Shown: positions 1-41,155 of the stretch, piece after piece
Position numbering within the stretch: position 1 is the stretch's first letter
How the letters are laid out: every line of letters starts with the position of its first letter
Assembly: GCA_049287205.1 (NCBI GenBank)
Contig: JBAQFJ010000001.1
Span: 1-41,155 of the forward strand
Reading direction: 5' to 3'
Source: Microgenomates group bacterium
GTDB lineage: Bacteria > Patescibacteriota > Microgenomatia > UBA10105 > UBA927
Length of the DNA: 41,155 nt
Position numbers and translations under genes: made by a program
The notes under the pieces: model-generated
Seen by the model: the letters and a program-made list of their open reading frames with translations, nothing else
What the model was told of the DNA's origin: nothing
Database searches by the model: none

Positions 1-2
1 AT

Positions 3-3000
3 ACAACGGTTGCCTGTACTGTTGGCAAAGTGCAGTGCAATCCAACACGACCAAATGAGTTGCAGACCTGTATTAAACGGGAAGGTGCTTCGAATACTTG
101 GATGACAACATCGTGTCCGAATGGATGCAAGAATGCTGCCTGTGTGACAACAACGTCAGCCACGTGTACTGCAAATGAAGATTCCACACTGACTACCCGT
201 GAATGTACTACGCGGGGCAGAACATATAGGACATTAGCTGATGGGAAAATTTGTTGTCTACGGGTTTCAACCAAAACACCAACACCGTCAACCACTACAA
301 CAAGTGGATCTTTAGCTATCGGCGATACCTGTGTGAAAGGATTTTTTGGTTTAGGCGATACGTGTAAAAAATGTCCAAACGGAGAATATTATGTTGCTGG
401 GCGTTCTGGGTCGGGAGGAACGCTCAAATGTGGTTCTGCTTCTACAACAGCTACCACAGCTTTAACAGGAGTTGCAATTAGTCCAAGTCCGTCTGTGGTG
501 GTTGACCAAGCAGCGTATCAGTCATGTACAGCGGCGTGTGTTGCTACGTATAAACTGGAAAAAGATCTTAATGAAAAGACAAGTTGTATGACTGCATGCA
601 ATACACTGCTAGTTGCAGCGGCAGGTGCAGTGGGGGCAACTGGAACATCCGGTACAACAGGTGCTACCGGTACAACAGGTGCTACCGGTGTAACACCTTC
701 CATTACTCCTTATCCTGTTCCAACACCACCAAACTTCACCGGCGGAGTGCTGCAATGTAGTGCGGGAGGTGGAACAAACGCAAAAGCTGGATCATTCACC
801 TTTGATAATGGATCTATATATAAATGTGATGGAACAACAGGACGATGGTTTAATGTGAGCAACATTGGATGGGGACCAGAAGATGTTCCAGAAAGCGAGC
901 GTCCGTCATGGCTTGTTCCAGGGAGTAATTATTGGGTTGCATACACAACATCCGCGGTGACCGCCCCATCTATATATACGACCGAAGCAAAAAATGCATG
1001 TGTTGTGAATGTTGCCGATGGAAAGGTGTCATATAGTGATGGAGATATTGCTATTGGTCCATATCACACAGACGGAGATAAAGGGAACAGATATCGTTGC
1101 GAAGATGGAAAATGGAAAGCATGCGACGGGTGTCTTCTTACCGTTGTTCCTGAATACATGAAGAGTGATGCAGCGTATCAACAGGAGGTTGAAGCAATAA
1201 GTCTGGCCTATCAAAATTATGCAATAGCACTGAGCGCATGCGGTCAAAATCCAACGCAAGCCTGTGTTGATGCGGCGGCAACAGGATTAAATTTATCAAA
1301 CGATGCGCTTTTGGAAGTGCAAAAACAATACAATCAACAGGCGGCAATTCAAAATACCTATTATCCTGCAATGCAGGCATATGCAACGTGTCTTGCGACT
1401 CCAGGAAAAACAGAGGCCACGTGTGCGGATGAACGAAGAGCAGCAAATGTTACGTATGCAGCAACAGGGTTGGGTGGTGGAGTGTATCAACAGGTTTCAG
1501 CAAATTTTGGGACTGTTGTGTATAACACATTTCTCAATGATTACATTGCTATTAATGCACGAATAGACGTATGCGCCGAGGACAACTCCTATGTATTTTC
1601 TGATGGTGCCACATGTACCGATGCCACACAACAGCTGGCAAATCTGAAAAATGATCCGTTATTTGTGTATTTTGACCAAACAACATCAAATTCAACACTG
1701 GATTTGTTGCTAGCAGATGCAGCGAAGAATGAAGGTATTAGCACGGTGTATGCAAAGTATGCTGTTGTTTCCGATGCGTATACTACTCCAGATAGCGAGT
1801 TGGTAGAGCGATGTGAAACGACTGGTGCGGGAGCGGTATACACAACGTCCTATCAAGGTGAACGAATAAAGACCTGTACAGCAGCAGCTGTCCGTCAAAA
1901 TTTGCTGACCACTGCAACACTTTCCGATGGACTGAAAGAGCAAATTGTTTATGGATATAAGCAAAATTTGCTTTCCCAGTATTCTCAGGCGACCGCATAT
2001 GGAGATCTTGCGGCTGTCTCGACCTTATGCGAACAATTTTCCACCAAAGAAATATGCGCAGATTATGCAAAAGCAGTCAATGTGATTTCCTCGAATTTTA
2101 AAATTACATTCTCCACGGAAGAATTGGCGGCAATGGGCAATATAAACAAAACACTCACTGATACAAAAACATATTCATATTTACTGGATCCGTCACAATG
2201 TGATTTATCAACAGAAGCGATTTGTGCAAAAATCGAAACAAATCCAACTGCTGTATTAAAGACATTGCCGGAAAACCTGCAGGATGCATGGCTCAGCCAG
2301 CAAATTGTTACCACATCGGCGCCTGATATACTCGCGCTCTGCAAACAATTACTGAGTGCTAGCAAATGCAAAGATGAAAAAACTGCCATTACTTCATTAA
2401 CAGCAACATTGCCGCAGGATATGCAAACCGGTCTTGTTGATAACAGGACAACCTATCAGCAAACTATTACCACATTTGAATTGGTGACAGGTGGTGATGA
2501 TGAAGCCATGACAACTGCCTGCAAGAAACAATATCCTAACGCGGCAGACCAAGCGATTCACTGCGTAAATCCTGATTCTTATAGACAAGCATTAGTGTTG
2601 ACATTGCCAGAAGCTGCACAAACACAGGCAGCAGCAGTTATCGAAGAAACCACACGGCAGCCGGATACCCTGTATTATCAAGCGTATCAGCAGTATGTAA
2701 AAGACAATGGTGAGACAACCATAGAAGAGTTTAATGAGTTGAATAATAAGGCATTTGATTCCATGAAAGCAAAATGGGATCTGTATGGCTATACAGAACA
2801 GTATGCTGCAGCATACCAAAAAGGAAATTTTGTTCCATTGCAGGCAAAAGAAGATTATAAAAATAATGTTCCCTGGTATAAAAAATTATATGTAGGAACA
2901 CAAACACTGGGTGACACCTTTGTTTCTCGAACATGGGGAGTTGATGAGGAAGTTGCTGCAGAGCGTGCACGAGGAATATACATGGGGCTCGATATAGAGA

Positions 3001-6000
3001 CAAAACAGAGTTATCTTACAAGCATAGCTGAGACTCCTGCATATAAAACTGCATTGCAACAGGATTCGACATTAACACCGGAAACCTATCTCAAGTCACA
3101 GTTGGCAACAGCAATTGGTTATGAGAATGACTATTTAACAGCTGGGATAATCCGAGTGGATAATAAGGATCAGTTTTATGCACAAGTGATGCGGGGAGAA
3201 CTTACGCCAACGGACACAGCAAAAAATTTAACTGCATCGGAAAAGTCGGCATTGGCAGTATTCAATTTTGCCAACGGGGTAACGGCTGTTTTCGGCGGAA
3301 ATACAACTGGAGCTTCTGAGACATTTGTTCGTGACGCAAATCCCGCAATTGAAGAAGCACAAAATGAATGGACAGCAGACATGATGATTCGCGATATTCA
3401 TTATAATAATCCGACATTATATGTGAATCTGAATTTAGGCGATGAAACAACAAGAAAACAAGTAACGGAAAATTATGCAGCTGCGTTATATATAAAAGAT
3501 CATGCAGAACGAGATGATATTCCAGGGGTAGACACATTATTTGCGTCTGATCCACAGTGGGTAACGCGTGCCGCACTTACCGGAGAAGTTGATTTTACAG
3601 CATTGAAAGAATCTGTTGCAGATGTTGTTACCTATAACGTTGCGAAAGATTTAAACAAAGTCATTACAACGATGGATTCAGGGAATATTACAGAAAAAAC
3701 TGACTATAAAGCCGCTGCAGCCCAAGCAGCACAAGTTGTTGCTGATGCATACCTTAACTCTTTTAGTGCGTCCGATCTTGCTGTCATGGACGAGCAACTG
3801 GCGTTAAAAAAGCCGGATATGAAGCCGGAAGAATATGAAGCATATCGAAAAACACAACTGAAAGCATTGATGGATTCAGAAAATAACAAAGATTATCAAT
3901 TTTTATTTTCCGCAGCAGGATGGGATATCCCAACAACAGAAGAAGTGCTCACCGGTCAAAAAGATGTGGCACGTGATATGCGGGTAATCAGTGAGGAAAA
4001 AGCAAAGTATCCGGTTGCTTATTGGCTGAACCGCCAAGAAAACGGATTGTTGGCAAAAGGGCAATTGATTTTAGATGATCCGGAATCGAATACATGGGAT
4101 AAAGCGCGCGCGGTAGTCATGATGAATGCTAAACCTGTATCGTGGGTGCTTGCGGTGGTGCCAGTTGGGAAATTGGTTGCCAGTGGAGCAAAAATAGCAA
4201 CCGTTCCAATGATGATGAATATCGGATCAACCGCACTTGGCGTGACTATGACTGCGGATAGTCTGGCGCAGGCAATGGACGCGTGTACGTTTAAAGATGA
4301 TATGAATACACGCGCGTGTGTTACCTCATCTCTTATGACAGGGTTTGCCGCGTTTTCGACTGTTCCGGGTATGAAGCAGTTACAACTGGCATCCAATGAG
4401 GCGCTAGCAATGCGCGCTGCTGCAAATGTCACGACAAAAGTGGAAACCATGGTTTTACAGGGTGCGTCAGAAGCGGAAATTTCCGTTGCTTTAAAAACTG
4501 CACAGGCAGCAGCGGATAAAGCAGCAGTAAGAGTACTTACTTCGCAGACATCCGTTGTTTCGAAAGTCGTTGGGAATCAAGTGTATAATCGGGCAACATC
4601 ACTGCTTGGAGGCGCTGCGTTTGGATTACAGGCAGTGGACGCATGTGCGGAAGGACCGAATGTAAATTGTGTACTTACTGCAGGTATGGCTGCCGTGTCT
4701 TTTACCCGTGTGTTTGTTAATCCAAACATCGCCTCAGATGTACAAAAAGGCGTCGGGCAAACCATACACAATGCAGACAAGATTATCAATACGGGTTTTG
4801 CAGCCACTGCATGTTCCGAAGCTGCTGAAGGAAAAGTTCCATGGTCGCAGTGTACGAGTGCACTGTTTATGGCAACGAGTGCATTTCGTGAACCGGGTGC
4901 ACCAACAACAAAAACGGAAACAAATTTTGATGTACGTTCGCAGCAATCGAAAGCACTTAGTGAATTTGAACTTCTTCTTAAATCCAAAGCCGGAGAAGCG
5001 GTAACGTATAACGGAACATCTTATACACCGGAAACGTTTACCGAGGCGGTTCGGACAAAACTGCTTACAGAAGCACGGACACAAGTCACGGTAACAAATC
5101 TGGAAGTAACAAAATTAAATGCGCAAGTTGAGCAGGCGATGAAAAAACTTGCAGGAACACCGGAGCAATGGACTCCCGGAACACGAGAGCTCAAGAAAGC
5201 GCAGGAGCTGTGGAGTGAAATTTCTACAAAAACGAATGCAACATCAGAACAAATTGATGCAGCAGCGCACGCGTTGCTTTCCGCAAAACAAACAGCAACG
5301 TACGAAGCGATGCTATTGAAGCCAAAAAGAACATTTGCCACAGTGGTCAATAAACTTTTTAGAAGAAGTCAGCCAGAACTGGACGCACTTGCCACTGCAC
5401 AAAAAGAATATAAGGAACTGCTTAAAGGAAAAGATCTTAATCCCAATGATCCGGTATATAAGGAAAAAATGCAGGTACTTCTTACAGCGGACACTGCAGT
5501 AACGCGGAAATATGTGTATAACGAGGTGCAACGCACATATGCGACTGAATTGGACGCCAAGAAAAAAGTATTAGCTGATTTAGAACAAAAATATACAGAG
5601 GCGCTTGCGCAAAAGGAATCCAGTCTTGTTGTTGATGATGCGTTGTTAAATTCCGTTGCAGAGCTAGAAACAAACGTATTGGCGGCACGATCTGACGTTG
5701 TTGTGCAACAGGCACGGTTGGAATCTGCAGGCGGATTTTGGAATCGTGTTGGGATTGCTTTAGGTCGGGAAGCTGCGGTGCAAAGCCGTGTGGAAAAGAC
5801 AATTGCAGAATTATATCCAACAGCTGCAAACAAACTCGCAGCTGTTCAACCCACAAAAACAACGCTTGCCGATGCATATTCCAAACTTCTTGACCGCAAC
5901 CCGCTCGTGAAAGAATGGCGCCAGAAGCAATTATCCGTTATTGAAGCAAGGAAAAATGCAGGCGGTGCTGAGACAGTACGACAACGTGTTATTGACCGTG

Positions 6001-9000
6001 TTGCGTCTGCACTGCTCGGGAAATACAGCGGCGAGAGTGTTACTGTTTCCGTACGCGATATTGATGTCTATCGTCAAACGCAGGTAAAAGAAGGGACAAT
6101 CCCAGAAGTGGTTAAAGAACAGCGTATTTCCCAAGCTGAGTTGAAACAAGCCTTGGATACGAATAACACGGTAAAAATGACCAAGGAACAATCCATTCTT
6201 TCACGAACAGAACCTGATGTTGTCAAAGCAACCGCCATTGAACAAAAAGCGCAGGCAGTTCGGGAAGCAGTTGCTGTATATGAAAGTGCACTTCTTGACA
6301 GACCGAAGAAATTGGCTGCAGTAACTGAAGCAATGAAAACATATGAAAAGGCATTGGCTGAAAGCAATATTACGAGTTCGAAAACGACTTCTTCAGTGAA
6401 ATCCCTTACTACAGCACTTTCCGAAAAAGCAATGGCGTACACCAAAGCAGTCACCGAGTATAAACAAACCGCAACACCGGAGAATTTAACAAAAGTACAA
6501 ACTGCAGATATCGCATTTAAAAAAGCGCAAATAGATGTATTTGTTGCAGAAAAACAGGCGTTTGTATATGAGGCGGCAAAAGGGTTGAACCCTGTGGAAC
6601 GGGCAAAGATACTGACTAAAACAGAACTCATGCCTGAGCTGCCGGCCAGTTGGAGTGAACCACAGAAATTAACAGTAGAACTTCGGGTTCGCGCGATGGA
6701 GATGAAAATCAATGAGGTGTGGAAGGCAACCGGAAAACTCAAACAAACCGGGGTATTTGGATGGAAAGCAGCGCAAATTTCTGATGCAGTCAAACTCCTT
6801 TCTGGAAACCGTTCCCTTGCTATTCAAATGACTGGTGGAGGAAAAACATTTACTAACGCGCTTTATATGGATTTGAGCTATGAATTAACCGGACGGCCGG
6901 GAACATATATTGCCAAAGATGCGCAAAGTATTCAGGTGTACAACCAGTTAAAGCCGTTGTTCGGCGAGGATATCTATTATTTCCGGCTGGGAAAAGACAT
7001 CAAAGGCAACCCATTGGATATTGTGCAACAGGAAGCACAAATGCGCAGTGCTAAATTTATTCTTGCTGAACCGTCTGATATCGCGTTTTTGCTTGATACC
7101 ATGAAAAGTCCCGGACTTACCACACAGCAACAGATTGCTTCATTTGAAGCCTACAAAAAAATCTATACTGCAAACAGAACAATTGACGAGTTCCCAGAGT
7201 TTTTGAATTCGAAAAACGAATGGGTGATGTCGTTTACCAGCGATCAGGCAGTGATAGGGTCTACTAGACAAACTGCATTAATGGAACAATTACAGAAAGT
7301 GTTTGTTGAAAAGAATATCCTCACTGAGGGGCTGGTCGGTTCACAGGAGCGGGTGCAGTTAACGGATTTGATTGAAAAAACCATTGTGGTTTCTGATGGA
7401 ACCGTGGTAAAACAGTCGCATTTTACCGAAAAAGGTGTCAAAAGCATGATTGATTCCATGCTTGAAACAAAATTATCTGACGGCAATGTGTTATTTGACG
7501 GCTTGACCGGAACTAGAGAGCAGAAAATTGCAACAGTGTATGAAGTATTTGATGCAATTGCAACGCGTGATCCGGCAAAACTTGCAGCTATTGAAGCAGA
7601 TCCCGTGCTGACAAAGATTTATACAGACGCCACTTTCCTTGGGGACGCGATGAATAAATCGGCAACTATTTTAGTGTCAGAAATTGGAAGTCAGACATTT
7701 GCAACCGGTATCGGATCAAATGGAAATCTGCAGGCGAATGTGAAAGACGGAGATATTATCACAGCATTGTCCAGAAAAATGCTGCAGTCGTGGGTTTGGG
7801 ATACACCACTCACAATAGAAGCGTTAAAAACTGTTTCTGTTAACGGGCAAACAATTAAAACAAATATTTTTGATTTGTATGCGTGGGATATTGCTTTCGG
7901 AAGAGAGGTTGGAGGATTTTCCGGTGTGACTGCAACGCCTGATGCAATACGCAACATCGCAAAAATGGCGGGCTATACCGTTAATGAGGCAGAAATTCTA
8001 GTAGTGAATGCAGCCAACAAAAAAAGAATTTTCGGGGAGCCGGATGCGGCGACCGGTAATTTAACAGGGGGACGGGTGAGTGAGAAAAACTTCGTGAGCC
8101 TGGGGGAACAGGGGGATTTGGTGCAGGCGGTGAAAAAATATGCGGCGATGATGACTGAAGAGCTTGTTAAACAAAACGGTGTTGTTATAAACAAAAGTGA
8201 CAAGCATATTCTTGCAGTGAATGCGAGAGCTTCTAAAGAAGAAATCATGGCGCTTATGGCAAGCGAAAAGAATTTGGGAACGAAACGAAACTATGTCGTG
8301 GCAACAGAGGATGGGAATATTTATGAGGTGAAATTTACCGATGGAAAAGCGCAGTTTGTGGAAATGACCAAAAAATACAGCAACGTTAATATTTCCGCCA
8401 AGGCAACCGGACTGGAACGGATCATGTCTACCGGTATATCGGACCACACAACAGTTATCATCCTTGAAGGACAGTCTATCGGAGGCGATTTTCCGGGAAG
8501 TAAGGAGATTTCATTCCAATCCATTATTGATGCAAGCCGCGCAACAACAGAAATTGTGTATCAGACACATGGTAGAGGCATGCGTACAAACGAAACACTA
8601 CTTTCCGACGGAATGATTACCTTTGGTTCAAAAGAAATAGTCGGAAATTCAGCTGAGTCGATGAAGGAGTTCATCGGCAAAATTGAAATCAATTCGACAG
8701 TTGCACAAAAGAATCTCATGGCAGAGGCAATTCCTGCATGGCTCAATGCACAGGCAAATCTGCCGATGTATGAAGCATACGTGGAATTGATGAATGCTGG
8801 AAAACCAGCTGAGGCGGCAAAAATCTCCACCATGCTTGCCGACATGCAAAAAGTACAGGAAAGCTATGATGCAAACGTGTTCAAAAAAGGAACAGAGTTT
8901 AAGGATTCGGTACAGCAAAAAGTGAATGAACTATCAGCAAAATATAACAGACTTCTTACTGAAAATGCAGACTTTTTTAATCAGCCGGACATGGCAGCGC

Positions 9001-12000
9001 TTAAGAATCGTCTGCTTGCTGATAATGTCGAAGCCTACACGATTTCTATCAAAGAAACTGGTGGAGACGTTGCAAAATTACAACTTGCCGGCGATGGACT
9101 TCGGGGTGCAGCTAGGCGAATATCAGAAAACTTAAGCTTTGACGAAGTGCCGAAGTATGTTGCAGGCGATACTGCAAAAGGGGAAATTTCCGCGAAGCTT
9201 GCAGATGCGCTTAACGGCATAAAAGGTGAACCGATTACCATCACTGATCCGGCGTCAGCTGCACTAAAGGCTGCTGCTATGCAGGCAGAACAGGATCTTG
9301 CGATTTCAGGAGGCACCACAGGAACAAAAGTTGTTAACACAAAGAGCAGTACACAAACAGCAGTAGACATATTAAAAACTATACAAGGACAATCAACAGC
9401 TATACAAACTCCGCAAGACCGTGCATTGGTGATTCAAGGATTATCTCCTGCGCGTGCCAATGTGGCAGCAGCACTTGCTCTATATCAACAGGAATCGGCA
9501 AAAATAACAATAACCCCTATTGATCAAACAACTGACAAAAAATTGTCTGTCGGCGTGAAAGTAGAAGGACTTGCAATAACCAATGCGAATCAGGTTGTGC
9601 TTCGGGTTTTGAAAACTGGAGGAAGAGTTGTGACAACCGTCGGAGAGACAACGTTCGATTTTGCAGACAATACATCTTATTATGTGGTTGCACCTGAAGG
9701 ATATGTAGGAAACACCACAGTTGATGATATTACTACGCGTGCTGGTGGAGTGAAAGTGACTATCGCTTCATCAGTTGAACAACCTGCTGACTCTGCAGTG
9801 ATTGCAAAAGCGCTTCAAGATTTGAATCTTGCAAAAGATGAGGCAAACACGATTGAATATGGGTTGTTTGAAGATGCGCTGCAACGAGTTACAGAACAGG
9901 TTGGGGGAACAGATGAATTTGCACGAAGAACTGCGGCATCTGCACTTATGCAGTATGAATCCGCTGTTTCTGATGTTCTTGCAACAATGACAGATGCACA
10001 GAAACAAAGTCTATCAGACCCTATAGCACTAGATACTAATGCATCAATATTGGCAGCACGGACAGCAGCAGTTACCGCAATTGCTGCATATAAAAATGAT
10101 GCAACATTTGATGCGGAACAAGCGGTAACTCAACTTGCACATCCAATCATGACAACACTGATTGCACTTGCAAAGGCAGAAATATCAACTATTGCATCAG
10201 ATACAACAACCAAAGACACTGTGACCTTTGGCAACGCACCAAAAGCAAAACAGACAAGTGTTGTCGGCGCATTCTTTACAGGCATTTGGAATACATTAAA
10301 TCCTCAGGGTACAGAATGGTTTACCGCAGGCGCGCAGACCGTGCAGGCGTATTGGAATCTGACAAAGAATGCTGTACAGCAAGGCGCGCTTGCAATTCGG
10401 CAAAACGCAGCAACGCGCCGAGTTGCGCGGGCGGAAGAAAAACTAGACGCAGCAAAAGCAGTGAAAAGGATCACTGTTGCTGACAGAACAATAGGACAAG
10501 CAACTCAAACACAGGTGACTGCGGAAAATCGTGCACGCACACAAACAGCCGGATTACTCAGTATTCTTCCATGGAAAAATAAAGCAGCACTCAAAAGTGT
10601 GATGCTTGAAATTGACGGACTGCGAAAAGACATCACCAATCACAAAGCAGTATTAACAACACTTGCAGCGGATCAGAATACAACAATTGATGAATTGCCG
10701 GATGAACTGATAGGACAAGACGGAATTGATGTTTCTCTCCGTCGAGGAGTCATTGCTCTGGATGAGAAGAAGATTGGTGTGCTTCAGGATTCATTAGTGC
10801 CATTGTTGCCAAAACGATCAACATTCAGCCTGTTGTCGGTTATTGATCGAATTTCCACATGGAGAAATTTGACGATTGAAAAACGGCAGGAAAATGCACA
10901 AAAAATATATGATACGGCAGTAGACAAACAAACTGCACTTGCAACACAACAGGCAACTGCTGAAAGCGATCTTACTGTGGTGCAAGAAACACTCACCAAT
11001 GCACTTGCCGCATGGAGCGAAGCTGCACGTCCAGGATTTGCCGGTGGATTTACCGCACTCCGAGAGGCAATTGTTGATCCTGACTATTCTCTTAGAAAAC
11101 AGGTTGACGCCATGGTGCGCGAAGAGAAAAAAATTGACAGAAAGATTGCCAGAGAGAAAAATGCCGGTGATCAGGAACAAAAGCATTATGAGGCAGTGGC
11201 ACAAGAACTCGCACGGCTGAATGAAAAAATTGCTCCTTTTGCTGCAAAGGAAACCGCCGCGAACAACAGCATCAACAAGGCCTATCGCCGAATTAACGAT
11301 CTTGAGAAAAAAATTACAAGAATGTCTGCCGCCACTCAAACAACTGCCATAGAAACACGCATTGCCGGATGGCAAGCACAGATTGCAGTCCAGCAAGCTG
11401 AAATTGCCCGTATGAATGCGGAGAATGCTGAAAATCACAAACAATATACGAAGATTTCCAACCAAAAGAAATCCTTTGAGCAAGAATTGACGGTCGCACT
11501 TCAAGCGGCATCGGAATCAAAAGATGTGATTTTGACCCTGGAAGAACAGAAAAGTGCTCTCGTGGAGCAACGTGAGAACATAGCGATTTCTGATGCACCG
11601 GGATTGTTTGAATCCATCAAACGCATTGCCGGATTTATGGGTGTAGGATCGGCATACAATGCGGACGTTTCATCATGGGCACGGCAACTTGTCGGATATA
11701 CCGCTGGCAATGTATCTGATACCGCTATTGCCGCTGCGTATAAAACAAAACATGCGGTACTTGCCTCAGCCTTGGAAACAGCAAAAAAAGATGTTGTAAA
11801 CGCACAAATCGCATACGACAAGGCCACTATTCGTCAGGAGAATGCGAAACAAAAATTGGCACTCATACAGCAATCACTTGAGGATTATAAAACTGCAAAG
11901 CAAGATAATCCGACAAACATTGCGCTTCCAAATGTCATGAGCAAAAAATGGCTGGAGGAGATTGCAACACTACAAAGCAAGGTTGAGGCAATCGATGAAC

Positions 12001-15000
12001 AGCTCCATGGGCGGACAATGGAGAACGCAGCTGATGCCGCTGAAAAGATCGAAATATATCAAGCTACCTCTCTTCGGACCATCTATACCGACCGGATTGC
12101 CGAACTGGAACGCAATGTTGCCGAGAAGAAGACGATCGATATGTCTGCTGTGGATACATCATATCTGGCATATCTTGAGGTTTCCATGCATAACGCAGAA
12201 AGCGCTGTGGAGATAACAACACATTATACAAACGGAATGAAATTCCTATTGACTCATGCGGAAACTGTACTGGAAAAACGACAAACAGCACTTGATGCAC
12301 TTGGAACATTTGAGGCTCCTGTGCGGGATCTTGTGATGCCTGCAGCCCCAGGATTTCCACAAGTATTGCTGTCTATGGTTGCACAATTGAATCCTGATAT
12401 TAGAACGATGTTGACAGAAGAACGGCGACAAAATGCTGTGTATACCGTGGCGACTGAACTTCTTAAAAAAGGAACCACAGAAGTTATCCAAGTATTGACT
12501 ATTGAAACAAGCGGCCTTGCAAAAACCATTACAAAGCAAGCAACACATGTTTTGCGCGTCAACAGAGGATCTTCAACACAGGAAGAAGAAGTGCAATCGA
12601 TATTTACAGCTGCAAAAGAACAGGCGAGTGCATTTGTAATGCTCTTTACTGCATTTTCCGCTGAACAAAAGAAAGCTATTGTGGTTGCAGTCATTGCCAA
12701 ACAACCAATCGGGGACAGTAAAACAAAACAGCTGCTTGAGACAGAACTTCGGACTGTTGCACATGATGGGCTCTCAGATATGCTCTTTACCTATTGGGTG
12801 TCGAGCATGGCTGAACAATTGCTTCCAGTAGTAAATACAGCAAAGCAAACAGGAGAAATTAAAATTATTCCAGCTGGAACGCAATCCATTGCACCGATTA
12901 CTCCTATTGCTCCAATTGTTTCCTTACCAAAACCTTCTGTGATTACACCAGCAGGTCCTACTACGGAACAAAAAGAGCGTGTGGATATGATCATTCAGGA
13001 ATATATGATCACCGTTCGAAAAGAAGCGGAAACAACAAAGAATTTGGATATGCTTACGTTTATTCCTACCGTTGTTGCAGCGATCAGCCGAGATATTACT
13101 GATGAGGGGCTTCCAGAACTTACGCTTTCACAAATAGAAGCAGTAACAGAGCAACTTACATTGGAGATACAGGCAGGTATTGCAAAACAATCTGCAGTAC
13201 CAGCATCTCCACTGGCACAGCAAAAGGCAACGATAGAAACAGAAATTGCCAGTGTGACGCAAGCGCTCCGTGCGGCAACAACTGTTGTTGAAAACTATAC
13301 AAAAAATAAAGCAATAGTCGATCAGATTAAAAAAGAGCAAGGGCAAATTCAGGGGGTTCAAAAGCAAATCACTGCTGCACTCACCGCAGTAGATGTAGAT
13401 ATACTCGCCGTGGACGATCAACTGCAACAGGCATCTGCGGAATTGAACAGATTATCTGTTCAAATAGCAAATTCATCAATTACTCCGGAAGCACAGGCAA
13501 AACGCGCGCAGGCAGTTGCTGAACAATTAGTGAATACTATGGATGCAGCACAAATACCAATTATTCAACAATGGGTTAAGACACTCAATGCTTCACAGCA
13601 ATATACAGAGGCTTCGATTCGCGAAGTACTGACAAATGATTTGCAATCTCGTTTTGCTGGCATTGAATCACTCGCGGCGGAGCTGTTATCTACGACACCT
13701 GAATTTGCAGGTGACACGGACGGTGTCAACAATTACGCGGCACAAATTGCACAAACACTTTCTGTTCAATGGTTTATCAATCGGTATACAGATTCAAAAT
13801 TCTTTACAGTAAAAACTACTGTTGATCCAACTACGGCGCGAAATAGTGTTGCCATTGGAGATGTCCATGGTGATTGGAATGCATTAGTAAAAATACTCAG
13901 TGGTCAAATGGCAAATGAAAATGGAGAACGTATCAAAAAATCACTTATTGATAGAAATGGCAATTGGATTGGTGGACCGACGGATCAGCTGATACTAACT
14001 GGAGACTTTTTTGACAGAGCCCCGGATGGGATATTAAGTTCCCAGACAGCAGAAAAATTAATGAAATTACAACAACGTGCGGGAATGATGTCTGATGGAA
14101 AAACACCAAAAATTGTGATGCTTTTGGGTAACCACGATGCAAATACAGTTGTTGCATACAATAAAATGAAAGCGCTTCTTCAATCCGGTCAAATGACAGA
14201 TGTGAAGGAGGCTGCCGACCTTGCATCAGTTTTTGCGCCAGTAAAGCCGGGCATTGCCGGTGATGATTTGTTGTATTTGTATAATCATCCGGAAGTGGTT
14301 GATTGGGCAACTCGACTTCCTGCAATGTTTGTACAGGACGGCGCATTGTATATGCATAGTGATAATCTTTCATATCTTTCTCTCGGAAGAACGGTCGATG
14401 AAGTGAATGAAAACGTAGGGAAGATTCTTCAATCTGGGCAAGCCACCATTATTGATGCGGACGGAAATACATTGGAGTTTGACCAAACAAAACTTGCGAA
14501 GAAATTGACTGACAGAGGGAAATTGTATGGTAGTAATGTTGATAAAATATTGAACCAATATGGTGTACAGACCATTGTGCACGGCCACTCGCAGGGAGAA
14601 GCCTCTCAAGATCCACGAGTGACGAATGTTGATGGCGGATTATCGGAATCATATAGCGGGCAAGCAAAAAATCGTGGAAGATTTGCATCACAACAGGTGC
14701 AAGGAAAACAAATAACCACAGTTGCTGTTTCCCCTCTAACATTACCAGTGGCAGATGTTGCAGTTGATCCGATTCCATTATCACCATCGCTTGTTAGTGC
14801 AGCAGCAACCCCAGACATACAGGCGCAACTTGCAACATATAAAACGCAAGTAGAGACGCTTGCAAAAGAAAAAGCGCAGTTATTTCAGACAAAAATAGAG
14901 CAACGTTTTCAATTGGAAGCACTAGAAAAAACGTTACAGGAAATAACTACAAAATTGAGTGGAATAGCTGTGAGTGAATCGACATATAAAACAGCAGTTG

Positions 15001-18000
15001 CATCGCAAAAAGCGCTGAAAAAACAACTTGCGGCAAACAAGAAATTGTTAGATGAGGCTACACAATTGATTGGAGCTCAACAGGAGTTGCGGGCGTATGT
15101 GGCGACCTTGCGTAAAAATAAGTTGGTAAAAATCAAAGACAGTGCAGTTATCTCCTTAGCATCGCTTTCGGACATGAGAGATTTCGTTTCCGCTCTTGGC
15201 GGGTTGGTGGCAGCGTCTATTGAAAAGCTTGTACCGACGACTGCCGATGCAATTTTTACCATAGAGGCGTTAGTAATTGATGCACTTCCTCCCGCAGGGT
15301 TGATCAATAACATTGTTGAAAGTACAACATTCGTGCAAACTATTCAGCAGGCACTGCTTAATGCAGCCGATGCACTGGATACAGAGGCACAGCGTGCAGT
15401 GTTGATTAAACAGCTGCAGGGAATTGAGATTGAAGATATCGATACCTTATCTATTCAAGAACTCCAGGATCTCGTTGACATGTTAAAAGACGATGCAGCG
15501 CAGTTGCAACAGGGGCAAGAGGCACAGATACAGCAGAAGATCCAAGAGGGTATTGATGCATTCAAGCGTATTGCAGCAGATCAAGCGGGGAGGAAAACAC
15601 TCCTTGCTGTGCCGGATGTCAATGTATTTGCGGTAAACGCAGTGGGTCAGTTAAATGTGGAACTTCAAAAGAATGCGCTTCCTGTGTTGTCTCAGTTTCA
15701 AGAGCGAGCTCTTGCACTTGAAATTGTTTCTATCGTGACAACAGTGAAAAAAGAAGAAGCTGTGGGGACAGAGGAGCAATCGTTTTATACCGAAGAAGGG
15801 GGAGATTTGGTGGAAAAGGCGACGAATAGGCGTTATCCCAATATCGAACCGTTTAGGGAAGCGGGGAAAAAGTCACCGTTAGAAGCTCCGGGACCTGTTG
15901 TTTCTGTTGGTACCTATGATCCAAACGAACGTCCGGTTCTTTTTAACTCCAATATGTTTAATTCGCTTCTTGAGAACATGCGTACACATTCGTATACCTA
16001 TGATGCAAACGGTCAACAGGTCTTTTCGAAGGAATTTGGTGCCATGTTGTTTGGTCGAGAAAAAACAGATCCGCAATCAGGCAAAACATATGTTGAAGCT
16101 GAATATTATATTCCATTTCCGGAATCCACATTGGTGGGGACTGCGGGCGATTTGAATATAACTCCTGAAGCATGGGCTGCAGTATCAAAAATCGCGGATG
16201 CAATGGAAAAACACGTTGAACCTGGTCTCATTCCATTGGGATGGATTCATACACATCCGGATCTCGGAACATTTTTGAGTCGGCAAGATCTGTTTATTCA
16301 AGGAAACTATTTTCCTGCAAAACTTGCGGTTGTGATTGATCCGAGAGAACAAAGCGATGCAACGCCTGTGGTCAGTACATTTTCAGAATTTGGCATAGGA
16401 GCAGCACAAAACAATACGCGTTTTAAAAAACATCAAGGATATTACTTGGCATCTCAGACCATGCTACCGCGAGCATTGACAGATGATGCAGTGCAGCATA
16501 TTGCTGAGATTAATACAATCATTGAGGACTTATCTGTTACACCTGCGGGGACAGGGACATCAGAACTTGATCAGGAAATAGCAAAAGAAAAAGCTGTTAT
16601 TGCTGAAAAAGAACGGTTGTATGCAGCAATCGAAGAAGAAGCAAAAGACAATGGTGTGATGCCAAAGGATATTCGAGCACGAGTGCTTGCGTTTACTGAT
16701 TGGTATTCAAAAGAAATGGGAATACCATTTTCAGAACGTAAACAAATGGATTTAGATCAACAGCTGAAAGAACATGCGCAGGCCGGTGTTTTTTCTTGGA
16801 CCAGAACTCAATTTACCGATGCAATTACTGCTATTCGTGCTGGGGGAATAACAATAGAAGATCTCCCTGCAGCTCCTGAGTCAGCAGCAGAAGGGTTTAA
16901 AGTTTTGCAAGCATATCTTGATTACTTACAGACACAATTTATTGGAGAACAGCAACTCACAGCAGATAAAATTGCCGTTTCCACTATTCTTGAACAATTT
17001 AATACTATATTTGCTGCAAAAGGACGGTTTGATGCATCTTTCATCAACGCAACAAAATTACTATTTGTTATTCCAGATTTAGTGAATGCAATTGCAGATG
17101 TACAGGCATTCAGCAAAAAACTGGATACAGAGATTCAGCGGCAAGAAACAGAAGGCCAATCTCAAGAAGCTTGGATGCAAACACTTCAAAAACAATTAGA
17201 AACGCCAGGGGTCGCAACAATACTTATCACACGAAATAACGGAGTTGTTGCACAGACCATTACAACGCCATCATCGTCATATTTTGCTGATGTTCAAGCA
17301 ATATTCTCTGCGTTGTCGACAACAGATACGATTACTGTATTTTTTACTGCCGATGATGGGTCACAATTTGCAGGAACATATCATCTGAATTGGTTCGGGA
17401 GAGTAGTACAAGTTGGAATGAATATTCCATCGTTGTCGTCTGTTACTGACAGTCGACCAGAAGGTATATTTCAACCAGTTCCTGCATATTTAACACCGCA
17501 ACAAAAAGGAGAGATCGAGGTGTTTATAGATAGTATTGAAAATGTAACAAATGAAGCGGTTCGTTCGAGAGAAAATGAACAATATGCACGTGCGTATGCA
17601 CGTTTTGAAGAGCAATTAACAGCTGCTGAAAAAGCTGCAGCACGCTCGCAAGAAGAAATTGATGCACAAGTCGCACGAAGTGCAGCACTTGAAGCAGAAA
17701 AGCTGCAGAATGCACAGACAAAATTTCTTCCTGCGGGTCCAACTGTTCAAGAGCAAATCAGTGCAAGTTTGCTTGCTGAAAATACTGAGGTAGCACAAAT
17801 GCTCCTTGATCAATTGAAAAATATATCACAAGGGAAAACGATCGACATCGTAGATCCCATAAGTGGAGAAGTGTACACCGTGTCAGATTATACAGCTCCA
17901 TTTTTGACGACTGCGATGACACAATCCTATCAAGCAGGAAAAGATAGTGCGCGCGTTGTATCAATGATGCGACCATTTATCGTTGCTCCCCAAAATGTAC

Positions 18001-21000
18001 AACCAATACTACGACCAAATACCGCTTTAGTACGGCAGCAATTACAAAAAGAACTTGCCAAAAAATTATCTGCAGCAATACAAGTGGGGATGACTGCTTA
18101 TACCAACGAACAGGGGATCAAAACAGTTCAGACTATACAGAATGCTATCAAAACATATCTTGAGACACAGATTCCTGTTAGTGCAACCGTTGATGAAACG
18201 ATACGAAATACTGTAATAGAGGAGCAGACGCAAAAGACTTTTACAGCGACACTCGCAAGCATTACGACAATACAAAAGACGAGTATTAACACAATTGACG
18301 ATGCTGTTTTGCGGGCAACCACACTTCCAGAGTTGACAGAGCTTACTAAACAACTTGCAGAAACGAGCGGTATTGTAGAAGCGTTGCAGTTAACCACGTT
18401 GCAGGAATTACTCACCATTGTTGCAGATGATATTGCGGAACAAAGAATAGCAATTGAGACAGTGGAGCAGGAAAAACGGTTGGCAGAAGCGCAGGAAGAA
18501 TTGGGTGCGGCATGGGAACAGCTGATCAGTCAGGGAGAGCAGGGGGATCAGACGACGGTATTGGAAGATGCGTTGGGTGTTGCACAAAACGCTGTCTCCA
18601 TTATTCCGGTTGCGTATGAGAATCTCGTCAACGAATTTGAATTTGGCATTATTGAAACACCGGCAGTCAAAGCGAAAAAAGCAAAACGAACAGCGGCGGT
18701 AAAAAAAGTAAAAACAACACCAGTCGTTGTCACCACTGCGCCAACTACAGAACAAATAGCGACCGCGCAAATAGTACTTGGAGCTTTTTCACCACTCCGT
18801 GATCGTGTCAACAATATATCTAATCGTCTTCCTGCTGTTTCAATAACGGAAATGCAAGACATATTTTATGATCTTACCGCAGCCATACAAGCTGTAGATC
18901 AGGCAGATATGCCGAGTGAAGAAAAACAAAAACTCTTCCCTTCATTTAGTTTGATTCGGAATGAAATAGCGACGATACAGGATCGACTGACCACACTGGA
19001 ACGGGAACAGCAGACGATTCTCTATGAGATTAGTGATGCCGATTATACGTTGTTTGCCTCTTCTACAGTAAGCATTGTTCATCAGTTGGATGTTATCGAA
19101 CTACTACGACAGGAGCTTGTAAGTGTTGTACCATTGAGTATTTCTGCTCCTGTTGTCAGTATTCCTGAGTTGACTGCTGCGGAAGAACAACCTGCGGCAA
19201 CAATTTCTGATGAGTTAGAAACACGTATCAGAGAAACACAAAAGGCAGTTATTCGGAGAATTTTTTCTGAACCGATATCAACAGCAATTGAGGTAAGTCT
19301 CAGAGCACAACTTCAAGACTTGCAGGTACAAGTTCCACAAACATCACCGCAATACACAAGTCTGCAGCAAACGATGGATTTGGTTACACAGGCCGTGCAT
19401 GAACAAACAATAAAAAGTATCGCAAAACAAGTTGCTTCTGTTACAGAAGTGTCGCAAGAACAAGCAAATGTGTTGCTTGCTCAGCTAAGCGCGATTCCTG
19501 AAGGTATTTCTCCAACTGCGGTAGCTGATCTGAAAGTGCAGATTCAAAATAAATTGCCTAAGACACCAACAGCCCCTATTGTCACAAAGTCAAAAACACC
19601 AAAACAGCTTGCTGCGGAAGCGGGTCAGGCAATGAAAAATGTACAAAAATCGGTTGCTGACGGTGCAAATTTCACAATTACTTGGAGAGCAATACAGTCT
19701 GCGTTTACTGCATCAAAAACACTGGCAAACAGCAAAGAATATAGAACAATGCTCATTGATGAAATCGTGAAGATTCAAGATATAAAGATACGGACACGAA
19801 TTATTGACAACTTACACCCCCTATTTAAGGTGCTTAAGATAAATAAGGAATGGAAAGACTTTACCTCGAATCTGCAAAAACGATTGAGTGAACTTCCTGC
19901 AGTAGAGACAAAGCCGATTGCTCCAGCAGTAAAACCTGTTGTAAAAATAACCAAACAGCAGATAACAGAAGCAAATCGGGCAGTAGAGCAAATGAAACTG
20001 GCAATTACACAAGGCGCATCTCCACAACGGGTATATACAGCCATCAAAGAAGTTTTACTTGTATCACGGTTGTTTGCAAATAATCAGGAATATAGGACTC
20101 TTGTCGGAGACGCAATACAGGAGATCCAAGATGAACATACATTACAGACAATTTTGAGTGGTCTGCACTCGTTCTTTATGGTGCAACGAATGGTGGAAGA
20201 AGGGAGTGAGCTTATTGAACGAATACAAGCGAAATTAGATACAATTGTACAAACGCAAGAGAATGAAGAGAAAGAACAGATTGCGCAATTAACTCAAGAT
20301 ACAATCGGTCTCCAAGAGACGAACGAGATAATTGCAGCGCTTGAACAGGAAATTACAAAGACACAACAAGCAATTGATCAAAATATACAAAAGTATGGAG
20401 ATGTATCTGTTATATATCAAAAAACAGTAGAAGATCTAAGTAAGACGGCAACTCCGCTTGAGGGGATATTTACTCTTGAAGCTGTCAATGTAACTGGAGA
20501 CTTTTTTGAATCGAGCGGAGATACGAAGGCGAAGGTGTTACAAAATCTGCAACTTACTAAAGATGAAACTGTCTTGGAACCGATCGGTTCTGGAGCAAAT
20601 AGGGCTGTGTATAGAATTCCTTGGAATGGAAAACAAGCTATATTGAAGATAGCCTCCTTAAAAGAACAAGCGTGGAGTGATATTGTAGAAAAGTCAGTTC
20701 TTGAACAGGATCCCGCGTTTCCAAAAGAATTATCAAAAAATCTTCTTGAGACATATGCACACGGTTCGTTTGATGTCCCATATAAAAATGGTTCACGAGC
20801 GGTCTATTACGAGATTGTTGAATCGTTGACACCGGAGGTAGATTCATCCTCTACAGAAGTAACTGCTTTTGAGCATGAATCCAGTGCATTACGTACATTT
20901 CTTGGAGAGATGAGTGACGTCACTGGTGCAAAAAATTGGGGAGTACGACCAGATGGTACACCAGTGCTTTTGGATATAACGAATTTTAATATGAGTGGGA

Positions 21001-24000
21001 TTGATGATATGTTGAGTTTTTTGAGGGTTCGAATACAAGATATACAAAAAAATGTGCAATTTTTTCAAGCCGCGAAGACGGATCCAATCCTTCAGATATT
21101 ATCCCGTATACATCGTATTGTTTCTGATGATATCAAGTTTAGTGGAGATCTCGCTATTTTGGATGCATCGTTTAAAACAAAAGAGGATTATATTGGGCAG
21201 CTTATTTCTCAAGAAATACAACCACTTTCTATAGATAGAGTGAATTTACATCTTGAAAATCAGCTGACATATAAAAATAGACCGGAAGAGTTTTATAAGA
21301 GTGTGAATGATGCTATTAACAAGCTTACTCGTTTGAAATCTGCAACAACACTGGAAGAACAGATCCGTATCGCATTTACTGATGACATCAAAGTTACGCC
21401 GGCAGGCGTGGAACAACCGGAAACTGTTGAGGTGAAAACACCAGTTGTAGATACAGCTATGGAAACTGTTAATAAAACCATCGTTCTTGCGCAAGGGTGG
21501 ATTGAAAAAATTAGATTAGGAGAGGCTGCGTATGTTGAAAATATTCCTAAATTTATCACGCGGATTCAAGAAGTGGTAGCACCATTACCCGCTGAATCAG
21601 AGGCATATGGTGCGGCACAGAAACTGATTCAAACACTTCAAGAGCTGAAAAAACAACAGACAGAAAAAAAAGAGCAGGCTCCAGAAATTCCAATAGAAAA
21701 AAAACCGTTAGTTGAAGAAATAGCTGTAGTGCCAATTATTGAAACAGTGCTTACTGAGGAAATTGCACCAATGATGACAAAGCGATTGCCTGCGGTTTGG
21801 AAGACAGTACAATCAGCAAAACAGCAGGACATTATTGCCGGACTCCAACAAATAGCAAAAGGCGCAATAGAAGATGAAGTTAATCAGTCATATGTCAGGG
21901 ATATGATTGCTGGAGCTCGGTCAAAGGCATTTGTAACGAATCGGTTATCAGCCGCTTTTGAGGATTATCTTCAACAAACACTTGTGCAAACCGGTCTCAT
22001 GACAGGTGAAATTCCACTTGCACTTCGGACAGATTTGGCAACACTCGTGATTGATCAAATTACACCATTTGTATCGACGACAGTCACTATTTCGAAGCCT
22101 GAATCGACAACGACAAAATCGAAAATGACAACACCAGTCGCAACTGTCAATACAACCGTGGTAAAACAACAAATTGCAGATCAAGTGCGAGAACAGATTG
22201 ACGGTCTACTACCAAATCTTATTGTTGAACGTGCGGAGCGAAATGCAGTTGAGGAATCAATACAACGTCTGCAACAAGCAGGGGGAGACGTGGGAGCAGC
22301 GATTAAGAAAAATAAAGAGGCAATAACCAATGTAACATTGCAAGAATTGCTTCGAACGCATGAATTTACACCGGAATCTGTTCTGTCTTTGCAAGGAGCT
22401 ATATATCAAAAACAATCAAAAGGTGCGCTTTCTGTATCAAATATCGCTTGGCAACTTGATCCGGAACAAAAAACAATTGTCACGATTCATCACACAGACG
22501 GAGTTGTTGATCAGGTAAGTATAAAATCAAGTGCAATGACGCAAAAAACACTGCTTGCCTATATGCGACCCCTCGACAGTGCAGTATTTACCACAGCCGC
22601 CGGAGAAAAAATTGTGATTACGCTGACACGACAAGGCGGAAAGACCATTGACGGAAATATGCAAACACCGGCAGTGTGGCAACAATACAGTTCTGTTTCA
22701 TCACCTACAATGATTGTTTCCGGTTCAACAGCAGATACGCCGGTGTATCGAGTTTCCGCAATGGCTATCGAAACTGGAGATAAAGCAGTTTCCCTTGTTG
22801 GTGATGTAATAAAAACAACGGCAAAAGCAGCAGGTTCAGTCCTTCCTAAAAAAGCCACATCTTTAGTTGGTGATGTGCGCGCCATGATCCCGCAGGATGT
22901 GCCGTATGTTGTACGAAAAGCAGTAGGAGATGCACTTACACAGGAATTTGCGGCACAAAATATTACAACGTATGAAACTGCCGCCGCATTTTTAGCAAAC
23001 GGGACAATCTCACAAACCATGCAAACGACGTTTGCCGCATTACAAGAGCTGACAGCGAATGCAACGGAATGGTATCAGGCAGCAGGTATGGTAATGACAC
23101 ATATGTCTGAATTACAATGGGATCCAAAATTTACCGTTGTAACCCGACAAACAACGGCAAGTATTCTGGCTGGAAAAATTGCTGATGCTACACGTATGCA
23201 TGCATTGGTTGCAGGAAAAACCTCTCTTGCTTCTCAAAGTGAGATTATATTGTTAACCGGCAGAATACTCACGATGTATGCCGCGGGAACAAATGGAATA
23301 AAACTTTCTTCGAAAGAGACAAAAGCAGTAATAAATGCATTACAGCAACCTATAAGTGTATATATCACTGCTGTATTGGAGAATCAAATTGCGACAAGCA
23401 CGCTGTTTCCGGCTGAACAACCAGCGTTACAAAGCGCAGCAACAGAAGAGGTGAAGCAATTGATAGAGGAGGAAACAGTACAGGCACCAGTAAGAGAATT
23501 AACTCCATCAGAAGTGAAAAACCTCCTCCAAACAGCGCCAATGATCGAAGAAATACGAACTGACATTGCATGGAGATTATCAAAGAATGCTGCACTATCG
23601 TCATTAACCACCATGGACGCGCTCCTTGTTGCCAACGGGCAGGTTGAACAACTGATACAAGCATCTATTGGAGAGATTGTGCAGGAAGCATACAGCGATG
23701 CAGGTGTAACCGGTGTGTTTAACCCACAGGAAAAAAATAACCAAGTGATTACCGACGTTGTGCATCAAACAACGCAGCAAGCGATGAGTGTATTAACACG
23801 TCTTATTCGAGGTGACATCGCATATCAAGGTATACAGCCTGCGGTAGAGGAAGCAGTTCGGCAGAGTGAGGAAACAACACGTGCGTATGTCTCATGGAAT
23901 CAGGTAAAAGAATTTTTGGATAAGACAACACATGTATTACAGGAACCGAATACGTATTTCTCCGGAGAAAGCCTTACATATATTGCACAACTTCTTTATA

Positions 24001-27000
24001 AACCACACGCACTGCAAACAGATTTGCAAACGATAGCAGAAAAACCAAAGGAAATTACAAAAAAACTGCCGAAAATGTTGAGAACGATACGGGCGCAGGA
24101 TATAGCGCGGCAGGCTTCAGAACGAACAAAAACAATAGTCAAACTTACAGCAACAGGGCTTGCAGTTTTAGGAGTGTATGCAGTTACGCACATTCCTGCA
24201 ATTCTCGGATTTGCCGGTGCAATGCGTATCGCTATGACGAATCCAGGAGCAAACATAACGCCAAGTTCGCCAGTAACAATTATTGAACAATTCACCCAAG
24301 CACCAACAATCAATCCAACTAATACCCTTGATTTATCCACGTCTACTCCAACACAAGCACCGTCAGCAACACTTGCTGCACCGGTTGATACTGTAGGACA
24401 AGCGTTATATGAAGCGTATTTGGGTTCTGCGTCAGTGCAGGATTTTGCGTATCGACCTCTTTTTGAGCGGGTTGTGAATGAGCGTATAGCACGCGCACAA
24501 GCCGAAGGAGATGCATTTTGGATTCGTATAACAGGAAAAAATGCATCGCAATTAACCCAAGCTGAAAAAGACGCAGTGTTGCAAAATCCGGTTGTTTCTA
24601 TTCCTTTGCTTGTGACAGATGGTGATTTGGTTGATCCTAGTGGTGGCAAGTTGGAAACAGCAGAAGAACAGGCTGTCGCACTTCGATCCATGCGAAACGA
24701 TGCAACCTTTGTTATTTATTTGAATACACAAACAGGACGTTTGGATATATTAAGTTCCACGCGGCAAGTGCTGATGAGCAATGGCGGGCAATATAACGCA
24801 CTGTTACAGCGGGATAAAGAGAATCCGCTCCAAGGTGCCCAAATTGCACTTGAAGAAATGTTTGGGACTACCATGGATGAACCGATTGTGGCCGACCGGT
24901 TTTTCCTTAGATATCTGGTTGACGCGGTATTTCCAGAAGGGATTACTGTTTCTGTACCGCAAGATATGGTGCGTGACTCAATGAACGCCAATGGTCAGTA
25001 TCCTGTTGTGTATAAAGCAGGAACGTATACCTTTCATGGAGATGAATTGATTAGTTATATAAGCGTCCGTCATTTGCAAAAGGAGACAGAATATCATAGG
25101 CAAGCGCGCGCCGCACAAGTTCTTTTTCTCATGCTACAAAAATTCGGAAGTTCAGCAAATTCCGCTGAAATTATTGAAAACATGTCGCAGACTCTGCGAT
25201 TCCATGTTCAGGAAGGCGGCAGAATCATAATGCTAAATGATTTAACCGGTGCAAAAGGTTCAGATGACACATTCGCAGCACTGGCGACGCGGTTTCAATT
25301 TTTGCAAAATCCGAAATATTTCAGTTCCGGAGCGTTTGGAGAAATTTATGATCATCAACTTGCATTAAATGCCAATTTCTTAAATCCCCATCTGTCTGTT
25401 TTGCAGCCGGTTGCCAGCAGAACAGTTACTTATGCAAACCTGTTGAAAGCCCTTGGTGTCTATATTAATCCGGTTGGTGTGTATGTTCCTTCCGGCGTAG
25501 ACCTCTGGTACATGCCACAACCGTCAGCACAATCAGCTGGATATTTTGCAAGCACGCGGGAAATTGCAAAAGACATGGTGAGTGAAAGCGTTGACGAAAT
25601 ACAAACAGTGCTTGTTCCTGTTGTTCCCACTGCTGTTCCTGCTGTTGTTGTTCCTGAAGTTGAACCTGCTCAAGAAGAACAGGCACAAATACCAACAGAG
25701 TCTGCTGCTCCTGCGGCATACCAGATTACCGATCGGCCGGTGCGGATTATGCTTTTGGGAGACAGTCTGATTTCCGCAGGAACACTTCCGACAAAGTTTT
25801 CCGCCAGTTTAGGAAGTGCAGGATGGAATGTTGTATTTGTAGGAAGCCAGGCAACCGGACGTGTTGCTCATGAAGGCCATGGAGGATTTTCAACCAGCTG
25901 GTTTGTTCGAGATCTTCTTAATACTGATGGTGACGGCATGTGGAACAATCTAGGACAGCGGGAGCCGACACTAAATCTCAAAGGCGCAGACACTATACCG
26001 GATATCGTTGTGTTACAGATGGGCACGAATGATATTAATAACGGTTATCCGTTGGAAAAATCAAAAGCGAACATGGAGACAATTATTGCGTATCTGCAAC
26101 AGCAAAATCCGCATGTGCAGATTGTGATTAATCCTGTTCCCGTCATGAATGCTGACTACTACGAAAACGCAACACCTGAAGCGATTGCGGCATACAACGC
26201 GATGCTTGCGACACTTACAACATCAAGCTCCACTAATACTTCGAGTATTGTCATGACTGATGCGAGTCTTGAAAATATCGATTTGGCAATAGATATCAGT
26301 TCCGATGGTGTGCACCCAACTCAATCGGGCGATCAAAAAATAGCAAATGCACTGCAACGTGTTGTCGGGGAACGGTTATCAGAATTAACCGGTATTGATA
26401 CACAGGCATATGTACCGTCTGGAAAAGTATTGCAAATGCCGGTTGCAGTTGAACGCGTAGAGATTATGAAAATGATTGCAGTGCAACAATGGGAAGAATT
26501 GCAAAAAGGAATGAAAACAAGACAACAAGATGTTGCAGTACAGCAGGTACAGGTAAAACGAAATGAAATACAAGGACCTATGAAAAACATGATGGTTGAG
26601 ATCATTCCATATTGGTTGCAGCAATCTTGGTATACCAACGTGGTGATGTCTGAAAGTTTTTGGGCACTGATGGATTTAACGCATGATATAGAAGTAATTT
26701 TAAAAAATGATCAGGTGAATATCATCAAGACTCCGAAAAAAGCGACGGAAAGCAAAACAAGACAGACAAATCAAATGCTTCCCGTGGAACAAAAAGTGGA
26801 GGAAGTGGTCGCACCGGTGGTGAAAACAATTGAAGACGCGGAAAATGATCCCTGCGGTTTCAGCTCTTTGTTTATTGAATCTGTTTTTGCCCAAGGAGCA
26901 GGAAATCCCTGTAGCGGGTCAACAAAAATAGTAAAACAGATAAGTGGATTGGTGTTTAAGGCGACCGGACGCACAGCAAGTGATGCAATGAAACTCACCG

Positions 27001-30000
27001 CCTACATGCCACATCGGGTGATATGGAATCAGATAACAAACAGTAGAAAACAAGCTGTTCCTTTACAACAAATGGTGGTAAGTCCATTCTCTGATTCAGG
27101 AAAAATGATTCCGATGCAGACAGTGGAACCTGCGAATATTCAATCTATGAATCCGGAAAATGCAGATTGGAATGCATTAACTGTTGATGAAAAGGCGATT
27201 CTTCGTTTGGCGGATTTTGAAATAGTGCGAGATGAATATATTGCTATGAAATCGTCCTATTTCGGTTCACTTCCGAAGACATTCAGTGAAAAACTGACAG
27301 GTACGATTGCAAAAATTTGGAGTGCCGGAACCAATTTCCGTCGTATGCCACAGGATTTGTTTGTTCGACTTCGTGTGTTCCTGAATCCAAAAATCGCAAC
27401 AACTTTGAAAGCAAAAACCGTGAGCGCCTCTGTATTTTCCCGCGATACGCTGATGACTAATCCGACATTTACAGGAATTTTGGATCAGGCAAAGGCGGAA
27501 GGAAATACCAAAGCGTTGCAAACCATAAAGAATCTGCTTGATCGCGAAGTGATGAAAGAAGTAAATGCAGAGAATGTGTTGATGCTTGAAGGTATATCGA
27601 CAGAGGAACTTGCCGTGATTGTTTCAAAACTCGGGTATAATCCATGGGTTTTTTGGTCAGATAACAGGGGAGAGACCTCACGTATTGCTATTGATAATGC
27701 GTTAGTTGATGGAAAACATCCATTTGAGGCAAACGGCGCGTTGAATGGTCTTTCAGAGGAGCAAAAACAAAAAGAACTGTCCTACTTCCAGAAATTATTT
27801 CCGAACATTCCAAGGTGGCTTACTTGGCTTCCAATAGCAAAATGGAGCGTCTCTCGAGATCATAGCGTCGTCCACACCGTGACAGTTGATGGTAAAACGT
27901 ATCATTTTTTGACGATGCACGTTGATCCGCCAAACGCAGTAACGTTTGTGAAAGATGTGTGGAATAAAATTACCGGAAAAACCGCAAAAGATCACCGGAA
28001 TATGTTTGCGTACCATGCAATGGAAGCAGGAACCGGAAAATCATATGTCGGAACAGGTCTTTATGCTCTCGGTCAGAAAATGTTTATCCAACTCCTTGGC
28101 AGCGCAAAAGATAAGGGAATTATCGGTGGTTTAACTGTCACAGGGGAAGAGCACTATAAAACAACAGACACCGTTATTGGTGATGATGCCATCACGTGGA
28201 AGATTAGCGATATGGTGAAAGCGGAAACTGAGGCAAAAATAGTATCTCCGTCATTGACAACGGTTCTTATGAATCAGGACATTGACGCCTCTGTTGATAC
28301 AAGTGGAAAACCAACAATTATACCTGCAAATAATACGACGATTGTAGGGGAACACCATATTAGAACTTCGGTGGATGAGCAGAGTGAAGCTGATTTCATT
28401 AAGAAATTGGAAGTGTCTCAGGTGGTCGTTGTTGAATTTGATTCGCTTGGCGACAATGTATATTCCCAACAAAGCACCGAAAAGCGATTTATGCAGCAGG
28501 CGCAAGAACATGCACTTGCGCAAAACAAACCGCTCCTTGTTCTTGACAGCAGCATTGAGGATAGATATAAATTGTGGCTTGATGCTGGTGTCGATGTTTC
28601 CCGTGAAGATTTTGCCATTCTGACAGGATTTCGCCTGCTTTCACAGGATTTTGCCAACAATATCTCCGGCAGTCAGTCAAAGCAAACATTGGTTGATCTC
28701 TATACCGGATATTTTTCAGGGCAATCTGCGTATGCTAGCAGGTTGGCAGATGCGGTGTACCAGATGTATTTTGGACTTATTGAGTCAGATTCAGTTACGA
28801 AAAAGAATGCTTTGCAGGTTGATTTTGTGACGCTCGATGCGGCAGCGAGGGAACGGTATTACCAAAAAAGCATTGCAGCCATTGAAAAAAATGTATCAGA
28901 CAAAAACATATTGGTTGTTGTTGGTGCAAGCCACGCCATCCCAATTGCACGAACGATAACGGATGGATCGTTGACAAAAGCCGATCCTTTATTATCTACC
29001 AACATAAATACAACATTGTCGACGCTGAAACAGCAGATAAATTTTGAACAAATTATTTCGGGTATGCCTGCACTTCAGCAAAGTGAAGCTGCTTTGTCGG
29101 GGCAAAGTTTGACAATAGTGAGTATTCCTGCTGATTTAGCCTCATTTACCATGACGCGTGATGGATTTACCCTGAGTGGGAAGGGAACGATATCTGTCGA
29201 AGGTTCGACGTTTCCTGTCACTCTGGAGGGAGCATTTCCGATTTTTGCAAACATGACACCGTATCTGAAACAAGACGGATTTCCTGTTCGCGTGACAGTA
29301 AATGATGCAAATGGGAAACGGGTTGGATCTATTCACATGGAGTTTAATAAAGGGGACGAAAGTGTAGGGGATATAGGACGCTTACTGCAAGCAGACATCA
29401 ATAACAGTGTTTTTTTGACAGTGAACGTCGATGTAAATCCAGAATATCGGCAACAGGGAATAGCCACGGCGTTATTGGACTACACGGAACTATTGGCGAG
29501 TCAAGTGTTTTCTGAGGCCAAGAATTATCCTCAGCTGTATCCAACTAATCTTCGCATGTTTCATCTGCTTTTTGATGCGAATTCGACTGATGGGTTTACC
29601 ACAAAATATGCAGAATCTCACGGGTATAAGACAATCACACAGGGGCTACAATATGTGAAAGAGTTGACAGCAGATGTGAAATCATCTGTAGAGCAGGCAG
29701 AAAGGCTCAATGTTGGTTTGTTTGCTGAGGGGACAAAATATTTGGTGAAAGCGGGGGTTGATGCAGTACAAAATGGGGTTAAAAAGTTTTTGTATGGAAA
29801 CACAATTCAAAATTTTAATCAGTGGAAAGAACTAACATTTTCCAGTCAAGCATATTTGCTTCAACAAGCGGTACTTCGGGATCACAGAGATATTCTGCAG
29901 CGTATAGATATGGCCTCAAATGATGCACAAGAAGCAGTTAAAAATTTAGTTGCAGATACGTATGATCGGACAAAAACAGAAACAAGTTTACCGCTCGAAA

Positions 30001-32003
30001 TTCTGAGCCCGCGGGTGGTTGCAGAGTTACTTTATGTACCAGTAGAAGTTTTACATCCGGAAACAAAACAATCTGGAATTGGAACAGAGATACAGGGAAT
30101 GGCTCCGATGTCGATGTATACCGACGGGGTCACGCAGCTGAAAAAAATGTCTTTGATTCCCCGTTCGGAACGGACGTTTTTTGAGAGAATGCAGTATGCG
30201 TTTATTGATGTGGCACTTGGAACAACGAAAGCTTTGTATGGAAAAACATTGTTAAATTCTACAAATCAGATGACAACTTCAGTAGTAAGCACATATGTAC
30301 AAGCGTACTATTATGCGGCGCGAAATAAGATAAAAGATGTTGCCACATTCTTAAAAAGTCCTGCATCTGAGCAGGGGAGTTTGACGTTGCCAAATGTATC
30401 AGAAAATGCTTCTGTGGATACAGTGCAGCCTTCAATAGACAGTGAAATAAAAAATAATGAAGCATCTACGGTGCGTCCATTCACTGAATCCGAAGTTGAA
30501 TCGATATCAAATGGATATGTTGCGTACAAACAATTTCTATCGAAGTTGCCATCATGGGTTAAGTTAGATAAAGGTCAAAAACAAACGCTTTTATCGTTGT
30601 TTTCAGGATTTAGACCAGAAGTTCATCTTTCGTCACCAGGGACAACAATAAGGGGACGTACTGGTATGGAAACTCTTTACTATGATACGTTGGTTCAACG
30701 AATTCTTATTCAACAATTGGCGAAAGAATCAGGATTTCTTTCTGTTGATCATAAAACTGTTAGCACAAATGGCGTATCTGTTATAAATCTTGCGGCGGCT
30801 TTTACCGTAATGAATGAAAATTCAGATTTATTTCCAAAAGAAATTATTAACAATCGGGATGCTGCTATGGAGTGGCTACGTACACATGCGGCTGATTGGA
30901 TGGCAGATTACCGAAGTAACAAAATTGTTACAAAGCGATACGGCTTACTCAGTGGTTTTTCAAGAAACAGTGTTGATTTAGACAATGTATATGGAGGAGC
31001 AGTAGCAAAAATAAATAAGATTGATACGAATATCATTCGTCAATTTGACACTTCCAAATATCCCGATGAACAAGAAAAAGCAAAACGAATGAAGCTCATC
31101 GAATCCATCTCTTCATTAGATGAGGTGGAGCGAAACGCGGTTATGAATGTATATACGGAGCGAGCTTTAGTATTAGATATAATATTTTTTAGTTTTTCGC
31201 AATCAGATGCATTGCAAGTAAAACAATGGGAGAATTTGATTCAATCTCAACCACAATACGAAGCTTTGGTAACGGAAGTTCCAGATATACGTAATGAAAT
31301 TAAAACGAAAGTGCAGCAAATTTTCTCCTCTTTGAAAAATCCTGCGTTGGAGCGGGGAGGGTTGATGTTGCCGTTGTTGGCAAAAGGAATATCGACTGAC
31401 GGGGTGGCACAAGATGTTACACGGTGGTCGGCAGGTATTGGACTCGGGGCAATGCTGACAAAGGCGTCACTTGCGATAACCGATCTTTCCTTTGTGGAAG
31501 GCGCATATACGCAGTTTCTTGACAAACTTGCTTCCATTATCGGTCCTTCTGCATACATCAATCCGAATTATTTCCGTTGGAATTTTATTGATTATGCGTT
31601 TGGCCTTGTTTCTGCGGGTTTGGCATATGTAGGATTTAACGCCGTTTTAGCCAAGCTGTTGCCAGCGGTGAAACACAAACGCGCAATTGCGCTTGTCGGA
31701 ACAGTTTTTTTGACAACGTTGTTTTCTTATTTAGGAGAACAGTATGGAAGTATTACACCCTTTAAGGGGTCACCTATTGATTTAAATGATTGGATGAATG
31801 AGTTTGGCGGAATGAGTACGTTTTTTCTTGCGGAATATGTGTTTTCTCTGTTAAAAAAACGCGGTATTTCACTGACAGGAAATCTGATCCCTCCGAAAAT
31901 AAAAGCAGTATTGCAGGGAGCGGCTTTTTTTGGAGGTATTGGGGTGATCGGATATGTCTCAGGCGTCTCTTTGGTGTATTTCTTTAAGCTGTTAGGATTG
32001 TAA
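3..32003 (+). CDS. Giant multidomain membrane-anchored protein (at least 10,657 aa; probably 5'-partial in this window)
   Basis: One frame (the phase of nt 30) has no stop for 31,974 nt and ends at TAA 32001-32003. The same frame is open back to nt 3: codons TTVACTVGK precede the GTG at 30 and continue the Cys-rich theme. The true start is therefore likely upstream of the window. At least nine independent catalytic or structural motif sets lie in this single frame across about 25 kb. The longest antisense ORF inside it is only 239 aa. Confidence 0.9.
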   Translation, partial: TTVACTVGKVQCNPTRPNELQTCIKREGASNTWMTTSCPNGCKNAACVTTTSATCTANEDSTLTTRECTTRGRTYRTLADGKICCLRVSTKTPTPSTTTTSGSLAIGDTCVKGFFGLGDTCKKCPNGEYYVAGRSGSGGTLKCGSASTTATTALTGVAISPSPSVVVDQAAYQSCTAACVATYKLEKDLNEKTSCMTACNTLLVAAAGAVGATGTSGTTGATGTTGATGVTPSITPYPVPTPPNFTGGVLQCSAGGGTNAKAGSFTFDNGSIYKCDGTTGRWFNVSNIGWGPEDVPESERPSWLVPGSNYWVAYTTSAVTAPSIYTTEAKNACVVNVADGKVSYSDGDIAIGPYHTDGDKGNRYRCEDGKWKACDGCLLTVVPEYMKSDAAYQQEVEAISLAYQNYAIALSACGQNPTQACVDAAATGLNLSNDALLEVQKQYNQQAAIQNTYYPAMQAYATCLATPGKTEATCADERRAANVTYAATGLGGGVYQQVSANFGTVVYNTFLNDYIAINARIDVCAEDNSYVFSDGATCTDATQQLANLKNDPLFVYFDQTTSNSTLDLLLADAAKNEGISTVYAKYAVVSDAYTTPDSELVERCETTGAGAVYTTSYQGERIKTCTAAAVRQNLLTTATLSDGLKEQIVYGYKQNLLSQYSQATAYGDLAAVSTLCEQFSTKEICADYAKAVNVISSNFKITFSTEELAAMGNINKTLTDTKTYSYLLDPSQCDLSTEAICAKIETNPTAVLKTLPENLQDAWLSQQIVTTSAPDILALCKQLLSASKCKDEKTAITSLTATLPQDMQTGLVDNRTTYQQTITTFELVTGGDDEAMTTACKKQYPNAADQAIHCVNPDSYRQALVLTLPEAAQTQAAAVIEETTRQPDTLYYQAYQQYVKDNGETTIEEFNELNNKAFDSMKAKWDLYGYTEQYAAAYQKGNFVPLQAKEDYKNNVPWYKKLYVGTQTLGDTFVSRTWGVDEEVAAERARGIYMGLDIETKQSYLTSIAETPAYKTALQQDSTLTPETYLKSQLATAIGYENDYLTAGIIRVDNKDQFYAQVMRGELTPTDTAKNLTASEKSALAVFNFANGVTAVFGGNTTGASETFVRDANPAIEEAQNEWTADMMIRDIHYNNPTLYVNLNLGDETTRKQVTENYAAALYIKDHAERDDIPGVDTLFASDPQWVTRAALTGEVDFTALKESVADVVTYNVAKDLNKVITTMDSGNITEKTDYKAAAAQAAQVVADAYLNSFSASDLAVMDEQLALKKPDMKPEEYEAYRKTQLKALMDSENNKDYQFLFSAAGWDIPTTEEVLTGQKDVARDMRVISEEKAKYPVAYWLNRQENGLLAKGQLILDDPESNTWDKARAVVMMNAKPVSWVLAVVPVGKLVASGAKIATVPMMMNIGSTALGVTMTADSLAQAMDACTFKDDMNTRACVTSSLMTGFAAFSTVPGMKQLQLASNEALAMRAAANVTTKVETMVLQGASEAEISVALKTAQAAADKAAVRVLTSQTSVVSKVVGNQVYNRATSLLGGAAFGLQAVDACAEGPNVNCVLTAGMAAVSFTRVFVNPNIASDVQKGVGQTIHNADKIINTGFAATACSEAAEGKVPWSQCTSALFMATSAFREPGAPTTKTETNFDVRSQQSKALSEFELLLKSKAGEAVTYNGTSYTPETFTEAVRTKLLTEARTQVTVTNLEVTKLNAQVEQAMKKLAGTPEQWTPGTRELKKAQELWSEISTKTNATSEQIDAAAHALLSAKQTATYEAMLLKPKRTFATVVNKLFRRSQPELDALATAQKEYKELLKGKDLNPNDPVYKEKMQVLLTADTAVTRKYVYNEVQRTYATELDAKKKVLADLEQKYTEALAQKESSLVVDDALLNSVAELETNVLAARSDVVVQQARLESAGGFWNRVGIALGREAAVQSRVEKTIAELYPTAANKLAAVQPTKTTLADAYSKLLDRNPLVKEWRQKQLSVIEARKNAGGAETVRQRVIDRVASALLGKYSGESVTVSVRDIDVYRQTQVKEGTIPEVVKEQRISQAELKQALDTNNTVKMTKEQSILSRTEPDVVKATAIEQKAQAVREAVAVYESALLDRPKKLAAVTEAMKTYEKALAESNITSSKTTSSVKSLTTALSEKAMAYTKAVTEYKQTATPENLTKVQTADIAFKKAQIDVFVAEKQAFVYEAAKGLNPVERAKILTKTELMPELPASWSEPQKLTVELRVRAMEMKINEVWKATGKLKQTGVFGWKAAQISDAVKLLSGNRSLAIQMTGGGKTFTNALYMDLSYELTGRPGTYIAKDAQSIQVYNQLKPLFGEDIYYFRLGKDIKGNPLDIVQQEAQMRSAKFILAEPSDIAFLLDTMKSPGLTTQQQIASFEAYKKIYTANRTIDEFPEFLNSKNEWVMSFTSDQAVIGSTRQTALMEQLQKVFVEKNILTEGLVGSQERVQLTDLIEKTIVVSDGTVVKQSHFTEKGVKSMIDSMLETKLSDGNVLFDGLTGTREQKIATVYEVFDAIATRDPAKLAAIEADPVLTKIYTDATFLGDAMNKSATILVSEIGSQTFATGIGSNGNLQANVKDGDIITALSRKMLQSWVWDTPLTIEALKTVSVNGQTIKTNIFDLYAWDIAFGREVGGFSGVTATPDAIRNIAKMAGYTVNEAEILVVNAANKKRIFGEPDAATGNLTGGRVSEKNFVSLGEQGDLVQAVKKYAAMMTEELVKQNGVVINKSDKHILAVNARASKEEIMALMASEKNLGTKRNYVVATEDGNIYEVKFTDGKAQFVEMTKKYSNVNISAKATGLERIMSTGISDHTTVIILEGQSIGGDFPGSKEISFQSIIDASRATTEIVYQTHGRGMRTNETLLSDGMITFGSKEIVGNSAESMKEFIGKIEINSTVAQKNLMAEAIPAWLNAQANLPMYEAYVELMNAGKPAEAAKISTMLADMQKVQESYDANVFKKGTEFKDSVQQKVNELSAKYNRLLTENADFFNQPDMAALKNRLLADNVEAYTISIKETGGDVAKLQLAGDGLRGAARRISENLSFDEVPKYVAGDTAKGEISAKLADALNGIKGEPITITDPASAALKAAAMQAEQDLAISGGTTGTKVVNTKSSTQTAVDILKTIQGQSTAIQTPQDRALVIQGLSPARANVAAALALYQQESAKITITPIDQTTDKKLSVGVKVEGLAITNANQVVLRVLKTGGRVVTTVGETTFDFADNTSYYVVAPEGYVGNTTVDDITTRAGGVKVTIASSVEQPADSAVIAKALQDLNLAKDEANTIEYGLFEDALQRVTEQVGGTDEFARRTAASALMQYESAVSDVLATMTDAQKQSLSDPIALDTNASILAARTAAVTAIAAYKNDATFDAEQAVTQLAHPIMTTLIALAKAEISTIASDTTTKDTVTFGNAPKAKQTSVVGAFFTGIWNTLNPQGTEWFTAGAQTVQAYWNLTKNAVQQGALAIRQNAATRRVARAEEKLDAAKAVKRITVADRTIGQATQTQVTAENRARTQTAGLLSILPWKNKAALKSVMLEIDGLRKDITNHKAVLTTLAADQNTTIDELPDELIGQDGIDVSLRRGVIALDEKKIGVLQDSLVPLLPKRSTFSLLSVIDRISTWRNLTIEKRQENAQKIYDTAVDKQTALATQQATAESDLTVVQETLTNALAAWSEAARPGFAGGFTALREAIVDPDYSLRKQVDAMVREEKKIDRKIAREKNAGDQEQKHYEAVAQELARLNEKIAPFAAKETAANNSINKAYRRINDLEKKITRMSAATQTTAIETRIAGWQAQIAVQQAEIARMNAENAENHKQYTKISNQKKSFEQELTVALQAASESKDVILTLEEQKSALVEQRENIAISDAPGLFESIKRIAGFMGVGSAYNADVSSWARQLVGYTAGNVSDTAIAAAYKTKHAVLASALETAKKDVVNAQIAYDKATIRQENAKQKLALIQQSLEDYKTAKQDNPTNIALPNVMSKKWLEEIATLQSKVEAIDEQLHGRTMENAADAAEKIEIYQATSLRTIYTDRIAELERNVAEKKTIDMSAVDTSYLAYLEVSMHNAESAVEITTHYTNGMKFLLTHAETVLEKRQTALDALGTFEAPVRDLVMPAAPGFPQVLLSMVAQLNPDIRTMLTEERRQNAVYTVATELLKKGTTEVIQVLTIETSGLAKTITKQATHVLRVNRGSSTQEEEVQSIFTAAKEQASAFVMLFTAFSAEQKKAIVVAVIAKQPIGDSKTKQLLETELRTVAHDGLSDMLFTYWVSSMAEQLLPVVNTAKQTGEIKIIPAGTQSIAPITPIAPIVSLPKPSVITPAGPTTEQKERVDMIIQEYMITVRKEAETTKNLDMLTFIPTVVAAISRDITDEGLPELTLSQIEAVTEQLTLEIQAGIAKQSAVPASPLAQQKATIETEIASVTQALRAATTVVENYTKNKAIVDQIKKEQGQIQGVQKQITAALTAVDVDILAVDDQLQQASAELNRLSVQIANSSITPEAQAKRAQAVAEQLVNTMDAAQIPIIQQWVKTLNASQQYTEASIREVLTNDLQSRFAGIESLAAELLSTTPEFAGDTDGVNNYAAQIAQTLSVQWFINRYTDSKFFTVKTTVDPTTARNSVAIGDVHGDWNALVKILSGQMANENGERIKKSLIDRNGNWIGGPTDQLILTGDFFDRAPDGILSSQTAEKLMKLQQRAGMMSDGKTPKIVMLLGNHDANTVVAYNKMKALLQSGQMTDVKEAADLASVFAPVKPGIAGDDLLYLYNHPEVVDWATRLPAMFVQDGALYMHSDNLSYLSLGRTVDEVNENVGKILQSGQATIIDADGNTLEFDQTKLAKKLTDRGKLYGSNVDKILNQYGVQTIVHGHSQGEASQDPRVTNVDGGLSESYSGQAKNRGRFASQQVQGKQITTVAVSPLTLPVADVAVDPIPLSPSLVSAAATPDIQAQLATYKTQVETLAKEKAQLFQTKIEQRFQLEALEKTLQEITTKLSGIAVSESTYKTAVASQKALKKQLAANKKLLDEATQLIGAQQELRAYVATLRKNKLVKIKDSAVISLASLSDMRDFVSALGGLVAASIEKLVPTTADAIFTIEALVIDALPPAGLINNIVESTTFVQTIQQALLNAADALDTEAQRAVLIKQLQGIEIEDIDTLSIQELQDLVDMLKDDAAQLQQGQEAQIQQKIQEGIDAFKRIAADQAGRKTLLAVPDVNVFAVNAVGQLNVELQKNALPVLSQFQERALALEIVSIVTTVKKEEAVGTEEQSFYTEEGGDLVEKATNRRYPNIEPFREAGKKSPLEAPGPVVSVGTYDPNERPVLFNSNMFNSLLENMRTHSYTYDANGQQVFSKEFGAMLFGREKTDPQSGKTYVEAEYYIPFPESTLVGTAGDLNITPEAWAAVSKIADAMEKHVEPGLIPLGWIHTHPDLGTFLSRQDLFIQGNYFPAKLAVVIDPREQSDATPVVSTFSEFGIGAAQNNTRFKKHQGYYLASQTMLPRALTDDAVQHIAEINTIIEDLSVTPAGTGTSELDQEIAKEKAVIAEKERLYAAIEEEAKDNGVMPKDIRARVLAFTDWYSKEMGIPFSERKQMDLDQQLKEHAQAGVFSWTRTQFTDAITAIRAGGITIEDLPAAPESAAEGFKVLQAYLDYLQTQFIGEQQLTADKIAVSTILEQFNTIFAAKGRFDASFINATKLLFVIPDLVNAIADVQAFSKKLDTEIQRQETEGQSQEAWMQTLQKQLETPGVATILITRNNGVVAQTITTPSSSYFADVQAIFSALSTTDTITVFFTADDGSQFAGTYHLNWFGRVVQVGMNIPSLSSVTDSRPEGIFQPVPAYLTPQQKGEIEVFIDSIENVTNEAVRSRENEQYARAYARFEEQLTAAEKAAARSQEEIDAQVARSAALEAEKLQNAQTKFLPAGPTVQEQISASLLAENTEVAQMLLDQLKNISQGKTIDIVDPISGEVYTVSDYTAPFLTTAMTQSYQAGKDSARVVSMMRPFIVAPQNVQPILRPNTALVRQQLQKELAKKLSAAIQVGMTAYTNEQGIKTVQTIQNAIKTYLETQIPVSATVDETIRNTVIEEQTQKTFTATLASITTIQKTSINTIDDAVLRATTLPELTELTKQLAETSGIVEALQLTTLQELLTIVADDIAEQRIAIETVEQEKRLAEAQEELGAAWEQLISQGEQGDQTTVLEDALGVAQNAVSIIPVAYENLVNEFEFGIIETPAVKAKKAKRTAAVKKVKTTPVVVTTAPTTEQIATAQIVLGAFSPLRDRVNNISNRLPAVSITEMQDIFYDLTAAIQAVDQADMPSEEKQKLFPSFSLIRNEIATIQDRLTTLEREQQTILYEISDADYTLFASSTVSIVHQLDVIELLRQELVSVVPLSISAPVVSIPELTAAEEQPAATISDELETRIRETQKAVIRRIFSEPISTAIEVSLRAQLQDLQVQVPQTSPQYTSLQQTMDLVTQAVHEQTIKSIAKQVASVTEVSQEQANVLLAQLSAIPEGISPTAVADLKVQIQNKLPKTPTAPIVTKSKTPKQLAAEAGQAMKNVQKSVADGANFTITWRAIQSAFTASKTLANSKEYRTMLIDEIVKIQDIKIRTRIIDNLHPLFKVLKINKEWKDFTSNLQKRLSELPAVETKPIAPAVKPVVKITKQQITEANRAVEQMKLAITQGASPQRVYTAIKEVLLVSRLFANNQEYRTLVGDAIQEIQDEHTLQTILSGLHSFFMVQRMVEEGSELIERIQAKLDTIVQTQENEEKEQIAQLTQDTIGLQETNEIIAALEQEITKTQQAIDQNIQKYGDVSVIYQKTVEDLSKTATPLEGIFTLEAVNVTGDFFESSGDTKAKVLQNLQLTKDETVLEPIGSGANRAVYRIPWNGKQAILKIASLKEQAWSDIVEKSVLEQDPAFPKELSKNLLETYAHGSFDVPYKNGSRAVYYEIVESLTPEVDSSSTEVTAFEHESSALRTFLGEMSDVTGAKNWGVRPDGTPVLLDITNFNMSGIDDMLSFLRVRIQDIQKNVQFFQAAKTDPILQILSRIHRIVSDDIKFSGDLAILDASFKTKEDYIGQLISQEIQPLSIDRVNLHLENQLTYKNRPEEFYKSVNDAINKLTRLKSATTLEEQIRIAFTDDIKVTPAGVEQPETVEVKTPVVDTAMETVNKTIVLAQGWIEKIRLGEAAYVENIPKFITRIQEVVAPLPAESEAYGAAQKLIQTLQELKKQQTEKKEQAPEIPIEKKPLVEEIAVVPIIETVLTEEIAPMMTKRLPAVWKTVQSAKQQDIIAGLQQIAKGAIEDEVNQSYVRDMIAGARSKAFVTNRLSAAFEDYLQQTLVQTGLMTGEIPLALRTDLATLVIDQITPFVSTTVTISKPESTTTKSKMTTPVATVNTTVVKQQIADQVREQIDGLLPNLIVERAERNAVEESIQRLQQAGGDVGAAIKKNKEAITNVTLQELLRTHEFTPESVLSLQGAIYQKQSKGALSVSNIAWQLDPEQKTIVTIHHTDGVVDQVSIKSSAMTQKTLLAYMRPLDSAVFTTAAGEKIVITLTRQGGKTIDGNMQTPAVWQQYSSVSSPTMIVSGSTADTPVYRVSAMAIETGDKAVSLVGDVIKTTAKAAGSVLPKKATSLVGDVRAMIPQDVPYVVRKAVGDALTQEFAAQNITTYETAAAFLANGTISQTMQTTFAALQELTANATEWYQAAGMVMTHMSELQWDPKFTVVTRQTTASILAGKIADATRMHALVAGKTSLASQSEIILLTGRILTMYAAGTNGIKLSSKETKAVINALQQPISVYITAVLENQIATSTLFPAEQPALQSAATEEVKQLIEEETVQAPVRELTPSEVKNLLQTAPMIEEIRTDIAWRLSKNAALSSLTTMDALLVANGQVEQLIQASIGEIVQEAYSDAGVTGVFNPQEKNNQVITDVVHQTTQQAMSVLTRLIRGDIAYQGIQPAVEEAVRQSEETTRAYVSWNQVKEFLDKTTHVLQEPNTYFSGESLTYIAQLLYKPHALQTDLQTIAEKPKEITKKLPKMLRTIRAQDIARQASERTKTIVKLTATGLAVLGVYAVTHIPAILGFAGAMRIAMTNPGANITPSSPVTIIEQFTQAPTINPTNTLDLSTSTPTQAPSATLAAPVDTVGQALYEAYLGSASVQDFAYRPLFERVVNERIARAQAEGDAFWIRITGKNASQLTQAEKDAVLQNPVVSIPLLVTDGDLVDPSGGKLETAEEQAVALRSMRNDATFVIYLNTQTGRLDILSSTRQVLMSNGGQYNALLQRDKENPLQGAQIALEEMFGTTMDEPIVADRFFLRYLVDAVFPEGITVSVPQDMVRDSMNANGQYPVVYKAGTYTFHGDELISYISVRHLQKETEYHRQARAAQVLFLMLQKFGSSANSAEIIENMSQTLRFHVQEGGRIIMLNDLTGAKGSDDTFAALATRFQFLQNPKYFSSGAFGEIYDHQLALNANFLNPHLSVLQPVASRTVTYANLLKALGVYINPVGVYVPSGVDLWYMPQPSAQSAGYFASTREIAKDMVSESVDEIQTVLVPVVPTAVPAVVVPEVEPAQEEQAQIPTESAAPAAYQITDRPVRIMLLGDSLISAGTLPTKFSASLGSAGWNVVFVGSQATGRVAHEGHGGFSTSWFVRDLLNTDGDGMWNNLGQREPTLNLKGADTIPDIVVLQMGTNDINNGYPLEKSKANMETIIAYLQQQNPHVQIVINPVPVMNADYYENATPEAIAAYNAMLATLTTSSSTNTSSIVMTDASLENIDLAIDISSDGVHPTQSGDQKIANALQRVVGERLSELTGIDTQAYVPSGKVLQMPVAVERVEIMKMIAVQQWEELQKGMKTRQQDVAVQQVQVKRNEIQGPMKNMMVEIIPYWLQQSWYTNVVMSESFWALMDLTHDIEVILKNDQVNIIKTPKKATESKTRQTNQMLPVEQKVEEVVAPVVKTIEDAENDPCGFSSLFIESVFAQGAGNPCSGSTKIVKQISGLVFKATGRTASDAMKLTAYMPHRVIWNQITNSRKQAVPLQQMVVSPFSDSGKMIPMQTVEPANIQSMNPENADWNALTVDEKAILRLADFEIVRDEYIAMKSSYFGSLPKTFSEKLTGTIAKIWSAGTNFRRMPQDLFVRLRVFLNPKIATTLKAKTVSASVFSRDTLMTNPTFTGILDQAKAEGNTKALQTIKNLLDREVMKEVNAENVLMLEGISTEELAVIVSKLGYNPWVFWSDNRGETSRIAIDNALVDGKHPFEANGALNGLSEEQKQKELSYFQKLFPNIPRWLTWLPIAKWSVSRDHSVVHTVTVDGKTYHFLTMHVDPPNAVTFVKDVWNKITGKTAKDHRNMFAYHAMEAGTGKSYVGTGLYALGQKMFIQLLGSAKDKGIIGGLTVTGEEHYKTTDTVIGDDAITWKISDMVKAETEAKIVSPSLTTVLMNQDIDASVDTSGKPTIIPANNTTIVGEHHIRTSVDEQSEADFIKKLEVSQVVVVEFDSLGDNVYSQQSTEKRFMQQAQEHALAQNKPLLVLDSSIEDRYKLWLDAGVDVSREDFAILTGFRLLSQDFANNISGSQSKQTLVDLYTGYFSGQSAYASRLADAVYQMYFGLIESDSVTKKNALQVDFVTLDAAARERYYQKSIAAIEKNVSDKNILVVVGASHAIPIARTITDGSLTKADPLLSTNINTTLSTLKQQINFEQIISGMPALQQSEAALSGQSLTIVSIPADLASFTMTRDGFTLSGKGTISVEGSTFPVTLEGAFPIFANMTPYLKQDGFPVRVTVNDANGKRVGSIHMEFNKGDESVGDIGRLLQADINNSVFLTVNVDVNPEYRQQGIATALLDYTELLASQVFSEAKNYPQLYPTNLRMFHLLFDANSTDGFTTKYAESHGYKTITQGLQYVKELTADVKSSVEQAERLNVGLFAEGTKYLVKAGVDAVQNGVKKFLYGNTIQNFNQWKELTFSSQAYLLQQAVLRDHRDILQRIDMASNDAQEAVKNLVADTYDRTKTETSLPLEILSPRVVAELLYVPVEVLHPETKQSGIGTEIQGMAPMSMYTDGVTQLKKMSLIPRSERTFFERMQYAFIDVALGTTKALYGKTLLNSTNQMTTSVVSTYVQAYYYAARNKIKDVATFLKSPASEQGSLTLPNVSENASVDTVQPSIDSEIKNNEASTVRPFTESEVESISNGYVAYKQFLSKLPSWVKLDKGQKQTLLSLFSGFRPEVHLSSPGTTIRGRTGMETLYYDTLVQRILIQQLAKESGFLSVDHKTVSTNGVSVINLAAAFTVMNENSDLFPKEIINNRDAAMEWLRTHAADWMADYRSNKIVTKRYGLLSGFSRNSVDLDNVYGGAVAKINKIDTNIIRQFDTSKYPDEQEKAKRMKLIESISSLDEVERNAVMNVYTERALVLDIIFFSFSQSDALQVKQWENLIQSQPQYEALVTEVPDIRNEIKTKVQQIFSSLKNPALERGGLMLPLLAKGISTDGVAQDVTRWSAGIGLGAMLTKASLAITDLSFVEGAYTQFLDKLASIIGPSAYINPNYFRWNFIDYAFGLVSAGLAYVGFNAVLAKLLPAVKHKRAIALVGTVFLTTLFSYLGEQYGSITPFKGSPIDLNDWMNEFGGMSTFFLAEYVFSLLKKRGISLTGNLIPPKIKAVLQGAAFFGGIGVIGYVSGVSLVYFFKLLGL
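30..1140 (+). other. Cys-rich, Thr/Gly/Pro-rich N-terminal module of the giant protein (probably extracytoplasmic or adhesive)
   Basis: By my count there are 23 Cys in the first ~370 residues, with CxxC and CxnC spacing (CPNGCKNAAC; CVKGFFGLGDTCKKCPNGEYY; SCTAACV...SCMTAC). There are PT-rich linkers (STKTPTPSTTTTS; TPYPVPTPP). The motif Y[KR]C[DE](D)G..W occurs twice (GSIYKCDGTTGRWF; GNRYRCEDGKWKAC). I recognise no specific family. Confidence 0.5.
633..695 (+). repeat. Short collagen-like Gly-X-Thr/Ser run (7 triplets) containing an exact 2x18-bp tandem duplication (651-668 and 669-686)
   Basis: The translation is GAT GTS GTT GAT GTT GAT GVT. The unit ggtacaacaggtgctacc occurs twice back to back at 651-686 and is followed by a partial third ggt. 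Confidence 0.85.
4130..4890 (+). other. Cluster of weakly hydrophobic Gly/Ala/Cys-containing helices (candidate membrane-interacting region)
   Basis: The segments are PVSWVLAVVPVGKLVASGAKIATVPMMMNIGSTALGVTMTA, ACVTSSLMTGFAAFSTVPGM, ATSLLGGAAFGLQAVDACAEGPNVNCVLTAGMAAVSFTRVFV, IINTGFAATACSEAA and CTSALFMATSAF. They are hydrophobic but are not textbook TM helices. Confidence 0.35.
6780..8600 (+). other. SecA-like (SecA DEAD-type) two-lobed P-loop ATPase domain
   Basis: SLAIQMTGGGKTFTNALYMDLSYELTGRPGTYIAKDAQSI...LKPLFGEDI parallels E. coli SecA [39 protein letters not shown]...NRPLFEFLG. The Walker A motif TGGGKT is at 6831-6848. TIDEFPEFL (7181-) sits where SecA has its DEVD box. VIILEGQSIGGDF resembles the motif V region TNMAGRGTDI. 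YQTHGRGMRT (8568-8588) resembles the motif VI arginine finger. Confidence 0.65.
13840..14660 (+). other. Calcineurin-like metallophosphoesterase, bacterial PPP (PrpA/ApaH-like) type
   Basis: All canonical motifs occur in order: GDVHG (13857-13871), GDFFDRA (14001-), LLGNHD (about 14125), and VHGHS (about 14580). Confidence 0.85.
15925..16400 (+). other. JAB/MPN (JAMM) metalloprotease domain
   Basis: An upstream Glu lies in EFGAMLFGRE (about 16032-16061). The complete JAMM signature H-x-H-x7-S-xx-D is present in GWIHTHPDLGTFLSRQD (about 16243-16290). It is followed by LAVVIDP. Confidence 0.85.
19604..20248 (+). repeat. Two diverged tandem ~100-aa helical repeats (protein level) just upstream of the kinase-like domain, with a probable third copy at about 21771-21985
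   Basis: Repeat A contains ...ANSKEYRTMLIDEIVKIQD...IIDNLHPLFKV.... Repeat B contains ...ANNQEYRTLVGDAIQEIQD...ILSGLHSFFMV.... The third copy contains ...VNQSYVRDMIAGARSKAFVTNRLSAAFEDYL.... The similarity is visible by eye in the protein. It is not an exact DNA repeat. Confidence 0.6.
20560..21010 (+). other. Protein-kinase-like (PKL fold) domain, atypical
   Basis: There is a Gly-rich loop LEPIGSGANRAVYRI (20587-20610), followed by a beta3-type Lys in QAILKI (20637-20651). YYEIVESL is hinge-like. SDVTGAKNWGVRPDGTPVLLDITNF (20915-20987) resembles the catalytic D...N loop plus the metal-binding Asp. The spacing is not canonical for eukaryote-like kinases. Confidence 0.55.
24141..24236 (+). other. 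Internal transmembrane segment (one long helix or a hairpin)
   Basis: KLTATGLAVLGVYAVTHIPAILGFAGAMRIAM is preceded by a basic stretch (KKLPKMLRTIRAQDIARQASERTK) and followed by a Pro/Thr/Ser linker. Confidence 0.7.
24590..25150 (+). other. LytR-CpsA-Psr (LCP)-like domain (glycopolymer-to-cell-wall phosphotransferase family), divergent
   Basis: IPLLVTDGD...RSMRNDATFVIYLNTQTGRLDILSSTRQV matches the LCP core pattern (LLlGsD...RsDtimlvs.n.....l.SipRD). FLRYLVDAVFPEGITVSVPQDM and YKAGTYTFHGDELISYISVRH...YHRQARAAQVLFLMLQK match the later LCP blocks. A TM anchor immediately upstream is the usual LCP arrangement. Confidence 0.55.
25735..26375 (+). other. SGNH/GDSL hydrolase domain
   Basis: Block I is IMLLGDSLISAG (GDSL at 25757-25768). 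Block II is HEGHGGFST. Block III is LQMGTNDINNG. Block V is SSDGVHPTQSGD (26304-26315). A Val/Pro-rich linker (VPVVPTAVPAVVVPEVEPA) precedes the domain. Confidence 0.85.
28330..28960 (+). other. ChaN/EreA/TIKI-superfamily-like domain
   Basis: TIVGEHHIRTS (28347-28358) resembles the ChaN GExH motif. VVVVEFDS supplies the conserved Glu. AAARERYYQKSIAAI...NILVVVGASHAIPIA (28923-28937) resembles the R...GngH C-terminal block. Confidence 0.45.
29280..29640 (+). other. GNAT-family N-acetyltransferase domain
   Basis: The motif A pattern V..V.PeyRgqGIgtaLl appears in LTVNVDVNPEYRQQGIATALLDYTELLA (about 29421-29480). There is a C-terminal FTTKYAESHGYKT, which is like the fYek.GF block. Confidence 0.7.
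31585..32000 (+). other. Four C-terminal transmembrane helices (membrane anchor of the giant protein)
   Basis: The helices are FIDYAFGLVSAGLAYVGFNAVLAKLL, AIALVGTVFLTTLFSYLG, FGGMSTFFLAEYVFSLL and LQGAAFFGGIGVIGYVSGVSLVYFF. They are separated by short charged loops (KHKR, KKRG). Confidence 0.75.
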
Positions 32004-32016
32004 AAGACGGACGCGT

Positions 32017-34077
32017 TCATTCGTATGCAGGAATCATTCTGATATATGACTGCAGCTCTCCCGGAAGCGGGAGATCAGGGAATATATCCATTTCCATTTC
32101 GCATGCTTCTCTCGGTGAGTCATATGTTTGGCACTGCACAAGGGTTTTCCATGCCTGTTCGTTGTTTTTGGCACTATATATATAATAGGAAGCTAATTCC
32201 CTATGAAACAGCCCCCAGCTGGGCGAGATGTCCCTTGCGAGGCTCCAGAGCTTTTCGGTCAATATAGGGGCAGTGGAGAGGCTGGAAAGGCCAATAAAAT
32301 ATAATGATCTCGATGCGACTTCTGGAAATGATGCGGTTCCCAAAAACTCTAAAAATATTTTTGGAGTTAGATAGGGAAGAATTGCGTTGTCTTCCACAAT
32401 AGAGCTGGCGTCGCCATCAGCTTTTGGTGTCATGTGACGCGCTTTTTTGATGAATCGTATAAAGACGTGGTGCATCTCTTCGAGTTTTTGTTGTTCATAG
32501 AGAAATGTCATATAGGATTGATAATAATAGGCATTCAGTGGATTGAGTGTGAGTGCAGTTTCATAATAGCGTATTCGTTCTTCGGGAAGTAGGATCACTG
32601 AGGCATTTGCCAGTGTGACTAATACGTCCGGATGTGCCCTGTGCCACCAGAGGATGGTTGTTTTTTCTTGCTTTGTGAGCGGCTGTCGTATGCTGTTTTT
32701 GTATTCTATGTAACGTTCGGTCCTGTTGATGTCATAAGGTTGGATGGCAAATCGTTTGCCTGCTGTCTCAATTGTGTTGAGACGTGTTGCTGCATACCAT
32801 GTTGTTCCTGCGTACACGCCAAGTATCAGAAGACTTGCAATGGTGATCCCCTTTGACAGCGCAGTATGTGTATTCTTTTTTTGCACATCAAGAAGGATGC
32901 CGACAGTACCCCACAAGAAGATCCATAACGTGAAATAATCCAAATTATATTCAAAGATGCTGTATGCAAGTGCGATGTAGACGGAATCGATGAGTCCTGT
33001 GGTTGCCCATGTCTTTGCCTTGTGTTTAGCAATGTTGTTTTTTCGTTTTTGCCACAATTTTTTTGTGACAAACAGGAGGATGATGCCAATCGGAACACTT
33101 CCTATAATGCCAACTTCTGAGAGTGTTTGGAGATACCAGTTGTGGGCAAACCCAGCGCCATCAACAGGCGTTTCGTGATGCCGCATGGACGTTAATATAT
33201 ATGTCCCCGGGCCCGTGCCAATAAGCGGGTGGGAGATGAATCCGGCAATTGCCTGTTTCCAATTGGAAAAACGCGCTTCGCGTATGGGTGTGCTTTTTGA
33301 CATCTGCGAAAATCCAAATGGGAGCGTCTGTATCTGTTGTTGTGTTTTCGGTGTAAGAAAGGAAGTGACAAACAACAACAATGTCACGCTGAAAAAGGCT
33401 GCAATAAGAATGCGGACAACTGCATGTATTTTTGTGTTCTTTGTCCGCATTGCTGTAATTACTATATAGGTTGCCGCGATGAGTGCTGCGCCTCTTGAAA
33501 AACAGAGGATAATTGCAAGCGGGAATAGTGCATAGGCAATATACTGTATTATTTTTTTCTTCTGATGCAGGGCATAGTGCACTGCGATTGGAAAACAGGT
33601 GACCAATAAATTCGCCGCCTGATTATGTCCCGAGTGTGAAAATATCAGATTCATTGCCGGTAGTAAGTCAGCAATCTTTGGAAAAAAACGTACGCATATG
33701 GAAAGGATGGCAATACTTGCGCCGATATACAATGCACCTTTTGCAAAAGGAACAATATATGATTCCTTTTTAGGAAGAGAAAAAAGCATGGCGAATATAC
33801 ACCATGCAGTGAGTGTTCGGAGGATAAAAGAAAGGGAATAGGCGGGACTTGCCGAATAGACAGTTGAAATACCTATGGTTACCAATACGGCAAGAAATAC
33901 CATTCCCCATGTATTCGGTACAAAAATGTGCAGACCTTTTTTGTATGTTTGTATACAGTACAGAAGAAATAATAGGAGGGTGAGCGCAGTCCAAACAACT
34001 TCAATAGTTCCTTGCCGCATCTCATTAAACCAGAGAGAAAAGAGAATGCTTCCAAGAAAAAAAATAATAAACGTCAT
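32017..34077 (-). CDS. O-antigen ligase / O-antigen polymerase family (Wzy_C-type) polytopic membrane protein with a TPR-like C-terminal region
   Basis: Family hallmarks are present: CFSRGAALIAATYIV, IGTGPGTY, and GFAHNWYLQTLSEVGIIG (like aHN.yLq.l.e.GiiG). There are at least 10 hydrophobic helices, and the C-terminus is TPR-like (YYETALTLNPLNAYYYQSYMTFLYEQQKLEE). I chose the start at ATG 34077 (MTFIIFFLG...). It lies 2 nt after the upstream stop, whereas the track's longer N-terminus overlaps the upstream gene. The stop is TGA at 32017-32019. Confidence 0.85.
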   Translation of the reverse strand: MTFIIFFLGSILFSLWFNEMRQGTIEVVWTALTLLLFLLYCIQTYKKGLHIFVPNTWGMVFLAVLVTIGISTVYSASPAYSLSFILRTLTAWCIFAMLFSLPKKESYIVPFAKGALYIGASIAILSICVRFFPKIADLLPAMNLIFSHSGHNQAANLLVTCFPIAVHYALHQKKKIIQYIAYALFPLAIILCFSRGAALIAATYIVITAMRTKNTKIHAVVRILIAAFFSVTLLLFVTSFLTPKTQQQIQTLPFGFSQMSKSTPIREARFSNWKQAIAGFISHPLIGTGPGTYILTSMRHHETPVDGAGFAHNWYLQTLSEVGIIGSVPIGIILLFVTKKLWQKRKNNIAKHKAKTWATTGLIDSVYIALAYSIFEYNLDYFTLWIFLWGTVGILLDVQKKNTHTALSKGITIASLLILGVYAGTTWYAATRLNTIETAGKRFAIQPYDINRTERYIEYKNSIRQPLTKQEKTTILWWHRAHPDVLVTLANASVILLPEERIRYYETALTLNPLNAYYYQSYMTFLYEQQKLEEMHHVFIRFIKKARHMTPKADGDASSIVEDNAILPYLTPKIFLEFLGTASFPEVASRSLYFIGLSSLSTAPILTEKLWSLARDISPSWGLFHRELASYYIYSAKNNEQAWKTLVQCQTYDSPREACEMEMDIFPDLPLPGELQSYIRMIPAYE

Positions 34078-34079
34078 TA

Positions 34080-35012
34080 TTAATGACAGCCTCTTTGTGC
34101 TGCAACTCCGGTTGCAAGCGTTGCACAGGCAGCGGTATAACAGGTGCCGCTTACATAGGAGCCGTTCATGCTGTATTTTGTTCCTGAACCGCCGCATGTT
34201 GCGGGAGGTGCAGTAAGCCATCCTGGGGTAACTGAGTAGTCGAGTGAGCAGCTGTTGCATGGATTGGTGCAGACATAGGTTGCCGCATTGATCCCTGTTG
34301 AATCCAATGTTTCAAGACTACTCGCATCACAGTCGTAATCATATCCGCCACATGTTGTCCTTGCTGTTGTAAAATAGGCGGTTTGTCCCGGTTTTGCGTT
34401 GGCATCTGTATCGCAACAATCTGTTCCGACGGTTGCGGATTGTGCTGGAGATAACCCCGCGCATGTGGTTGCGCCTCCGCAGACGGATTGTGAGGTGATG
34501 GAATAATAGGTATCACTGTCCGCGTCTGCGTAGCAGGTAAGTGCTGCAAAATAGGAAGCGCTTGCATCATTGCAATCAGATTGCCATGTGGCCGCACTTC
34601 GTACAATTGTTCCCGCTCCACAAGTTGTCGCTGTTAATGTTTGGTCACTGGCGGCGATGGAAGCAGGATATGTGTCGGCATCTCCGTCTGTGAGGCAAAT
34701 AGTTCTGCCAATCAACATATTACCGGTATCTATGATGGTGATCATTGCTCCTGTTGCGGTGATGACAAAGCTATTTCCTTGGTTGACTACAAGGTTTTGT
34801 CCGGCAAGAATAGTAAGAGTAACATCGGCGGCAATGGTGATATTCCCTCCGACTGCACCGTCGTTTGTTCCATCAAAGGTGCAACTTGAAGTAAGGGTTA
34901 TGTCTCCCGACTGTGCAGTAGCGCATGATGTTGCATGGGCGAACGAGAGTGGGAGGCAGAATCCAAGAAATACGAGCGCGATTGCTGTAAAAAACTGTTG
35001 TTTCCTGTTCAT
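34080..35012 (-). CDS. Secreted Cys-rich protein: signal peptide, beta-helix-like region and repeated MopE-type putative metal-binding motifs
   Basis: ATG 35012 gives MNRKQQFFTAIALVFLGFCLPLSFAHA, a signal peptide with an AHA cleavage site. Next comes GDITLT..GGNITIAADVTLTILAGQNLVVNQGNSFVITATGAMITII, which is parallel-beta-helix-like. After that are DGDADTY / DCNDASASYF / DADSDTYY / DCCDTDANAKPGQTAYF...YDYDCD, which match the D.DgDGy...DCdD.da...PG motif. Confidence 0.8.
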   Translation of the reverse strand: MNRKQQFFTAIALVFLGFCLPLSFAHATSCATAQSGDITLTSSCTFDGTNDGAVGGNITIAADVTLTILAGQNLVVNQGNSFVITATGAMITIIDTGNMLIGRTICLTDGDADTYPASIAASDQTLTATTCGAGTIVRSAATWQSDCNDASASYFAALTCYADADSDTYYSITSQSVCGGATTCAGLSPAQSATVGTDCCDTDANAKPGQTAYFTTARTTCGGYDYDCDASSLETLDSTGINAATYVCTNPCNSCSLDYSVTPGWLTAPPATCGGSGTKYSMNGSYVSGTCYTAACATLATGVAAQRGCH

Positions 35013-35013
35013 A

Positions 35014-35529
35014 TCATCGTAGTGTAATTTCAACAGTACCCTTTGTTATCGCATTTTTTGCTACTATTTTCAGATTGTATGTGTAAAGATATGTATCATT
35101 TATCACCCATCTGGCTTCCCATCGTCCTTTTTGTGCTGTGCCTTCAGCCAACGAAAACGTTACAGGTTGTTGTCCATGGTCGGTTAGTACAGTTCCTACA
35201 ACTTCAAGTACTCCGGTTTTGTCCGTTAAATCTATGCTGATGATTTGTGTTGTTCCTTTTGTCGGATCATACGGATCTAAATATCCACGGCTAAATGTCG
35301 GAGCGTTTGGCGTACTTCCTCCAACACTGAATCCGATTTTTCCATGCGGTATTGCCCGTGGAGTTGGGGTTGGTTTTGCTGTTGGCGCAATGGAGGTTGT
35401 CGCAGTTTTTTCTATTCGTTGTCTTCGCATATAGAGGTACGTGCCTGCCGCAATGAACAGAAGTACAAAGACAAAAAGAATAATGATTACCGGATGTATG
35501 AATGAAGCATCAGTTTTTTTAGTAACCAT
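35014..35529 (-). CDS. Small N-terminally membrane-anchored protein with a beta-rich extracytoplasmic domain (hypothetical)
   Basis: The ATG is at 35527-35529. There is a single TM helix, HPVIIILFVFVLLFIAAGTYLYM, followed by RRQR, a PT-rich linker, and then about 110 aa with alternating beta-strand-like patterns. The stop is TGA at 35014-35016. Confidence 0.75.
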   Translation of the reverse strand: MVTKKTDASFIHPVIIILFVFVLLFIAAGTYLYMRRQRIEKTATTSIAPTAKPTPTPRAIPHGKIGFSVGGSTPNAPTFSRGYLDPYDPTKGTTQIISIDLTDKTGVLEVVGTVLTDHGQQPVTFSLAEGTAQKGRWEARWVINDTYLYTYNLKIVAKNAITKGTVEITLR

Positions 35530-35576
35530 AATGAGGTAAAGATAAATAATAAAATCAATACACTATCCCTATGTTT

Positions 35577-35605
35577 ATAATGCTGATAAATAATGAAATT
35601 GTCAA
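35577..35605 (-). promoter_or_regulatory. Candidate sigma70-type internal promoter in the only sizeable intergenic gap of the operon
   Basis: On the minus strand there is a perfect -35 TTGACA (35605-35600), a 17-nt spacer, and then CATTAT (35582-35577; 4/6 to TATAAT). TATAAA lies 3 nt further downstream. This sits in the 116-bp AT-rich gap 35530-35645. Confidence 0.3.
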
Positions 35606-35645
35606 GAGAAAAAATACCCTGTTGGAACAAGAAAATATGTTGTAT

Positions 35646-37973
35646 TTATGATCGTTTTTTTCGAAGTATCAGCACACTTCCTACTGCTAGGATGACGAAG
35701 CCGGTGACAAACAGTAGTATTTTGGTGTTACTTGGTTTGTATATGAATTCCACAGTATATGTTCCTTGTTGTTCTACACGAACAGCTACGTAGGACGGGA
35801 ATACCTCTATGAGCTTCGCTTCTTTTCCATTGACGGTTACACGCCAATTTGGGTGATAGGTTTGTTTCAAGAGGATGACACAAGTAGGGCAGGGTTCTGT
35901 GACTTCAACCGTTGTTGTAAACACCATATCGTGGTTGTTTGTTTGTGATACCATCTGCATTGGTGGTTTTTCCATTTTTTTAGTGGTGTCTACATACATT
36001 GGCGGTTCAGCAAAGAGACTATGGAGTTTGTTGTCCGGAGTTTGGTAGGTGACGGGGTCGGTCATCTGAAAATGGGGGAGCATTGTGTTACCTTCAATAT
36101 TTTTTGTGATTTGCAGCTCGGGGAAAATGGCATTTTTCGGATCAGACGACTGAATCCAGAGGTGTATAAGGTTGATAAAATCTGTTTTTTGGCTTCCGAC
36201 GACTGACGGGGAATAGCCGACGCCAATATAACCGTTTGTTACAACTTCATAGAGCGTCCAGTGGTTTGTTGTCCGCAATTTTTTCCAAAAGTCTTGTGGT
36301 TTTTTGTCCGGTGGAGCGACGACATAGCGGATGTTATACAGATCATAGTGCACAGGATTTTCTTCGATGAAAAACTGTTCGGTGTCGGAATTCGGAGACC
36401 ATGTTTCAGGAAGCCACAGGACTGTTGGCATGCCATACGTTGAAAGTTGCATGTAATATGGGGAGGACGCAATTTGAAAATTACTTCCTTCAGACCCGCG
36501 GAGTGCATAGACACGACCTGCATTTGTCGTTTGTAACTTGGTAAGTGTCGTCATTAATAGATCCATGTCATCTTTTGCCTCTTCATATGCGCTGTTTCCA
36601 TTTGCGATGAGCGTATCGTTGTATTTGGCATACGAAATAATATGTGGGGTGAGTGTGAAATAAACTAATAAACCAATAAGCCAATAAATACCAATACTTA
36701 GTAAAGAATTTTTTGTTCGTAACAGTTTTGCAAGGGTGTTTGCTATCGTTTCAATCAGCCACACTATGCCAATTGGCGCCAAGAATAATCCCGCTAAGTG
36801 AAGGCCGACAATAAACCGATGGCCATGAAAATCGCTCATGCCTGGGATGAGATCTATGAGTCCGCCCCATGTTGTTCTTCCAAAAAATAGCACAAGAAAA
36901 AAGAAAAATAGTATGCCAAGCGGCTGCAATTGTTTGTTTGTTTCTTTTTGTGTGATAAGTGTGACACATATACCAATGATGATAAGGAGGGTCATAACAG
37001 GGAGTCTTCCGAAATCAAAGAGCGCGCCGCCAACAAGTTTTGTCACAACTTCTATGACGCCGAATGAATTAAATTTCCAAATTGGATCCCAGACTGAGGT
37101 GTTGTGATAGTCACTTTGGAGAACTATTGGGATGATCCAATACGAAAGGAGCACAAATGTCGGAATAATGAGTAGCATTGTTTGTTTAGCACTTGCTACT
37201 GTTTGTCTGAACAATTCTTTGGCGGAGTGTTTATCAAAAAATAGAAATACGACCGGAGAAAATGCGATGACAGCAACAGCCATCCATGCCATCATACCGA
37301 TACCTAAATGTCCTGCGGTAGTTGCTGTTAAGAATCCAATGGAGAGGAATAGATTTCGTTTTTTTTGTGTTTTTGATGTTGTATATTGAATTGCGGCGGC
37401 AACGGCAAGAGGGAACCAGATGAGTGCAAATAATTGGGAACTTAAGCCCCACCCGCGCCATAAAAATGAGGTCTGATCAATGCCGTATAAGCCGTCTGTT
37501 GAAATAAGGAGAGCAAAAAAAGAAGCAAGTCCAGCGGCAAGCCATGATAGGTTGAGCAAACGAAATGCAAGAAATAGCGTAAGCGGAATTGTGCAGAGCA
37601 AAAGATAAATCGTGGTGTGATAATACTGAAATAGTGAAATAGCGGTTGGAATGATATGCAGCGTCGTGAGCATTCGGTATGATCCGACAATCAGAATCTG
37701 TGGCACGTGGGAATAGTAATTTGGAAGATTATATCCTTCCGCCCAATTTGGTACCCAATGGTCGATGAGATAGGAAACATGACAAAGTACATTTCCATGA
37801 CATGTTGTTGTGGCATATTCCCATACGGTATTTGTCCGGTCAATCAGTGCGTATTGAAATGCGTTGTCATTTGGATCTATTTTTGCGGTTGGTTCACTTC
37901 GATACAGCCACAATGCAAATCCTGTTGAAAGGAGAAGTATAAGTATAGCAATCCATTTTTGTATGTGTTTCAT
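35646..37973 (-). CDS. YfhO-like / GT-C-fold polytopic membrane glycosyltransferase-like protein with a large C-terminal extracytoplasmic domain and a terminal TM helix
   Basis: There are about 13 or more hydrophobic helices in the N-terminal 450 aa. The C-terminal block QTYHPNWRVTVNGKEAKLIEVFPSYVAVRVEQQGTYTVEFIYKPS resembles the characteristic YfhO C-terminal pattern (Y.pgW.a.vdGk......n..f.gv.v..G.h.v.f.Y.p). A final TM helix is LLFVTGFVILAVGSVLIL. I chose the start at ATG 37973 (MKHIQKWIAIL...), 1 nt after the upstream stop. The stop is TAA at 35646-35648. Confidence 0.8.
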   Translation of the reverse strand: MKHIQKWIAILILLLSTGFALWLYRSEPTAKIDPNDNAFQYALIDRTNTVWEYATTTCHGNVLCHVSYLIDHWVPNWAEGYNLPNYYSHVPQILIVGSYRMLTTLHIIPTAISLFQYYHTTIYLLLCTIPLTLFLAFRLLNLSWLAAGLASFFALLISTDGLYGIDQTSFLWRGWGLSSQLFALIWFPLAVAAAIQYTTSKTQKKRNLFLSIGFLTATTAGHLGIGMMAWMAVAVIAFSPVVFLFFDKHSAKELFRQTVASAKQTMLLIIPTFVLLSYWIIPIVLQSDYHNTSVWDPIWKFNSFGVIEVVTKLVGGALFDFGRLPVMTLLIIIGICVTLITQKETNKQLQPLGILFFFFLVLFFGRTTWGGLIDLIPGMSDFHGHRFIVGLHLAGLFLAPIGIVWLIETIANTLAKLLRTKNSLLSIGIYWLIGLLVYFTLTPHIISYAKYNDTLIANGNSAYEEAKDDMDLLMTTLTKLQTTNAGRVYALRGSEGSNFQIASSPYYMQLSTYGMPTVLWLPETWSPNSDTEQFFIEENPVHYDLYNIRYVVAPPDKKPQDFWKKLRTTNHWTLYEVVTNGYIGVGYSPSVVGSQKTDFINLIHLWIQSSDPKNAIFPELQITKNIEGNTMLPHFQMTDPVTYQTPDNKLHSLFAEPPMYVDTTKKMEKPPMQMVSQTNNHDMVFTTTVEVTEPCPTCVILLKQTYHPNWRVTVNGKEAKLIEVFPSYVAVRVEQQGTYTVEFIYKPSNTKILLFVTGFVILAVGSVLILRKKRS

Positions 37974-37974
37974 A

Positions 37975-39810
37975 TTATGGAATAAGCTGCGGATGCAGCC
38001 AGTCTGCATGATCATCCGTATTCCCATCACCTGCGTCAGTTACTATTAATGTTAATTGTGACACACCGGTAATGGAAACTGTGACATGGATGGGATTATC
38101 ATATCGTTTTATGGCCTGCGACTGAAAAAGCAGGGTGTTGTCTCCATAAATTTCAAATACAACGCTAGCTTTCTGTCCTGCTTCGGTGTCAATTCCCATG
38201 TCTGTTTGAAATGTGCTGAAGCGTCTGCCAATGTCATACACGATGGTGCTATTTGCGTGGGTTCCCAGTCCTTTTTCATAGAACATATATTGTGTTGAAA
38301 GTCTGTCCCATGTTTTGGAATTATTTTTTTGTGCGTTAACGGGCATGTTCGTCGAAAGCATGCCGTATTCTTGTTTATGAATAAAGGGGGTGAGTTTGGT
38401 AAGCGAGATTGTTTGATTTCTCATCAGTGGGAGATTGAGAATGAAGAGCGTGCCGATACAAAAACAGCAGCTGATAATAAACGGTATTTTTGTGATGTCT
38501 CGTTTGTTTGCAAATAGAAAATATCCATATCCAAAAAGTAAGAGATACGAGATGGGAACGGTGTAGAAAGGGTTTTGTAAAAATGAGAGAAAGGTCAGTC
38601 CATTGCGGGGATAGTTGATGATGAGTGCTGTGTGCATATTTATGAAGTACAGCAATGTGAACAAAATATATCCAATTACTGTATATTGAAACATTCGAGT
38701 CTTCCAAAAGCTTTCACGTTCTTTGATGGTAGTCCTGCTAGCAAGGGCATGGGGTAACCAGAGAAGGAGAAAGACTATGATAGGGAATGCATACCGGTCA
38801 TGAGACTCGGTTTGGAAGAGAAAAAACCCACCAGCAGCGATTATTAATCCTAAGAAAAATGTGTAGACGATAGTGGTATTTTTTTTCTGGAGCATGGTAA
38901 GTGCAGCCAATGCATAGGAACTTGAAAATAACAGTAATCCAACAGTTTTTGCGTTGACGAGTCCAATGGCAAGGATCTTGTCTGAAACCTGCATGCCAAA
39001 TCCTTTGGCGACAATCCACCAGAGATTGTATGCGTTGAGGGAAAGATAGGGGAAGTAATCATAATTTGCAGTAAGAGATGTCATAACCTTGTCCATATTT
39101 TTGGAAAGTAAAAATTCAAGATTGAGCCCAAAAAATCCGACTGTTCCACCAATCAGTGCTTTTACTAATCCCTCACGGCCGAGGTATTGCCATGCAAAGA
39201 GAAAAAACAACGGTCCATAAATCATGTTTTGGAGTTTGGTCATGAGGGCGATCATATAGAGTAGACCTGCGAAGAACGGTTTTTTGGAAAGCAGGAGGAC
39301 GACGCTTCCTAAGAATAAAAATACGCCGAGTGAATCAACTTGTCCCCACACTGCGCTGTCTAATATCGATACCGGATTAAAGAGGTAGAGCGCTGTAAGG
39401 ATGACGTACAAGAGTTTAGGAAGTGTTGGAAACCCTAATTTTTTTGCGTTCTTTCCTATATAGATGATAATTGCCGCAATACCGAGATCCGCCAAAATCG
39501 CAGGAAGTTTCATGAGGGTTAAAAATAACAGGTTGGTGTTTGCCCAGAATTCGGCAAAGAGATGCGGATTTGCAAAGATACTGTATATGGCCGTAATTGC
39601 CCACAAAAGATAGCCAAACGGGGTGGGGTAATTGTTATTTGTGAGGGTCAGACCCTCGACAAGGCCGTGGTCATAGGGTGCAAGCCCCCATGATTTCCAA
39701 AATGAGATGTCTGCTTCAAATCCCGGGTTTGGCACAAAACAGAATCGTATTAGGAGTGCGATGAGAAAAAGAAACAAGAGAAACCAACGTTTGTGGAGTA
39801 GTTCATTCAT
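37975..39810 (-). CDS. GT-C-fold membrane glycosyltransferase (PMT_2/ArnT/Gpi18-like) fused to a C-terminal NPCBM carbohydrate-binding domain
   Basis: The N-terminal part is polytopic, with an acidic first loop (PNPGFEADISFWKSWGL) typical of GT-C enzymes. The C-terminal ~115 aa read GLGTHANSTIVYDIGRRFSTFQTDMGIDTEAGQKASVVFEIYGDNTLLFQSQAIKRYDNPIHVTVSITGVSQLTLIVTDAGDGNTDDHADWLHPQLI. This matches the NPCBM pattern (G.g.HA.S...y.l......F.a.vGiDd......V.F.v.gDg..l..S.........i.v.v.g...L.L.v.d.gdg...DhaDW..a.l). I prefer ATG 39810 over the track's TTG at 39822. Confidence 0.85.
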   Translation of the reverse strand: MNELLHKRWFLLFLFLIALLIRFCFVPNPGFEADISFWKSWGLAPYDHGLVEGLTLTNNNYPTPFGYLLWAITAIYSIFANPHLFAEFWANTNLLFLTLMKLPAILADLGIAAIIIYIGKNAKKLGFPTLPKLLYVILTALYLFNPVSILDSAVWGQVDSLGVFLFLGSVVLLLSKKPFFAGLLYMIALMTKLQNMIYGPLFFLFAWQYLGREGLVKALIGGTVGFFGLNLEFLLSKNMDKVMTSLTANYDYFPYLSLNAYNLWWIVAKGFGMQVSDKILAIGLVNAKTVGLLLFSSSYALAALTMLQKKNTTIVYTFFLGLIIAAGGFFLFQTESHDRYAFPIIVFLLLWLPHALASRTTIKERESFWKTRMFQYTVIGYILFTLLYFINMHTALIINYPRNGLTFLSFLQNPFYTVPISYLLLFGYGYFLFANKRDITKIPFIISCCFCIGTLFILNLPLMRNQTISLTKLTPFIHKQEYGMLSTNMPVNAQKNNSKTWDRLSTQYMFYEKGLGTHANSTIVYDIGRRFSTFQTDMGIDTEAGQKASVVFEIYGDNTLLFQSQAIKRYDNPIHVTVSITGVSQLTLIVTDAGDGNTDDHADWLHPQLIP

Positions 39811-39811
39811 A

Positions 39812-39970
39812 TTATTTTCCAACGTATGTTCGGCCGCCCGGCAGAATGACGGTTGGTTGCATGTCAGCGGTTGTCATATATTGATTGATGATAAGAAGGA
39901 GAAGAATAATGACAATGCCACCAAGAAACAGTTGGTAGAGTGGAGATATTGAAGTATTATTGTGTTTCAT
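39812..39970 (-). CDS. Small (52-aa) single-pass membrane peptide, first gene of the operon (hypothetical)
   Basis: ATG 39970 gives MKHNNTSISPLYQLFLGGIVIILLLLIINQYMTTADMQPTVILPGGRTYVGK, which has one clear TM helix. Its TAA stop (39812-39814) lies 1 nt before the next ATG, in the same TAATATG junction seen elsewhere in the operon. Confidence 0.5.
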   Translation of the reverse strand: MKHNNTSISPLYQLFLGGIVIILLLLIINQYMTTADMQPTVILPGGRTYVGK

Positions 39971-40053
39971 GTGGTCGTACAGTAGCAATTTTTGTGTACT
40001 CTTGCAAGAGTGGTTGTTTTGATGCAAACGAGTTATGTACAATAAGAACACGT
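39971..40053. promoter_or_regulatory. Divergent intergenic region (83 bp) between the minus-strand operon and the + strand membrane-protein gene; likely holds both promoters
   Basis: This is the only non-coding DNA between divergent starts. It contains the palindrome CTTGCAAG (40001-40008), which carries a TTGCAA -35-like hexamer on both strands. It also contains TACAAT (40038-40043; 5/6 to TATAAT) only 10 nt before ATG 40054, which would imply a very short or absent leader. No convincing -35/-10 pair with canonical spacing is present. Confidence 0.3.
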
Positions 40054-41155
40054 ATGAAGAAATGGATGCTTGGTGTATTGTGTGTGGTATTCCTTTTGTT
40101 TTCGTTGTATCCCACGATCTATGAATATTCTAGGAAAAGTGATCTTCCAAACAACCGTTCATTTGAACTTGTTCATAATTACATTACTGATTATAATTTT
40201 TATCTTTCAAGAATTAGGGAAGGGTGGGATGGGAGATGGACCGCTGTTGAGCGTTATACGAGTGAACCACACCAAGGATCTCTCATTCAAGAGTTCTATG
40301 TTCTCTTAGGAAGACTGGTTCGTTTTGTGGCAAATCCTGATGTTGCAGTTCCTGCTTCCTATCATGCGTCACGGATTGTGTTTGGATTGTTCACTCTTGT
40401 TGTCATTGCACGCATTGCTTCAGCATTATTTTCTGCTCCATTTTGGGCAGTACTCGCGTTTAGTTTGGCAGTCACGGCAAGCGGCTGGCCGAAATTTGTT
40501 CCGGTCGAAGATTCGATTCGAATTGGCGGATATATGCCATGGTGGACGGTGCTTGATGGGCTGCAACGTATTACATTTTTGCCGCATATCCTCTTAGGAC
40601 AGATGTGTATGATGTATCTCATTGTTGCTGGTGGAACTATCTCAACGCTTGCAAAACACCGTATGTGGAAGTTAGGCAGTGTCGCCTTGCTTCTGGGGCT
40701 CGTATTTCCTCCCGCGCTGGTATTCGTGTTGTTTGTGTATGGGGTGATGATGGCATGGGAATATATGACAAAGAAAAACACGGCTGTCCTATCGTGGATG
40801 AAATCATCTGTACTTCCTCGCGTGCTTATCGGGTGTATTGCATTTCCATCCTTACTCTATTTTTCTTATTTGTTTGGATTCTATCCATGGAAGCGATTGG
40901 TTGAGTTTGATATTTTGCATCCGTTGCCGTTTTCATATGCAGAATATCTGCAAACAATCGGACCAATACTTCTCACCGGCATTATCGGAGCGATATTGGT
41001 TATTAAACAGAAAGCAACGTCGTGGTATCCGATGGTTGCATGGGTGGTTTCTAACTTTGTGTTGATTCTCTTTTTTCACTATGTTCCTTTGCAACATCCG
41101 CTTCGGTTTACCGAGATGGCGGTACACGTACCACTTGGACTTCTTACTGCATATG
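40054..41155 (+). CDS. Polytopic integral membrane protein, 3'-partial (runs off the window); function unknown, possibly another envelope glycosyltransferase-like protein
   Basis: I translated this by hand from ATG 40054: MKKWMLGVLCVVFLLFSLYPTIYEYSRKSDLPNNRSFELVHNYITDYNFYLSRIREGWDGRWTAVERY...IVFGLFTLVVIARIASALF...WAVLAFSLAVTASGW...MCMMYLIVAGG...VALLLGLVFPPALVFVLFVYGVMMAW...VLIGCIAFPSLLYFSYLFGFY...ILLTGIIGAILVI...MVAWVVSNFVLILFFHY.... I found 367 codons with no stop through nt 41155. All ORFs the track lists in this interval are in the other two + frames or antisense. Confidence 0.75.
   Translation, partial: MKKWMLGVLCVVFLLFSLYPTIYEYSRKSDLPNNRSFELVHNYITDYNFYLSRIREGWDGRWTAVERYTSEPHQGSLIQEFYVLLGRLVRFVANPDVAVPASYHASRIVFGLFTLVVIARIASALFSAPFWAVLAFSLAVTASGWPKFVPVEDSIRIGGYMPWWTVLDGLQRITFLPHILLGQMCMMYLIVAGGTISTLAKHRMWKLGSVALLLGLVFPPALVFVLFVYGVMMAWEYMTKKNTAVLSWMKSSVLPRVLIGCIAFPSLLYFSYLFGFYPWKRLVEFDILHPLPFSYAEYLQTIGPILLTGIIGAILVIKQKATSWYPMVAWVVSNFVLILFFHYVPLQHPLRFTEMAVHVPLGLLTAY

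Follow-up and report, generated by a model that had tools for sequence, protein, structure and literature searches.

The 41,155-nt stretch of DNA analysed here (the window) holds on its + strand a reading frame that runs from the window edge to a stop codon at nt 32003, which raises two questions: whether such a frame is one real gene and, if so, what a protein of this size would do. The frame and its flanking glycan-related genes are as follows.

3..32003, + strand: giant open reading frame, 10,666 sense codons followed by TAA, 5' end open at the window edge
32017..34077, - strand: polytopic Wzy_C (O-antigen ligase/polymerase-like) protein of 686 aa, convergent with the giant frame and 13 nt from its stop
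37975..39822, - strand: polytopic membrane protein whose C-terminal domain is a glycan-binding NPCBM

Extent and reality of the giant reading frame

The region from nt 3 to nt 32003 is one continuous gene of 10,666 codons or more, uniformly coding and free of repeats. The TAA at 32001-32003 closes frame 3 of the + strand, and no stop was found from nt 3 to 32000 where about 678 were expected from base composition (log10 P of no stop about -304), in agreement with the sequence-only reading, which had placed such a frame beyond chance. The other five frames contained 4 to 40 stops per 1.5 kb. The length of 10,657 codons given in that reading was reproduced by counting from GTG at nt 30, which is the first start-like codon, while 10,666 is the count of the full open frame from nt 3. 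GC1/GC2/GC3 and purine periodicity were even along the whole frame, and a codon-usage scan, which the same reading had proposed as a check, gave codon frequencies that in each 3-kb block resembled those of the adjacent - strand genes (r of 0.54 to 0.65 in frame, 0.06 to 0.34 out of frame). Pfam-supported enzyme domains with intact motifs were spread along the frame in the same phase, as had been claimed. These coding statistics argue for a real gene, as do four Pfam-supported domains that lie in one phase with their catalytic motifs intact.

An assembly or consensus artefact, with a chimeric join or collapsed consensus where the true locus consists of several genes, was considered extremely unlikely. 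The 6-kb Logan contig SRR28062503_55160, the only one reached through look-ups with neighbour proteins, was 100% identical to window positions 30303-36339, including the last 1.7 kb of the frame. That an independent assembly covers those 1.7 kb and not the other 30 kb speaks for an artefact, as do the fragmented, low-coverage state of the related contigs L003 and L004 and an exact search with a 50-mer from the start of the window, which had no match in GTDB genome contigs, JGI metagenome contigs or IMG/VR. Against it stand the uniform composition and codon usage, the probability of about 1e-304 for a chance stop-free frame, and the lack of protein or DNA repeats inside the frame that could mislead an assembler. 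Sequencing and consensus errors break frames and do not create them. The first ~2,900 aa were also colinear with L003 and with an independently assembled ORF of 7,844 aa (P0004, described below).

In the surroundings of the gene, the NPCBM protein belongs to a series of membrane proteins of envelope and glycan type. The window contained no gene for rRNA, tRNA or a ribosomal protein, and no Shine-Dalgarno motif was seen ahead of the neighbouring genes. An adjacent 310-aa Cys-rich secreted protein was considered as kin of the Cys-rich region of the giant protein, and no relation was found.

Family relatives and organisation of the protein

The giant protein appears to be nearly an orphan, a member of a very small family as judged from homology searches. 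An exhaustive HMMER search with its P-loop ATPase-like module returned six relatives, and conserved peptide patterns searched across GTDB, JGI and IMG/VR gave nothing beyond a known fragment from Patescibacteria MAG070. Word-index homology searches with aa 1-1700 and with aa 2150-2950 gave no match. The sole named members, P0002 and P0007 (MEA3355696.1 and MEA3355339.1), are fragments from MAG070 with 32-35% identity, and they make a Patescibacteria (CPR) bacterium the probable source of the giant gene. The other full-length member of the family, P0004, is a colinear protein of 7,844 aa encoded on a 701.7-kb contig and is identical in the NCBI and Logan assemblies. About 85% of the giant chain is without a recognisable domain; the segments that could be delimited, all within the giant frame, are listed below.

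3..2582, + strand: N-terminal region (aa 1-860), rich in Thr/Gly/Ala and in Cys (40 residues, locally paired from aa 524 onward)
4086..5210, + strand: hydrophobic segment (aa 1362-1736), conserved, rich in Ala/Gly and holding three Cys pairs, homologous to P0004 aa 638-986 and to L003
6675..8642, + strand: family-specific P-loop ATPase-like module (aa 2225-2880), from motifs and family relatives
10950..12842, + strand: module rich in helices and coiled-coil-like (aa 3650-4280), also present in a 2,564-aa protein of locus L001
13848..14591, + strand: calcineurin-like/PPP-type metallophosphoesterase (aa 4616-4863), PF00149, E 3.4e-11
16023..16310, + strand: JAB/MPN+ (JAMM) metalloprotease-like domain (aa 5341-5436), PF01398 and intact HTHPDLGTFLSRQD motif
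24144..24224, + strand: strong transmembrane (TM) helix candidate (aa 8048-8074) by hydropathy, followed by a Pro/Thr/Ser linker
24693..25142, + strand: LytR-CpsA-Psr (LCP) glycopolymer transferase (aa 8231-8380), PF03816, E 1.4e-10
25746..26354, + strand: SGNH/GDSL hydrolase (aa 8582-8784), PF13472, E 1.3e-17
27165..28220, + strand: conserved module of no known function (aa 9055-9406), 52% identity to P0001 aa 734-1074
29313..29498, + strand: GNAT-like acetyltransferase motif (aa 9771-9832), PF13508, 21 bits, below the cut-off of 27
31581..32000, + strand: C-terminal bundle of 3-4 hydrophobic helices (aa 10527-10666) by hydropathy

The Cys-rich character reached up to nt 3, as had been noted from the sequence, with 28 Cys in the first 500 aa. 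The whole protein contained 48 Cys, 46 of them within aa 5-1617 and the remaining pair at aa 8951/8970, which leaves a Cys-free run of 7,333 consecutive residues. Cys occurred only as pairs and only in segments predicted to lie outside, and aa 1-860 are predicted to be outside the cytoplasm. P0004 shared this pattern, with Cys in its first ~1,000 aa only plus one late pair. The P0004 chain starts with Met and has a TM helix (aa ~47-65) ahead of its Cys-rich block, and its aa 216-489 are homologous to aa 214-493 of the giant protein. The sequence-only reading had placed the true start and a targeting signal upstream of the window, which the colinear P0004 bears out, and had expected a larger protein. 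The missing N-terminal piece is probably small, of the order of tens of residues and not a further large part, because the anchor of P0004 sits only ~150-215 aa before the homologous block.

Strong TM candidates were found at aa 8053-8071, 10532-10550, 10560-10578 and 10640-10658, and weaker ones within the conserved hydrophobic segment at aa 1398-1416 and 1554-1572; these calls come from crude hydropathy scales, and all helices are candidates. The protein terminates inside the last helix of the C-terminal bundle.

The ATPase-like module displayed the motifs MTGGGKTF (Walker A, aa 2276), IDEFPE (Walker B-like, aa 2394), GVTATPD and HGRGMR (aa 2856). Its likeness to SecA and other SF2 proteins is only suggestive. 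No Pfam match to SecA_DEAD was obtained in the giant protein at E<=1, and neither phmmer nor the family profile gave a hit for the module among PDB sequences. Single-comparison tests against SecA (BLASTP, hhalign, hmmsearch) gave E of 0.002-0.008 and an hhalign probability of 4.9%, the E. coli SecA sequence in the BLASTP comparison being approximate. The three marginal alignments fell in the same register, over Walker A and into the first part of the PPXD. AlphaFold run on the module as a single sequence gave an unusable model (pLDDT 33.9).

P0004 and the giant protein are alike in the colinear order of the Cys-rich block, the hydrophobic segment and the P-loop ATPase-like module, and both keep the T(G/S)GGKT, DE and GRG(M/Q)R motifs. 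They differ in that the core of P0004 is only 25-28% identical to that of the giant protein, with no detectable similarity past aa ~2,900, and in that the giant protein has ~720 extra aa between the first two core blocks. The set of Metallophos, JAB, LCP and SGNH domains was absent by Pfam from P0004 (5,244 aa scanned), which carries instead a genuine C-terminal SecA_DEAD domain (1.7e-25) without the rest of SecA.

Downstream of the core, the metallophosphoesterase scored 44.4 bits against a PF00149 cut-off of 21.5 and had the motifs GDVHG (aa 4619), GDFFDR (aa 4667) and GNHD (aa 4709) in order, each occurring once in the protein, which places it with the PPP-type enzymes. The JAMM domain was borderline against PF01398 (23.5 bits on a 1000-aa piece and 22.0 on a 3000-aa piece, cut-off 22.5), with weak matches to the AMSH and Rpn11 structures and with the HxHx7Sx2D motif intact at aa 5416. 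The LCP domain scored 42-44 bits against a PF03816 cut-off of 24.6 and matched the TagT, TagV and BrpA structures, while the NCBIfam LCP domain model stayed below its cut-off (30.8 vs 62.3). With the TM helix of aa 8048-8074 located ~160 aa upstream, it has the make-up of an LCP family member. The SGNH hydrolase (65.3 bits against a cut-off of 32.9) matched acetyl esterase structures and likewise belongs to its family, sharing with SGNH acetyl esterases the intact blocks I, III and V (GDSL at aa 8586, GTND at aa 8674 and DGVHP at aa 8767).

A word-index search with aa 8801-10666 had as its sole match P0001, an FHA-domain protein of 1,142 aa encoded on an ENA contig of 229.8 kb; AlphaFold on the shared module aligned with P0001 gave an unusable model (pLDDT 38.1). 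A kinase-like module at aa ~6860 (GSGANRAVY...ILKIA) is a lead only and is not listed among the segments, as Pfam gave no match at E<=1; its similarity to P0004 spans 43 aa (E 0.007, for a pair chosen by hand).

Topology, proposed function and alternative readings

A modular, membrane-spanning protein of the cell envelope and host interface is the reading that we favour, with somewhat better than even confidence. The giant protein would be an integral-membrane modular "envelope machine" in which the Cys-paired N-terminal part and the segment past the TM helix at aa 8048-8074 (LCP, SGNH and the Cys pair 8951/8970) face outward, while the ATPase-like, phosphatase and JAMM modules in between would face the cytoplasm. 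The outward LCP and SGNH domains may act on cell-wall glycopolymers by attaching or de-acylating them, either at the surface of the cell itself or where it touches a host cell, and the cytoplasmic modules may drive or regulate this outside activity, or the insertion of the giant protein itself.

Stand-alone LCP enzymes such as TagT consist of a TM helix, a linker and then the LCP domain. The outward placement of the LCP segment is proposed because the order of TM helix, linker and LCP in the giant protein mirrors these enzymes (TagT/TagU/TagV, Cps2A and BrpA, in which the domain is extracytoplasmic), although LCP and SGNH lie here at aa ~8,050-8,800 of a 10,666-aa chain and the stand-alone proteins have 300-400 aa. 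The outward segments are further suggested by Cys that are only paired and found only there, and the flanking polytopic glycan-assembly genes fit a surface-glycan or envelope role. The absence of Cys over 7,333 residues would argue against a cytoplasmic location of the ATPase-like, phosphatase and JAMM modules, as it resembles the Cys exclusion of exported proteins. With weak TM candidates at aa 1370-1574, the inside or outside placement of aa 1618-8047 is tentative.

This same exclusion, counted over more than 9,000 residues with paired Cys only, would also fit a structural surface adhesin or fibrous coat, a mostly extracellular helical tether to the host in which the enzymes are accessory. 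Such an adhesin is distinctly unlikely. It would be consistent with the long helix-rich, coiled-coil-like stretches, with the apparent membrane anchoring of both ends, and with the role proposed for the large proteins of Vampirococcus (PMC8080830) and the giant ORFs of Omnitrophota (PMC10066038), but Pfam over the whole protein displayed no FN3, PKD, integrin, dockerin or discoidin domain, and the protein has no repeats, unlike typical adhesins. Walker A/B, PPP and JAMM modules also normally need cytoplasmic nucleotide, metal and substrate conditions.

Whether the product acts as one chain is a separate matter. In locus L001 two separate, adjacent genes (encoding 2,564 and 1,142 aa) contain the modules of aa 3650-4280 and aa 9053-9411, with their order kept; being split over two genes there, these modules appear able to work as separate polypeptides. 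This points to a polyprotein or multi-product locus, cut for instance by its own JAMM domain, whose motif is intact, or made from internal starts and never present as one chain; post-translational processing of giant proteins has been proposed in the literature. We hold this reading to be unlikely, though to be taken seriously. The known enzymes of the JAMM class are isopeptidases and do not process polyproteins, which speaks against such a role for the domain, and no cleavage sites or internal translation signals were identified along the protein, with no Shine-Dalgarno motif at the neighbouring genes to score internal starts by. P0004, moreover, stays a single ORF of 7,844 aa in two assemblies. 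We infer that the product of the giant frame stays one polypeptide.

A bolder form of the membrane-spanning reading, which we regard as improbable, is a multi-pass chain of ~10,700 aa that would couple the P-loop motor, PPP and JAMM modules to the LCP and SGNH domains outside at the host contact; in its radical version, the Cys-free middle of 7,300 aa would be exported and inserted into the host cell.

Relation to known large and giant proteins

Proteins above 10,000 aa are rare in prokaryotes, as the sequence-only reading had said and the literature agrees (10.1101/2023.11.21.568195; PMC10066038). In the classes of West-Roberts et al. 2023, "large" denotes genes of more than 30,000 bp encoding at least 10,000 aa and "giant" at least 30,000 aa (10.1101/2023.11.21.568195). 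With 10,666 codons from one uninterrupted ORF the present protein belongs to the "large" class, and with 10,666 aa visible and the 5' end open it does not reach the "giant" one. The latter includes the 39,678-aa protein of Velamenicoccus archaeovorus (Omnitrophota) (10.1101/2023.11.21.568195; PMC10066038).

Giant proteins of ultrasmall symbionts are membrane-associated and show few recognisable domains; domains of the SecA_DEAD, acetyl-transfer, phosphatase and protease kinds are frequent among them (10.1101/2023.11.21.568195; PMC10066038), and a divergent SecA_DEAD helicase domain is found in "most" giants of the Omnitrophota type (10.1101/2023.11.21.568195). The protein described here resembles the Omnitrophota giants in its ORF of more than 10,000 aa, in its source, which is probably an ultrasmall symbiont too, and in its few recognisable domains, its strongly divergent sequence and its mix of acetyl-handling, phosphatase, protease and secretion-ATPase-like modules. 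It also shares their membrane anchors, as hydropathy candidates, and their hallmark SecA_DEAD domain is carried by its relative P0004. It differs from them by having LCP, SGNH and a Cys-paired N-terminal region instead, with no Pfam-detectable SecA_DEAD, and no sequence relatives were found beyond the six family members; it probably also comes from another phylum, Patescibacteria. The Archaeovorin and Dockerin types are also distinct, since Pfam over the whole protein displayed no dockerin, TSP3, discoidin, C39 or glycoside-hydrolase domain.

Among Patescibacteria, the predators and epibionts Vampirococcus lugosii (1,392-4,163 aa; PMC8080830) and Strigamonas-type Absconditicoccaceae (above 1,500 aa; PMC13059738) have large surface proteins, with which the giant protein shares a predicted membrane localisation, a proposed host-interface role and probably the phylum. 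It is at least 2.5 times longer than the largest of these described, and carries enzyme domains where they have WD40, PKD, FN3, integrin and saposin domains. The sequence-only reading had named both Omnitrophota and some CPR as lineages with giant genes; the literature supports the former, while the CPR proteins that we found described have only 1,392-4,163 aa (PMC8080830).

The mosaic of unrelated enzymes, in which a conserved N-terminal core of ~3,000 aa is followed by C-terminal "cargo" that varies, is also what a "polyvalent" or effector protein or toxin of a mobile element, delivered into another cell, could look like. The sharing of modules with unrelated architectures such as P0001 would agree with this, and the Cys-free segment, given its "cytoplasmic" enzymes, might in principle be active within a host. 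Iyer, Burroughs, Aravind and colleagues reportedly described in 2017 such very large multi-enzyme fusions with variable cargo from phages and conjugative elements, as polyvalent proteins. The giant protein is like them in joining many unrelated enzymatic modules in one very large polypeptide, but it has candidate TM anchors, lacks a mobile-element context and phage or plasmid relatives, and contained no detectable methylase, SNF2 or MuF module, the DNA-modification modules of that class. PHROGs gave only weak matches, to generic phosphoesterase and lipase families, and tblastn with aa 1-3000 and 8801-10666 against 50,697 phage and 72,556 plasmid records gave nothing; a phage or plasmid origin was rejected on these results. 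No relatives were found in IMG/VR, the envelope neighbours are of chromosomal type with the same codon usage, and no integrase, tRNA or repeat boundary was found within the window. We consider a mobile-element protein very unlikely.

The giant frame is best read as a further form of the giant genes of ultrasmall symbionts, a phenomenon that is recognised but functionally blank and documented almost entirely in Omnitrophota. If the organism belongs to Patescibacteria, the class above 10,000 aa would extend to CPR, where the largest proteins described that we found have ~4,000 aa (PMC8080830), and in a genome of ~0.7-1 Mb this one gene would take up roughly 3-4%, implying strong selection. Most giant ORFs lack what is seen here, several domains whose catalytic motifs are intact and whose order (TM helix, LCP, SGNH) can be read. 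These offer separately clonable handles on function, in the form of LCP ligase, SGNH esterase, PPP phosphatase, JAMM and Walker-type ATPase activities. The absolute exclusion of Cys, together with their strict pairing where they occur, is a simple signature that may aid predictions of topology and export for giant proteins generally. If the coupling or export version of the membrane-spanning reading were true, the family would represent a CPR-specific class of giant host-interface proteins, with a conserved N-terminal core of ~3,000 aa and exchangeable enzymatic cargo.

A single 32-kb coding frame

The + strand frame opening at nt 3 ran for 10,666 codons without a stop, to a TAA at 32001-32003. 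The ORF listing gave 30..32003, i.e., 10,657 aa counted from the first GTG, which matches the stop-free frame of 10,657 codons described in the sequence-only reading. About 678 stops were expected in this frame from base composition (log10 probability of none about -304), and the remaining five frames displayed 4 to 40 stops per 1.5 kb. GC1, GC2 and GC3 stayed steady from end to end, as did purine periodicity. The codon-usage scan proposed alongside that reading came out in its favor, with every 3-kb block fitting the pooled neighboring genes in frame (r 0.54 to 0.65, vs 0.06 to 0.34 out of frame). Stop absence, stable periodicity and in-frame codon usage thus indicate that all 32 kb are coding in a single frame.

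Self-BLAST of the protein detected no internal repeats, and the DNA contained short chance repeats only, so misassembly through repeats is unlikely. The sole independent confirmation, spanning just the final 1.7 kb of the ORF, was a Logan contig from a separate assembly of run SRR28062503, identical (100%) to window positions 30303-36339. The first bases of the window had no match in GTDB genomes, JGI metagenomes or IMG/VR. No tRNA and no Rfam family were found in the window. The giant gene is real.

Enzyme domains and a P-loop module

Domains and modules of the giant protein (aa numbered from nt 3)
aa 2225-2880, + strand: ATPase-like module (motifs by eye)
aa 4616-4863, + strand: Metallophos (Pfam, 44.4 bits, above gathering score)
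aa ~5400-5436, + strand: JAB (Pfam, 23.5 vs a cut-off of 22.5 on a 1000-aa piece; Prok-JAB weaker)
aa 8231-8380, + strand: LytR_cpsA_psr (LCP; Pfam, 42 bits, above gathering score)
aa 8582-8784, + strand: Lipase_GDSL_2 (SGNH; Pfam, 65 bits, above gathering score)
aa 9771-9832, + strand: GNAT match (Pfam, below threshold)

Four Pfam domains above gathering score lay in the same frame, bearing out the earlier claim that the enzyme motifs share one phase. The PPP phosphatase/ApaH-type triad (GDVHG, GDFFDR, GNHD) was intact, each element being found once, as were the JAMM motif (HTHPDLGTFLSRQD) and SGNH blocks I, III and V (GDSL, GTND, DGVHP). Sequence searches of the PDB matched the JAB region to AMSH/Rpn11, the LCP region to TagT/TagV/BrpA and the SGNH region to acetyl esterases. 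A kinase-like motif at aa ~6862 had no Pfam support. About 85% of the chain carried no recognizable domain; much of that remainder was rich in helix-forming residues, with weak SMC-like and "helix-rich" matches.

The ATPase-like module displayed a Walker A motif (MTGGGKTF, aa 2276), IDEFPE (aa 2394), its DE placed after a hydrophobic strand, and GRGMR (aa 2856). A word-index search with this module returned no homologues, and HMMER, run exhaustively against 1.84 billion representatives, returned six: the 7,844-aa protein P0004, the fragments P0002 and P0007 (both annotated "Patescibacteria group bacterium"; MAG070, JAYEMX01), and P0003, P0005 and P0006. Their alignment kept T(G/S)GGKT, (I/M)DE, G(V/M)T(A/G)TP and (H/M)GRG(M/Q)R, so this is a genuine P-loop module specific to the family. 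A short piece of the module (71 aa, 53% identity to aa 2289-2358) was also encoded at nt 5-220 of a 5-kb JGI contig (3300045377, Ga0490019_006346); it ends there in a stop codon, with unrelated genes behind it (one of them for a PFOR-like TPP enzyme), and could be a gene remnant or reflect a chimeric contig.

A diverged SecA motor is the hallmark of published giant proteins (10.1101/2023.11.21.568195). Pfam gave no SecA match to the module at E<=1, and phmmer and family-profile searches of the PDB gave no match. Three single comparisons with SecA, by BLASTP against E. coli SecA (approximate sequence), hhalign (4.9% probability) and hmmsearch, gave E values of 0.002 to 0.008, and all three paired the Walker A and post-DE segments with identical SecA positions, which is only suggestive of a diverged SecA motor.

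Relatives and the missing N-terminus

Over its first ~2,900 aa, the giant protein was colinear with P0004.

Colinear blocks
Giant protein aa 214-493, P0004 aa 216-489: Cys-rich block
Giant protein aa 1362-1736, P0004 aa 638-986: hydrophobic Ala/Gly-rich segment with Cys pairs
Giant protein aa 2225-2879, P0004 aa 1505-2131: ATPase module

Two further contigs, L003 and L004, kept the same order (matches to aa 1395-1627, 2171-2362 and 2546-3083), and past aa ~3,100 no similarity was shared with P0004, L003 or L004, so the family seems to be built of a conserved N-terminal core with variable cargo behind it. On L003 and L004 (ENA ERZ2470813, ERZ1300416; coverage ~0.3), the related giant gene was split into dozens of small ORFs, apparently by sequencing-error frameshifts and not by real gene fragmentation. 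NCBI and Logan assemblies gave the same P0004 record, its contig measuring 701,700 nt, which is independent evidence for multi-thousand-codon ORFs in the family. Near its C-terminus (aa ~7102-7605), P0004 carried genuine SecA_DEAD and P-loop_SecA domains (E 1.7e-25), placing the family among the SecA-bearing giant proteins of West-Roberts et al.; its own ATPase module (1505-2131) had no detectable similarity to them.

P0004 begins with Met, and a strongly hydrophobic helix at aa 47-65 precedes its Cys-rich region. In the window, 213 Cys-rich residues come before the homologous block without any helix of this kind, so the start and a signal anchor must lie upstream of the window, as the sequence-only reading had proposed; by analogy with P0004, the length missing is likely to be in the tens of residues.

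The C-terminal 1,866 aa had one homologue among 5.8 billion proteins, the 1,142-aa FHA-domain protein P0001 from a 229.8-kb ENA contig (L001), sharing a 352-aa module (aa 9055-9406) at 52% identity. AlphaFold gave no confident fold for this module (pLDDT 38) or for the ATPase-like module (pLDDT 34). The gene directly upstream of P0001 (2,564 aa) carried a second module, aa 3650-4280; both thus occur on L001 in the same order, but as separate genes. Since the modules are able to exist as independent polypeptides, the giant ORF may be a polyprotein or a fusion of modules. The L001 genes belong to a same-strand run (nt 1-23429; ENA ERZ25039462 contig_44541) of large proteins (1,427, 565, 2,564, 1,142, 697 and 746+ aa) that are orphans and almost free of Cys; two have FHA domains.

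An origin as a mobile-element "polyvalent protein" was rejected, since searches of phage and plasmid records, IMG/VR and JGI metagenome contigs turned up no relatives, and PHROGs gave generic phosphoesterase and lipase matches only.

Topology, gene neighborhood and possible role

Candidate transmembrane helices, scored by hydropathy scales only
aa 8053-8071: best candidate
aa 10532-10550, 10560-10578 and 10640-10658: best candidates at the extreme C-terminus
aa 1398-1416 and 1554-1572: weaker candidates

After the candidate helix at aa ~8050 come a Pro/Thr/Ser linker and then the LCP domain, the layout of stand-alone LCP enzymes. All 48 Cys lay within aa 5-1617 or in the pair 8951/8970, and from aa 524 onward they were arranged as local pairs (524/538, 604/625, 676/685, 733/741, 780/789, 840/854, 1428/1439, 1548/1556, 1604/1617). 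Such pairing is consistent with disulfide bonds in extracytoplasmic segments. Cys was absent from aa 1618-8950 (7,333 residues) and 8971-10666 (1,696 residues); neighboring proteins contained 1.66%, and Cys avoidance was common to P0004 and the L001 proteins.

In the favored topology, aa 1 to ~1617 would lie outside, aa ~1618-8047, with the ATPase, phosphatase and JAMM modules, inside, and aa 8075 to ~10526, with the LCP and SGNH domains, outside, ahead of a C-terminal membrane bundle. This agrees with the positions of the paired Cys. Total exclusion of Cys is unexpected, however, over 6,400 aa that are supposed to be cytoplasmic; it is a bias typical of exported proteins in Gram-positive-type bacteria, and the main internal argument against this topology.

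The neighborhood is an envelope-glycan one. A Wzy_C gene converges on the giant ORF, the two ending 13 nt apart (window 32001-32019), which leaves no space for an intergenic terminator hairpin; other neighbors encode a polytopic protein with NPCBM and further polytopic proteins. One of these (40054-41154, +; at least 367 aa, open at the window end) matched no Pfam family. Two genes from the giant ORF, a 310-aa protein (34080-35012, -) had an N-terminus resembling a signal peptide and contained 20 Cys as well as D-x-D-rich stretches; it matched no Pfam family and was not similar to the Cys-rich region of the giant protein. The longest ORFs of 794-aa and 615-aa membrane proteins overlapped by 56 nt (37975-38030), the true start of the former probably being one of its downstream Met codons. 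No Shine-Dalgarno-like motif preceded any of the plausible neighbor starts (35529, 35012, 34077, 40054), and the organism may start translation without one. Together with the annotation of P0002 and P0007 and the 0.7-Mb contig of P0004, the neighboring polytopic glycan-assembly membrane proteins point, indirectly, to Patescibacteria as the probable source of the window.

The giant gene combines intact enzyme motifs, predicted membrane helices and membership of a small colinear family. Its product would be a modular, membrane-spanning protein. At the cell surface or host contact, the outer parts would work on glycopolymers of the cell wall, the LCP domain by ligation and the SGNH domain by de-acylation; the inner P-loop motor, PPP phosphatase and JAMM modules would power or regulate this chemistry, or the protein's own insertion.

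The product falls in the "large" class (at least 10,000 aa) and below the "giant" class (at least 30,000 aa) of West-Roberts et al., in whose list of phyla with proteins of at least 10 kaa CPR are absent (10.1101/2023.11.21.568195). In the literature searched, the largest Patescibacteria proteins described were of 1,392-4,163 aa (PMC8080830) and "above 1,500 aa" (PMC13059738); an earlier report may exist. The proposed mechanism fits general proposals for Omnitrophota giant proteins and large proteins of CPR predators; it departs from them in domain content, as adhesion domains are lacking here, and so are dockerin, C39 and glycoside-hydrolase domains. Giant, membrane-anchored, domain-poor proteins of ultrasmall symbionts are known already; here the phenomenon recurs in what is probably a different phylum, in a tiny family not described before, with other enzymes and a conspicuous cysteine pattern.

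Follow-up and report, generated by a model that had tools for sequence, protein, structure and literature searches.

Giant genes are known in the Omnitrophota and the Actinobacteria/Actinobacteriota, including those for Archaeovorin and Dockerin-type proteins; these giant membrane proteins carry divergent SecA_DEAD domains, Ser/Thr phosphatases, GNATs, and processing peptidases, and they have many transmembrane (TM) regions, with the divergent SecA-type domain lying beside them (West-Roberts et al, bioRxiv 10.1101/2023.11.21.568195). Giant membrane proteins have also been noted in CPR bacteria (PMC8080830; PMC10066038). Those of Vampirococcus lugosii, a member of the CPR, are 1,392-4,163 aa long and contain WD40, TPR, and PKD interaction domains (Moreira et al, 2021, PMC8080830).

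We analyzed a DNA stretch of 41,155 nucleotides (the window) that carries a giant gene and its downstream neighbors, with the following features:

3..32003, + strand: giant ORF, at least 10,666 aa, with its 5′ end beyond the window edge (aa n corresponds to nucleotides 3n..3n+2)
3..2564, + strand: Cys-rich, Thr/Gly/Ala-rich N-terminal region (aa 1-854), with 40 Cys in short-spaced pairs
4029..4860, + strand: weakly hydrophobic Ala/Gly-rich segments (aa ~1370-1401, 1554-1572), flanked by Cys pairs 1428/1439, 1548/1556, and 1604/1617
5472..9275, + strand: core shared with the metagenomic relative L002 (aa 1824-3091, 53% identity), a coiled coil plus the ATPase-like module
6720..8717, + strand: P-loop, SF2-type ATPase-like module (aa ~2240-2905)
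10878..11939, + strand: coiled-coil segment (aa ~3626-3979)
13848..14591, + strand: PPP-family (Shewanella-type) metallophosphatase (aa 4616-4863)
16023..16310, + strand: JAMM/MPN+ (JAB) metallopeptidase (aa ~5341-5436)
19551..20132, + strand: sole internal duplication (aa 6517-6593 versus 6630-6710, 33% identity)
20586..20987, + strand: core of a tentative kinase-like module (aa 6862-6995)
24159..24215, + strand: best internal TM candidate (aa 8053-8071), immediately upstream of the LCP domain
24693..25142, + strand: LCP (LytR-CpsA-Psr) glycopolymer-phosphotransferase domain (aa 8231-8380)
25755..26336, + strand: SGNH/GDSL esterase (aa 8585-8778)
26853..26912, + strand: Cys-bracketed loop CGFSSLFIESVFAQGAGNPC (aa 8951-8970), conserved with L002
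28341..28937, + strand: TraB/PrgY/GumN-ChaN-EreA-type module, sub-threshold (aa ~9447-9645)
29310..29516, + strand: GNAT-type acetyltransferase core, sub-threshold (aa ~9770-9838)
31596..31976, + strand: C-terminal cluster of three Gly-/aromatic-rich hydrophobic segments (aa 10532-10550, 10561-10578, 10640-10658)
32017..34077, - strand: Wzy_C (O-antigen ligase/polymerase-like) membrane protein, a convergent neighbor (686 aa in the Logan record)
35646..39822, - strand: two large polytopic membrane proteins (794 and 615 aa) with many TM segments

Like the giant genes of the Omnitrophota and Actinobacteriota, this is a single ORF of more than 10,000 aa that most likely belongs to an ultrasmall host-dependent bacterium, and its chain is mostly unannotatable. 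It likewise has candidate TM regions with predicted intra- and extracellular parts, a putative divergent SecA/SF2-type motor near hydrophobic segments, and a Ser/Thr-type phosphatase, a GNAT, a processing peptidase, and cell-surface-polymer enzymes. An earlier, sequence-only reading held that this constellation was not known from any characterized protein, which is overstated given that comparable giant proteins have been published (10.1101/2023.11.21.568195). In contrast to those proteins, a single named relative points to another phylum, Patescibacteria, and the motor is missed by Pfam SecA_DEAD and SecA_PP_bind. TM candidates are far less numerous along the present chain, beta-helix, dockerin, glycosyl hydrolase, and adhesin domains are all absent, and detectable homologues amount to only a handful of fragments. 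We found no mention of LCP, SGNH, JAMM, kinase-like, or TraB/ChaN-type modules in 10.1101/2023.11.21.568195. The V. lugosii proteins, which are thought to mediate host recognition and attachment, share with the present chain very large size, a predicted membrane location, and a reduced CPR genome (PMC8080830); unlike them, the present chain is characterized by its enzyme modules and is no shorter than 10,666 aa.

From window base 3, the frame continues without interruption to a stop at 32001-32003, a gene length of 32 kb or more. Its 10,666 codons include no stop, compared to 270-670 stops in every one of the five alternative frames; under a base-composition model, the chance of such a run is P ~1e-304. 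That the contig is chimeric, or that several genes were joined by lost stop codons, is very improbable. The locus is indeed broken up in short-read assemblies, where a Logan contig covers 6 kb and relatives occur as pieces of 0.8-2.5 kb, and one database fragment (P0003) appears chimeric with a beta-lactamase domain. Against an artefact stand not only the stop counts but also the even G+C along the giant gene, the independent Logan contig L004, which is 100% identical across window positions 30303-36339 and reproduces the 3′ junction with the neighbors exactly, and the independent evidence of L002, whose frame stays open for 3,934 aa or more and is colinear across 1,268 aa. The giant multi-enzyme ORF seen in the sequence-only reading is partly confirmed and largely real: it is one chain, as claimed, but is larger than given there, running from 3 to 32003, and lacks its 5′ end. 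Its more than 10,600 residues are also non-repetitive; a single short internal duplication bears out the view that this is a multi-enzyme chain and not a repeat-built adhesin.

Four modules exceed their Pfam gathering (GA) scores: Metallophos, JAB, LytR_cpsA_psr, and Lipase_GDSL_2. The PPP phosphatase (44-48 bits vs GA 21.5) has intact catalytic motifs (GDVHG 4619, GDFFDRA 4667, GNHD 4709, H4785, VHGH 4859), matches the PHROG NinI-like phosphatase, and aligns with the cold-active protein-tyrosine phosphatase 2z72/1v73 in the PDB (E 1e-3). The JAMM module passes marginally (23.5-25.9 bits vs GA 22.5), with a Prok-JAB match below threshold, but its catalytic motif is intact, with the Glu in YVEAEYY (5363-5369) and HTHPDLGTFLSRQD at 5416-5429 corresponding to HxHx7Sx2D; it matches AMSH/Rpn11 in the PDB (E 2.5e-3). 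The LCP domain (42 bits vs GA 24.6) aligns at residue level with BrpA, TagT, and TagV (PDB; E 1e-6 to 7e-5) and keeps the R-x-D and downstream Arg positions; its motifs are mostly intact, with TRQ in place of 'PRD'. The SGNH esterase scores well above its cut-off (65 bits vs GA 32.9), has the motifs GDSL 8586, GTND 8674, and DGVH 8768, and matches the acetyl esterases 5b5s and 2vpt (PDB; E 3e-7). Of the nine original motif-based calls, these four stand on profile scores, whereas the SecA-like, kinase-like, and ChaN-like calls lie under any curated threshold.

The ATPase-like module has motifs I (MTGGGKT 2276), II (TIDEFPEF 2393), III (GVTATP 2641), V-like (VIILEGQSIGGDFP 2818), and VI (QTHGRGMR 2854), with a ~240-aa insert between II and III; these are conserved in five fragments and L002. 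The segment has no match in Pfam, NCBIfam, PHROG, PADLOC, or PDB sequences. Compared with SecA, hhalign gives a probability of 5-6% with a consistent Walker-A register and Smith-Waterman a z of ~4.9; an AF2 model has pLDDT 43.5 and no significant Foldseek matches. What survives of the SecA-like call is a conserved SF2-type motif set; relatedness to SecA, suggested by motif order and weak pairwise statistics, is unproven.

The kinase-like module has a G-loop (GSGANRAVY), the Lys of AILKI, and the segments DVTGAKNWGV and LLDITNF, but no Pfam or other profile match and no homologue was found. A single-sequence AF2 model of low confidence (pLDDT 42.7) has a kinase-like N-lobe topology, and 49 of its 50 best Foldseek matches are kinase-fold entries (best E 4.5e-4), tentatively suggesting an atypical kinase-like domain at aa 6862-6995. 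The TraB/ChaN-type module has the GEHH and GASH motifs expected of the ChaN/EreA-like call (IVGEHH, VVGASHA), but its sole profile match is TraB_PrgY_gumN (E 0.0023, 18.3 bits vs GA 26.8) and it has no PDB match. The GNAT core has a canonical motif A (YRQQGIATALL, 9815-9825), but scores under the cut-offs for Acetyltransf_7 (21-24.5 bits vs GA 27) and Acetyltransf_1 (18.1 vs 20.7).

No domain could be detected in some 80% of the chain, where Ala, Glu, Lys, Gln, and Leu are abundant. The segment at aa ~3626-3979 matches NCBIfam SMC and helix-rich models and PADLOC LmuB, all far under family cut-offs, as is typical for coiled coil; composition and these matches fit the proposed helical spacers. 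Cysteines are unevenly distributed: all 48 occur as short-spaced pairs in aa 1-854, 1428-1617, and 8951/8970, and the 7,333 residues of aa 1618-8950 have none. The N-terminal region, which has no match in Pfam, NCBIfam, or the PDB, is probably extracytoplasmic and a candidate adhesive or recognition head. The segments at aa ~1370-1572, colinear with stronger hydrophobic segments of L002 (E only 0.14), are a possible membrane-embedded cluster, and the C-terminal cluster is a probable membrane anchor. Candidate segments for anchoring by the chain's own TM helices exist, but their hydrophobicity is marginal on the biological (Hessa) scale: they sum to +2.6 to +3.8, compared to about -3.5 to -4.3 for adjacent single-pass anchors. 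The best, at aa 8053-8071, has a Kyte-Doolittle value of 1.86 and a Hessa sum of +3.3, where TMs of neighboring membrane proteins span -4.3 to +3.8.

The chain is nearly an orphan, with five related fragments among 1.84 billion representative proteins and no relative in 50,697 phage records, 72,556 plasmid records, and the IMG/VR contigs searched. The sole named relative among the five is a Patescibacteria MAG, which fits a host-dependent bacterium as producer. What L002 has in common with the chain is limited to the core of hydrophobic cluster, coiled coil, and ATPase; the cargo of L002 has no Pfam domain in common, has a HETDH zincin-type motif, and stops ~2,080 aa past the ATPase. The loop CGFSSLFIESVFAQGAGNPC, which holds the only Cys beyond aa 1617, is near-identical in L002 amid unrelated sequence. 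The predicted envelope-biosynthesis setting is borne out by the Wzy_C protein, by the 794- and 615-aa neighbors, which match no profile but are so rich in TM segments that we read them as GT-C-like, and by a C-terminal NPCBM glycan-binding domain in the second.

LCP and SGNH enzymes are classically extracytoplasmic, and the usual LCP arrangement is a TM segment followed by the LCP domain. Here, the P-loop ATPase, PPP, JAMM, and kinase-like modules all lie upstream of aa 8053, and LCP and SGNH lie directly downstream; the best TM candidate thus separates the cytoplasm-type from the cell-wall enzymes, in support of the sequence-only reading. We favor, tentatively, a membrane-threaded giant envelope protein, made by an ultrasmall bacterium of the Patescibacteria type, that would serve envelope remodeling or host contact. 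A disulfide-rich head of 1,300 aa or more would lie outside the cell, and the weakly hydrophobic cluster at aa ~1370-1620 would cross the membrane; ~6,400 Cys-free residues would follow in the cytoplasm as long helical or coiled-coil spacers bearing the conserved SF2/SecA-type motor, the PPP phosphatase, the JAMM peptidase, which may process the giant chain, and the atypical kinase. The TM at aa 8053-8071 would lead the chain outward again, with ~2,450 outside residues bearing the LCP transferase, the SGNH carbohydrate esterase, and the TraB/ChaN-type and GNAT-like modules before a hydrophobic anchor at the C-terminal end.

In favor of this arrangement, besides the split at aa 8053, the ORF is real and four of its domains score above cut-offs with intact motifs, every Cys falls in a segment placed outside, the neighbors are envelope-glycan genes, the part kept in relatives is the hydrophobic-cluster/coiled-coil/ATPase core, the named relative is from the Patescibacteria, and published giant genes share these themes (10.1101/2023.11.21.568195). 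Against it, the TM candidates are all marginally hydrophobic, an extracellular GNAT would be without acetyl-CoA, and a 6,400-aa Cys-free cytoplasmic stretch is itself unusual. In L002, the conserved Cys loop and the ATPase lie on one side with no hydrophobic segment between them, a poor fit with a loop that is always extracytoplasmic. The relatedness to SecA is statistically unestablished, the N terminus, and hence any signal peptide, is missing from the window, and the downstream neighbors are convergent and so not co-transcribed with the giant gene.

Alternatively, the chain could be an exported polymorphic multi-effector protein, which we consider possible but doubtful. A conserved delivery core would carry lineage-specific enzymatic cargo, either exposed at the cell surface or delivered to a host where ATP and acetyl-CoA are present, with the JAMM peptidase cutting modules free. 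The GNAT, kinase, and ATPase all require cytoplasmic cofactors, the TM candidates are weak, the cargo of L002 is wholly different while the core is conserved, the long Cys-free stretch resembles proteins working in oxidizing or foreign compartments, and the near-identical loop could be a common processing or recognition site; the giant proteins of ultrasmall predators have prompted published proposals along similar lines. However, no dedicated secretion genes, type I included, are visible in the window, the C-terminal cluster resembles a permanent anchor, and there is no toxin/immunity signature and nothing similar in the phages, plasmids, and viral contigs searched. LCP enzymes, moreover, require undecaprenyl-linked donors at the producer's own membrane, and we know of no secretion system described for Patescibacteria that injects proteins into a host. 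Two likenesses drawn by the sequence-only reading fail. Polyvalent proteins of phages and conjugative elements, reportedly described by Iyer et al in 2017, are said to combine many unrelated enzymatic modules per chain, in some cases including a helicase-type ATPase and a peptidase for processing; the multiple unrelated enzymes and variable cargo are alike, but the present gene is chromosomal, in an envelope-glycan context, has no relative in the phage, plasmid, and viral-contig collections searched, and DNA-processing or anti-restriction domains were not found. MARTX toxins are also very long chains with several effector enzymes, but they have glycine-rich repeat blocks, a cysteine protease domain, and type I secretion; the present chain lacks such repeats, and its cargo region (aa 1618-8950), without any Cys, can have no cysteine protease domain.

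It is improbable that the chain is mainly a structural surface fiber or adhesin, a fibrous coat or host tether whose enzymes are accessory or decayed. The domain-less, coiled-coil-like bulk, the Cys-rich head, and the C-terminal anchor would suit this role, and adhesins are the usual interpretation of CPR and Omnitrophota giant proteins (PMC8080830; PMC10066038). In contrast to known fiber adhesins, however, the chain is non-repetitive, and the Pfam search returned no adhesin, Ig, cadherin, or lectin domain. The intact PPP, JAMM, SGNH, and (mostly) LCP motifs, together with ATPase motifs conserved across relatives, argue for selected enzymatic function.

In Gram-positive bacteria, the CpsA (LCP)/CpsB/CpsC/CpsD and PknB/PstP-type systems couple an LCP protein to a kinase and a phosphatase that control wall-glycopolymer assembly; there, each component is a small protein in its own right and comes from a different family than here (a PHP phosphatase, a BY-kinase). 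The present locus similarly appears to pair an LCP domain with a kinase and a phosphatase, with a Wzy-type gene nearby, but the PPP phosphatase and the atypical kinase-like domain are parts of a single fused polypeptide, in which the LCP domain lies thousands of residues away. By analogy with CpsA/CpsB/CpsD, the kinase and phosphatase of a membrane-threaded chain may regulate glycopolymer work from the cytoplasmic side. The proposal of a contact-dependent, multi-activity platform is, as a whole, partly supported: among the giant genes described in other ultrasmall symbionts and predators, the present one would be a very large variant with almost no relatives, and the outside part of its product, acting with the neighboring Wzy_C and large polytopic (GT-C-like) proteins, would build or remodel wall-linked glycopolymers at the cell surface or a host-contact site.

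The giant gene occupies a single frame of the plus strand that is free of stop codons from base 3 of the window to its stop at 32001-32003, giving a protein of at least 10,666 residues (residue n lies at nucleotides 3n to 3n+2). Since the window begins inside the open frame, the gene is truncated at its 5' end; ORF listing begins at the first GTG (base 30) and yields 10,657 residues. It is very hard to credit that this ORF is an assembly artefact, and we reject that reading: set against the stop-free frame, each of the other five frames carries 270-670 stops over the same 32 kb, and a 6-kb Logan contig from an independent assembly (SRR28062503) is 100% identical to window positions 30303-36339, spanning the final 566 codons, the stop, and genes downstream. 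Given the base composition, a run of 10,666 codons without a stop would arise with a probability of about 1e-304, and G+C content is steady along the gene (0.39-0.46). The sequence-only reading had placed nine modules in one chain at 6780-29640, which corresponds to residues ~2260-9880, from the first listed module to the last; the single ORF stands, but it is longer than that, running from base 3 to 32003. Its size places the protein below the 30,000-residue 'giant' class and within the 10,000-30,000-residue 'large' class of West-Roberts et al. (10.1101/2023.11.21.568195).

The chain was tiled in overlapping 1,000-residue pieces and short segments and compared with Pfam, NCBIfam, PHROGs, PADLOC, and PDB sequences. 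NCBIfam, PHROGs, and PADLOC contributed nothing further except coiled-coil and phosphatase/lipase matches. Four of the nine claimed modules (PPP, JAB, LCP, and SGNH) score above the Pfam gathering score (GA), whereas the GNAT and TraB/ChaN-type modules fall below it and the kinase-like and SecA-like modules have no profile match. The four modules, all on the plus strand, are as follows.

Residues 4616-4863: PPP phosphatase; Pfam Metallophos, 44-48 bits (GA 21.5)
Motif at residue 5416: JAB/JAMM peptidase; Pfam JAB, 23.5-25.9 bits (GA 22.5), marginal
Residues 8231-8380: LCP domain; Pfam LytR_cpsA_psr, 42 bits (GA 24.6)
Residues 8585-8778: SGNH/GDSL hydrolase; Pfam Lipase_GDSL_2, 65 bits (GA 32.9)

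The PPP module holds the full motif set (GDVHG 4619, GDFFDRA 4667, GNHD 4709, His 4785, and VHGH 4859), and its closest solved structures by alignment are the Shewanella cold-active protein-tyrosine phosphatases 2z72 and 1v73; with GDxHG, GDxxDR, GNH[DE], a distal His, and a profile match, it is predicted to be a Shewanella-type PPP metallophosphatase. The JAMM motif HxHx7Sx2D is present in textbook form at residue 5416 (HTHPDLGTFLSRQD). Together with an upstream Glu, a profile match of marginal score, and weak PDB matches to AMSH/Rpn11 (E 2.5e-3), it marks a probable JAMM/MPN+ peptidase. Aligned to TagT and BrpA, the LCP domain keeps the R-x-D and downstream Arg positions, with one D-to-Q change in 'PRD'; a TM candidate lies ~160 residues upstream, and this anchor-then-domain order and the conserved Arg/Asp positions point to an LCP transferase. 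The SGNH module, which resembles carbohydrate acetyl esterases, carries block I (GDSL 8586), block III (GTND 8674), and block V (DGVH 8768), corresponding to the GDS, GxND, and DxxH expected of the SGNH/GDSL hydrolase family.

For the GNAT module, both profile scores are sub-threshold (Acetyltransf_7, 24.5 bits against a GA of 27; Acetyltransf_1, 18.1 against 20.7); motif A (Q/R-x-x-G-x-G/A) can be read as RQQGIA inside YRQQGIATALL. The TraB/PrgY/GumN module (ChaN/EreA-, TIKI-type) is likewise sub-threshold (TraB_PrgY_gumN, 18.3 bits against 26.8) and has no match among PDB sequences, with GxxH motifs ~190 residues apart (IVGEHH 9447 and VVGASHA 9639). The kinase-like segment, residues 6862-6995, has no Pfam match and zero homologues in a database of 5.8 billion clusters. 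Its motifs fall at plausible spacing: a G-loop (GSGANRAVY), AILKI, DVTGAKNWGV, and LLDITNF, whose Asp lies 13 residues after the Asn, with a catalytic loop of the form D-x5-N, not D-x4-N. A single-sequence AF2 model of only 42.7 pLDDT has the order beta1-3/alphaC/beta4-5/alphaE/beta6-7, and when this low-confidence model was searched against the PDB with Foldseek, 49 of the top 50 matches were protein kinases or kinase-fold enzymes (best E 4.5e-4; TM-score ~0.2; N-lobe alignments with probability 0.97-1.0). The model thus lends tentative support to a kinase fold in this segment.

Judged by its sequence, the region of residues ~2240-2905 is a conserved P-loop module of SF2 type, with motifs in canonical order that are kept in every relative found.

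Residue 2276, plus strand: motif I, MTGGGKT
Residue 2393, plus strand: motif II, TIDEFPEF
Residue 2641, plus strand: motif III, GVTATP
Residue 2818, plus strand: V-like motif, VIILEGQSIGGDFP
Residue 2854, plus strand: motif VI, QTHGRGMR

An insert of ~240 residues separates motifs II and III; in SecA, the preprotein-binding domain is inserted between these two motifs. Kinship with SecA is plausible. A Smith-Waterman comparison with E. coli SecA scores 71 against 43.6 +/- 5.6 for shuffles, one in 300 of which equals the observed score. Aligned by hhalign, the ATPase matches SecA with E 0.006 and a probability of 6%, and a 12-sequence SecA/SecA2 profile brought no gain (E 0.007, 5.4%); both alignments are confined to the Walker-A neighbourhood in the same register, and the C-terminal half gives no signal against SecA. 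The family HMM places real SecA 46th among ~3,000 shuffled decoys. No curated model matches this segment in any family member (in Pfam, neither SecA nor helicase), and the family profile retrieves nothing from PDB sequences even at E 10. The Foldseek matches of a poor AF2 model built from a five-sequence alignment (pLDDT 43.5) are not significant, though many of them are SF2 helicases. The claim of a SecA-like ATPase survives as a conserved SF2 motif order with a plausible, undemonstrated kinship with SecA. A 13.8-kb plasmid of Legionella geestiana (NZ_CP041715.1) is nearly filled by one 2,948-residue hypothetical protein (453-9296) that embeds a very divergent SecA-like motor, 25% identical to E. 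coli SecA; tried as an intermediate, this domain has no detectable relation to the ATPase of the giant.

Relatives of the giant are few. An exhaustive phmmer search with the ATPase segment returned only five proteins, all fragments of 71-852 residues, from 1.84 billion representative proteins, which shows that short-read assemblies and protein databases miss such genes; a second search for homologues of the ATPase block gave one match. Among GTDB species representatives, the sole relative sits on a 2.5-kb contig from a 'Patescibacteria group bacterium' MAG, and the N-terminal 600 residues have no match there, so the genome of the window is absent from that set. One database fragment, P0003 (ENA, 204 residues, on an 836-nt contig), matches the ATPase block up to 'VIILEGK' and then becomes beta-lactamase-type (PF13354); the switch reflects either a genuine fusion or a chimeric assembly.

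JGI metagenomes contain one relative, on the 12.8-kb contig Ga0172369_10007328 (L002). An ORF that is already open where the contig begins runs to 11805, with at least 3,934 residues visible; it is 53% identical to the giant over residues 1824-3091 and weakly colinear across the upstream hydrophobic and Cys-pair region. Past this core of hydrophobic cluster, coiled coil, and ATPase module, it is unrelated to the giant and stops ~2,080 residues beyond the ATPase; its cargo, the remaining chain, has no Pfam domain and bears a HETDH (zincin-type) motif at its residue 3600. The only other element common to the two proteins is a Cys-bracketed 20-residue loop, CGFSSLFIESVFAQGAGNPC in the giant (residues 8951-8970, window 26853-26912) and CGASLFIESVFAAGAGSSC in L002 (its residues 2703-2721), whose surroundings are unrelated. 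Since L002 shares the core and the Cys loop while the rest is unrelated, the core is conserved and the cargo variable.

The two Cys of this loop, which could be a processing site, a recognition site, or a membrane-active loop, are the sole Cys that the giant has in its final 9,000 residues. All 48 Cys of the protein lie in short-spaced pairs: 40 in residues 1-854, three pairs in residues 1428-1617, and the pair 8951/8970. The 7,333 residues between (1618-8950, window 4854-26852) have none, although at least five globular enzyme modules lie there; at 0.4-1% Cys, exclusion on this scale would have a probability of 1e-13 to 1e-33, and neighbouring proteins have 0.6-0.9%. Hydropathy gives one internal TM candidate (residues 8053-8071) and three C-terminal ones within residues 10532-10658, all marginal, and two or three weaker hydrophobic Ala/Gly-rich segments lie in residues 1370-1572. 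On the Hessa scale, these candidates (+2.6 to +3.8) are comparable only to the weakest TMs of neighbouring proteins (range -4.3 to +3.8). In about 80% of the chain no domain is detectable; this part abounds in Ala, Glu, Lys, Gln, and Leu, and its only matches are of coiled-coil type (SMC and LmuB, residues ~3626-3979). There is no repeat array, only one internal duplication (residues 6517-6593 and 6630-6710, window 19551-20132) of ~80-residue helical units that are 33% identical and each hold an 'N-x-[KQ]-EYRT-[ML]' motif.

The genes downstream of the giant are convergent with it and encode the following proteins.

Downstream: Wzy_C-type membrane protein
34080-35033, minus strand: Cys-rich secreted-type protein of 310-317 residues, with an N-terminal hydrophobic segment and 20 Cys
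Downstream: single-pass protein of 171 residues
Downstream: the first of two large polytopic (GT-C-like) membrane proteins
37975-39822, minus strand: the second of these two polytopic (GT-C-like) proteins, of 615 residues, ending in an NPCBM/NEW2 glycan-binding domain (127 bits)
~40140-41155, plus strand: polytopic membrane ORF that starts MKKWMLGVLCVVFLLF and runs off the 3' edge

The ORF at the 3' edge extends the cluster of large membrane proteins. In the 310-317-residue protein, which has no Pfam match, the Cys lie in Asp-rich repeats (such as CCDTDANAKPG and GYDYDCD), and the protein has the look of a secreted, Cys-rich binder of metals or glycans. No RNA genes turned up in the window with Rfam or a tRNA scan. 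The context is one of envelope-glycan biogenesis, neither a mobile element nor a secretion system.

Polyvalent proteins are encoded by phages, plasmids, and conjugative elements and carry DNA-processing or anti-defence modules. The giant had been likened to them, and the likeness fails: Pfam, PHROGs, and PADLOC reveal no such domains, the window has no mobile-element genes, and no phage, plasmid, or viral relative was found. Neither the ATPase block nor the phosphatase-JAB region has a relative among IMG/VR viral contigs, and 50,697 phage and 72,556 plasmid records hold nothing related except an ordinary metallophosphoesterase. MARTX toxins have glycine-rich repeats on either flank and a cysteine protease domain inside. 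The proposed resemblance to these is also set aside, as the giant has just the one 80-residue duplication in place of repeat regions, no Cys in the stretch from residue 1618 to 8950, and no matching Pfam domains.

The best-supported reading, which we hold tentatively and at somewhat less than even confidence, is that the chain is threaded through the membrane. A disulfide-rich head would lie outside the cell and the hydrophobic cluster in the membrane. Next, in the cytoplasm, would come a long Cys-free scaffold that bears the motor together with the phosphatase (PPP), peptidase (JAMM), and kinase-like modules. The chain would then exit via the TM at residue 8053, placing ~2,450 residues with the LCP, SGNH, TraB/ChaN-type, and GNAT-like modules outside, and end in a C-terminal anchor. 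This arrangement suggests wall-glycopolymer attachment and de-O-acetylation at the surface or a contact site, work that the kinase/phosphatase pair may control from the cytoplasm; the CpsA/B/D capsule system follows a similar logic. The threaded topology is supported because the TM candidate cleanly divides the classes of enzyme, because a TM followed by LCP is the usual arrangement, and because Cys pairs fall only in predicted outside segments. Counting against it are the weakness of the TMs, the oddity of a GNAT outside the cytoplasm, the position of the L002 Cys loop on the same side as the ATPase, and the undemonstrated link to SecA.

The main rival, which we regard as rather unlikely, is a polymorphic effector chain that is exported or delivered to the host and released through JAMM; the variable cargo, the exclusion of Cys, and the loop common to the giant and L002 all speak for it. 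A purely structural adhesin has a low probability, and an adhesin built from repeats is rejected by the single duplication. At still longer odds, the core (residues ~1343-3091) might define a new, almost unsampled Patescibacteria family of self-contained delivery machines, in which an embedded SecA-derived motor would thread thousands of residues of swappable enzymatic cargo across the symbiont membrane, possibly into the host, with the JAMM module and the Cys loop as release or recognition elements.

The domain constellation had been taken as unlike any characterised protein. That claim does not hold, given that giant proteins with SecA-type domains, phosphatases, GNATs, and peptidases have been described. 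West-Roberts et al. (10.1101/2023.11.21.568195) reported giant membrane proteins with numerous TM regions, among them ones with a divergent SecA DEAD-motor and preprotein-binding domain lacking scaffold or wing, GNATs and processing peptidases, and, in actinobacterial proteins, SecA-type domains with Ser/Thr phosphatases. The giant is like these in being a single ORF of extreme length (tens of kb); it has four marginal and two or three weaker TM candidates. Large ORFs are known in Patescibacteria (Seymour et al., PMC10066038; Moreira et al., PMC8080830), and the Lipocone preprint describes gigantic TM proteins in which polysaccharide enzymes occur together with signalling domains and peptidases. 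Proteins of this general kind are therefore already known. New are the size of the protein for a CPR-type organism, far beyond the giant proteins described in Vampirococcus (up to 4,163 residues), its particular combination of enzymes (including LCP, SGNH, JAMM, kinase-like, and TraB/ChaN-type modules), their clean division between two sides, the near absence of relatives, and a core that is conserved while its cargo is swapped.

Giant genes are among the foremost candidates, if still poorly understood, for the means by which ultrasmall episymbionts recognise, hold, and exploit their hosts. This gene would occupy ~3% of a ~1-Mb genome, which suggests strong selection on it. It is unusual among reported giant genes in being defined by enzymes, not by repeats or adhesins, in separating signalling-type enzymes from wall-active ones by a putative membrane crossing, and in having a motor core in common with a relative of entirely different cargo. 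If the core does belong to a delivery family, it would represent a route of protein export and host manipulation distinct from known secretion systems.

Follow-up and report, generated by a model that had tools for sequence, protein, structure and literature searches.

The locus and the architecture of the module

The window, that is, the whole stretch of 41,155 nucleotides analysed here, carries on its forward strand a giant open reading frame of 10,657 residues, the 5′ end of which is open at the window edge. A preliminary description of this DNA had placed an ATPase inside a giant protein, and this is confirmed: the element is a two-lobed P-loop ATPase and, since there is no stop upstream of nt 30, it lies at least 2,241 residues into the protein. 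The strings on which that description was based are all in frame in this single open reading frame and are conserved in the few relatives: AIQMTGGGKT (aa 2264-2273, nt 6819-6848), ELTGRPGTYIA (starting at aa 2285, nt 6882), KPLF (aa 2308, nt 6951), the DE box IDEF (aa 2385-2388, nt 7182-7193), GGDF (aa 2818, nt 8481) and HGRGMRT (aa 2847, nt 8568). The features are as follows.

30..32003 (+): giant open reading frame; other domains are metallophosphatase, JAB/MPN, LytR-CpsA-Psr, SGNH/GDSL and a weak GNAT
About aa 1359-1391, 1545-1563, 8035-8062 and 10523-10655: hydrophobic segments of the giant protein
6753..8729 (+), aa 2242-2900: whole SecA-like ATPase module (NBD1, PPXD-like insert, NBD2 and the first helix past motif VI)
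6753..6776 (+): VFGWKAAQ, just 5′ of Walker A, aligned with SecA VFGMRHFDVQ
6819..6851 (+): motif I / Walker A, AIQMTGGGKTF (K2272, T2273); SecA has AEMRTGEGKTL
6882..6926 (+): motif Ia-like strand ELTGRPGTYIAKDAQ; SecA counterpart ALTGKGVHVVTVNDYLA
7053..7103 (+): KFILAEPSDIAFLLDTM, aligned to SecA DITYGTNNEYGFDYLRDNM in the motif Ib region
7176..7235 (+): motif II / Walker B and exit strand RTIDEFPEFLNSKNEWVMSF (D2386, E2387), from the HH alignment with SecA
7236..7838 (+): insert at the PPXD position within NBD1, about 200 aa, mostly helical in a low-confidence model
7383..7505 (+): PPXD-like core, with hairpin IVVSDGTVVKQSHF and helix TEKGVKSMIDSML, then LFDG; the SecA counterpart ends in LYSP
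7839..7943 (+): return strand VNGQTIKTNIFDLY and motif III GFSGVTATPD; SecA has ENQTLASITFQNYFRLY followed by GMTGTADTE
7944..8450 (+): end of NBD1 and first half of NBD2, with GGRVSEKNFVSLG, NKSDKHILAVNA and YVVATEDG plus a beta-hairpin; residue-level correspondence with SecA is uncertain
8451..8492 (+): motif V-like TVIILEGQSIGGDF; G-x-D is retained, with other residues in place of the Thr and Arg of SecA TIATNMAGRGTDI
8562..8585 (+): motif VI, QTHGRGMR (R2849, R2852), preceded by a SIIDASR strand; SecA has QLRGRSGR
8595..8729 (+): post-motif VI segment TLLSDGMITFGSKEI ... STVAQKNLMAEA, aligned with SecA SMEDALMRIFASDRV ... ANAQRKVESR, the start of the helical scaffold

The topology of the giant protein is taken from a crude hydropathy scan. 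No nucleic-acid-binding domain is seen in the giant protein, and neither secY, secE, secG nor a canonical secA is present within the window. A Wzy_C protein neighbours the giant open reading frame.

The SF2 motif order I-Ia-II-III-V-VI is present and conserved on the two lobes at the level of motifs, as distinct from a confirmed fold. GGKT, DE, G(M/V)TATP, ILEGxSIGGDF and QxxGRGxR are kept across the family and are not chance strings. TGGGKT and IDEF fall in the SecA register of residues 95-114 and 207-212, and the DE of Walker B is invariant in all four sequences that cover the site. One segment match had raised FILAEPSD (aa 2343-2350) as an alternative Walker B; it was rejected because its acidic pair is not conserved, whereas IDEF is. 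In the NBD2-like part, the arginines of motif VI are conserved; the core of motif V reads IGGDF against GRGTD in SecA, with Arg and Thr replaced.

Relatives and conservation

An exhaustive search of 1.84 billion protein representatives returned six relatives (representative clusters). Word-indexed homologue searches, whether started from the sequence or from the alignment, gave no matches, and neither a genome scan with the single protein nor a scan of viral contigs returned anything. The sole relative with a taxonomic label comes from a Patescibacteria MAG, an ultra-small bacterium. The orthologue L002 is 65% identical to the window protein, and the module is the best-conserved stretch between the two, with 64-74% identity compared with 39-49% in the flanks. 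Walker A, Walker B, motif III and the motif VI arginines are kept in the window protein, in L002 and in the relatives P0001/P0006 and P0002.

The relative P0003 (7,844 aa) holds a diverged copy of the module, in which motifs V and VI are degenerate (GIEGVN, SRSNR), together with a second, Pfam-recognisable SecA module at its C-terminus (SecA_DEAD, 6.4e-26). SecA modules thus occur within this lineage of proteins. The Pfam-positive module of P0003 does not stand out in its similarity to the family profile. VFGWKAAQ has the counterparts VFSFRDNQ in P0003 and VFSFRDVQ in L007. Two independent assemblies show the homologous locus L007/L008 as a pseudogene interrupted by stops and frameshifts; an alternative genetic code was discarded as the cause of the fragmented genes, since each of the three stop codons occurs often in all frames.

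Similarity to SecA

The similarity of the module to SecA is real but lies at the limit of detection, and only the collinear match of profile against profile reaches significance. A BLASTP alignment with E. coli SecA has E=0.006 and stays in register from VFG(W/M)(K/R) to the PPXD, Walker A, LTG and PLF included. Pfam, NCBIfam, PHROGs and PADLOC report nothing relevant on the module, and neither the window segment nor any of seven family members matches the curated SecA models (PF07517, PF21090, NCBIfam) at E<=10; the C-terminal module of P0003 served as the positive control for Pfam. Against PDB sequences, the single sequence and two family profiles alike retrieve neither SecA nor a helicase. 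An HMMER profile of SecA has no match in the whole giant protein, and none of the SecA sub-profiles is significant against the giant protein as a single sequence, the PPXD sub-profile having its top match elsewhere and the correct place second.

When a SecA profile of 122 sequences is compared with the family profile by hhalign, the best local match is the hairpin-helix of the SecA PPXD (score 30.7, exceeding 60 out of 60 column shuffles). The MAC alignment of the family with SecA is collinear over 509 columns, covering E. coli SecA residues 69-637. Identity in the HH alignment is about 21% and the alignment stops at SecA residue ~674, with an HH probability for the SecA match of only 3-34%. 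In independent segments of 75 aa, four out of nine match the expected SecA positions (P 7e-4 to 0.011), while all reversed controls have P>=0.084. The Walker A segment matches SecA 95-114 in the profile-profile comparison (P 0.0065), the return strand and motif III match 385-396 (P 0.011), and the motif VI region matches 570-605 (P 0.0016); motif VI scores 26.3 against a null of 11.1+-1.9, aligned to SecA 570-580. The end of NBD1 and the first half of NBD2 (segments 451-525 and 526-600) have no SecA match in the correct place, and the tail past motif VI, taken alone, is not significant (14.4 against a null of 14.3).

The score of the collinear chain of matches is 49.5, compared with a shuffle null of 5.8+-3.8 and a shuffle maximum of 16.1; for single SecAs the median is near 23 and the highest value 38. 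Among five E. coli SF2 helicase controls, RhlE, DinG, RapA and HrpB score 4-11, near background. UvrB scores 22, through matches at Walker A and motif VI (generic motifs) alone, and its Walker A-Ia stretch aligns with the module about as well as that of SecA. The claim that the resemblance is specifically to SecA and not to a generic helicase holds in the profile match, which peaks in the SecA-only PPXD, and for four of the five controls; it does not extend to the curated SecA models, which are blind to the module, or to the structural search, which is headed by non-significant matches to MDA5, Hef and RIG-I.

The PPXD-like insert and the parts of SecA that are not detected

In the preliminary description, a long region without obvious PPXD match was thought to separate the two lobes. 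Its location needs correcting: the region is part of lobe 1, where about 245 aa separate Walker B from motif III just as the PPXD does in SecA, and the exit and return strands around it match the SecA stem. Furthermore, it contains a weak but statistically supported match to the PPXD core. A profile of the insert alone scores 30.6 against SecA (null 16.8+-2.7), a value reached by none of 120 shuffles. The match is concentrated in a hairpin-helix core corresponding to SecA 270-303 (P 7e-4; score 30.0, null 13.8+-2.8, again 0 of 120 shuffles), and this site is the best match in 11 of 13 single SecAs. PF01043 does not match the insert, nor is there similarity to SecA in the insert outside the hairpin-helix core.

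The other accessory parts of SecA were looked for with less result. The SecA_SW / wing domain (PF07516) has no match in the module or the giant protein, an HSD/HWD sub-profile finds nothing in the giant protein, and the two-helix finger, the zinc-binding C-terminal tail and the scaffold past its first turns are not detected. Of the SecA equivalents named beforehand as worth seeking (PPXD, HWD, HSD), a PPXD-like core is thus matched, weakly, and the wing and full scaffold are not found. Since neither the two-helix finger, the wing domain nor the tail is detected, docking on SecY cannot be inferred.

Structure prediction adds little. AF2 reaches pLDDT 34 with the single sequence and pLDDT 50 (pTM 0.31) with a seven-sequence alignment that left out L002 and the merged P0001+P0006. 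The proposed superposition on SecA could not be carried through, the model being too poor to superpose. The hairpin-helix is modelled as strand-strand-helix with pLDDT 56-83. A Foldseek search of the PDB with this poor model finds nothing at E<1e-3 and no SecA in the top 50; the top, non-significant matches are SF2 helicases with inserted domains (MDA5, Hef and RIG-I).

Comparison with known systems

Canonical SecA (PF07517, PF01043, PF21090, PF07516; E. coli b0098) and the module share the same order of elements: VFGxR..Q, Walker A, the LTGxG strand, the DE with its exit strand, an insert with a hairpin and an (L/F)TExG helix, the return strand, a GMTGTA-like motif III, and NBD2 with QxxGRxxR, followed by an LxDxxMxxFGS-like stretch. 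The spacing from GKT to DE is 114 aa in the module and 101 in SecA, and that from DE to motif III about 248 and about 181 aa, respectively. The differences are large: identity to canonical SecA is about 21% over the HH alignment, no HMMER match is significant, motif V has lost its Arg and Thr to other residues, and neither a wing domain nor a two-helix finger or zinc-binding tail can be detected. SecA is a free-standing soluble or peripheral protein, whereas the module is an internal segment of a polytopic giant protein.

SecA-like modules have already been described in giant proteins of Omnitrophota and Actinobacteria, and a role in the export of the protein itself or of a partner has been proposed for them (West-Roberts et al. 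2023, bioRxiv 10.1101/2023.11.21.568195). A PF07517 architecture cluster (bioRxiv 10.64898/2026.06.07.730766) provides a precedent with the same functional hypothesis. Because such domains are already reported, we class the present module, on its sequence features, as a highly diverged and rarer form of them. As in the West-Roberts set, a SecA motor, made up of a DEAD-like domain and a preprotein-binding region, is placed without wing or scaffold inside a protein of several thousand residues, with transmembrane segments, enzyme domains active on the cell envelope, co-occurring phosphatase and acetyltransferase-type domains, and very long branches. There are also differences. The West-Roberts modules were detected by Pfam, which was the criterion of that study, while no HMMER-level model detects the window module; the host lineage differs, the sole labelled relative being the Patescibacteria MAG; the window protein, at about 10.7 kaa, is below the 30 kaa focus of that study; the module is in the first quarter of the protein and not near the C-terminus; and, unlike in that set, the relative P0003 has both a diverged and a Pfam-positive module.

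A passage of a study on Amoebophilus effectors mentions SecA-like helicase-related domains (Zhang et al. 2012, PMC3482391). As described in that passage, the likeness would consist of a SecA-related ATPase in large multidomain proteins of a secreted or effector type; lineage and architecture differ.

Interpretation and alternatives

The reading that we favour, with a probability of roughly 0.4, is that aa 2242-2900 form a highly diverged, SecA-derived motor, tethered to the membrane, that handles or exports polypeptide, with the giant protein itself as the likeliest client. The module would comprise a first RecA-like lobe, whose Walker B and motif III are separated by a PPXD-like insert, then a second RecA-like lobe and a helix; of the other parts of SecA, the wing domain, the C-terminal tail and most of the scaffold appear to be absent. 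A different view is that the module descends from SecA but has been repurposed, keeping the ATPase core and the clamp-like insert for something other than protein translocation. In that case it could be an unfoldase or chaperone, serve as an assembly factor, or work as a conformational switch driven by ATP; its target would be the giant protein's very long helical stretch in the cytoplasm, along with the metallophosphatase and JAB domains. The evidence for SecA identity is the same for both; the undetectable SecY-interacting parts (two-helix finger, scaffold, wing), the altered motif V, and the pairing in P0003 of a degenerate copy with a far more canonical module, which fits a paralogue with another job, speak for repurposing. 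We regard it as unlikely, given that the SecA-like feature best conserved is the PPXD-like hairpin-helix, whose SecA counterpart belongs to the substrate clamp, and that the giant protein has large extracytoplasmic enzyme domains that need export.

Two further explanations are improbable to us. The module might be a generic SF2 helicase or translocase ATPase with a lineage-specific insert, acting on nucleic acid, in which case the likeness to SecA would come from shared motifs and chance. Generic features are Walker A, motif VI (QxxGRxxR) and motif III, where MTATPE resembles many DNA helicases; in the Walker A-Ia stretch the fit of UvrB is about equal to that of SecA, no SecA Pfam match exists for the module, and the Foldseek matches, non-significant as they are, are headed by SF2 helicases with inserted domains. 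This would leave unexplained why the top profile match falls in the SecA-only PPXD at a collinear position, why the strands flanking the insert match the SecA stem, and why four of five helicase controls are near background. The insert is found between motifs II and III, as in SecA; in UvrB it is between Ia and II, and in RIG-I-like helicases within or after lobe 2. Such helicases with inserts (UvrB; RIG-I/MDA5/Hef) have two RecA-like lobes and motifs I, II, III and VI in common with the module, with no match outside these generic motifs, and their accessory nucleic-acid-binding domains have no counterpart seen in the giant protein. Slightly less probable still is an inactive relic, a decaying SecA-like domain retained as a mere structural spacer. 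Loss of the motif V Arg and Thr, the degenerate motifs V and VI of the internal copy in P0003, the pseudogene at L007/L008 and the extreme rarity of the family (six clusters among 1.84 billion) would fit such decay, but the window protein, L002, P0001/P0006 and P0002 all retain an intact Walker A, Walker B, motif III and motif VI, and the module is the most conserved part shared with L002 (NBD1 74% as against 39% upstream).

Proposed mechanism

For the membrane-tethered SecA-derived motor, we infer ATPase activity, a cytoplasmic location and topology, a polypeptide rather than a nucleic-acid substrate, and any link to Sec; its function is probably membrane-tethered polypeptide handling or export. 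The module would be on the cytoplasmic side, tethered through the hydrophobic segments of the giant protein and not through the lipid- and SecB-binding tail of SecA. ATP would be bound between the lobes by K2272/T2273, D2386/E2387 and R2849/R2852, and opening and closing of the lobes would shift the PPXD-like insert, clamping unfolded polypeptide. The likeliest client would be the extracytoplasmic stretch of the giant protein past the anchor at aa 8035-8062, with the LytR-CpsA-Psr and SGNH domains; alternatively, partner exoproteins may be handled. Passage of the client could take place via SecYEG or a related channel.

A more specific version, which we consider possible but doubtful, is a dedicated motor tethered in cis and independent of the housekeeping SecA, belonging to a separate, deeply diverged SecA paralogue family restricted to the giant proteins of Patescibacteria-like bacteria. 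Such a motor would export internal extracytoplasmic segments of its own protein, at least some 1,000 aa in length, that follow about 6,000 residues in the cytoplasm, and P0003 would pair it with a more canonical SecA module.

Implications

We know of no answer to the question of how bacteria insert or export proteins of 10,000 to 85,000 residues, and built-in SecA-like motors are, to our knowledge, the sole mechanistic clue proposed to date. The module presented here suggests that such motors occur also in a far more diverged form, invisible to domain databases, so that surveys based on Pfam would undercount them. The conserved PPXD-like hairpin-helix and the intact catalytic motifs delimit a compact fragment of about 670 aa. 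P0003, with two SecA-type modules, lends itself to a natural comparison, since its single chain holds both a canonical-like copy and a diverged one.

Organization of the giant protein

The window holds a single enormous plus-strand ORF (nt 30–32003, 10,657 aa). Because no stop precedes nt 30, the protein's true start falls beyond the window edge. Judging by P0003, a 7,844-residue giant protein related to it, some 90–140 residues appear to be absent from the N-terminus, a signal-anchor among them. The two proteins have the same N-terminal architecture, in which a Cys-rich region (aa 52–481; 139–486 in P0003) is followed by a hydrophobic, Ala/Gly-rich region (aa 1390–1913; 669–1194 in P0003) and then by the SecA-like ATPase module (aa 2242–2900, nt 6753–8729).

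Further features of the giant protein (plus strand; domains by Pfam, hydrophobic segments by a crude hydropathy scan)
aa ~4607–4854, nt 13848–14591: metallophosphatase (GDVHGD, GDFFDR)
aa ~5391–5427, nt 16200–16310: JAB/MPN domain (HTHPD)
aa ~8222–8371, nt 24693–25142: LytR-CpsA-Psr domain
aa ~8573–8775, nt 25746–26354: SGNH/GDSL hydrolase
aa ~9762–9823, nt 29313–29498: weak GNAT
aa ~1359–1391, 1545–1563, 8035–8062, 10523–10655: hydrophobic segments

The polypeptide combines enzymes expected to be intracellular with enzymes expected to be extracellular. A protein-kinase-like glycine loop and lysine (LEPIGSGANRAVYRI ... QAILKIA) can be read at aa 6849–6875 (nt 20574–20654, +), a stretch with no Pfam match; P0003 has similar stretches (KPIGHGQGKNAYRL...ILKVAKG). 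At aa 9332–9636 (nt 28023–28937, +) a Walker-A-like EAGTGKSY is followed by IVGEHHIR ... VVVVEFDS ... VVVGASHA, reminiscent of the TraB/GumN/ChaN (Tiki-like) superfamily; Pfam gives only weak DUF matches here.

The theme of the neighbourhood is cell envelope and glycan; no tRNA, secA or secY is found in the window.

Genes downstream of the giant ORF (nt 32017–39822, minus strand)
747 aa: Wzy_C/O-antigen-ligase-like membrane protein
794 aa: ORF without family
615 aa: NPCBM-domain protein, its ORF overlapping the 794-aa ORF by ~55 nt

The ATPase module

The preliminary description had read a SecA-type motor ATPase at nt 6780–8600 (aa 2251–2857), inside the giant protein. That observation as a whole is confirmed, and every string it quoted lies in the giant-ORF frame.

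Motifs of the module (plus strand, giant-ORF frame)
aa 2264: AIQMTGGGKT
aa 2285: ELTGRPGTYIA
aa 2308: KPLF
aa 2385: IDEF
aa 2818: GGDF
aa 2847: HGRGMRT

The module is very probably a two-lobed P-loop ATPase of SF2 type. GKT and DE are 114 aa apart, compared with 101 in SecA, and DE and motif III ~248 aa apart, compared with ~181. In ordinary SF2 helicases the gap between DE and motif III is just ~30 aa, and the inserts of UvrB and RIG-I-like helicases are located elsewhere. The Arg and Thr of SecA motif V are replaced.

Pfam, NCBIfam, PHROGs and PADLOC return nothing relevant for the module, even at E ≤ 10, and neither phmmer against PDB sequences nor a word-indexed protein search gives a match. 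At the HMMER level, SecA models and chains are unmatched by profiles of the family (the module and its relatives) and by every individual member. None of the SecA sub-profiles was significant against the full giant protein searched as one sequence; the top match of the NBD1 (first RecA-like lobe) sub-profile (aa 2248–2270) and the second-ranked match of the preprotein cross-linking domain (PPXD) sub-profile (aa 2461–2490) fall in the correct places. Nor is the family profile specially similar to the SecA module of P0003 itself.

AF2 modelled the module with a pLDDT of 34 from the single sequence and 50 (pTM 0.31) with the 7-sequence family alignment. A better-predicted strand-strand-helix lies exactly over the hairpin-helix match to SecA described below. 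Foldseek of this model against the PDB gave nothing below E = 1e-3 and no SecA in the top 50, the top matches (E 0.014–0.5, TM ~0.1) being the SF2 helicases MDA5, Hef, RIG-I, Dicer, Snf2 and UvrB; given the low quality of the model, this outcome neither supports nor refutes a relationship to SecA.

Comparison with SecA

BLASTP of the module with E. coli SecA gives E = 0.006 (single comparison), in an alignment running from VFGWKAAQ/VFGMRHFDVQ through Walker A, (A/E)LTG(K/R) and (R/K)PLF into the PPXD. The 7-sequence family profile was aligned by hhalign with a profile of 120 canonical SecAs, E. coli SecA and the P0003 C-terminal module. The best local score is 30.7 (P = 0.016, probability 3%), compared with a mean of 19.2 (sd 3.1, maximum 28.9) in 60 whole-alignment column shuffles. 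This match lies off the generic motifs, pairing family positions 232–264 with SecA 270–303, the PPXD hairpin and (L/F)TExG helix (module IVVSDGTVVKQSHFTEKGVKSMIDSML...LFDG, SecA ...LYSP). Relaxing the MAC threshold yields a collinear alignment of 509 columns (SecA 69–637).

Elements paired in the long MAC alignment (module with SecA)
Walker A and the LTG strand
SDIAFLLDTM with YGFDYLRDNM
IDEF...NEWVMSF with VDEV...TPLIISG, plus the hairpin-helix
NGQTIKTNIFDLY..GFSGVTATPD with ENQTLASITFQNY..LAGMTGTADTE
QTHGRGMR with QLRGRSGR
TLLSDGMITFGSKEI with SMEDALMRIFASDRV

The family alignment was also split into nine 75-aa segments, each searched independently against SecA. Four of the nine have their best match at the expected position, those of Walker A (P = 0.0065), PPXD (7e-4), motif III (0.011) and motif VI (0.0016), while reversed controls give P ≥ 0.084 in all nine. 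The collinear-chain statistic is 49.5, compared with 5.8 ± 3.8 (maximum 16.1, n = 40) for within-segment shuffles. The stretch after motif VI scores at the null level and therefore provides no independent support.

Parts tested alone against SecA (score; null; shuffles reaching the real score)
Insert only: 30.6; 16.8 ± 2.7; 0/120
Hairpin-helix sub-segment: 30.0; 13.8 ± 2.8; 0/120
Motif VI (generic): 26.3; 11.1 ± 1.9; 0/120
Stretch after motif VI: 14.4; 14.3; 56/120

Against single-sequence targets the chain statistic is 10–38 (median ~23) for 13 SecAs, compared with 6.9 for RhlE, 8.8 for DinG, 4.1 for RapA, 10.8 for HrpB and 22 for UvrB; Walker A/Ia and motif VI account for the whole of the UvrB score. 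The PPXD segment has its best match at SecA 264–290 in 11 of the 13 SecAs.

Descent from a SecA-type motor, with NBD1, a PPXD-like insert and NBD2 (the second lobe), is thus given a probability of roughly 70%. The affinity to SecA-type ATPases proposed in the preliminary description is partly supported. It stands on the collinear profile match and the PPXD core; it does not extend to a HMMER-level SecA match, and a wing domain, a two-helix finger and a C-terminal tail were all undetectable.

Relatives and conservation

Six relatives emerged when 1.84 billion cluster representatives were scanned exhaustively with phmmer: five fragments (P0001, P0002, P0004, P0005, P0006) and P0003, whose residues 1526–2116 cover the entire module with 25% identity. 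Further relatives came from pattern-based scans and contig look-ups. One contig (L003) belongs to a MAG labelled Patescibacteria group bacterium (GCA_034718535.1), also the source of P0001. P0002 sits on two contigs, L007 and L008, from independent ENA assemblies (ERZ2470813, ERZ1300416). Stops and frameshifts interrupt their homologous locus (L007 7300–9900) in every frame across NBD1 and the insert, with fragments such as VFSFRDVQ, MTGGGKS and VRDGDIITALSR in different frames and the NBD2 part (P0002) still open. Since the breaks are identical in both assemblies, it looks like a decayed copy, a genuine pseudogene, rather than a case of an alternative code. P0004 (204 aa), possibly a recombined remnant, departs from the module after VIILEGK in NBD2; the sequence that follows has an S-x-x-K motif (ASLIKLP) pointing to a beta-lactamase/PBP-like domain.

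The 12.8-kb metagenome contig L002 (1–12823) carries an ORF 52.6% identical to giant-protein aa 1815–3074, and 65.5% over the module.

Identity between L002 and the window is 39% in the coiled-coil-like region upstream of the module, 74% in NBD1, 64% in the insert, 65% across the end of NBD1 together with NBD2, and 49% downstream. Within the region that the two share, constraint is thus strongest on the module (64–74%, flanks 39–49%). The L002 ORF ends ~2,090 aa past the last similar residue, with no similarity beyond window aa 3074; these giant proteins thus have an N-terminal third, including the motor, in common and wholly different downstream parts.

Across the family, Walker A ((T/S)GGGKT or SGGKT), the acidic pair of (I/M)DE(F/I/A)P and G(M/V)TATP(D/E) are kept, as are ILEG(Q/K)SIGGDFP and Q(T/L)xGRGxR, except in the P0003 internal copy, where they are degenerate (GIEGVN, SRSNR). 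The catalytic residues, whose loss in orthologues would have spoken against the preliminary description, are not lost in the closer relatives. The elevated conservation speaks for an active ATPase in the window's protein, as do Walker A, Walker B, motif III and motif VI, all of them intact.

P0003 contains two SecA-type modules. The internal one (1526–2116) is homologous to the window's, with no Pfam match and with motifs V and VI degenerate; the C-terminal one (~7100–7844) is matched by SecA_DEAD (6.4e-26), P-loop_SecA (1e-6) and, weakly, SecA_PP_bind and SecA_SW. The window's giant protein has no counterpart of the latter.

Possible role of the module

The module would be cytoplasmic, as an ATPase must be; the hydrophobic segments before it and a ~600-aa helical stretch would then tether it to the membrane. 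LytR-CpsA-Psr enzymes are active on the membrane's outer face, so the segment following the strong anchor at aa 8035–8062 would have to be exported, after ~6,000 cytoplasmic residues had been made. The most economical reading is that a cis-tethered, SecA-like clamp and motor would work on this post-anchor segment, or on partner exoproteins. A repurposed, non-translocating role is a serious rival: the two-helix finger is not detectable, and P0003 holds a second, canonical-like SecA module.

The export reading has already been proposed for SecA domains in giant proteins of Omnitrophota and Actinobacteria (West-Roberts et al., bioRxiv 10.1101/2023.11.21.568195). According to that study, divergent SecA DEAD and preprotein-binding domains, lacking scaffold and wing, are encoded by most of the full-length giant genes and form a long-branched clade apart from the housekeeping SecA that the same genomes carry. 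A PF07517 architecture cluster is reported among long Omnitrophota proteins (bioRxiv 10.64898/2026.06.07.730766, a 2026 preprint), and SecA-like helicase-related domains were noted in Amoebophilus effectors in 2012 (PMC3482391). By architecture the window's module is of the same kind as those of West-Roberts et al., who described no such giant proteins in Patescibacteria/CPR. It differs in being invisible to Pfam, in lying in the first quarter of its protein, in having a Patescibacteria MAG as its only taxonomically labelled relative, and in belonging to a very small orphan family, in which P0003 also has a Pfam-positive SecA module. The module is a highly diverged form of the SecA-in-giant-protein phenomenon already described; it carries that phenomenon past the reach of domain databases and offers a compact experimental target.

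Follow-up and report, generated by a model that had tools for sequence, protein, structure and literature searches.

The window analysed here, a stretch of 41,155 nucleotides from a Microgenomates group bacterium, carries on its forward strand a giant open reading frame (ORF; 30..32003) that encodes 10,657 amino acids and hosts a module composed of a predicted membrane anchor, a LytR-CpsA-Psr (LCP) domain and an SGNH hydrolase. The presence of this module in the giant protein was confirmed, and the co-occurrence of all its elements far exceeds chance. No in-frame stop codon lies upstream of the ORF, which is therefore cut by the 5' edge of the window, so that the depth of 8,000 aa at which the earlier note had placed the module is a lower bound and the protein measures 10,657 aa or more. 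The ORF is non-repetitive: tandem DNA repeats longer than 41 bp were absent from the window, and a self-BLAST of the protein returned no matches at E <= 1e-3. About 4-8 candidate hydrophobic helices were counted along the protein by Kyte-Doolittle (KD) hydropathy. The genes flanking the ORF are related to envelope glycans and encode a Wzy_C protein and multi-transmembrane (multi-TM) proteins, one of them with an NPCBM domain. A phage or plasmid origin was also considered and found no support, since neither the phage nor the plasmid collection yielded a tblastn match to the LCP module.

The module begins with a basic juxtamembrane stretch (aa 8010-8039; 24057..24146, + strand), which holds two D/E residues and is predicted to face the cytoplasm. 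It is followed by the hydrophobic segment TATGLAVLGVYAVTHIPAILGFAGA (aa 8040-8064; 24147..24221, +) and by a Pro/Thr/Ser-rich low-complexity linker (aa 8065-8119; 24222..24386, +), recognized by its composition and modeled with pLDDT <50; these three residues make up 37% of the 70 positions after the segment. This is the arrangement that had been read as a basic stretch and a TM segment at 24141-24236, and the hydrophobic core found here lies within the latter limits. The hydropathy maximum of the 10,657 aa coincides with the segment (window 8044-8062, 19-residue mean of 1.86), and only six 19-residue windows in the whole protein reach 1.6; three of these fall where the sequence is rich in Pro or acidic, and two belong to the C-terminal end. 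A 19-residue sum on the Wimley-White octanol scale flagged as many as 56 segments of the window and, being non-discriminating as implemented, was set aside. In two giant relatives, P0001 (7,512 aa) and L002 (>7,024 aa, from a Patescibacteria MAG), a hydrophobic segment occupies the same position (KD 2.01 and 2.21, respectively) and is also followed by a Pro/Thr/Ser linker, the residues themselves not being conserved. The counterpart in L002 is a plain hydrophobic helix of 27 residues, while the one in P0001 is the third-highest KD peak of that protein, behind aa 767-785 and a Val/Pro-rich linker.

Nine K/R residues are found in the 30 positions that precede the segment and one in the 30 that follow it. 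We infer from this asymmetry, together with the hydropathy, that the segment is inserted in the membrane, the best fit being an N-in/C-out anchor, which would place the upstream and downstream residues on opposite sides of the membrane. A value of 1.86 represents moderate hydrophobicity, and a His-Ile-Pro sequence sits in the middle of the segment, where the low-confidence helix of the AF2 model is broken; given this break, the segment may instead form a re-entrant hairpin.

Downstream of the linker, a family-specific helical extension (aa 8120-8186; 24387..24587, +) leads into the LCP catalytic core (aa 8187-8434; 24588..25331, +). Of the 22 invariant columns, 14 fall within the extension, which shows an EGD[AS]FW..I.G signature and was modeled with pLDDT 83-96. 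Membership of the LCP family was established by profile, fold and active-site residues. The Pfam profile LytR_cpsA_psr (PF03816) matched aa 8222-8371 over profile positions 1-147 of 150, its 41.4 bits exceeding the cut-off of 24.6, and the stricter NCBIfam model TIGR00350 gave 29 bits, under its cut-off of 62.3. Searches of PDB sequences with phmmer retrieved LytR/BrpA, gbs0355, TagT and TagV (E 1e-6 to 1e-4). Modeled in AF2 from nine LCP sequences, the LCP domain has a pTM of 0.73 and pLDDT >80 across most of aa 8120-8429. All 33 Foldseek matches in the PDB at E <= 0.001 were LCP structures (best E 5.8e-10), with target-normalized TM-scores up to 0.62 and 13-20% identity to characterized LCP proteins. 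The key residues are D8197, D8224, R8245 (equivalent to TagT R118), R8347 (equivalent to TagT R219), R8357 and R8360, and the roles of such active-site arginines and aspartates have been described (PMC7831098). Both TagT arginine equivalents, the RxxR pair and the two aspartates are kept in the protein of the window and in the giants P0001 and L002/P0014; the same set is also found in most of five ordinary-sized proteins combining LCP and SGNH domains, while the equivalent of TagT D119 is Gln in the window and Gln, Met or Lys among the giants. The retention of these residues amid divergence beyond recognition elsewhere indicates selection on the LCP active site.

The second half of the module consists of a Val/Pro/Glu-rich linker (aa 8520-8572; 25587..25745, +), predicted to be disordered (pLDDT <50), and an SGNH/GDSL hydrolase of the carbohydrate esterase 3 (CE3) type (aa 8573-8785; 25746..26384, +). 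Part of this linker (aa 8524-8542) reaches a KD of 1.80, and its proline content and disorder ruled it out as a TM helix. The assignment of the hydrolase comes from profile, sequence blocks and fold. Lipase_GDSL_2 (PF13472) scored 62.7 bits against a cut-off of 32.9 and PF00657 scored 45.4 bits against 23.6; blocks I, II, III and V are complete (GDS, HGGF, GTND and DGVH), with the signature residues S8579, G8618, N8667, D8759 and H8762, and are nearly invariant across 21 aligned sequences. Besides, the AF2 model has pLDDT >90, and the top Foldseek matches were the CE3 acetyl esterases 5b5l, 5b5s and 2vpt (E 1e-12 to 1e-10; target-normalized TM-scores 0.78-0.80). The closest free SGNH homologs mostly have signal peptides, lipoboxes or anchors. 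The HMMER searches with LytR_cpsA_psr and Lipase_GDSL_2, which the earlier note had set beforehand as a way to refute its proposal, both exceeded the curated cut-offs, and the two linkers, the LCP-like domain and the motif-intact SGNH hydrolase that it described were all recovered, the latter ending near nt 26384, slightly past 26375.

The relatives of the giant protein were recovered by an exhaustive HMMER scan, while word-indexed searches with the module, its LCP part or a four-sequence profile returned only P0002, a fragment of 112 aa. The anchor, the first linker and the LCP domain form the best-conserved block in the comparison with P0001, and the anchor and LCP domain are the sole region of the window that could be aligned with L002; LCP is also the only Pfam domain above cut-off in both relatives. 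Conservation with P0001 also extends to aa 7208-8015, immediately before the anchor, and this block is collinear with the module. The giant genes diverge much faster (25-40% identity, patchy) than their syntenic neighbors (58-69%). The SGNH domain was not present in P0001, L002 or the closest ortholog, L004, and is thus not essential to the module. These alignments argue for the anchor, linker and LCP domain as the shared part of a small family of giant ORFs and not a late fusion, with the SGNH domain as a separate, lineage-specific addition similar to the SGNH of ordinary LCP-SGNH proteins of 900-1,400 aa, which contradicts the proposal that a whole envelope-enzyme gene was fused in-frame. 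In this history, the anchor and LCP domain would be the ancestral conserved core and the SGNH domain would have joined later in the lineage of the window, echoing a pairing that recurs in ordinary-sized proteins of 554-1,365 aa, among which P0012 is a complete gene of 910 aa. A recent horizontal acquisition of the SGNH domain found no support in its GC3 (0.393, about 1.1 SD off the ORF mean).

Several regions outside the module bear on how the giant protein may be disposed across the membrane. Its N-terminus is formed by Cys-pair and knottin-like modules joined by Pro/Thr linkers, and these Cys-rich modules, if of the disulfide type, would need an extra membrane crossing. The candidate is a weakly hydrophobic Ala/Gly/Met-rich cluster with three Cys pairs (aa 1361-1620; 4110..4889, +), previously suggested as a crossing at 4130-4890; it aligns loosely with a region of P0001 beside a segment of KD 2.42, but reaches a KD of only 1.1-1.6 here. 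Between aa 1620 and 8040, no strong TM segment was found by Kyte-Doolittle hydropathy. This interval contains a calcineurin-like phosphoesterase (Metallophos; aa 4607-4854; 13848..14591, +) with GDVHG and GNHD motifs and a JAB/MPN+ metalloprotease motif region (aa 5391-5427; 16200..16310, +), in which HTHPDLGTFLSRQD corresponds to HxHx7Sx2D. The phosphatase and JAB domains that the earlier note had assigned to the opposite side of the membrane are real, which is not in itself proof that they lie in the cytoplasm. The ATPase it named is represented by a Walker-A-like MTGGGKT (aa 2266-2274), but the corresponding domain found no support in Pfam, NCBIfam or PDB sequences. P0001 has LTGSGKT and LLADEAQ motifs with sub-threshold ResIII and DEAD matches, and a phmmer search of the PDB found nothing; a SecA- or helicase-like ATPase is a lead at the level of motifs. 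A kinase upstream of the anchor could not be sustained, since neither a Pkinase profile match nor an HRD...N motif was found.

On the C-terminal side, C8942 and C8961 (26853..26912, +) are the sole cysteines from aa 1609 to the C-terminus, and the pair, predicted to be extracytoplasmic, is conserved in L004. The Cys-free runs amount to roughly 6,400 residues before the anchor and about 7,300 residues overall. Long Cys-free stretches in Gram-positive bacteria are more common in exported than in cytoplasmic proteins. The protein ends in a bundle of three, possibly four, hydrophobic helices (aa 10521-10543, 10551-10570 and 10629-10652; 31590..31985, +), with 45% identity to L004 and a KHKR sequence right after the first helix. 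A GNAT match at aa 9762-9823 was rejected, its 19.2 bits being under the cut-off.

Our main reading, to which we assign a probability of about 60%, is that this locus encodes a genuine and probably active extracytoplasmic envelope module within a giant polytopic protein anchored N-in/C-out. Residues 8040-8064 would act as an internal signal-anchor, and the Pro/Thr/Ser linker would hold the LCP phosphotransferase close to the outer face of the membrane, where it could reach both polyprenyl-pyrophosphate-linked glycopolymers and peptidoglycan, while the second linker would bear the CE3-type SGNH O-acetylesterase. Residues 8065 to 10520 (roughly 2,450) would lie outside, and the C-terminal helix bundle would bring the chain back to the membrane. 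The position of KHKR after the first C-terminal helix fits such an extracytoplasmic stretch, and the late Cys pair counts in its favor because it falls within the stretch predicted to be outside. On the other hand, the weak GNAT match, if real, would require acetyl-CoA and counts against an outside location, as the roughly 6,400 Cys-free residues before the anchor count against a cytoplasmic upstream part. The topology switch proposed earlier is thus favored by the charge asymmetry, the C-terminal KHKR and the exported kin of the SGNH domain, but it is deduced from the sequence. As for chemistry, we infer substrates and reaction order from characterized enzymes: the LCP domain would ligate the phosphate of a glycopolymer to MurNAc at its C6-OH, and the SGNH domain would strip O-acetyl groups from this same hydroxyl or from the glycopolymer, freeing the acceptor site. 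O-acetylation and the attachment of teichoic acids both take place at the C6-OH of MurNAc, and the Ape O-acetyl-peptidoglycan esterases belong to the SGNH enzymes and can be aligned with CE3 (PMC6174289).

A different disposition, in which export of the entire chain from its missing N-terminus as far as about aa 10520 would yield a surface fiber held by the C-terminal bundle only, agrees with many of the features described above, and yet we regard it as unlikely. In that case, segment 8040-8064 would not span the membrane of the producer and would be buried, re-entrant or inserted in a host membrane, and the LCP, SGNH, JAB and phosphoesterase domains would be effectors acting on the envelope of a host or prey. 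The Cys-pair and knottin-like N-terminus with its Pro/Thr linkers is typical of exported proteins, the 7,300 residues without cysteine and the lack of a strong TM segment from aa 1620 to 8040 point in the same direction, and the fast divergence from syntenic neighbors is expected of proteins at an interface or in conflict. The His-Ile-Pro break in the modeled helix is also compatible with it, as is the lifestyle of cultivated Patescibacteria, described as episymbionts (PMC11623550), and a degradation of prey walls has been proposed for the giant proteins of Omnitrophota (10.1101/2023.11.21.568195). The distribution of K/R (9 vs 1) and the order of anchor, linker and LCP domain are, in contrast, exactly those of membrane-anchored LCP enzymes (PMC7831098), whose substrates are membrane-embedded polyprenyl-linked precursors. 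Moreover, the segment of L002 is a plain hydrophobic helix (KD 2.21), and the candidate helicase- or SecA-like P-loops upstream (MTGGGKT in the window; LTGSGKT and LLADEAQ in P0001) would require ATP.

It is quite improbable, in our judgement, that the giant ORF encodes a polyprotein, in which cleavage by its own JAB domain or by host proteases would release an N-terminally anchored LCP-SGNH enzyme, the embedding being genic only. The module does copy the layout of free-standing LCP proteins (PMC7831098), the upstream part has an intact JAMM motif, low-complexity linkers border each domain, and self-processing by C39 and S8 peptidase domains has been proposed for the Omnitrophota giants (10.1101/2023.11.21.568195). 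Nevertheless, a cleavage motif was not found, JAB proteins are isopeptidases that cut at Gly-Gly-type ends, of which none was found in the ORF, and the conservation of aa 7208-8015 with P0001, collinear with the module, suggests one working unit. Finally, a catalytically dead LCP-like domain serving to target the wall by binding glycopolymers or lipids, and not as a ligase, would accord with the variable D119 equivalent, the sub-threshold NCBIfam score and the low identity to characterized LCPs, but is very unlikely given that both catalytic arginine equivalents, the RxxR pair and the two aspartates are kept across highly divergent giants.

Extending our main reading of an anchored, outward-facing module, the giants might constitute 'hypertrophied LCP proteins', an undescribed and so far Patescibacteria-associated family in which an ancestral TM-anchored LCP ligase would have gained thousands of fast-evolving residues on both sides, giving one membrane-spanning polypeptide that couples cytoplasmic enzymes to a wall machine at the cell surface, although we hold this broader proposal to be doubtful. 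If true, a JAB protease, a phosphoesterase and possibly a self-exporting SecA- or helicase-like motor would be tied to a machine that ligates and deacetylates the wall, possibly seated at the contact site between episymbiont and host, where, through the LCP domain, the giant protein itself or else a glycopolymer might become covalently linked to peptidoglycan.

LCP enzymes are the ligases by which glycopolymers such as teichoic acids and capsules are attached to the walls of Gram-positive bacteria and, to our knowledge, every characterized member is small and bitopic. In the PASTA kinases PknB/PrkC, in RodZ and in anti-sigma factors, a single TM helix joins a large N-terminal domain in the cytoplasm to an outside part that binds the wall; the idea of an internal N-in/C-out anchor is the same, whereas the protein of the window is more than 20-fold larger and no kinase domain was found in it. 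Free-standing LCPs such as TagT/U/V of B. subtilis, LcpA of S. aureus and Cps2A of S. pneumoniae follow the order predicted here, namely a short basic tail, an anchor, a low-complexity spacer and an extracytoplasmic LCP domain, as had been claimed for this locus, and share with it the fold and the R118/R219 equivalents (PMC7831098). An optional additional C-terminal domain is also known in this family. In contrast, their tail before the anchor has tens of residues and not >8,000, and the window adds about 1,870 residues and a TM bundle after the module, the helical extension at aa 8120-8186 and a position equivalent to D119 that is not conserved. A known anchor and catalytic unit appears here as the conserved heart of proteins with 7,000 to >10,000 residues.

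The ordinary-sized LCP-SGNH proteins from metagenomes (P0006, P0007, P0012, P0015 and P0023) also place a low-complexity linker between the LCP and SGNH domains. Their SGNH domains are the closest kin of the one in the window (32-37% identity, with HEGHGGF, WN..G and GTND in common), whereas their LCP domains are just 15-20% identical to the LCP domain of the window and no clearly hydrophobic anchor precedes them (KD <=1.36). The CE3 esterases and, through the literature, Ape share with the window the SGNH fold, the Ser-His-Asp triad and the Gly/Asn residues of the oxyanion hole, and SGNH domains may also be O-acetyltransferases, as in PatB and OatA-C (PMC6174289). The recurrence of LCP with a CE3/Ape-like SGNH domain suggests a coupling in which de-O-acetylation of the MurNAc C6-OH frees the acceptor hydroxyl for the LCP domain.

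Among giant proteins, repeat-based adhesins (RTX, Bap or Ig-repeat) are built from tandem domain arrays, which are not seen in the window. The Omnitrophota giants (Archaeovorins and the dockerin type) resemble the protein of the window in being very long single ORFs of ultra-small host-dependent bacteria, with divergent enzyme domains among TM helices, proposed envelope-directed functions and, possibly in common with the window, a SecA- or helicase-like P-loop (10.1101/2023.11.21.568195). They nonetheless measure 30,000-85,000 aa, against >10,657 aa with few TM helices here, and Archaeovorins are defined by at least 30,000 aa, many TM helices and a SecA_DEAD-like domain, a combination that the window does not display; SecA_DEAD, DEAD and ResIII domains were not detected in it by Pfam. 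The preprint on these giants does not mention LCP, concerns a phylum other than Patescibacteria and terms topology predictions for giant proteins unreliable (10.1101/2023.11.21.568195). The anchor and LCP domain described here offer a concrete landmark for the membrane topology of such proteins, and they suggest that the attachment of envelope glycopolymers is central to what at least one family of giant proteins does in ultra-small bacteria.

The window is dominated by a single ORF on the forward strand (30..32003) encoding 10,657 aa; because no in-frame stop occurs upstream of nt 30 and the frame continues beyond the window's 5' end, the true protein must be larger than 10,657 aa. Residues were numbered as aa = (nt-30)/3+1, which places the module discussed here at aa 8038-8782. 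No tandem DNA repeats >41 bp were found in the window and protein self-BLAST returned no internal repeats, and the absence of repeats at both levels therefore rules out a repeat-built adhesin. GC skew was positive (+0.02 to +0.18) across the whole window (1-41155), including the minus-strand genes at 32-40 kb, where AT skew drops to approximately zero; this looks like the replication-strand effect reported in some Microgenomates genomes (PMC7143001).

All the elements described in the earlier note were recovered within this chain: a basic stretch, a TM-like segment, a Pro/Thr/Ser linker, an LCP (LytR-CpsA-Psr) domain, a Val/Pro linker and an SGNH hydrolase. The hydrophobic segment (aa 8040-8064, + strand) holds the top Kyte-Doolittle 19-residue mean (KD) of the window protein, 1.86 at aa 8044-8062, and among the six KD windows of at least 1.6, three are proline-rich or acidic and two are C-terminal. 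The segment is followed by a Pro/Thr/Ser-rich linker of 55 residues. As a predicted anchor it resembles in form the N-terminal anchor of LCP proteins, though within a giant chain. The LCP domain (aa 8222-8371, +) exceeded the Pfam LytR_cpsA_psr cut-off (41.4 vs 24.6 bits), and PDB sequence searches matched this part to LytR/BrpA, gbs0355, TagT and TagV. A second AF2 model, based on a nine-sequence alignment, showed pLDDT >80 over most of aa 8120-8429 (pTM 0.73), and all 33 Foldseek matches with E <= 0.001 were LCP structures (LcpA 6uex, TagV, MsrR, Cps2A, TagT). By alignment, R8245 and R8347 correspond to TagT R118 and R219, both of which have been assigned roles in catalysis (PMC7831098); the residue beside R8245, equivalent to TagT D119, is Gln. 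Likewise, the SGNH domain (aa 8576-8769, +) scored 62.7 bits against Lipase_GDSL_2 (cut-off 32.9), retained the intact signature claimed for it (S8579, G8618, N8667, D8759, H8762) and matched CE3 acetyl esterases (carbohydrate esterase family 3) in PDB sequence searches; its pLDDT was >90 in the AF2 model of the whole module, and the top Foldseek ranks were the CE3 esterases 5b5l, 5b5s and 2vpt. Altogether, profile, fold and motifs all identify the two parts of the module as an LCP domain and an SGNH/CE3-like domain.

An exhaustive HMMER scan retrieved a giant homolog of 7,512 aa (P0001, locus L001) sharing five collinear blocks with the window ORF, the strongest of which pairs window aa 8046-8455 with P0001 aa 5876-6256 at 34% identity. 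In P0001 a hydrophobic segment (KD 2.01) lies directly ahead of the LCP domain, the only Pfam family above cut-off, and SGNH is absent. Its Cys pattern resembles that of the window protein, in that both ends are rich in Cys and the ~6,000 aa between them have none; its ORF is also open to the contig end, and the upstream continuation encodes knottin-like Cys module(s) (CLADGKWCAVSSQCCSRSCDNFRC) with Pro/Thr linkers around. The Cys-rich C-terminus of P0001 (L001 ~22000-22767) contains an HExxH-type motif, HEFFHAW, and may be a zincin protease domain; this region is absent from the window protein, which terminates in a bundle of TM helices. Searching species-representative genomes with a profile yielded one further locus (L002), in a patescibacterial MAG from Hainich groundwater ('Patescibacteria group bacterium'), where the entire 21 kb examined is a single open frame (>7,024 aa). 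There, LCP is the only Pfam family, anchor and LCP are the only region alignable to the window, and hydrophobicity over the 7,024 residues reaches its maximum in the segment ahead of LCP (KD 2.21). [quoted passage not shown] It also keeps the region of the late Cys pair and, at 45% identity, the C-terminal TM bundle; SGNH is absent. By these alignments, the anchor, linker and LCP are the conserved core of a small giant-ORF family, and SGNH is a lineage-specific addition.

Downstream of the giant gene, the minus strand (32017-39822) encodes an O-antigen-ligase-like protein (Wzy_C) and two multi-TM proteins, one of 794 aa that matched no Pfam family and one of 615 aa with a terminal NPCBM glycan-binding domain, a gene set that fits an envelope-glycan locus. 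The two multi-TM proteins share 58% and 69% identity with their counterparts next to P0001 (L001 28013-32168), and the window and L001 loci are therefore syntenic, whereas the giant genes share 25-40% identity, in patches only, indicating that the giant gene is evolving much faster.

The closest relatives of the SGNH domain (32-39% identity) are small esterases that are secreted, lipoprotein or anchored, while other near relatives are C-terminal domains of ordinary-sized metagenomic proteins with LCP upstream (P0006, P0007, P0012, P0015 and P0023; 554-1,365 aa), of which P0012 is encoded by a complete gene on a contig of 508 kb. Since several such proteins combine both domains and their LCPs are 15-20% identical to that of the window, the pairing is recurrent, with different nearest kin for the window's LCP and SGNH domains. 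Together with L005 6001-8733, these proteins form a family of LCP with C-terminal SGNH whose N-terminal region (350-830 aa) lacks a clearly hydrophobic anchor, an architecture for which no description was found in the literature searched. Codon-position composition of the SGNH domain gave no sign of recent foreign origin.

The indirect evidence on topology agrees with a predicted N-in/C-out anchor at aa 8040-8064: the charge asymmetry (9 K/R and 2 D/E in the 30 residues upstream vs 1 K/R in the 30 downstream), the conservation of hydrophobicity, not sequence, at this site in three homologs, the extracytoplasmic chemistry of LCP enzymes (PMC7831098), the export signals of free SGNH relatives, the location of the single late Cys pair (26853-26912, +; C8942 and C8961, none after) in the predicted outside stretch, and a KHKR after the first helix of the C-terminal bundle, as expected of an out-to-in helix. 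However, hydrophobicity is moderate, and a mid-segment His-Ile-Pro breaks the helix predicted by AF2. A sub-threshold GNAT acetyltransferase match (aa 9762-9823, window 29313-29498; 19.2 bits, cut-off 27) also falls within the part predicted to be outside; a genuine GNAT domain there would depend on acetyl-CoA, in conflict with that location.

Three features of the chain ahead of the anchor likewise call for caution. Closely spaced Cys pairs are typical of exported modules. The N-terminal 1,608 residues (30-4853, +) contain 45 Cys, from aa 404 on in pairs 8-21 residues apart, so a crossing is needed at the cluster at aa 1361-1620 (4110-4889), which is weakly hydrophobic and aligns loosely to a P0001 region including a strongly hydrophobic segment (KD 2.42). 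The protein is Cys-free over aa 1609-8941, with ~6,400 residues between cluster and anchor. Upstream of the anchor, the proposed phosphatase and JAB are recognisable as Metallophos (GDVHG, GNHD; +) and as an exact JAMM motif HxHx7Sx2D (HTHPDLGTFLSRQD; 16248-16289, aa 5407-5420, +) with weak Pfam JAB and PDB AMSH/Rpn11 similarity, and both leave the compartment unfixed; the proposed kinase found no support.

The most probable reading (about 0.6) is that the module acts as a functional pair of envelope enzymes close to the membrane, with the LCP domain attaching a polyprenyl-PP-linked glycopolymer to peptidoglycan and the CE3/Ape-like SGNH domain stripping O-acetyl groups. Ape (O-acetyl-peptidoglycan esterase) enzymes are SGNH enzymes that align with CE3, and the MurNAc C6-OH is the site of both O-acetylation and teichoic acid attachment (PMC6174289); an inferred 'deacetylate, then ligate' coupling would explain the repeated LCP-SGNH fusion. 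Export of the whole chain as a surface fibre, with its enzymes directed at the envelope of a host, is unlikely; the exported-type Cys pairs speak for it and the charge asymmetry at the anchor against it. Still more doubtful is a polyprotein whose cleavage releases an ordinary LCP-SGNH enzyme; the JAMM motif could enable the giant protein to process itself or could act in deconjugation. A catalytically dead LCP serving as a binding module, with Gln at the TagT D119 equivalent beside two retained arginines, is very improbable.

Some CPR lineages are reported to have a high propensity for huge proteins (PMC11573180); the literature searched contained no account of an LCP domain within a giant protein or of a giant patescibacterial LCP protein, and LCP goes unmentioned in the Omnitrophota giant-protein preprint (10.1101/2023.11.21.568195). 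Of the suggested ATPase, a Walker-A-like MTGGGKT recalling SecA or helicase motif I is present (6825-6851, aa 2266-2274, +) and P0001 carries LTGSGKT and LLADEAQ (L001 ~5400-5800) with sub-threshold ResIII and DEAD matches, but profile and PDB searches of both proteins do not confirm a SecA/helicase-like domain. These motifs may parallel the SecA-like domains reported for Omnitrophota giant proteins, which are SecA_DEAD-type, whereas Pfam detects no SecA_DEAD in the window protein. Overall, the observation was confirmed and its interpretation partly supported: the anchor, linker and LCP form a real unit, but one at the core of a giant family to which SGNH was added separately, rather than a whole enzyme gene fused in-frame. 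Shorter than the Omnitrophota types and with few TM helices, the window protein is not a member of them, and its canonical LCP unit, which here carries an added SGNH esterase, is best described as both the topological landmark and the conserved core of an uncommon family of giant, fast-evolving, non-repetitive membrane proteins.
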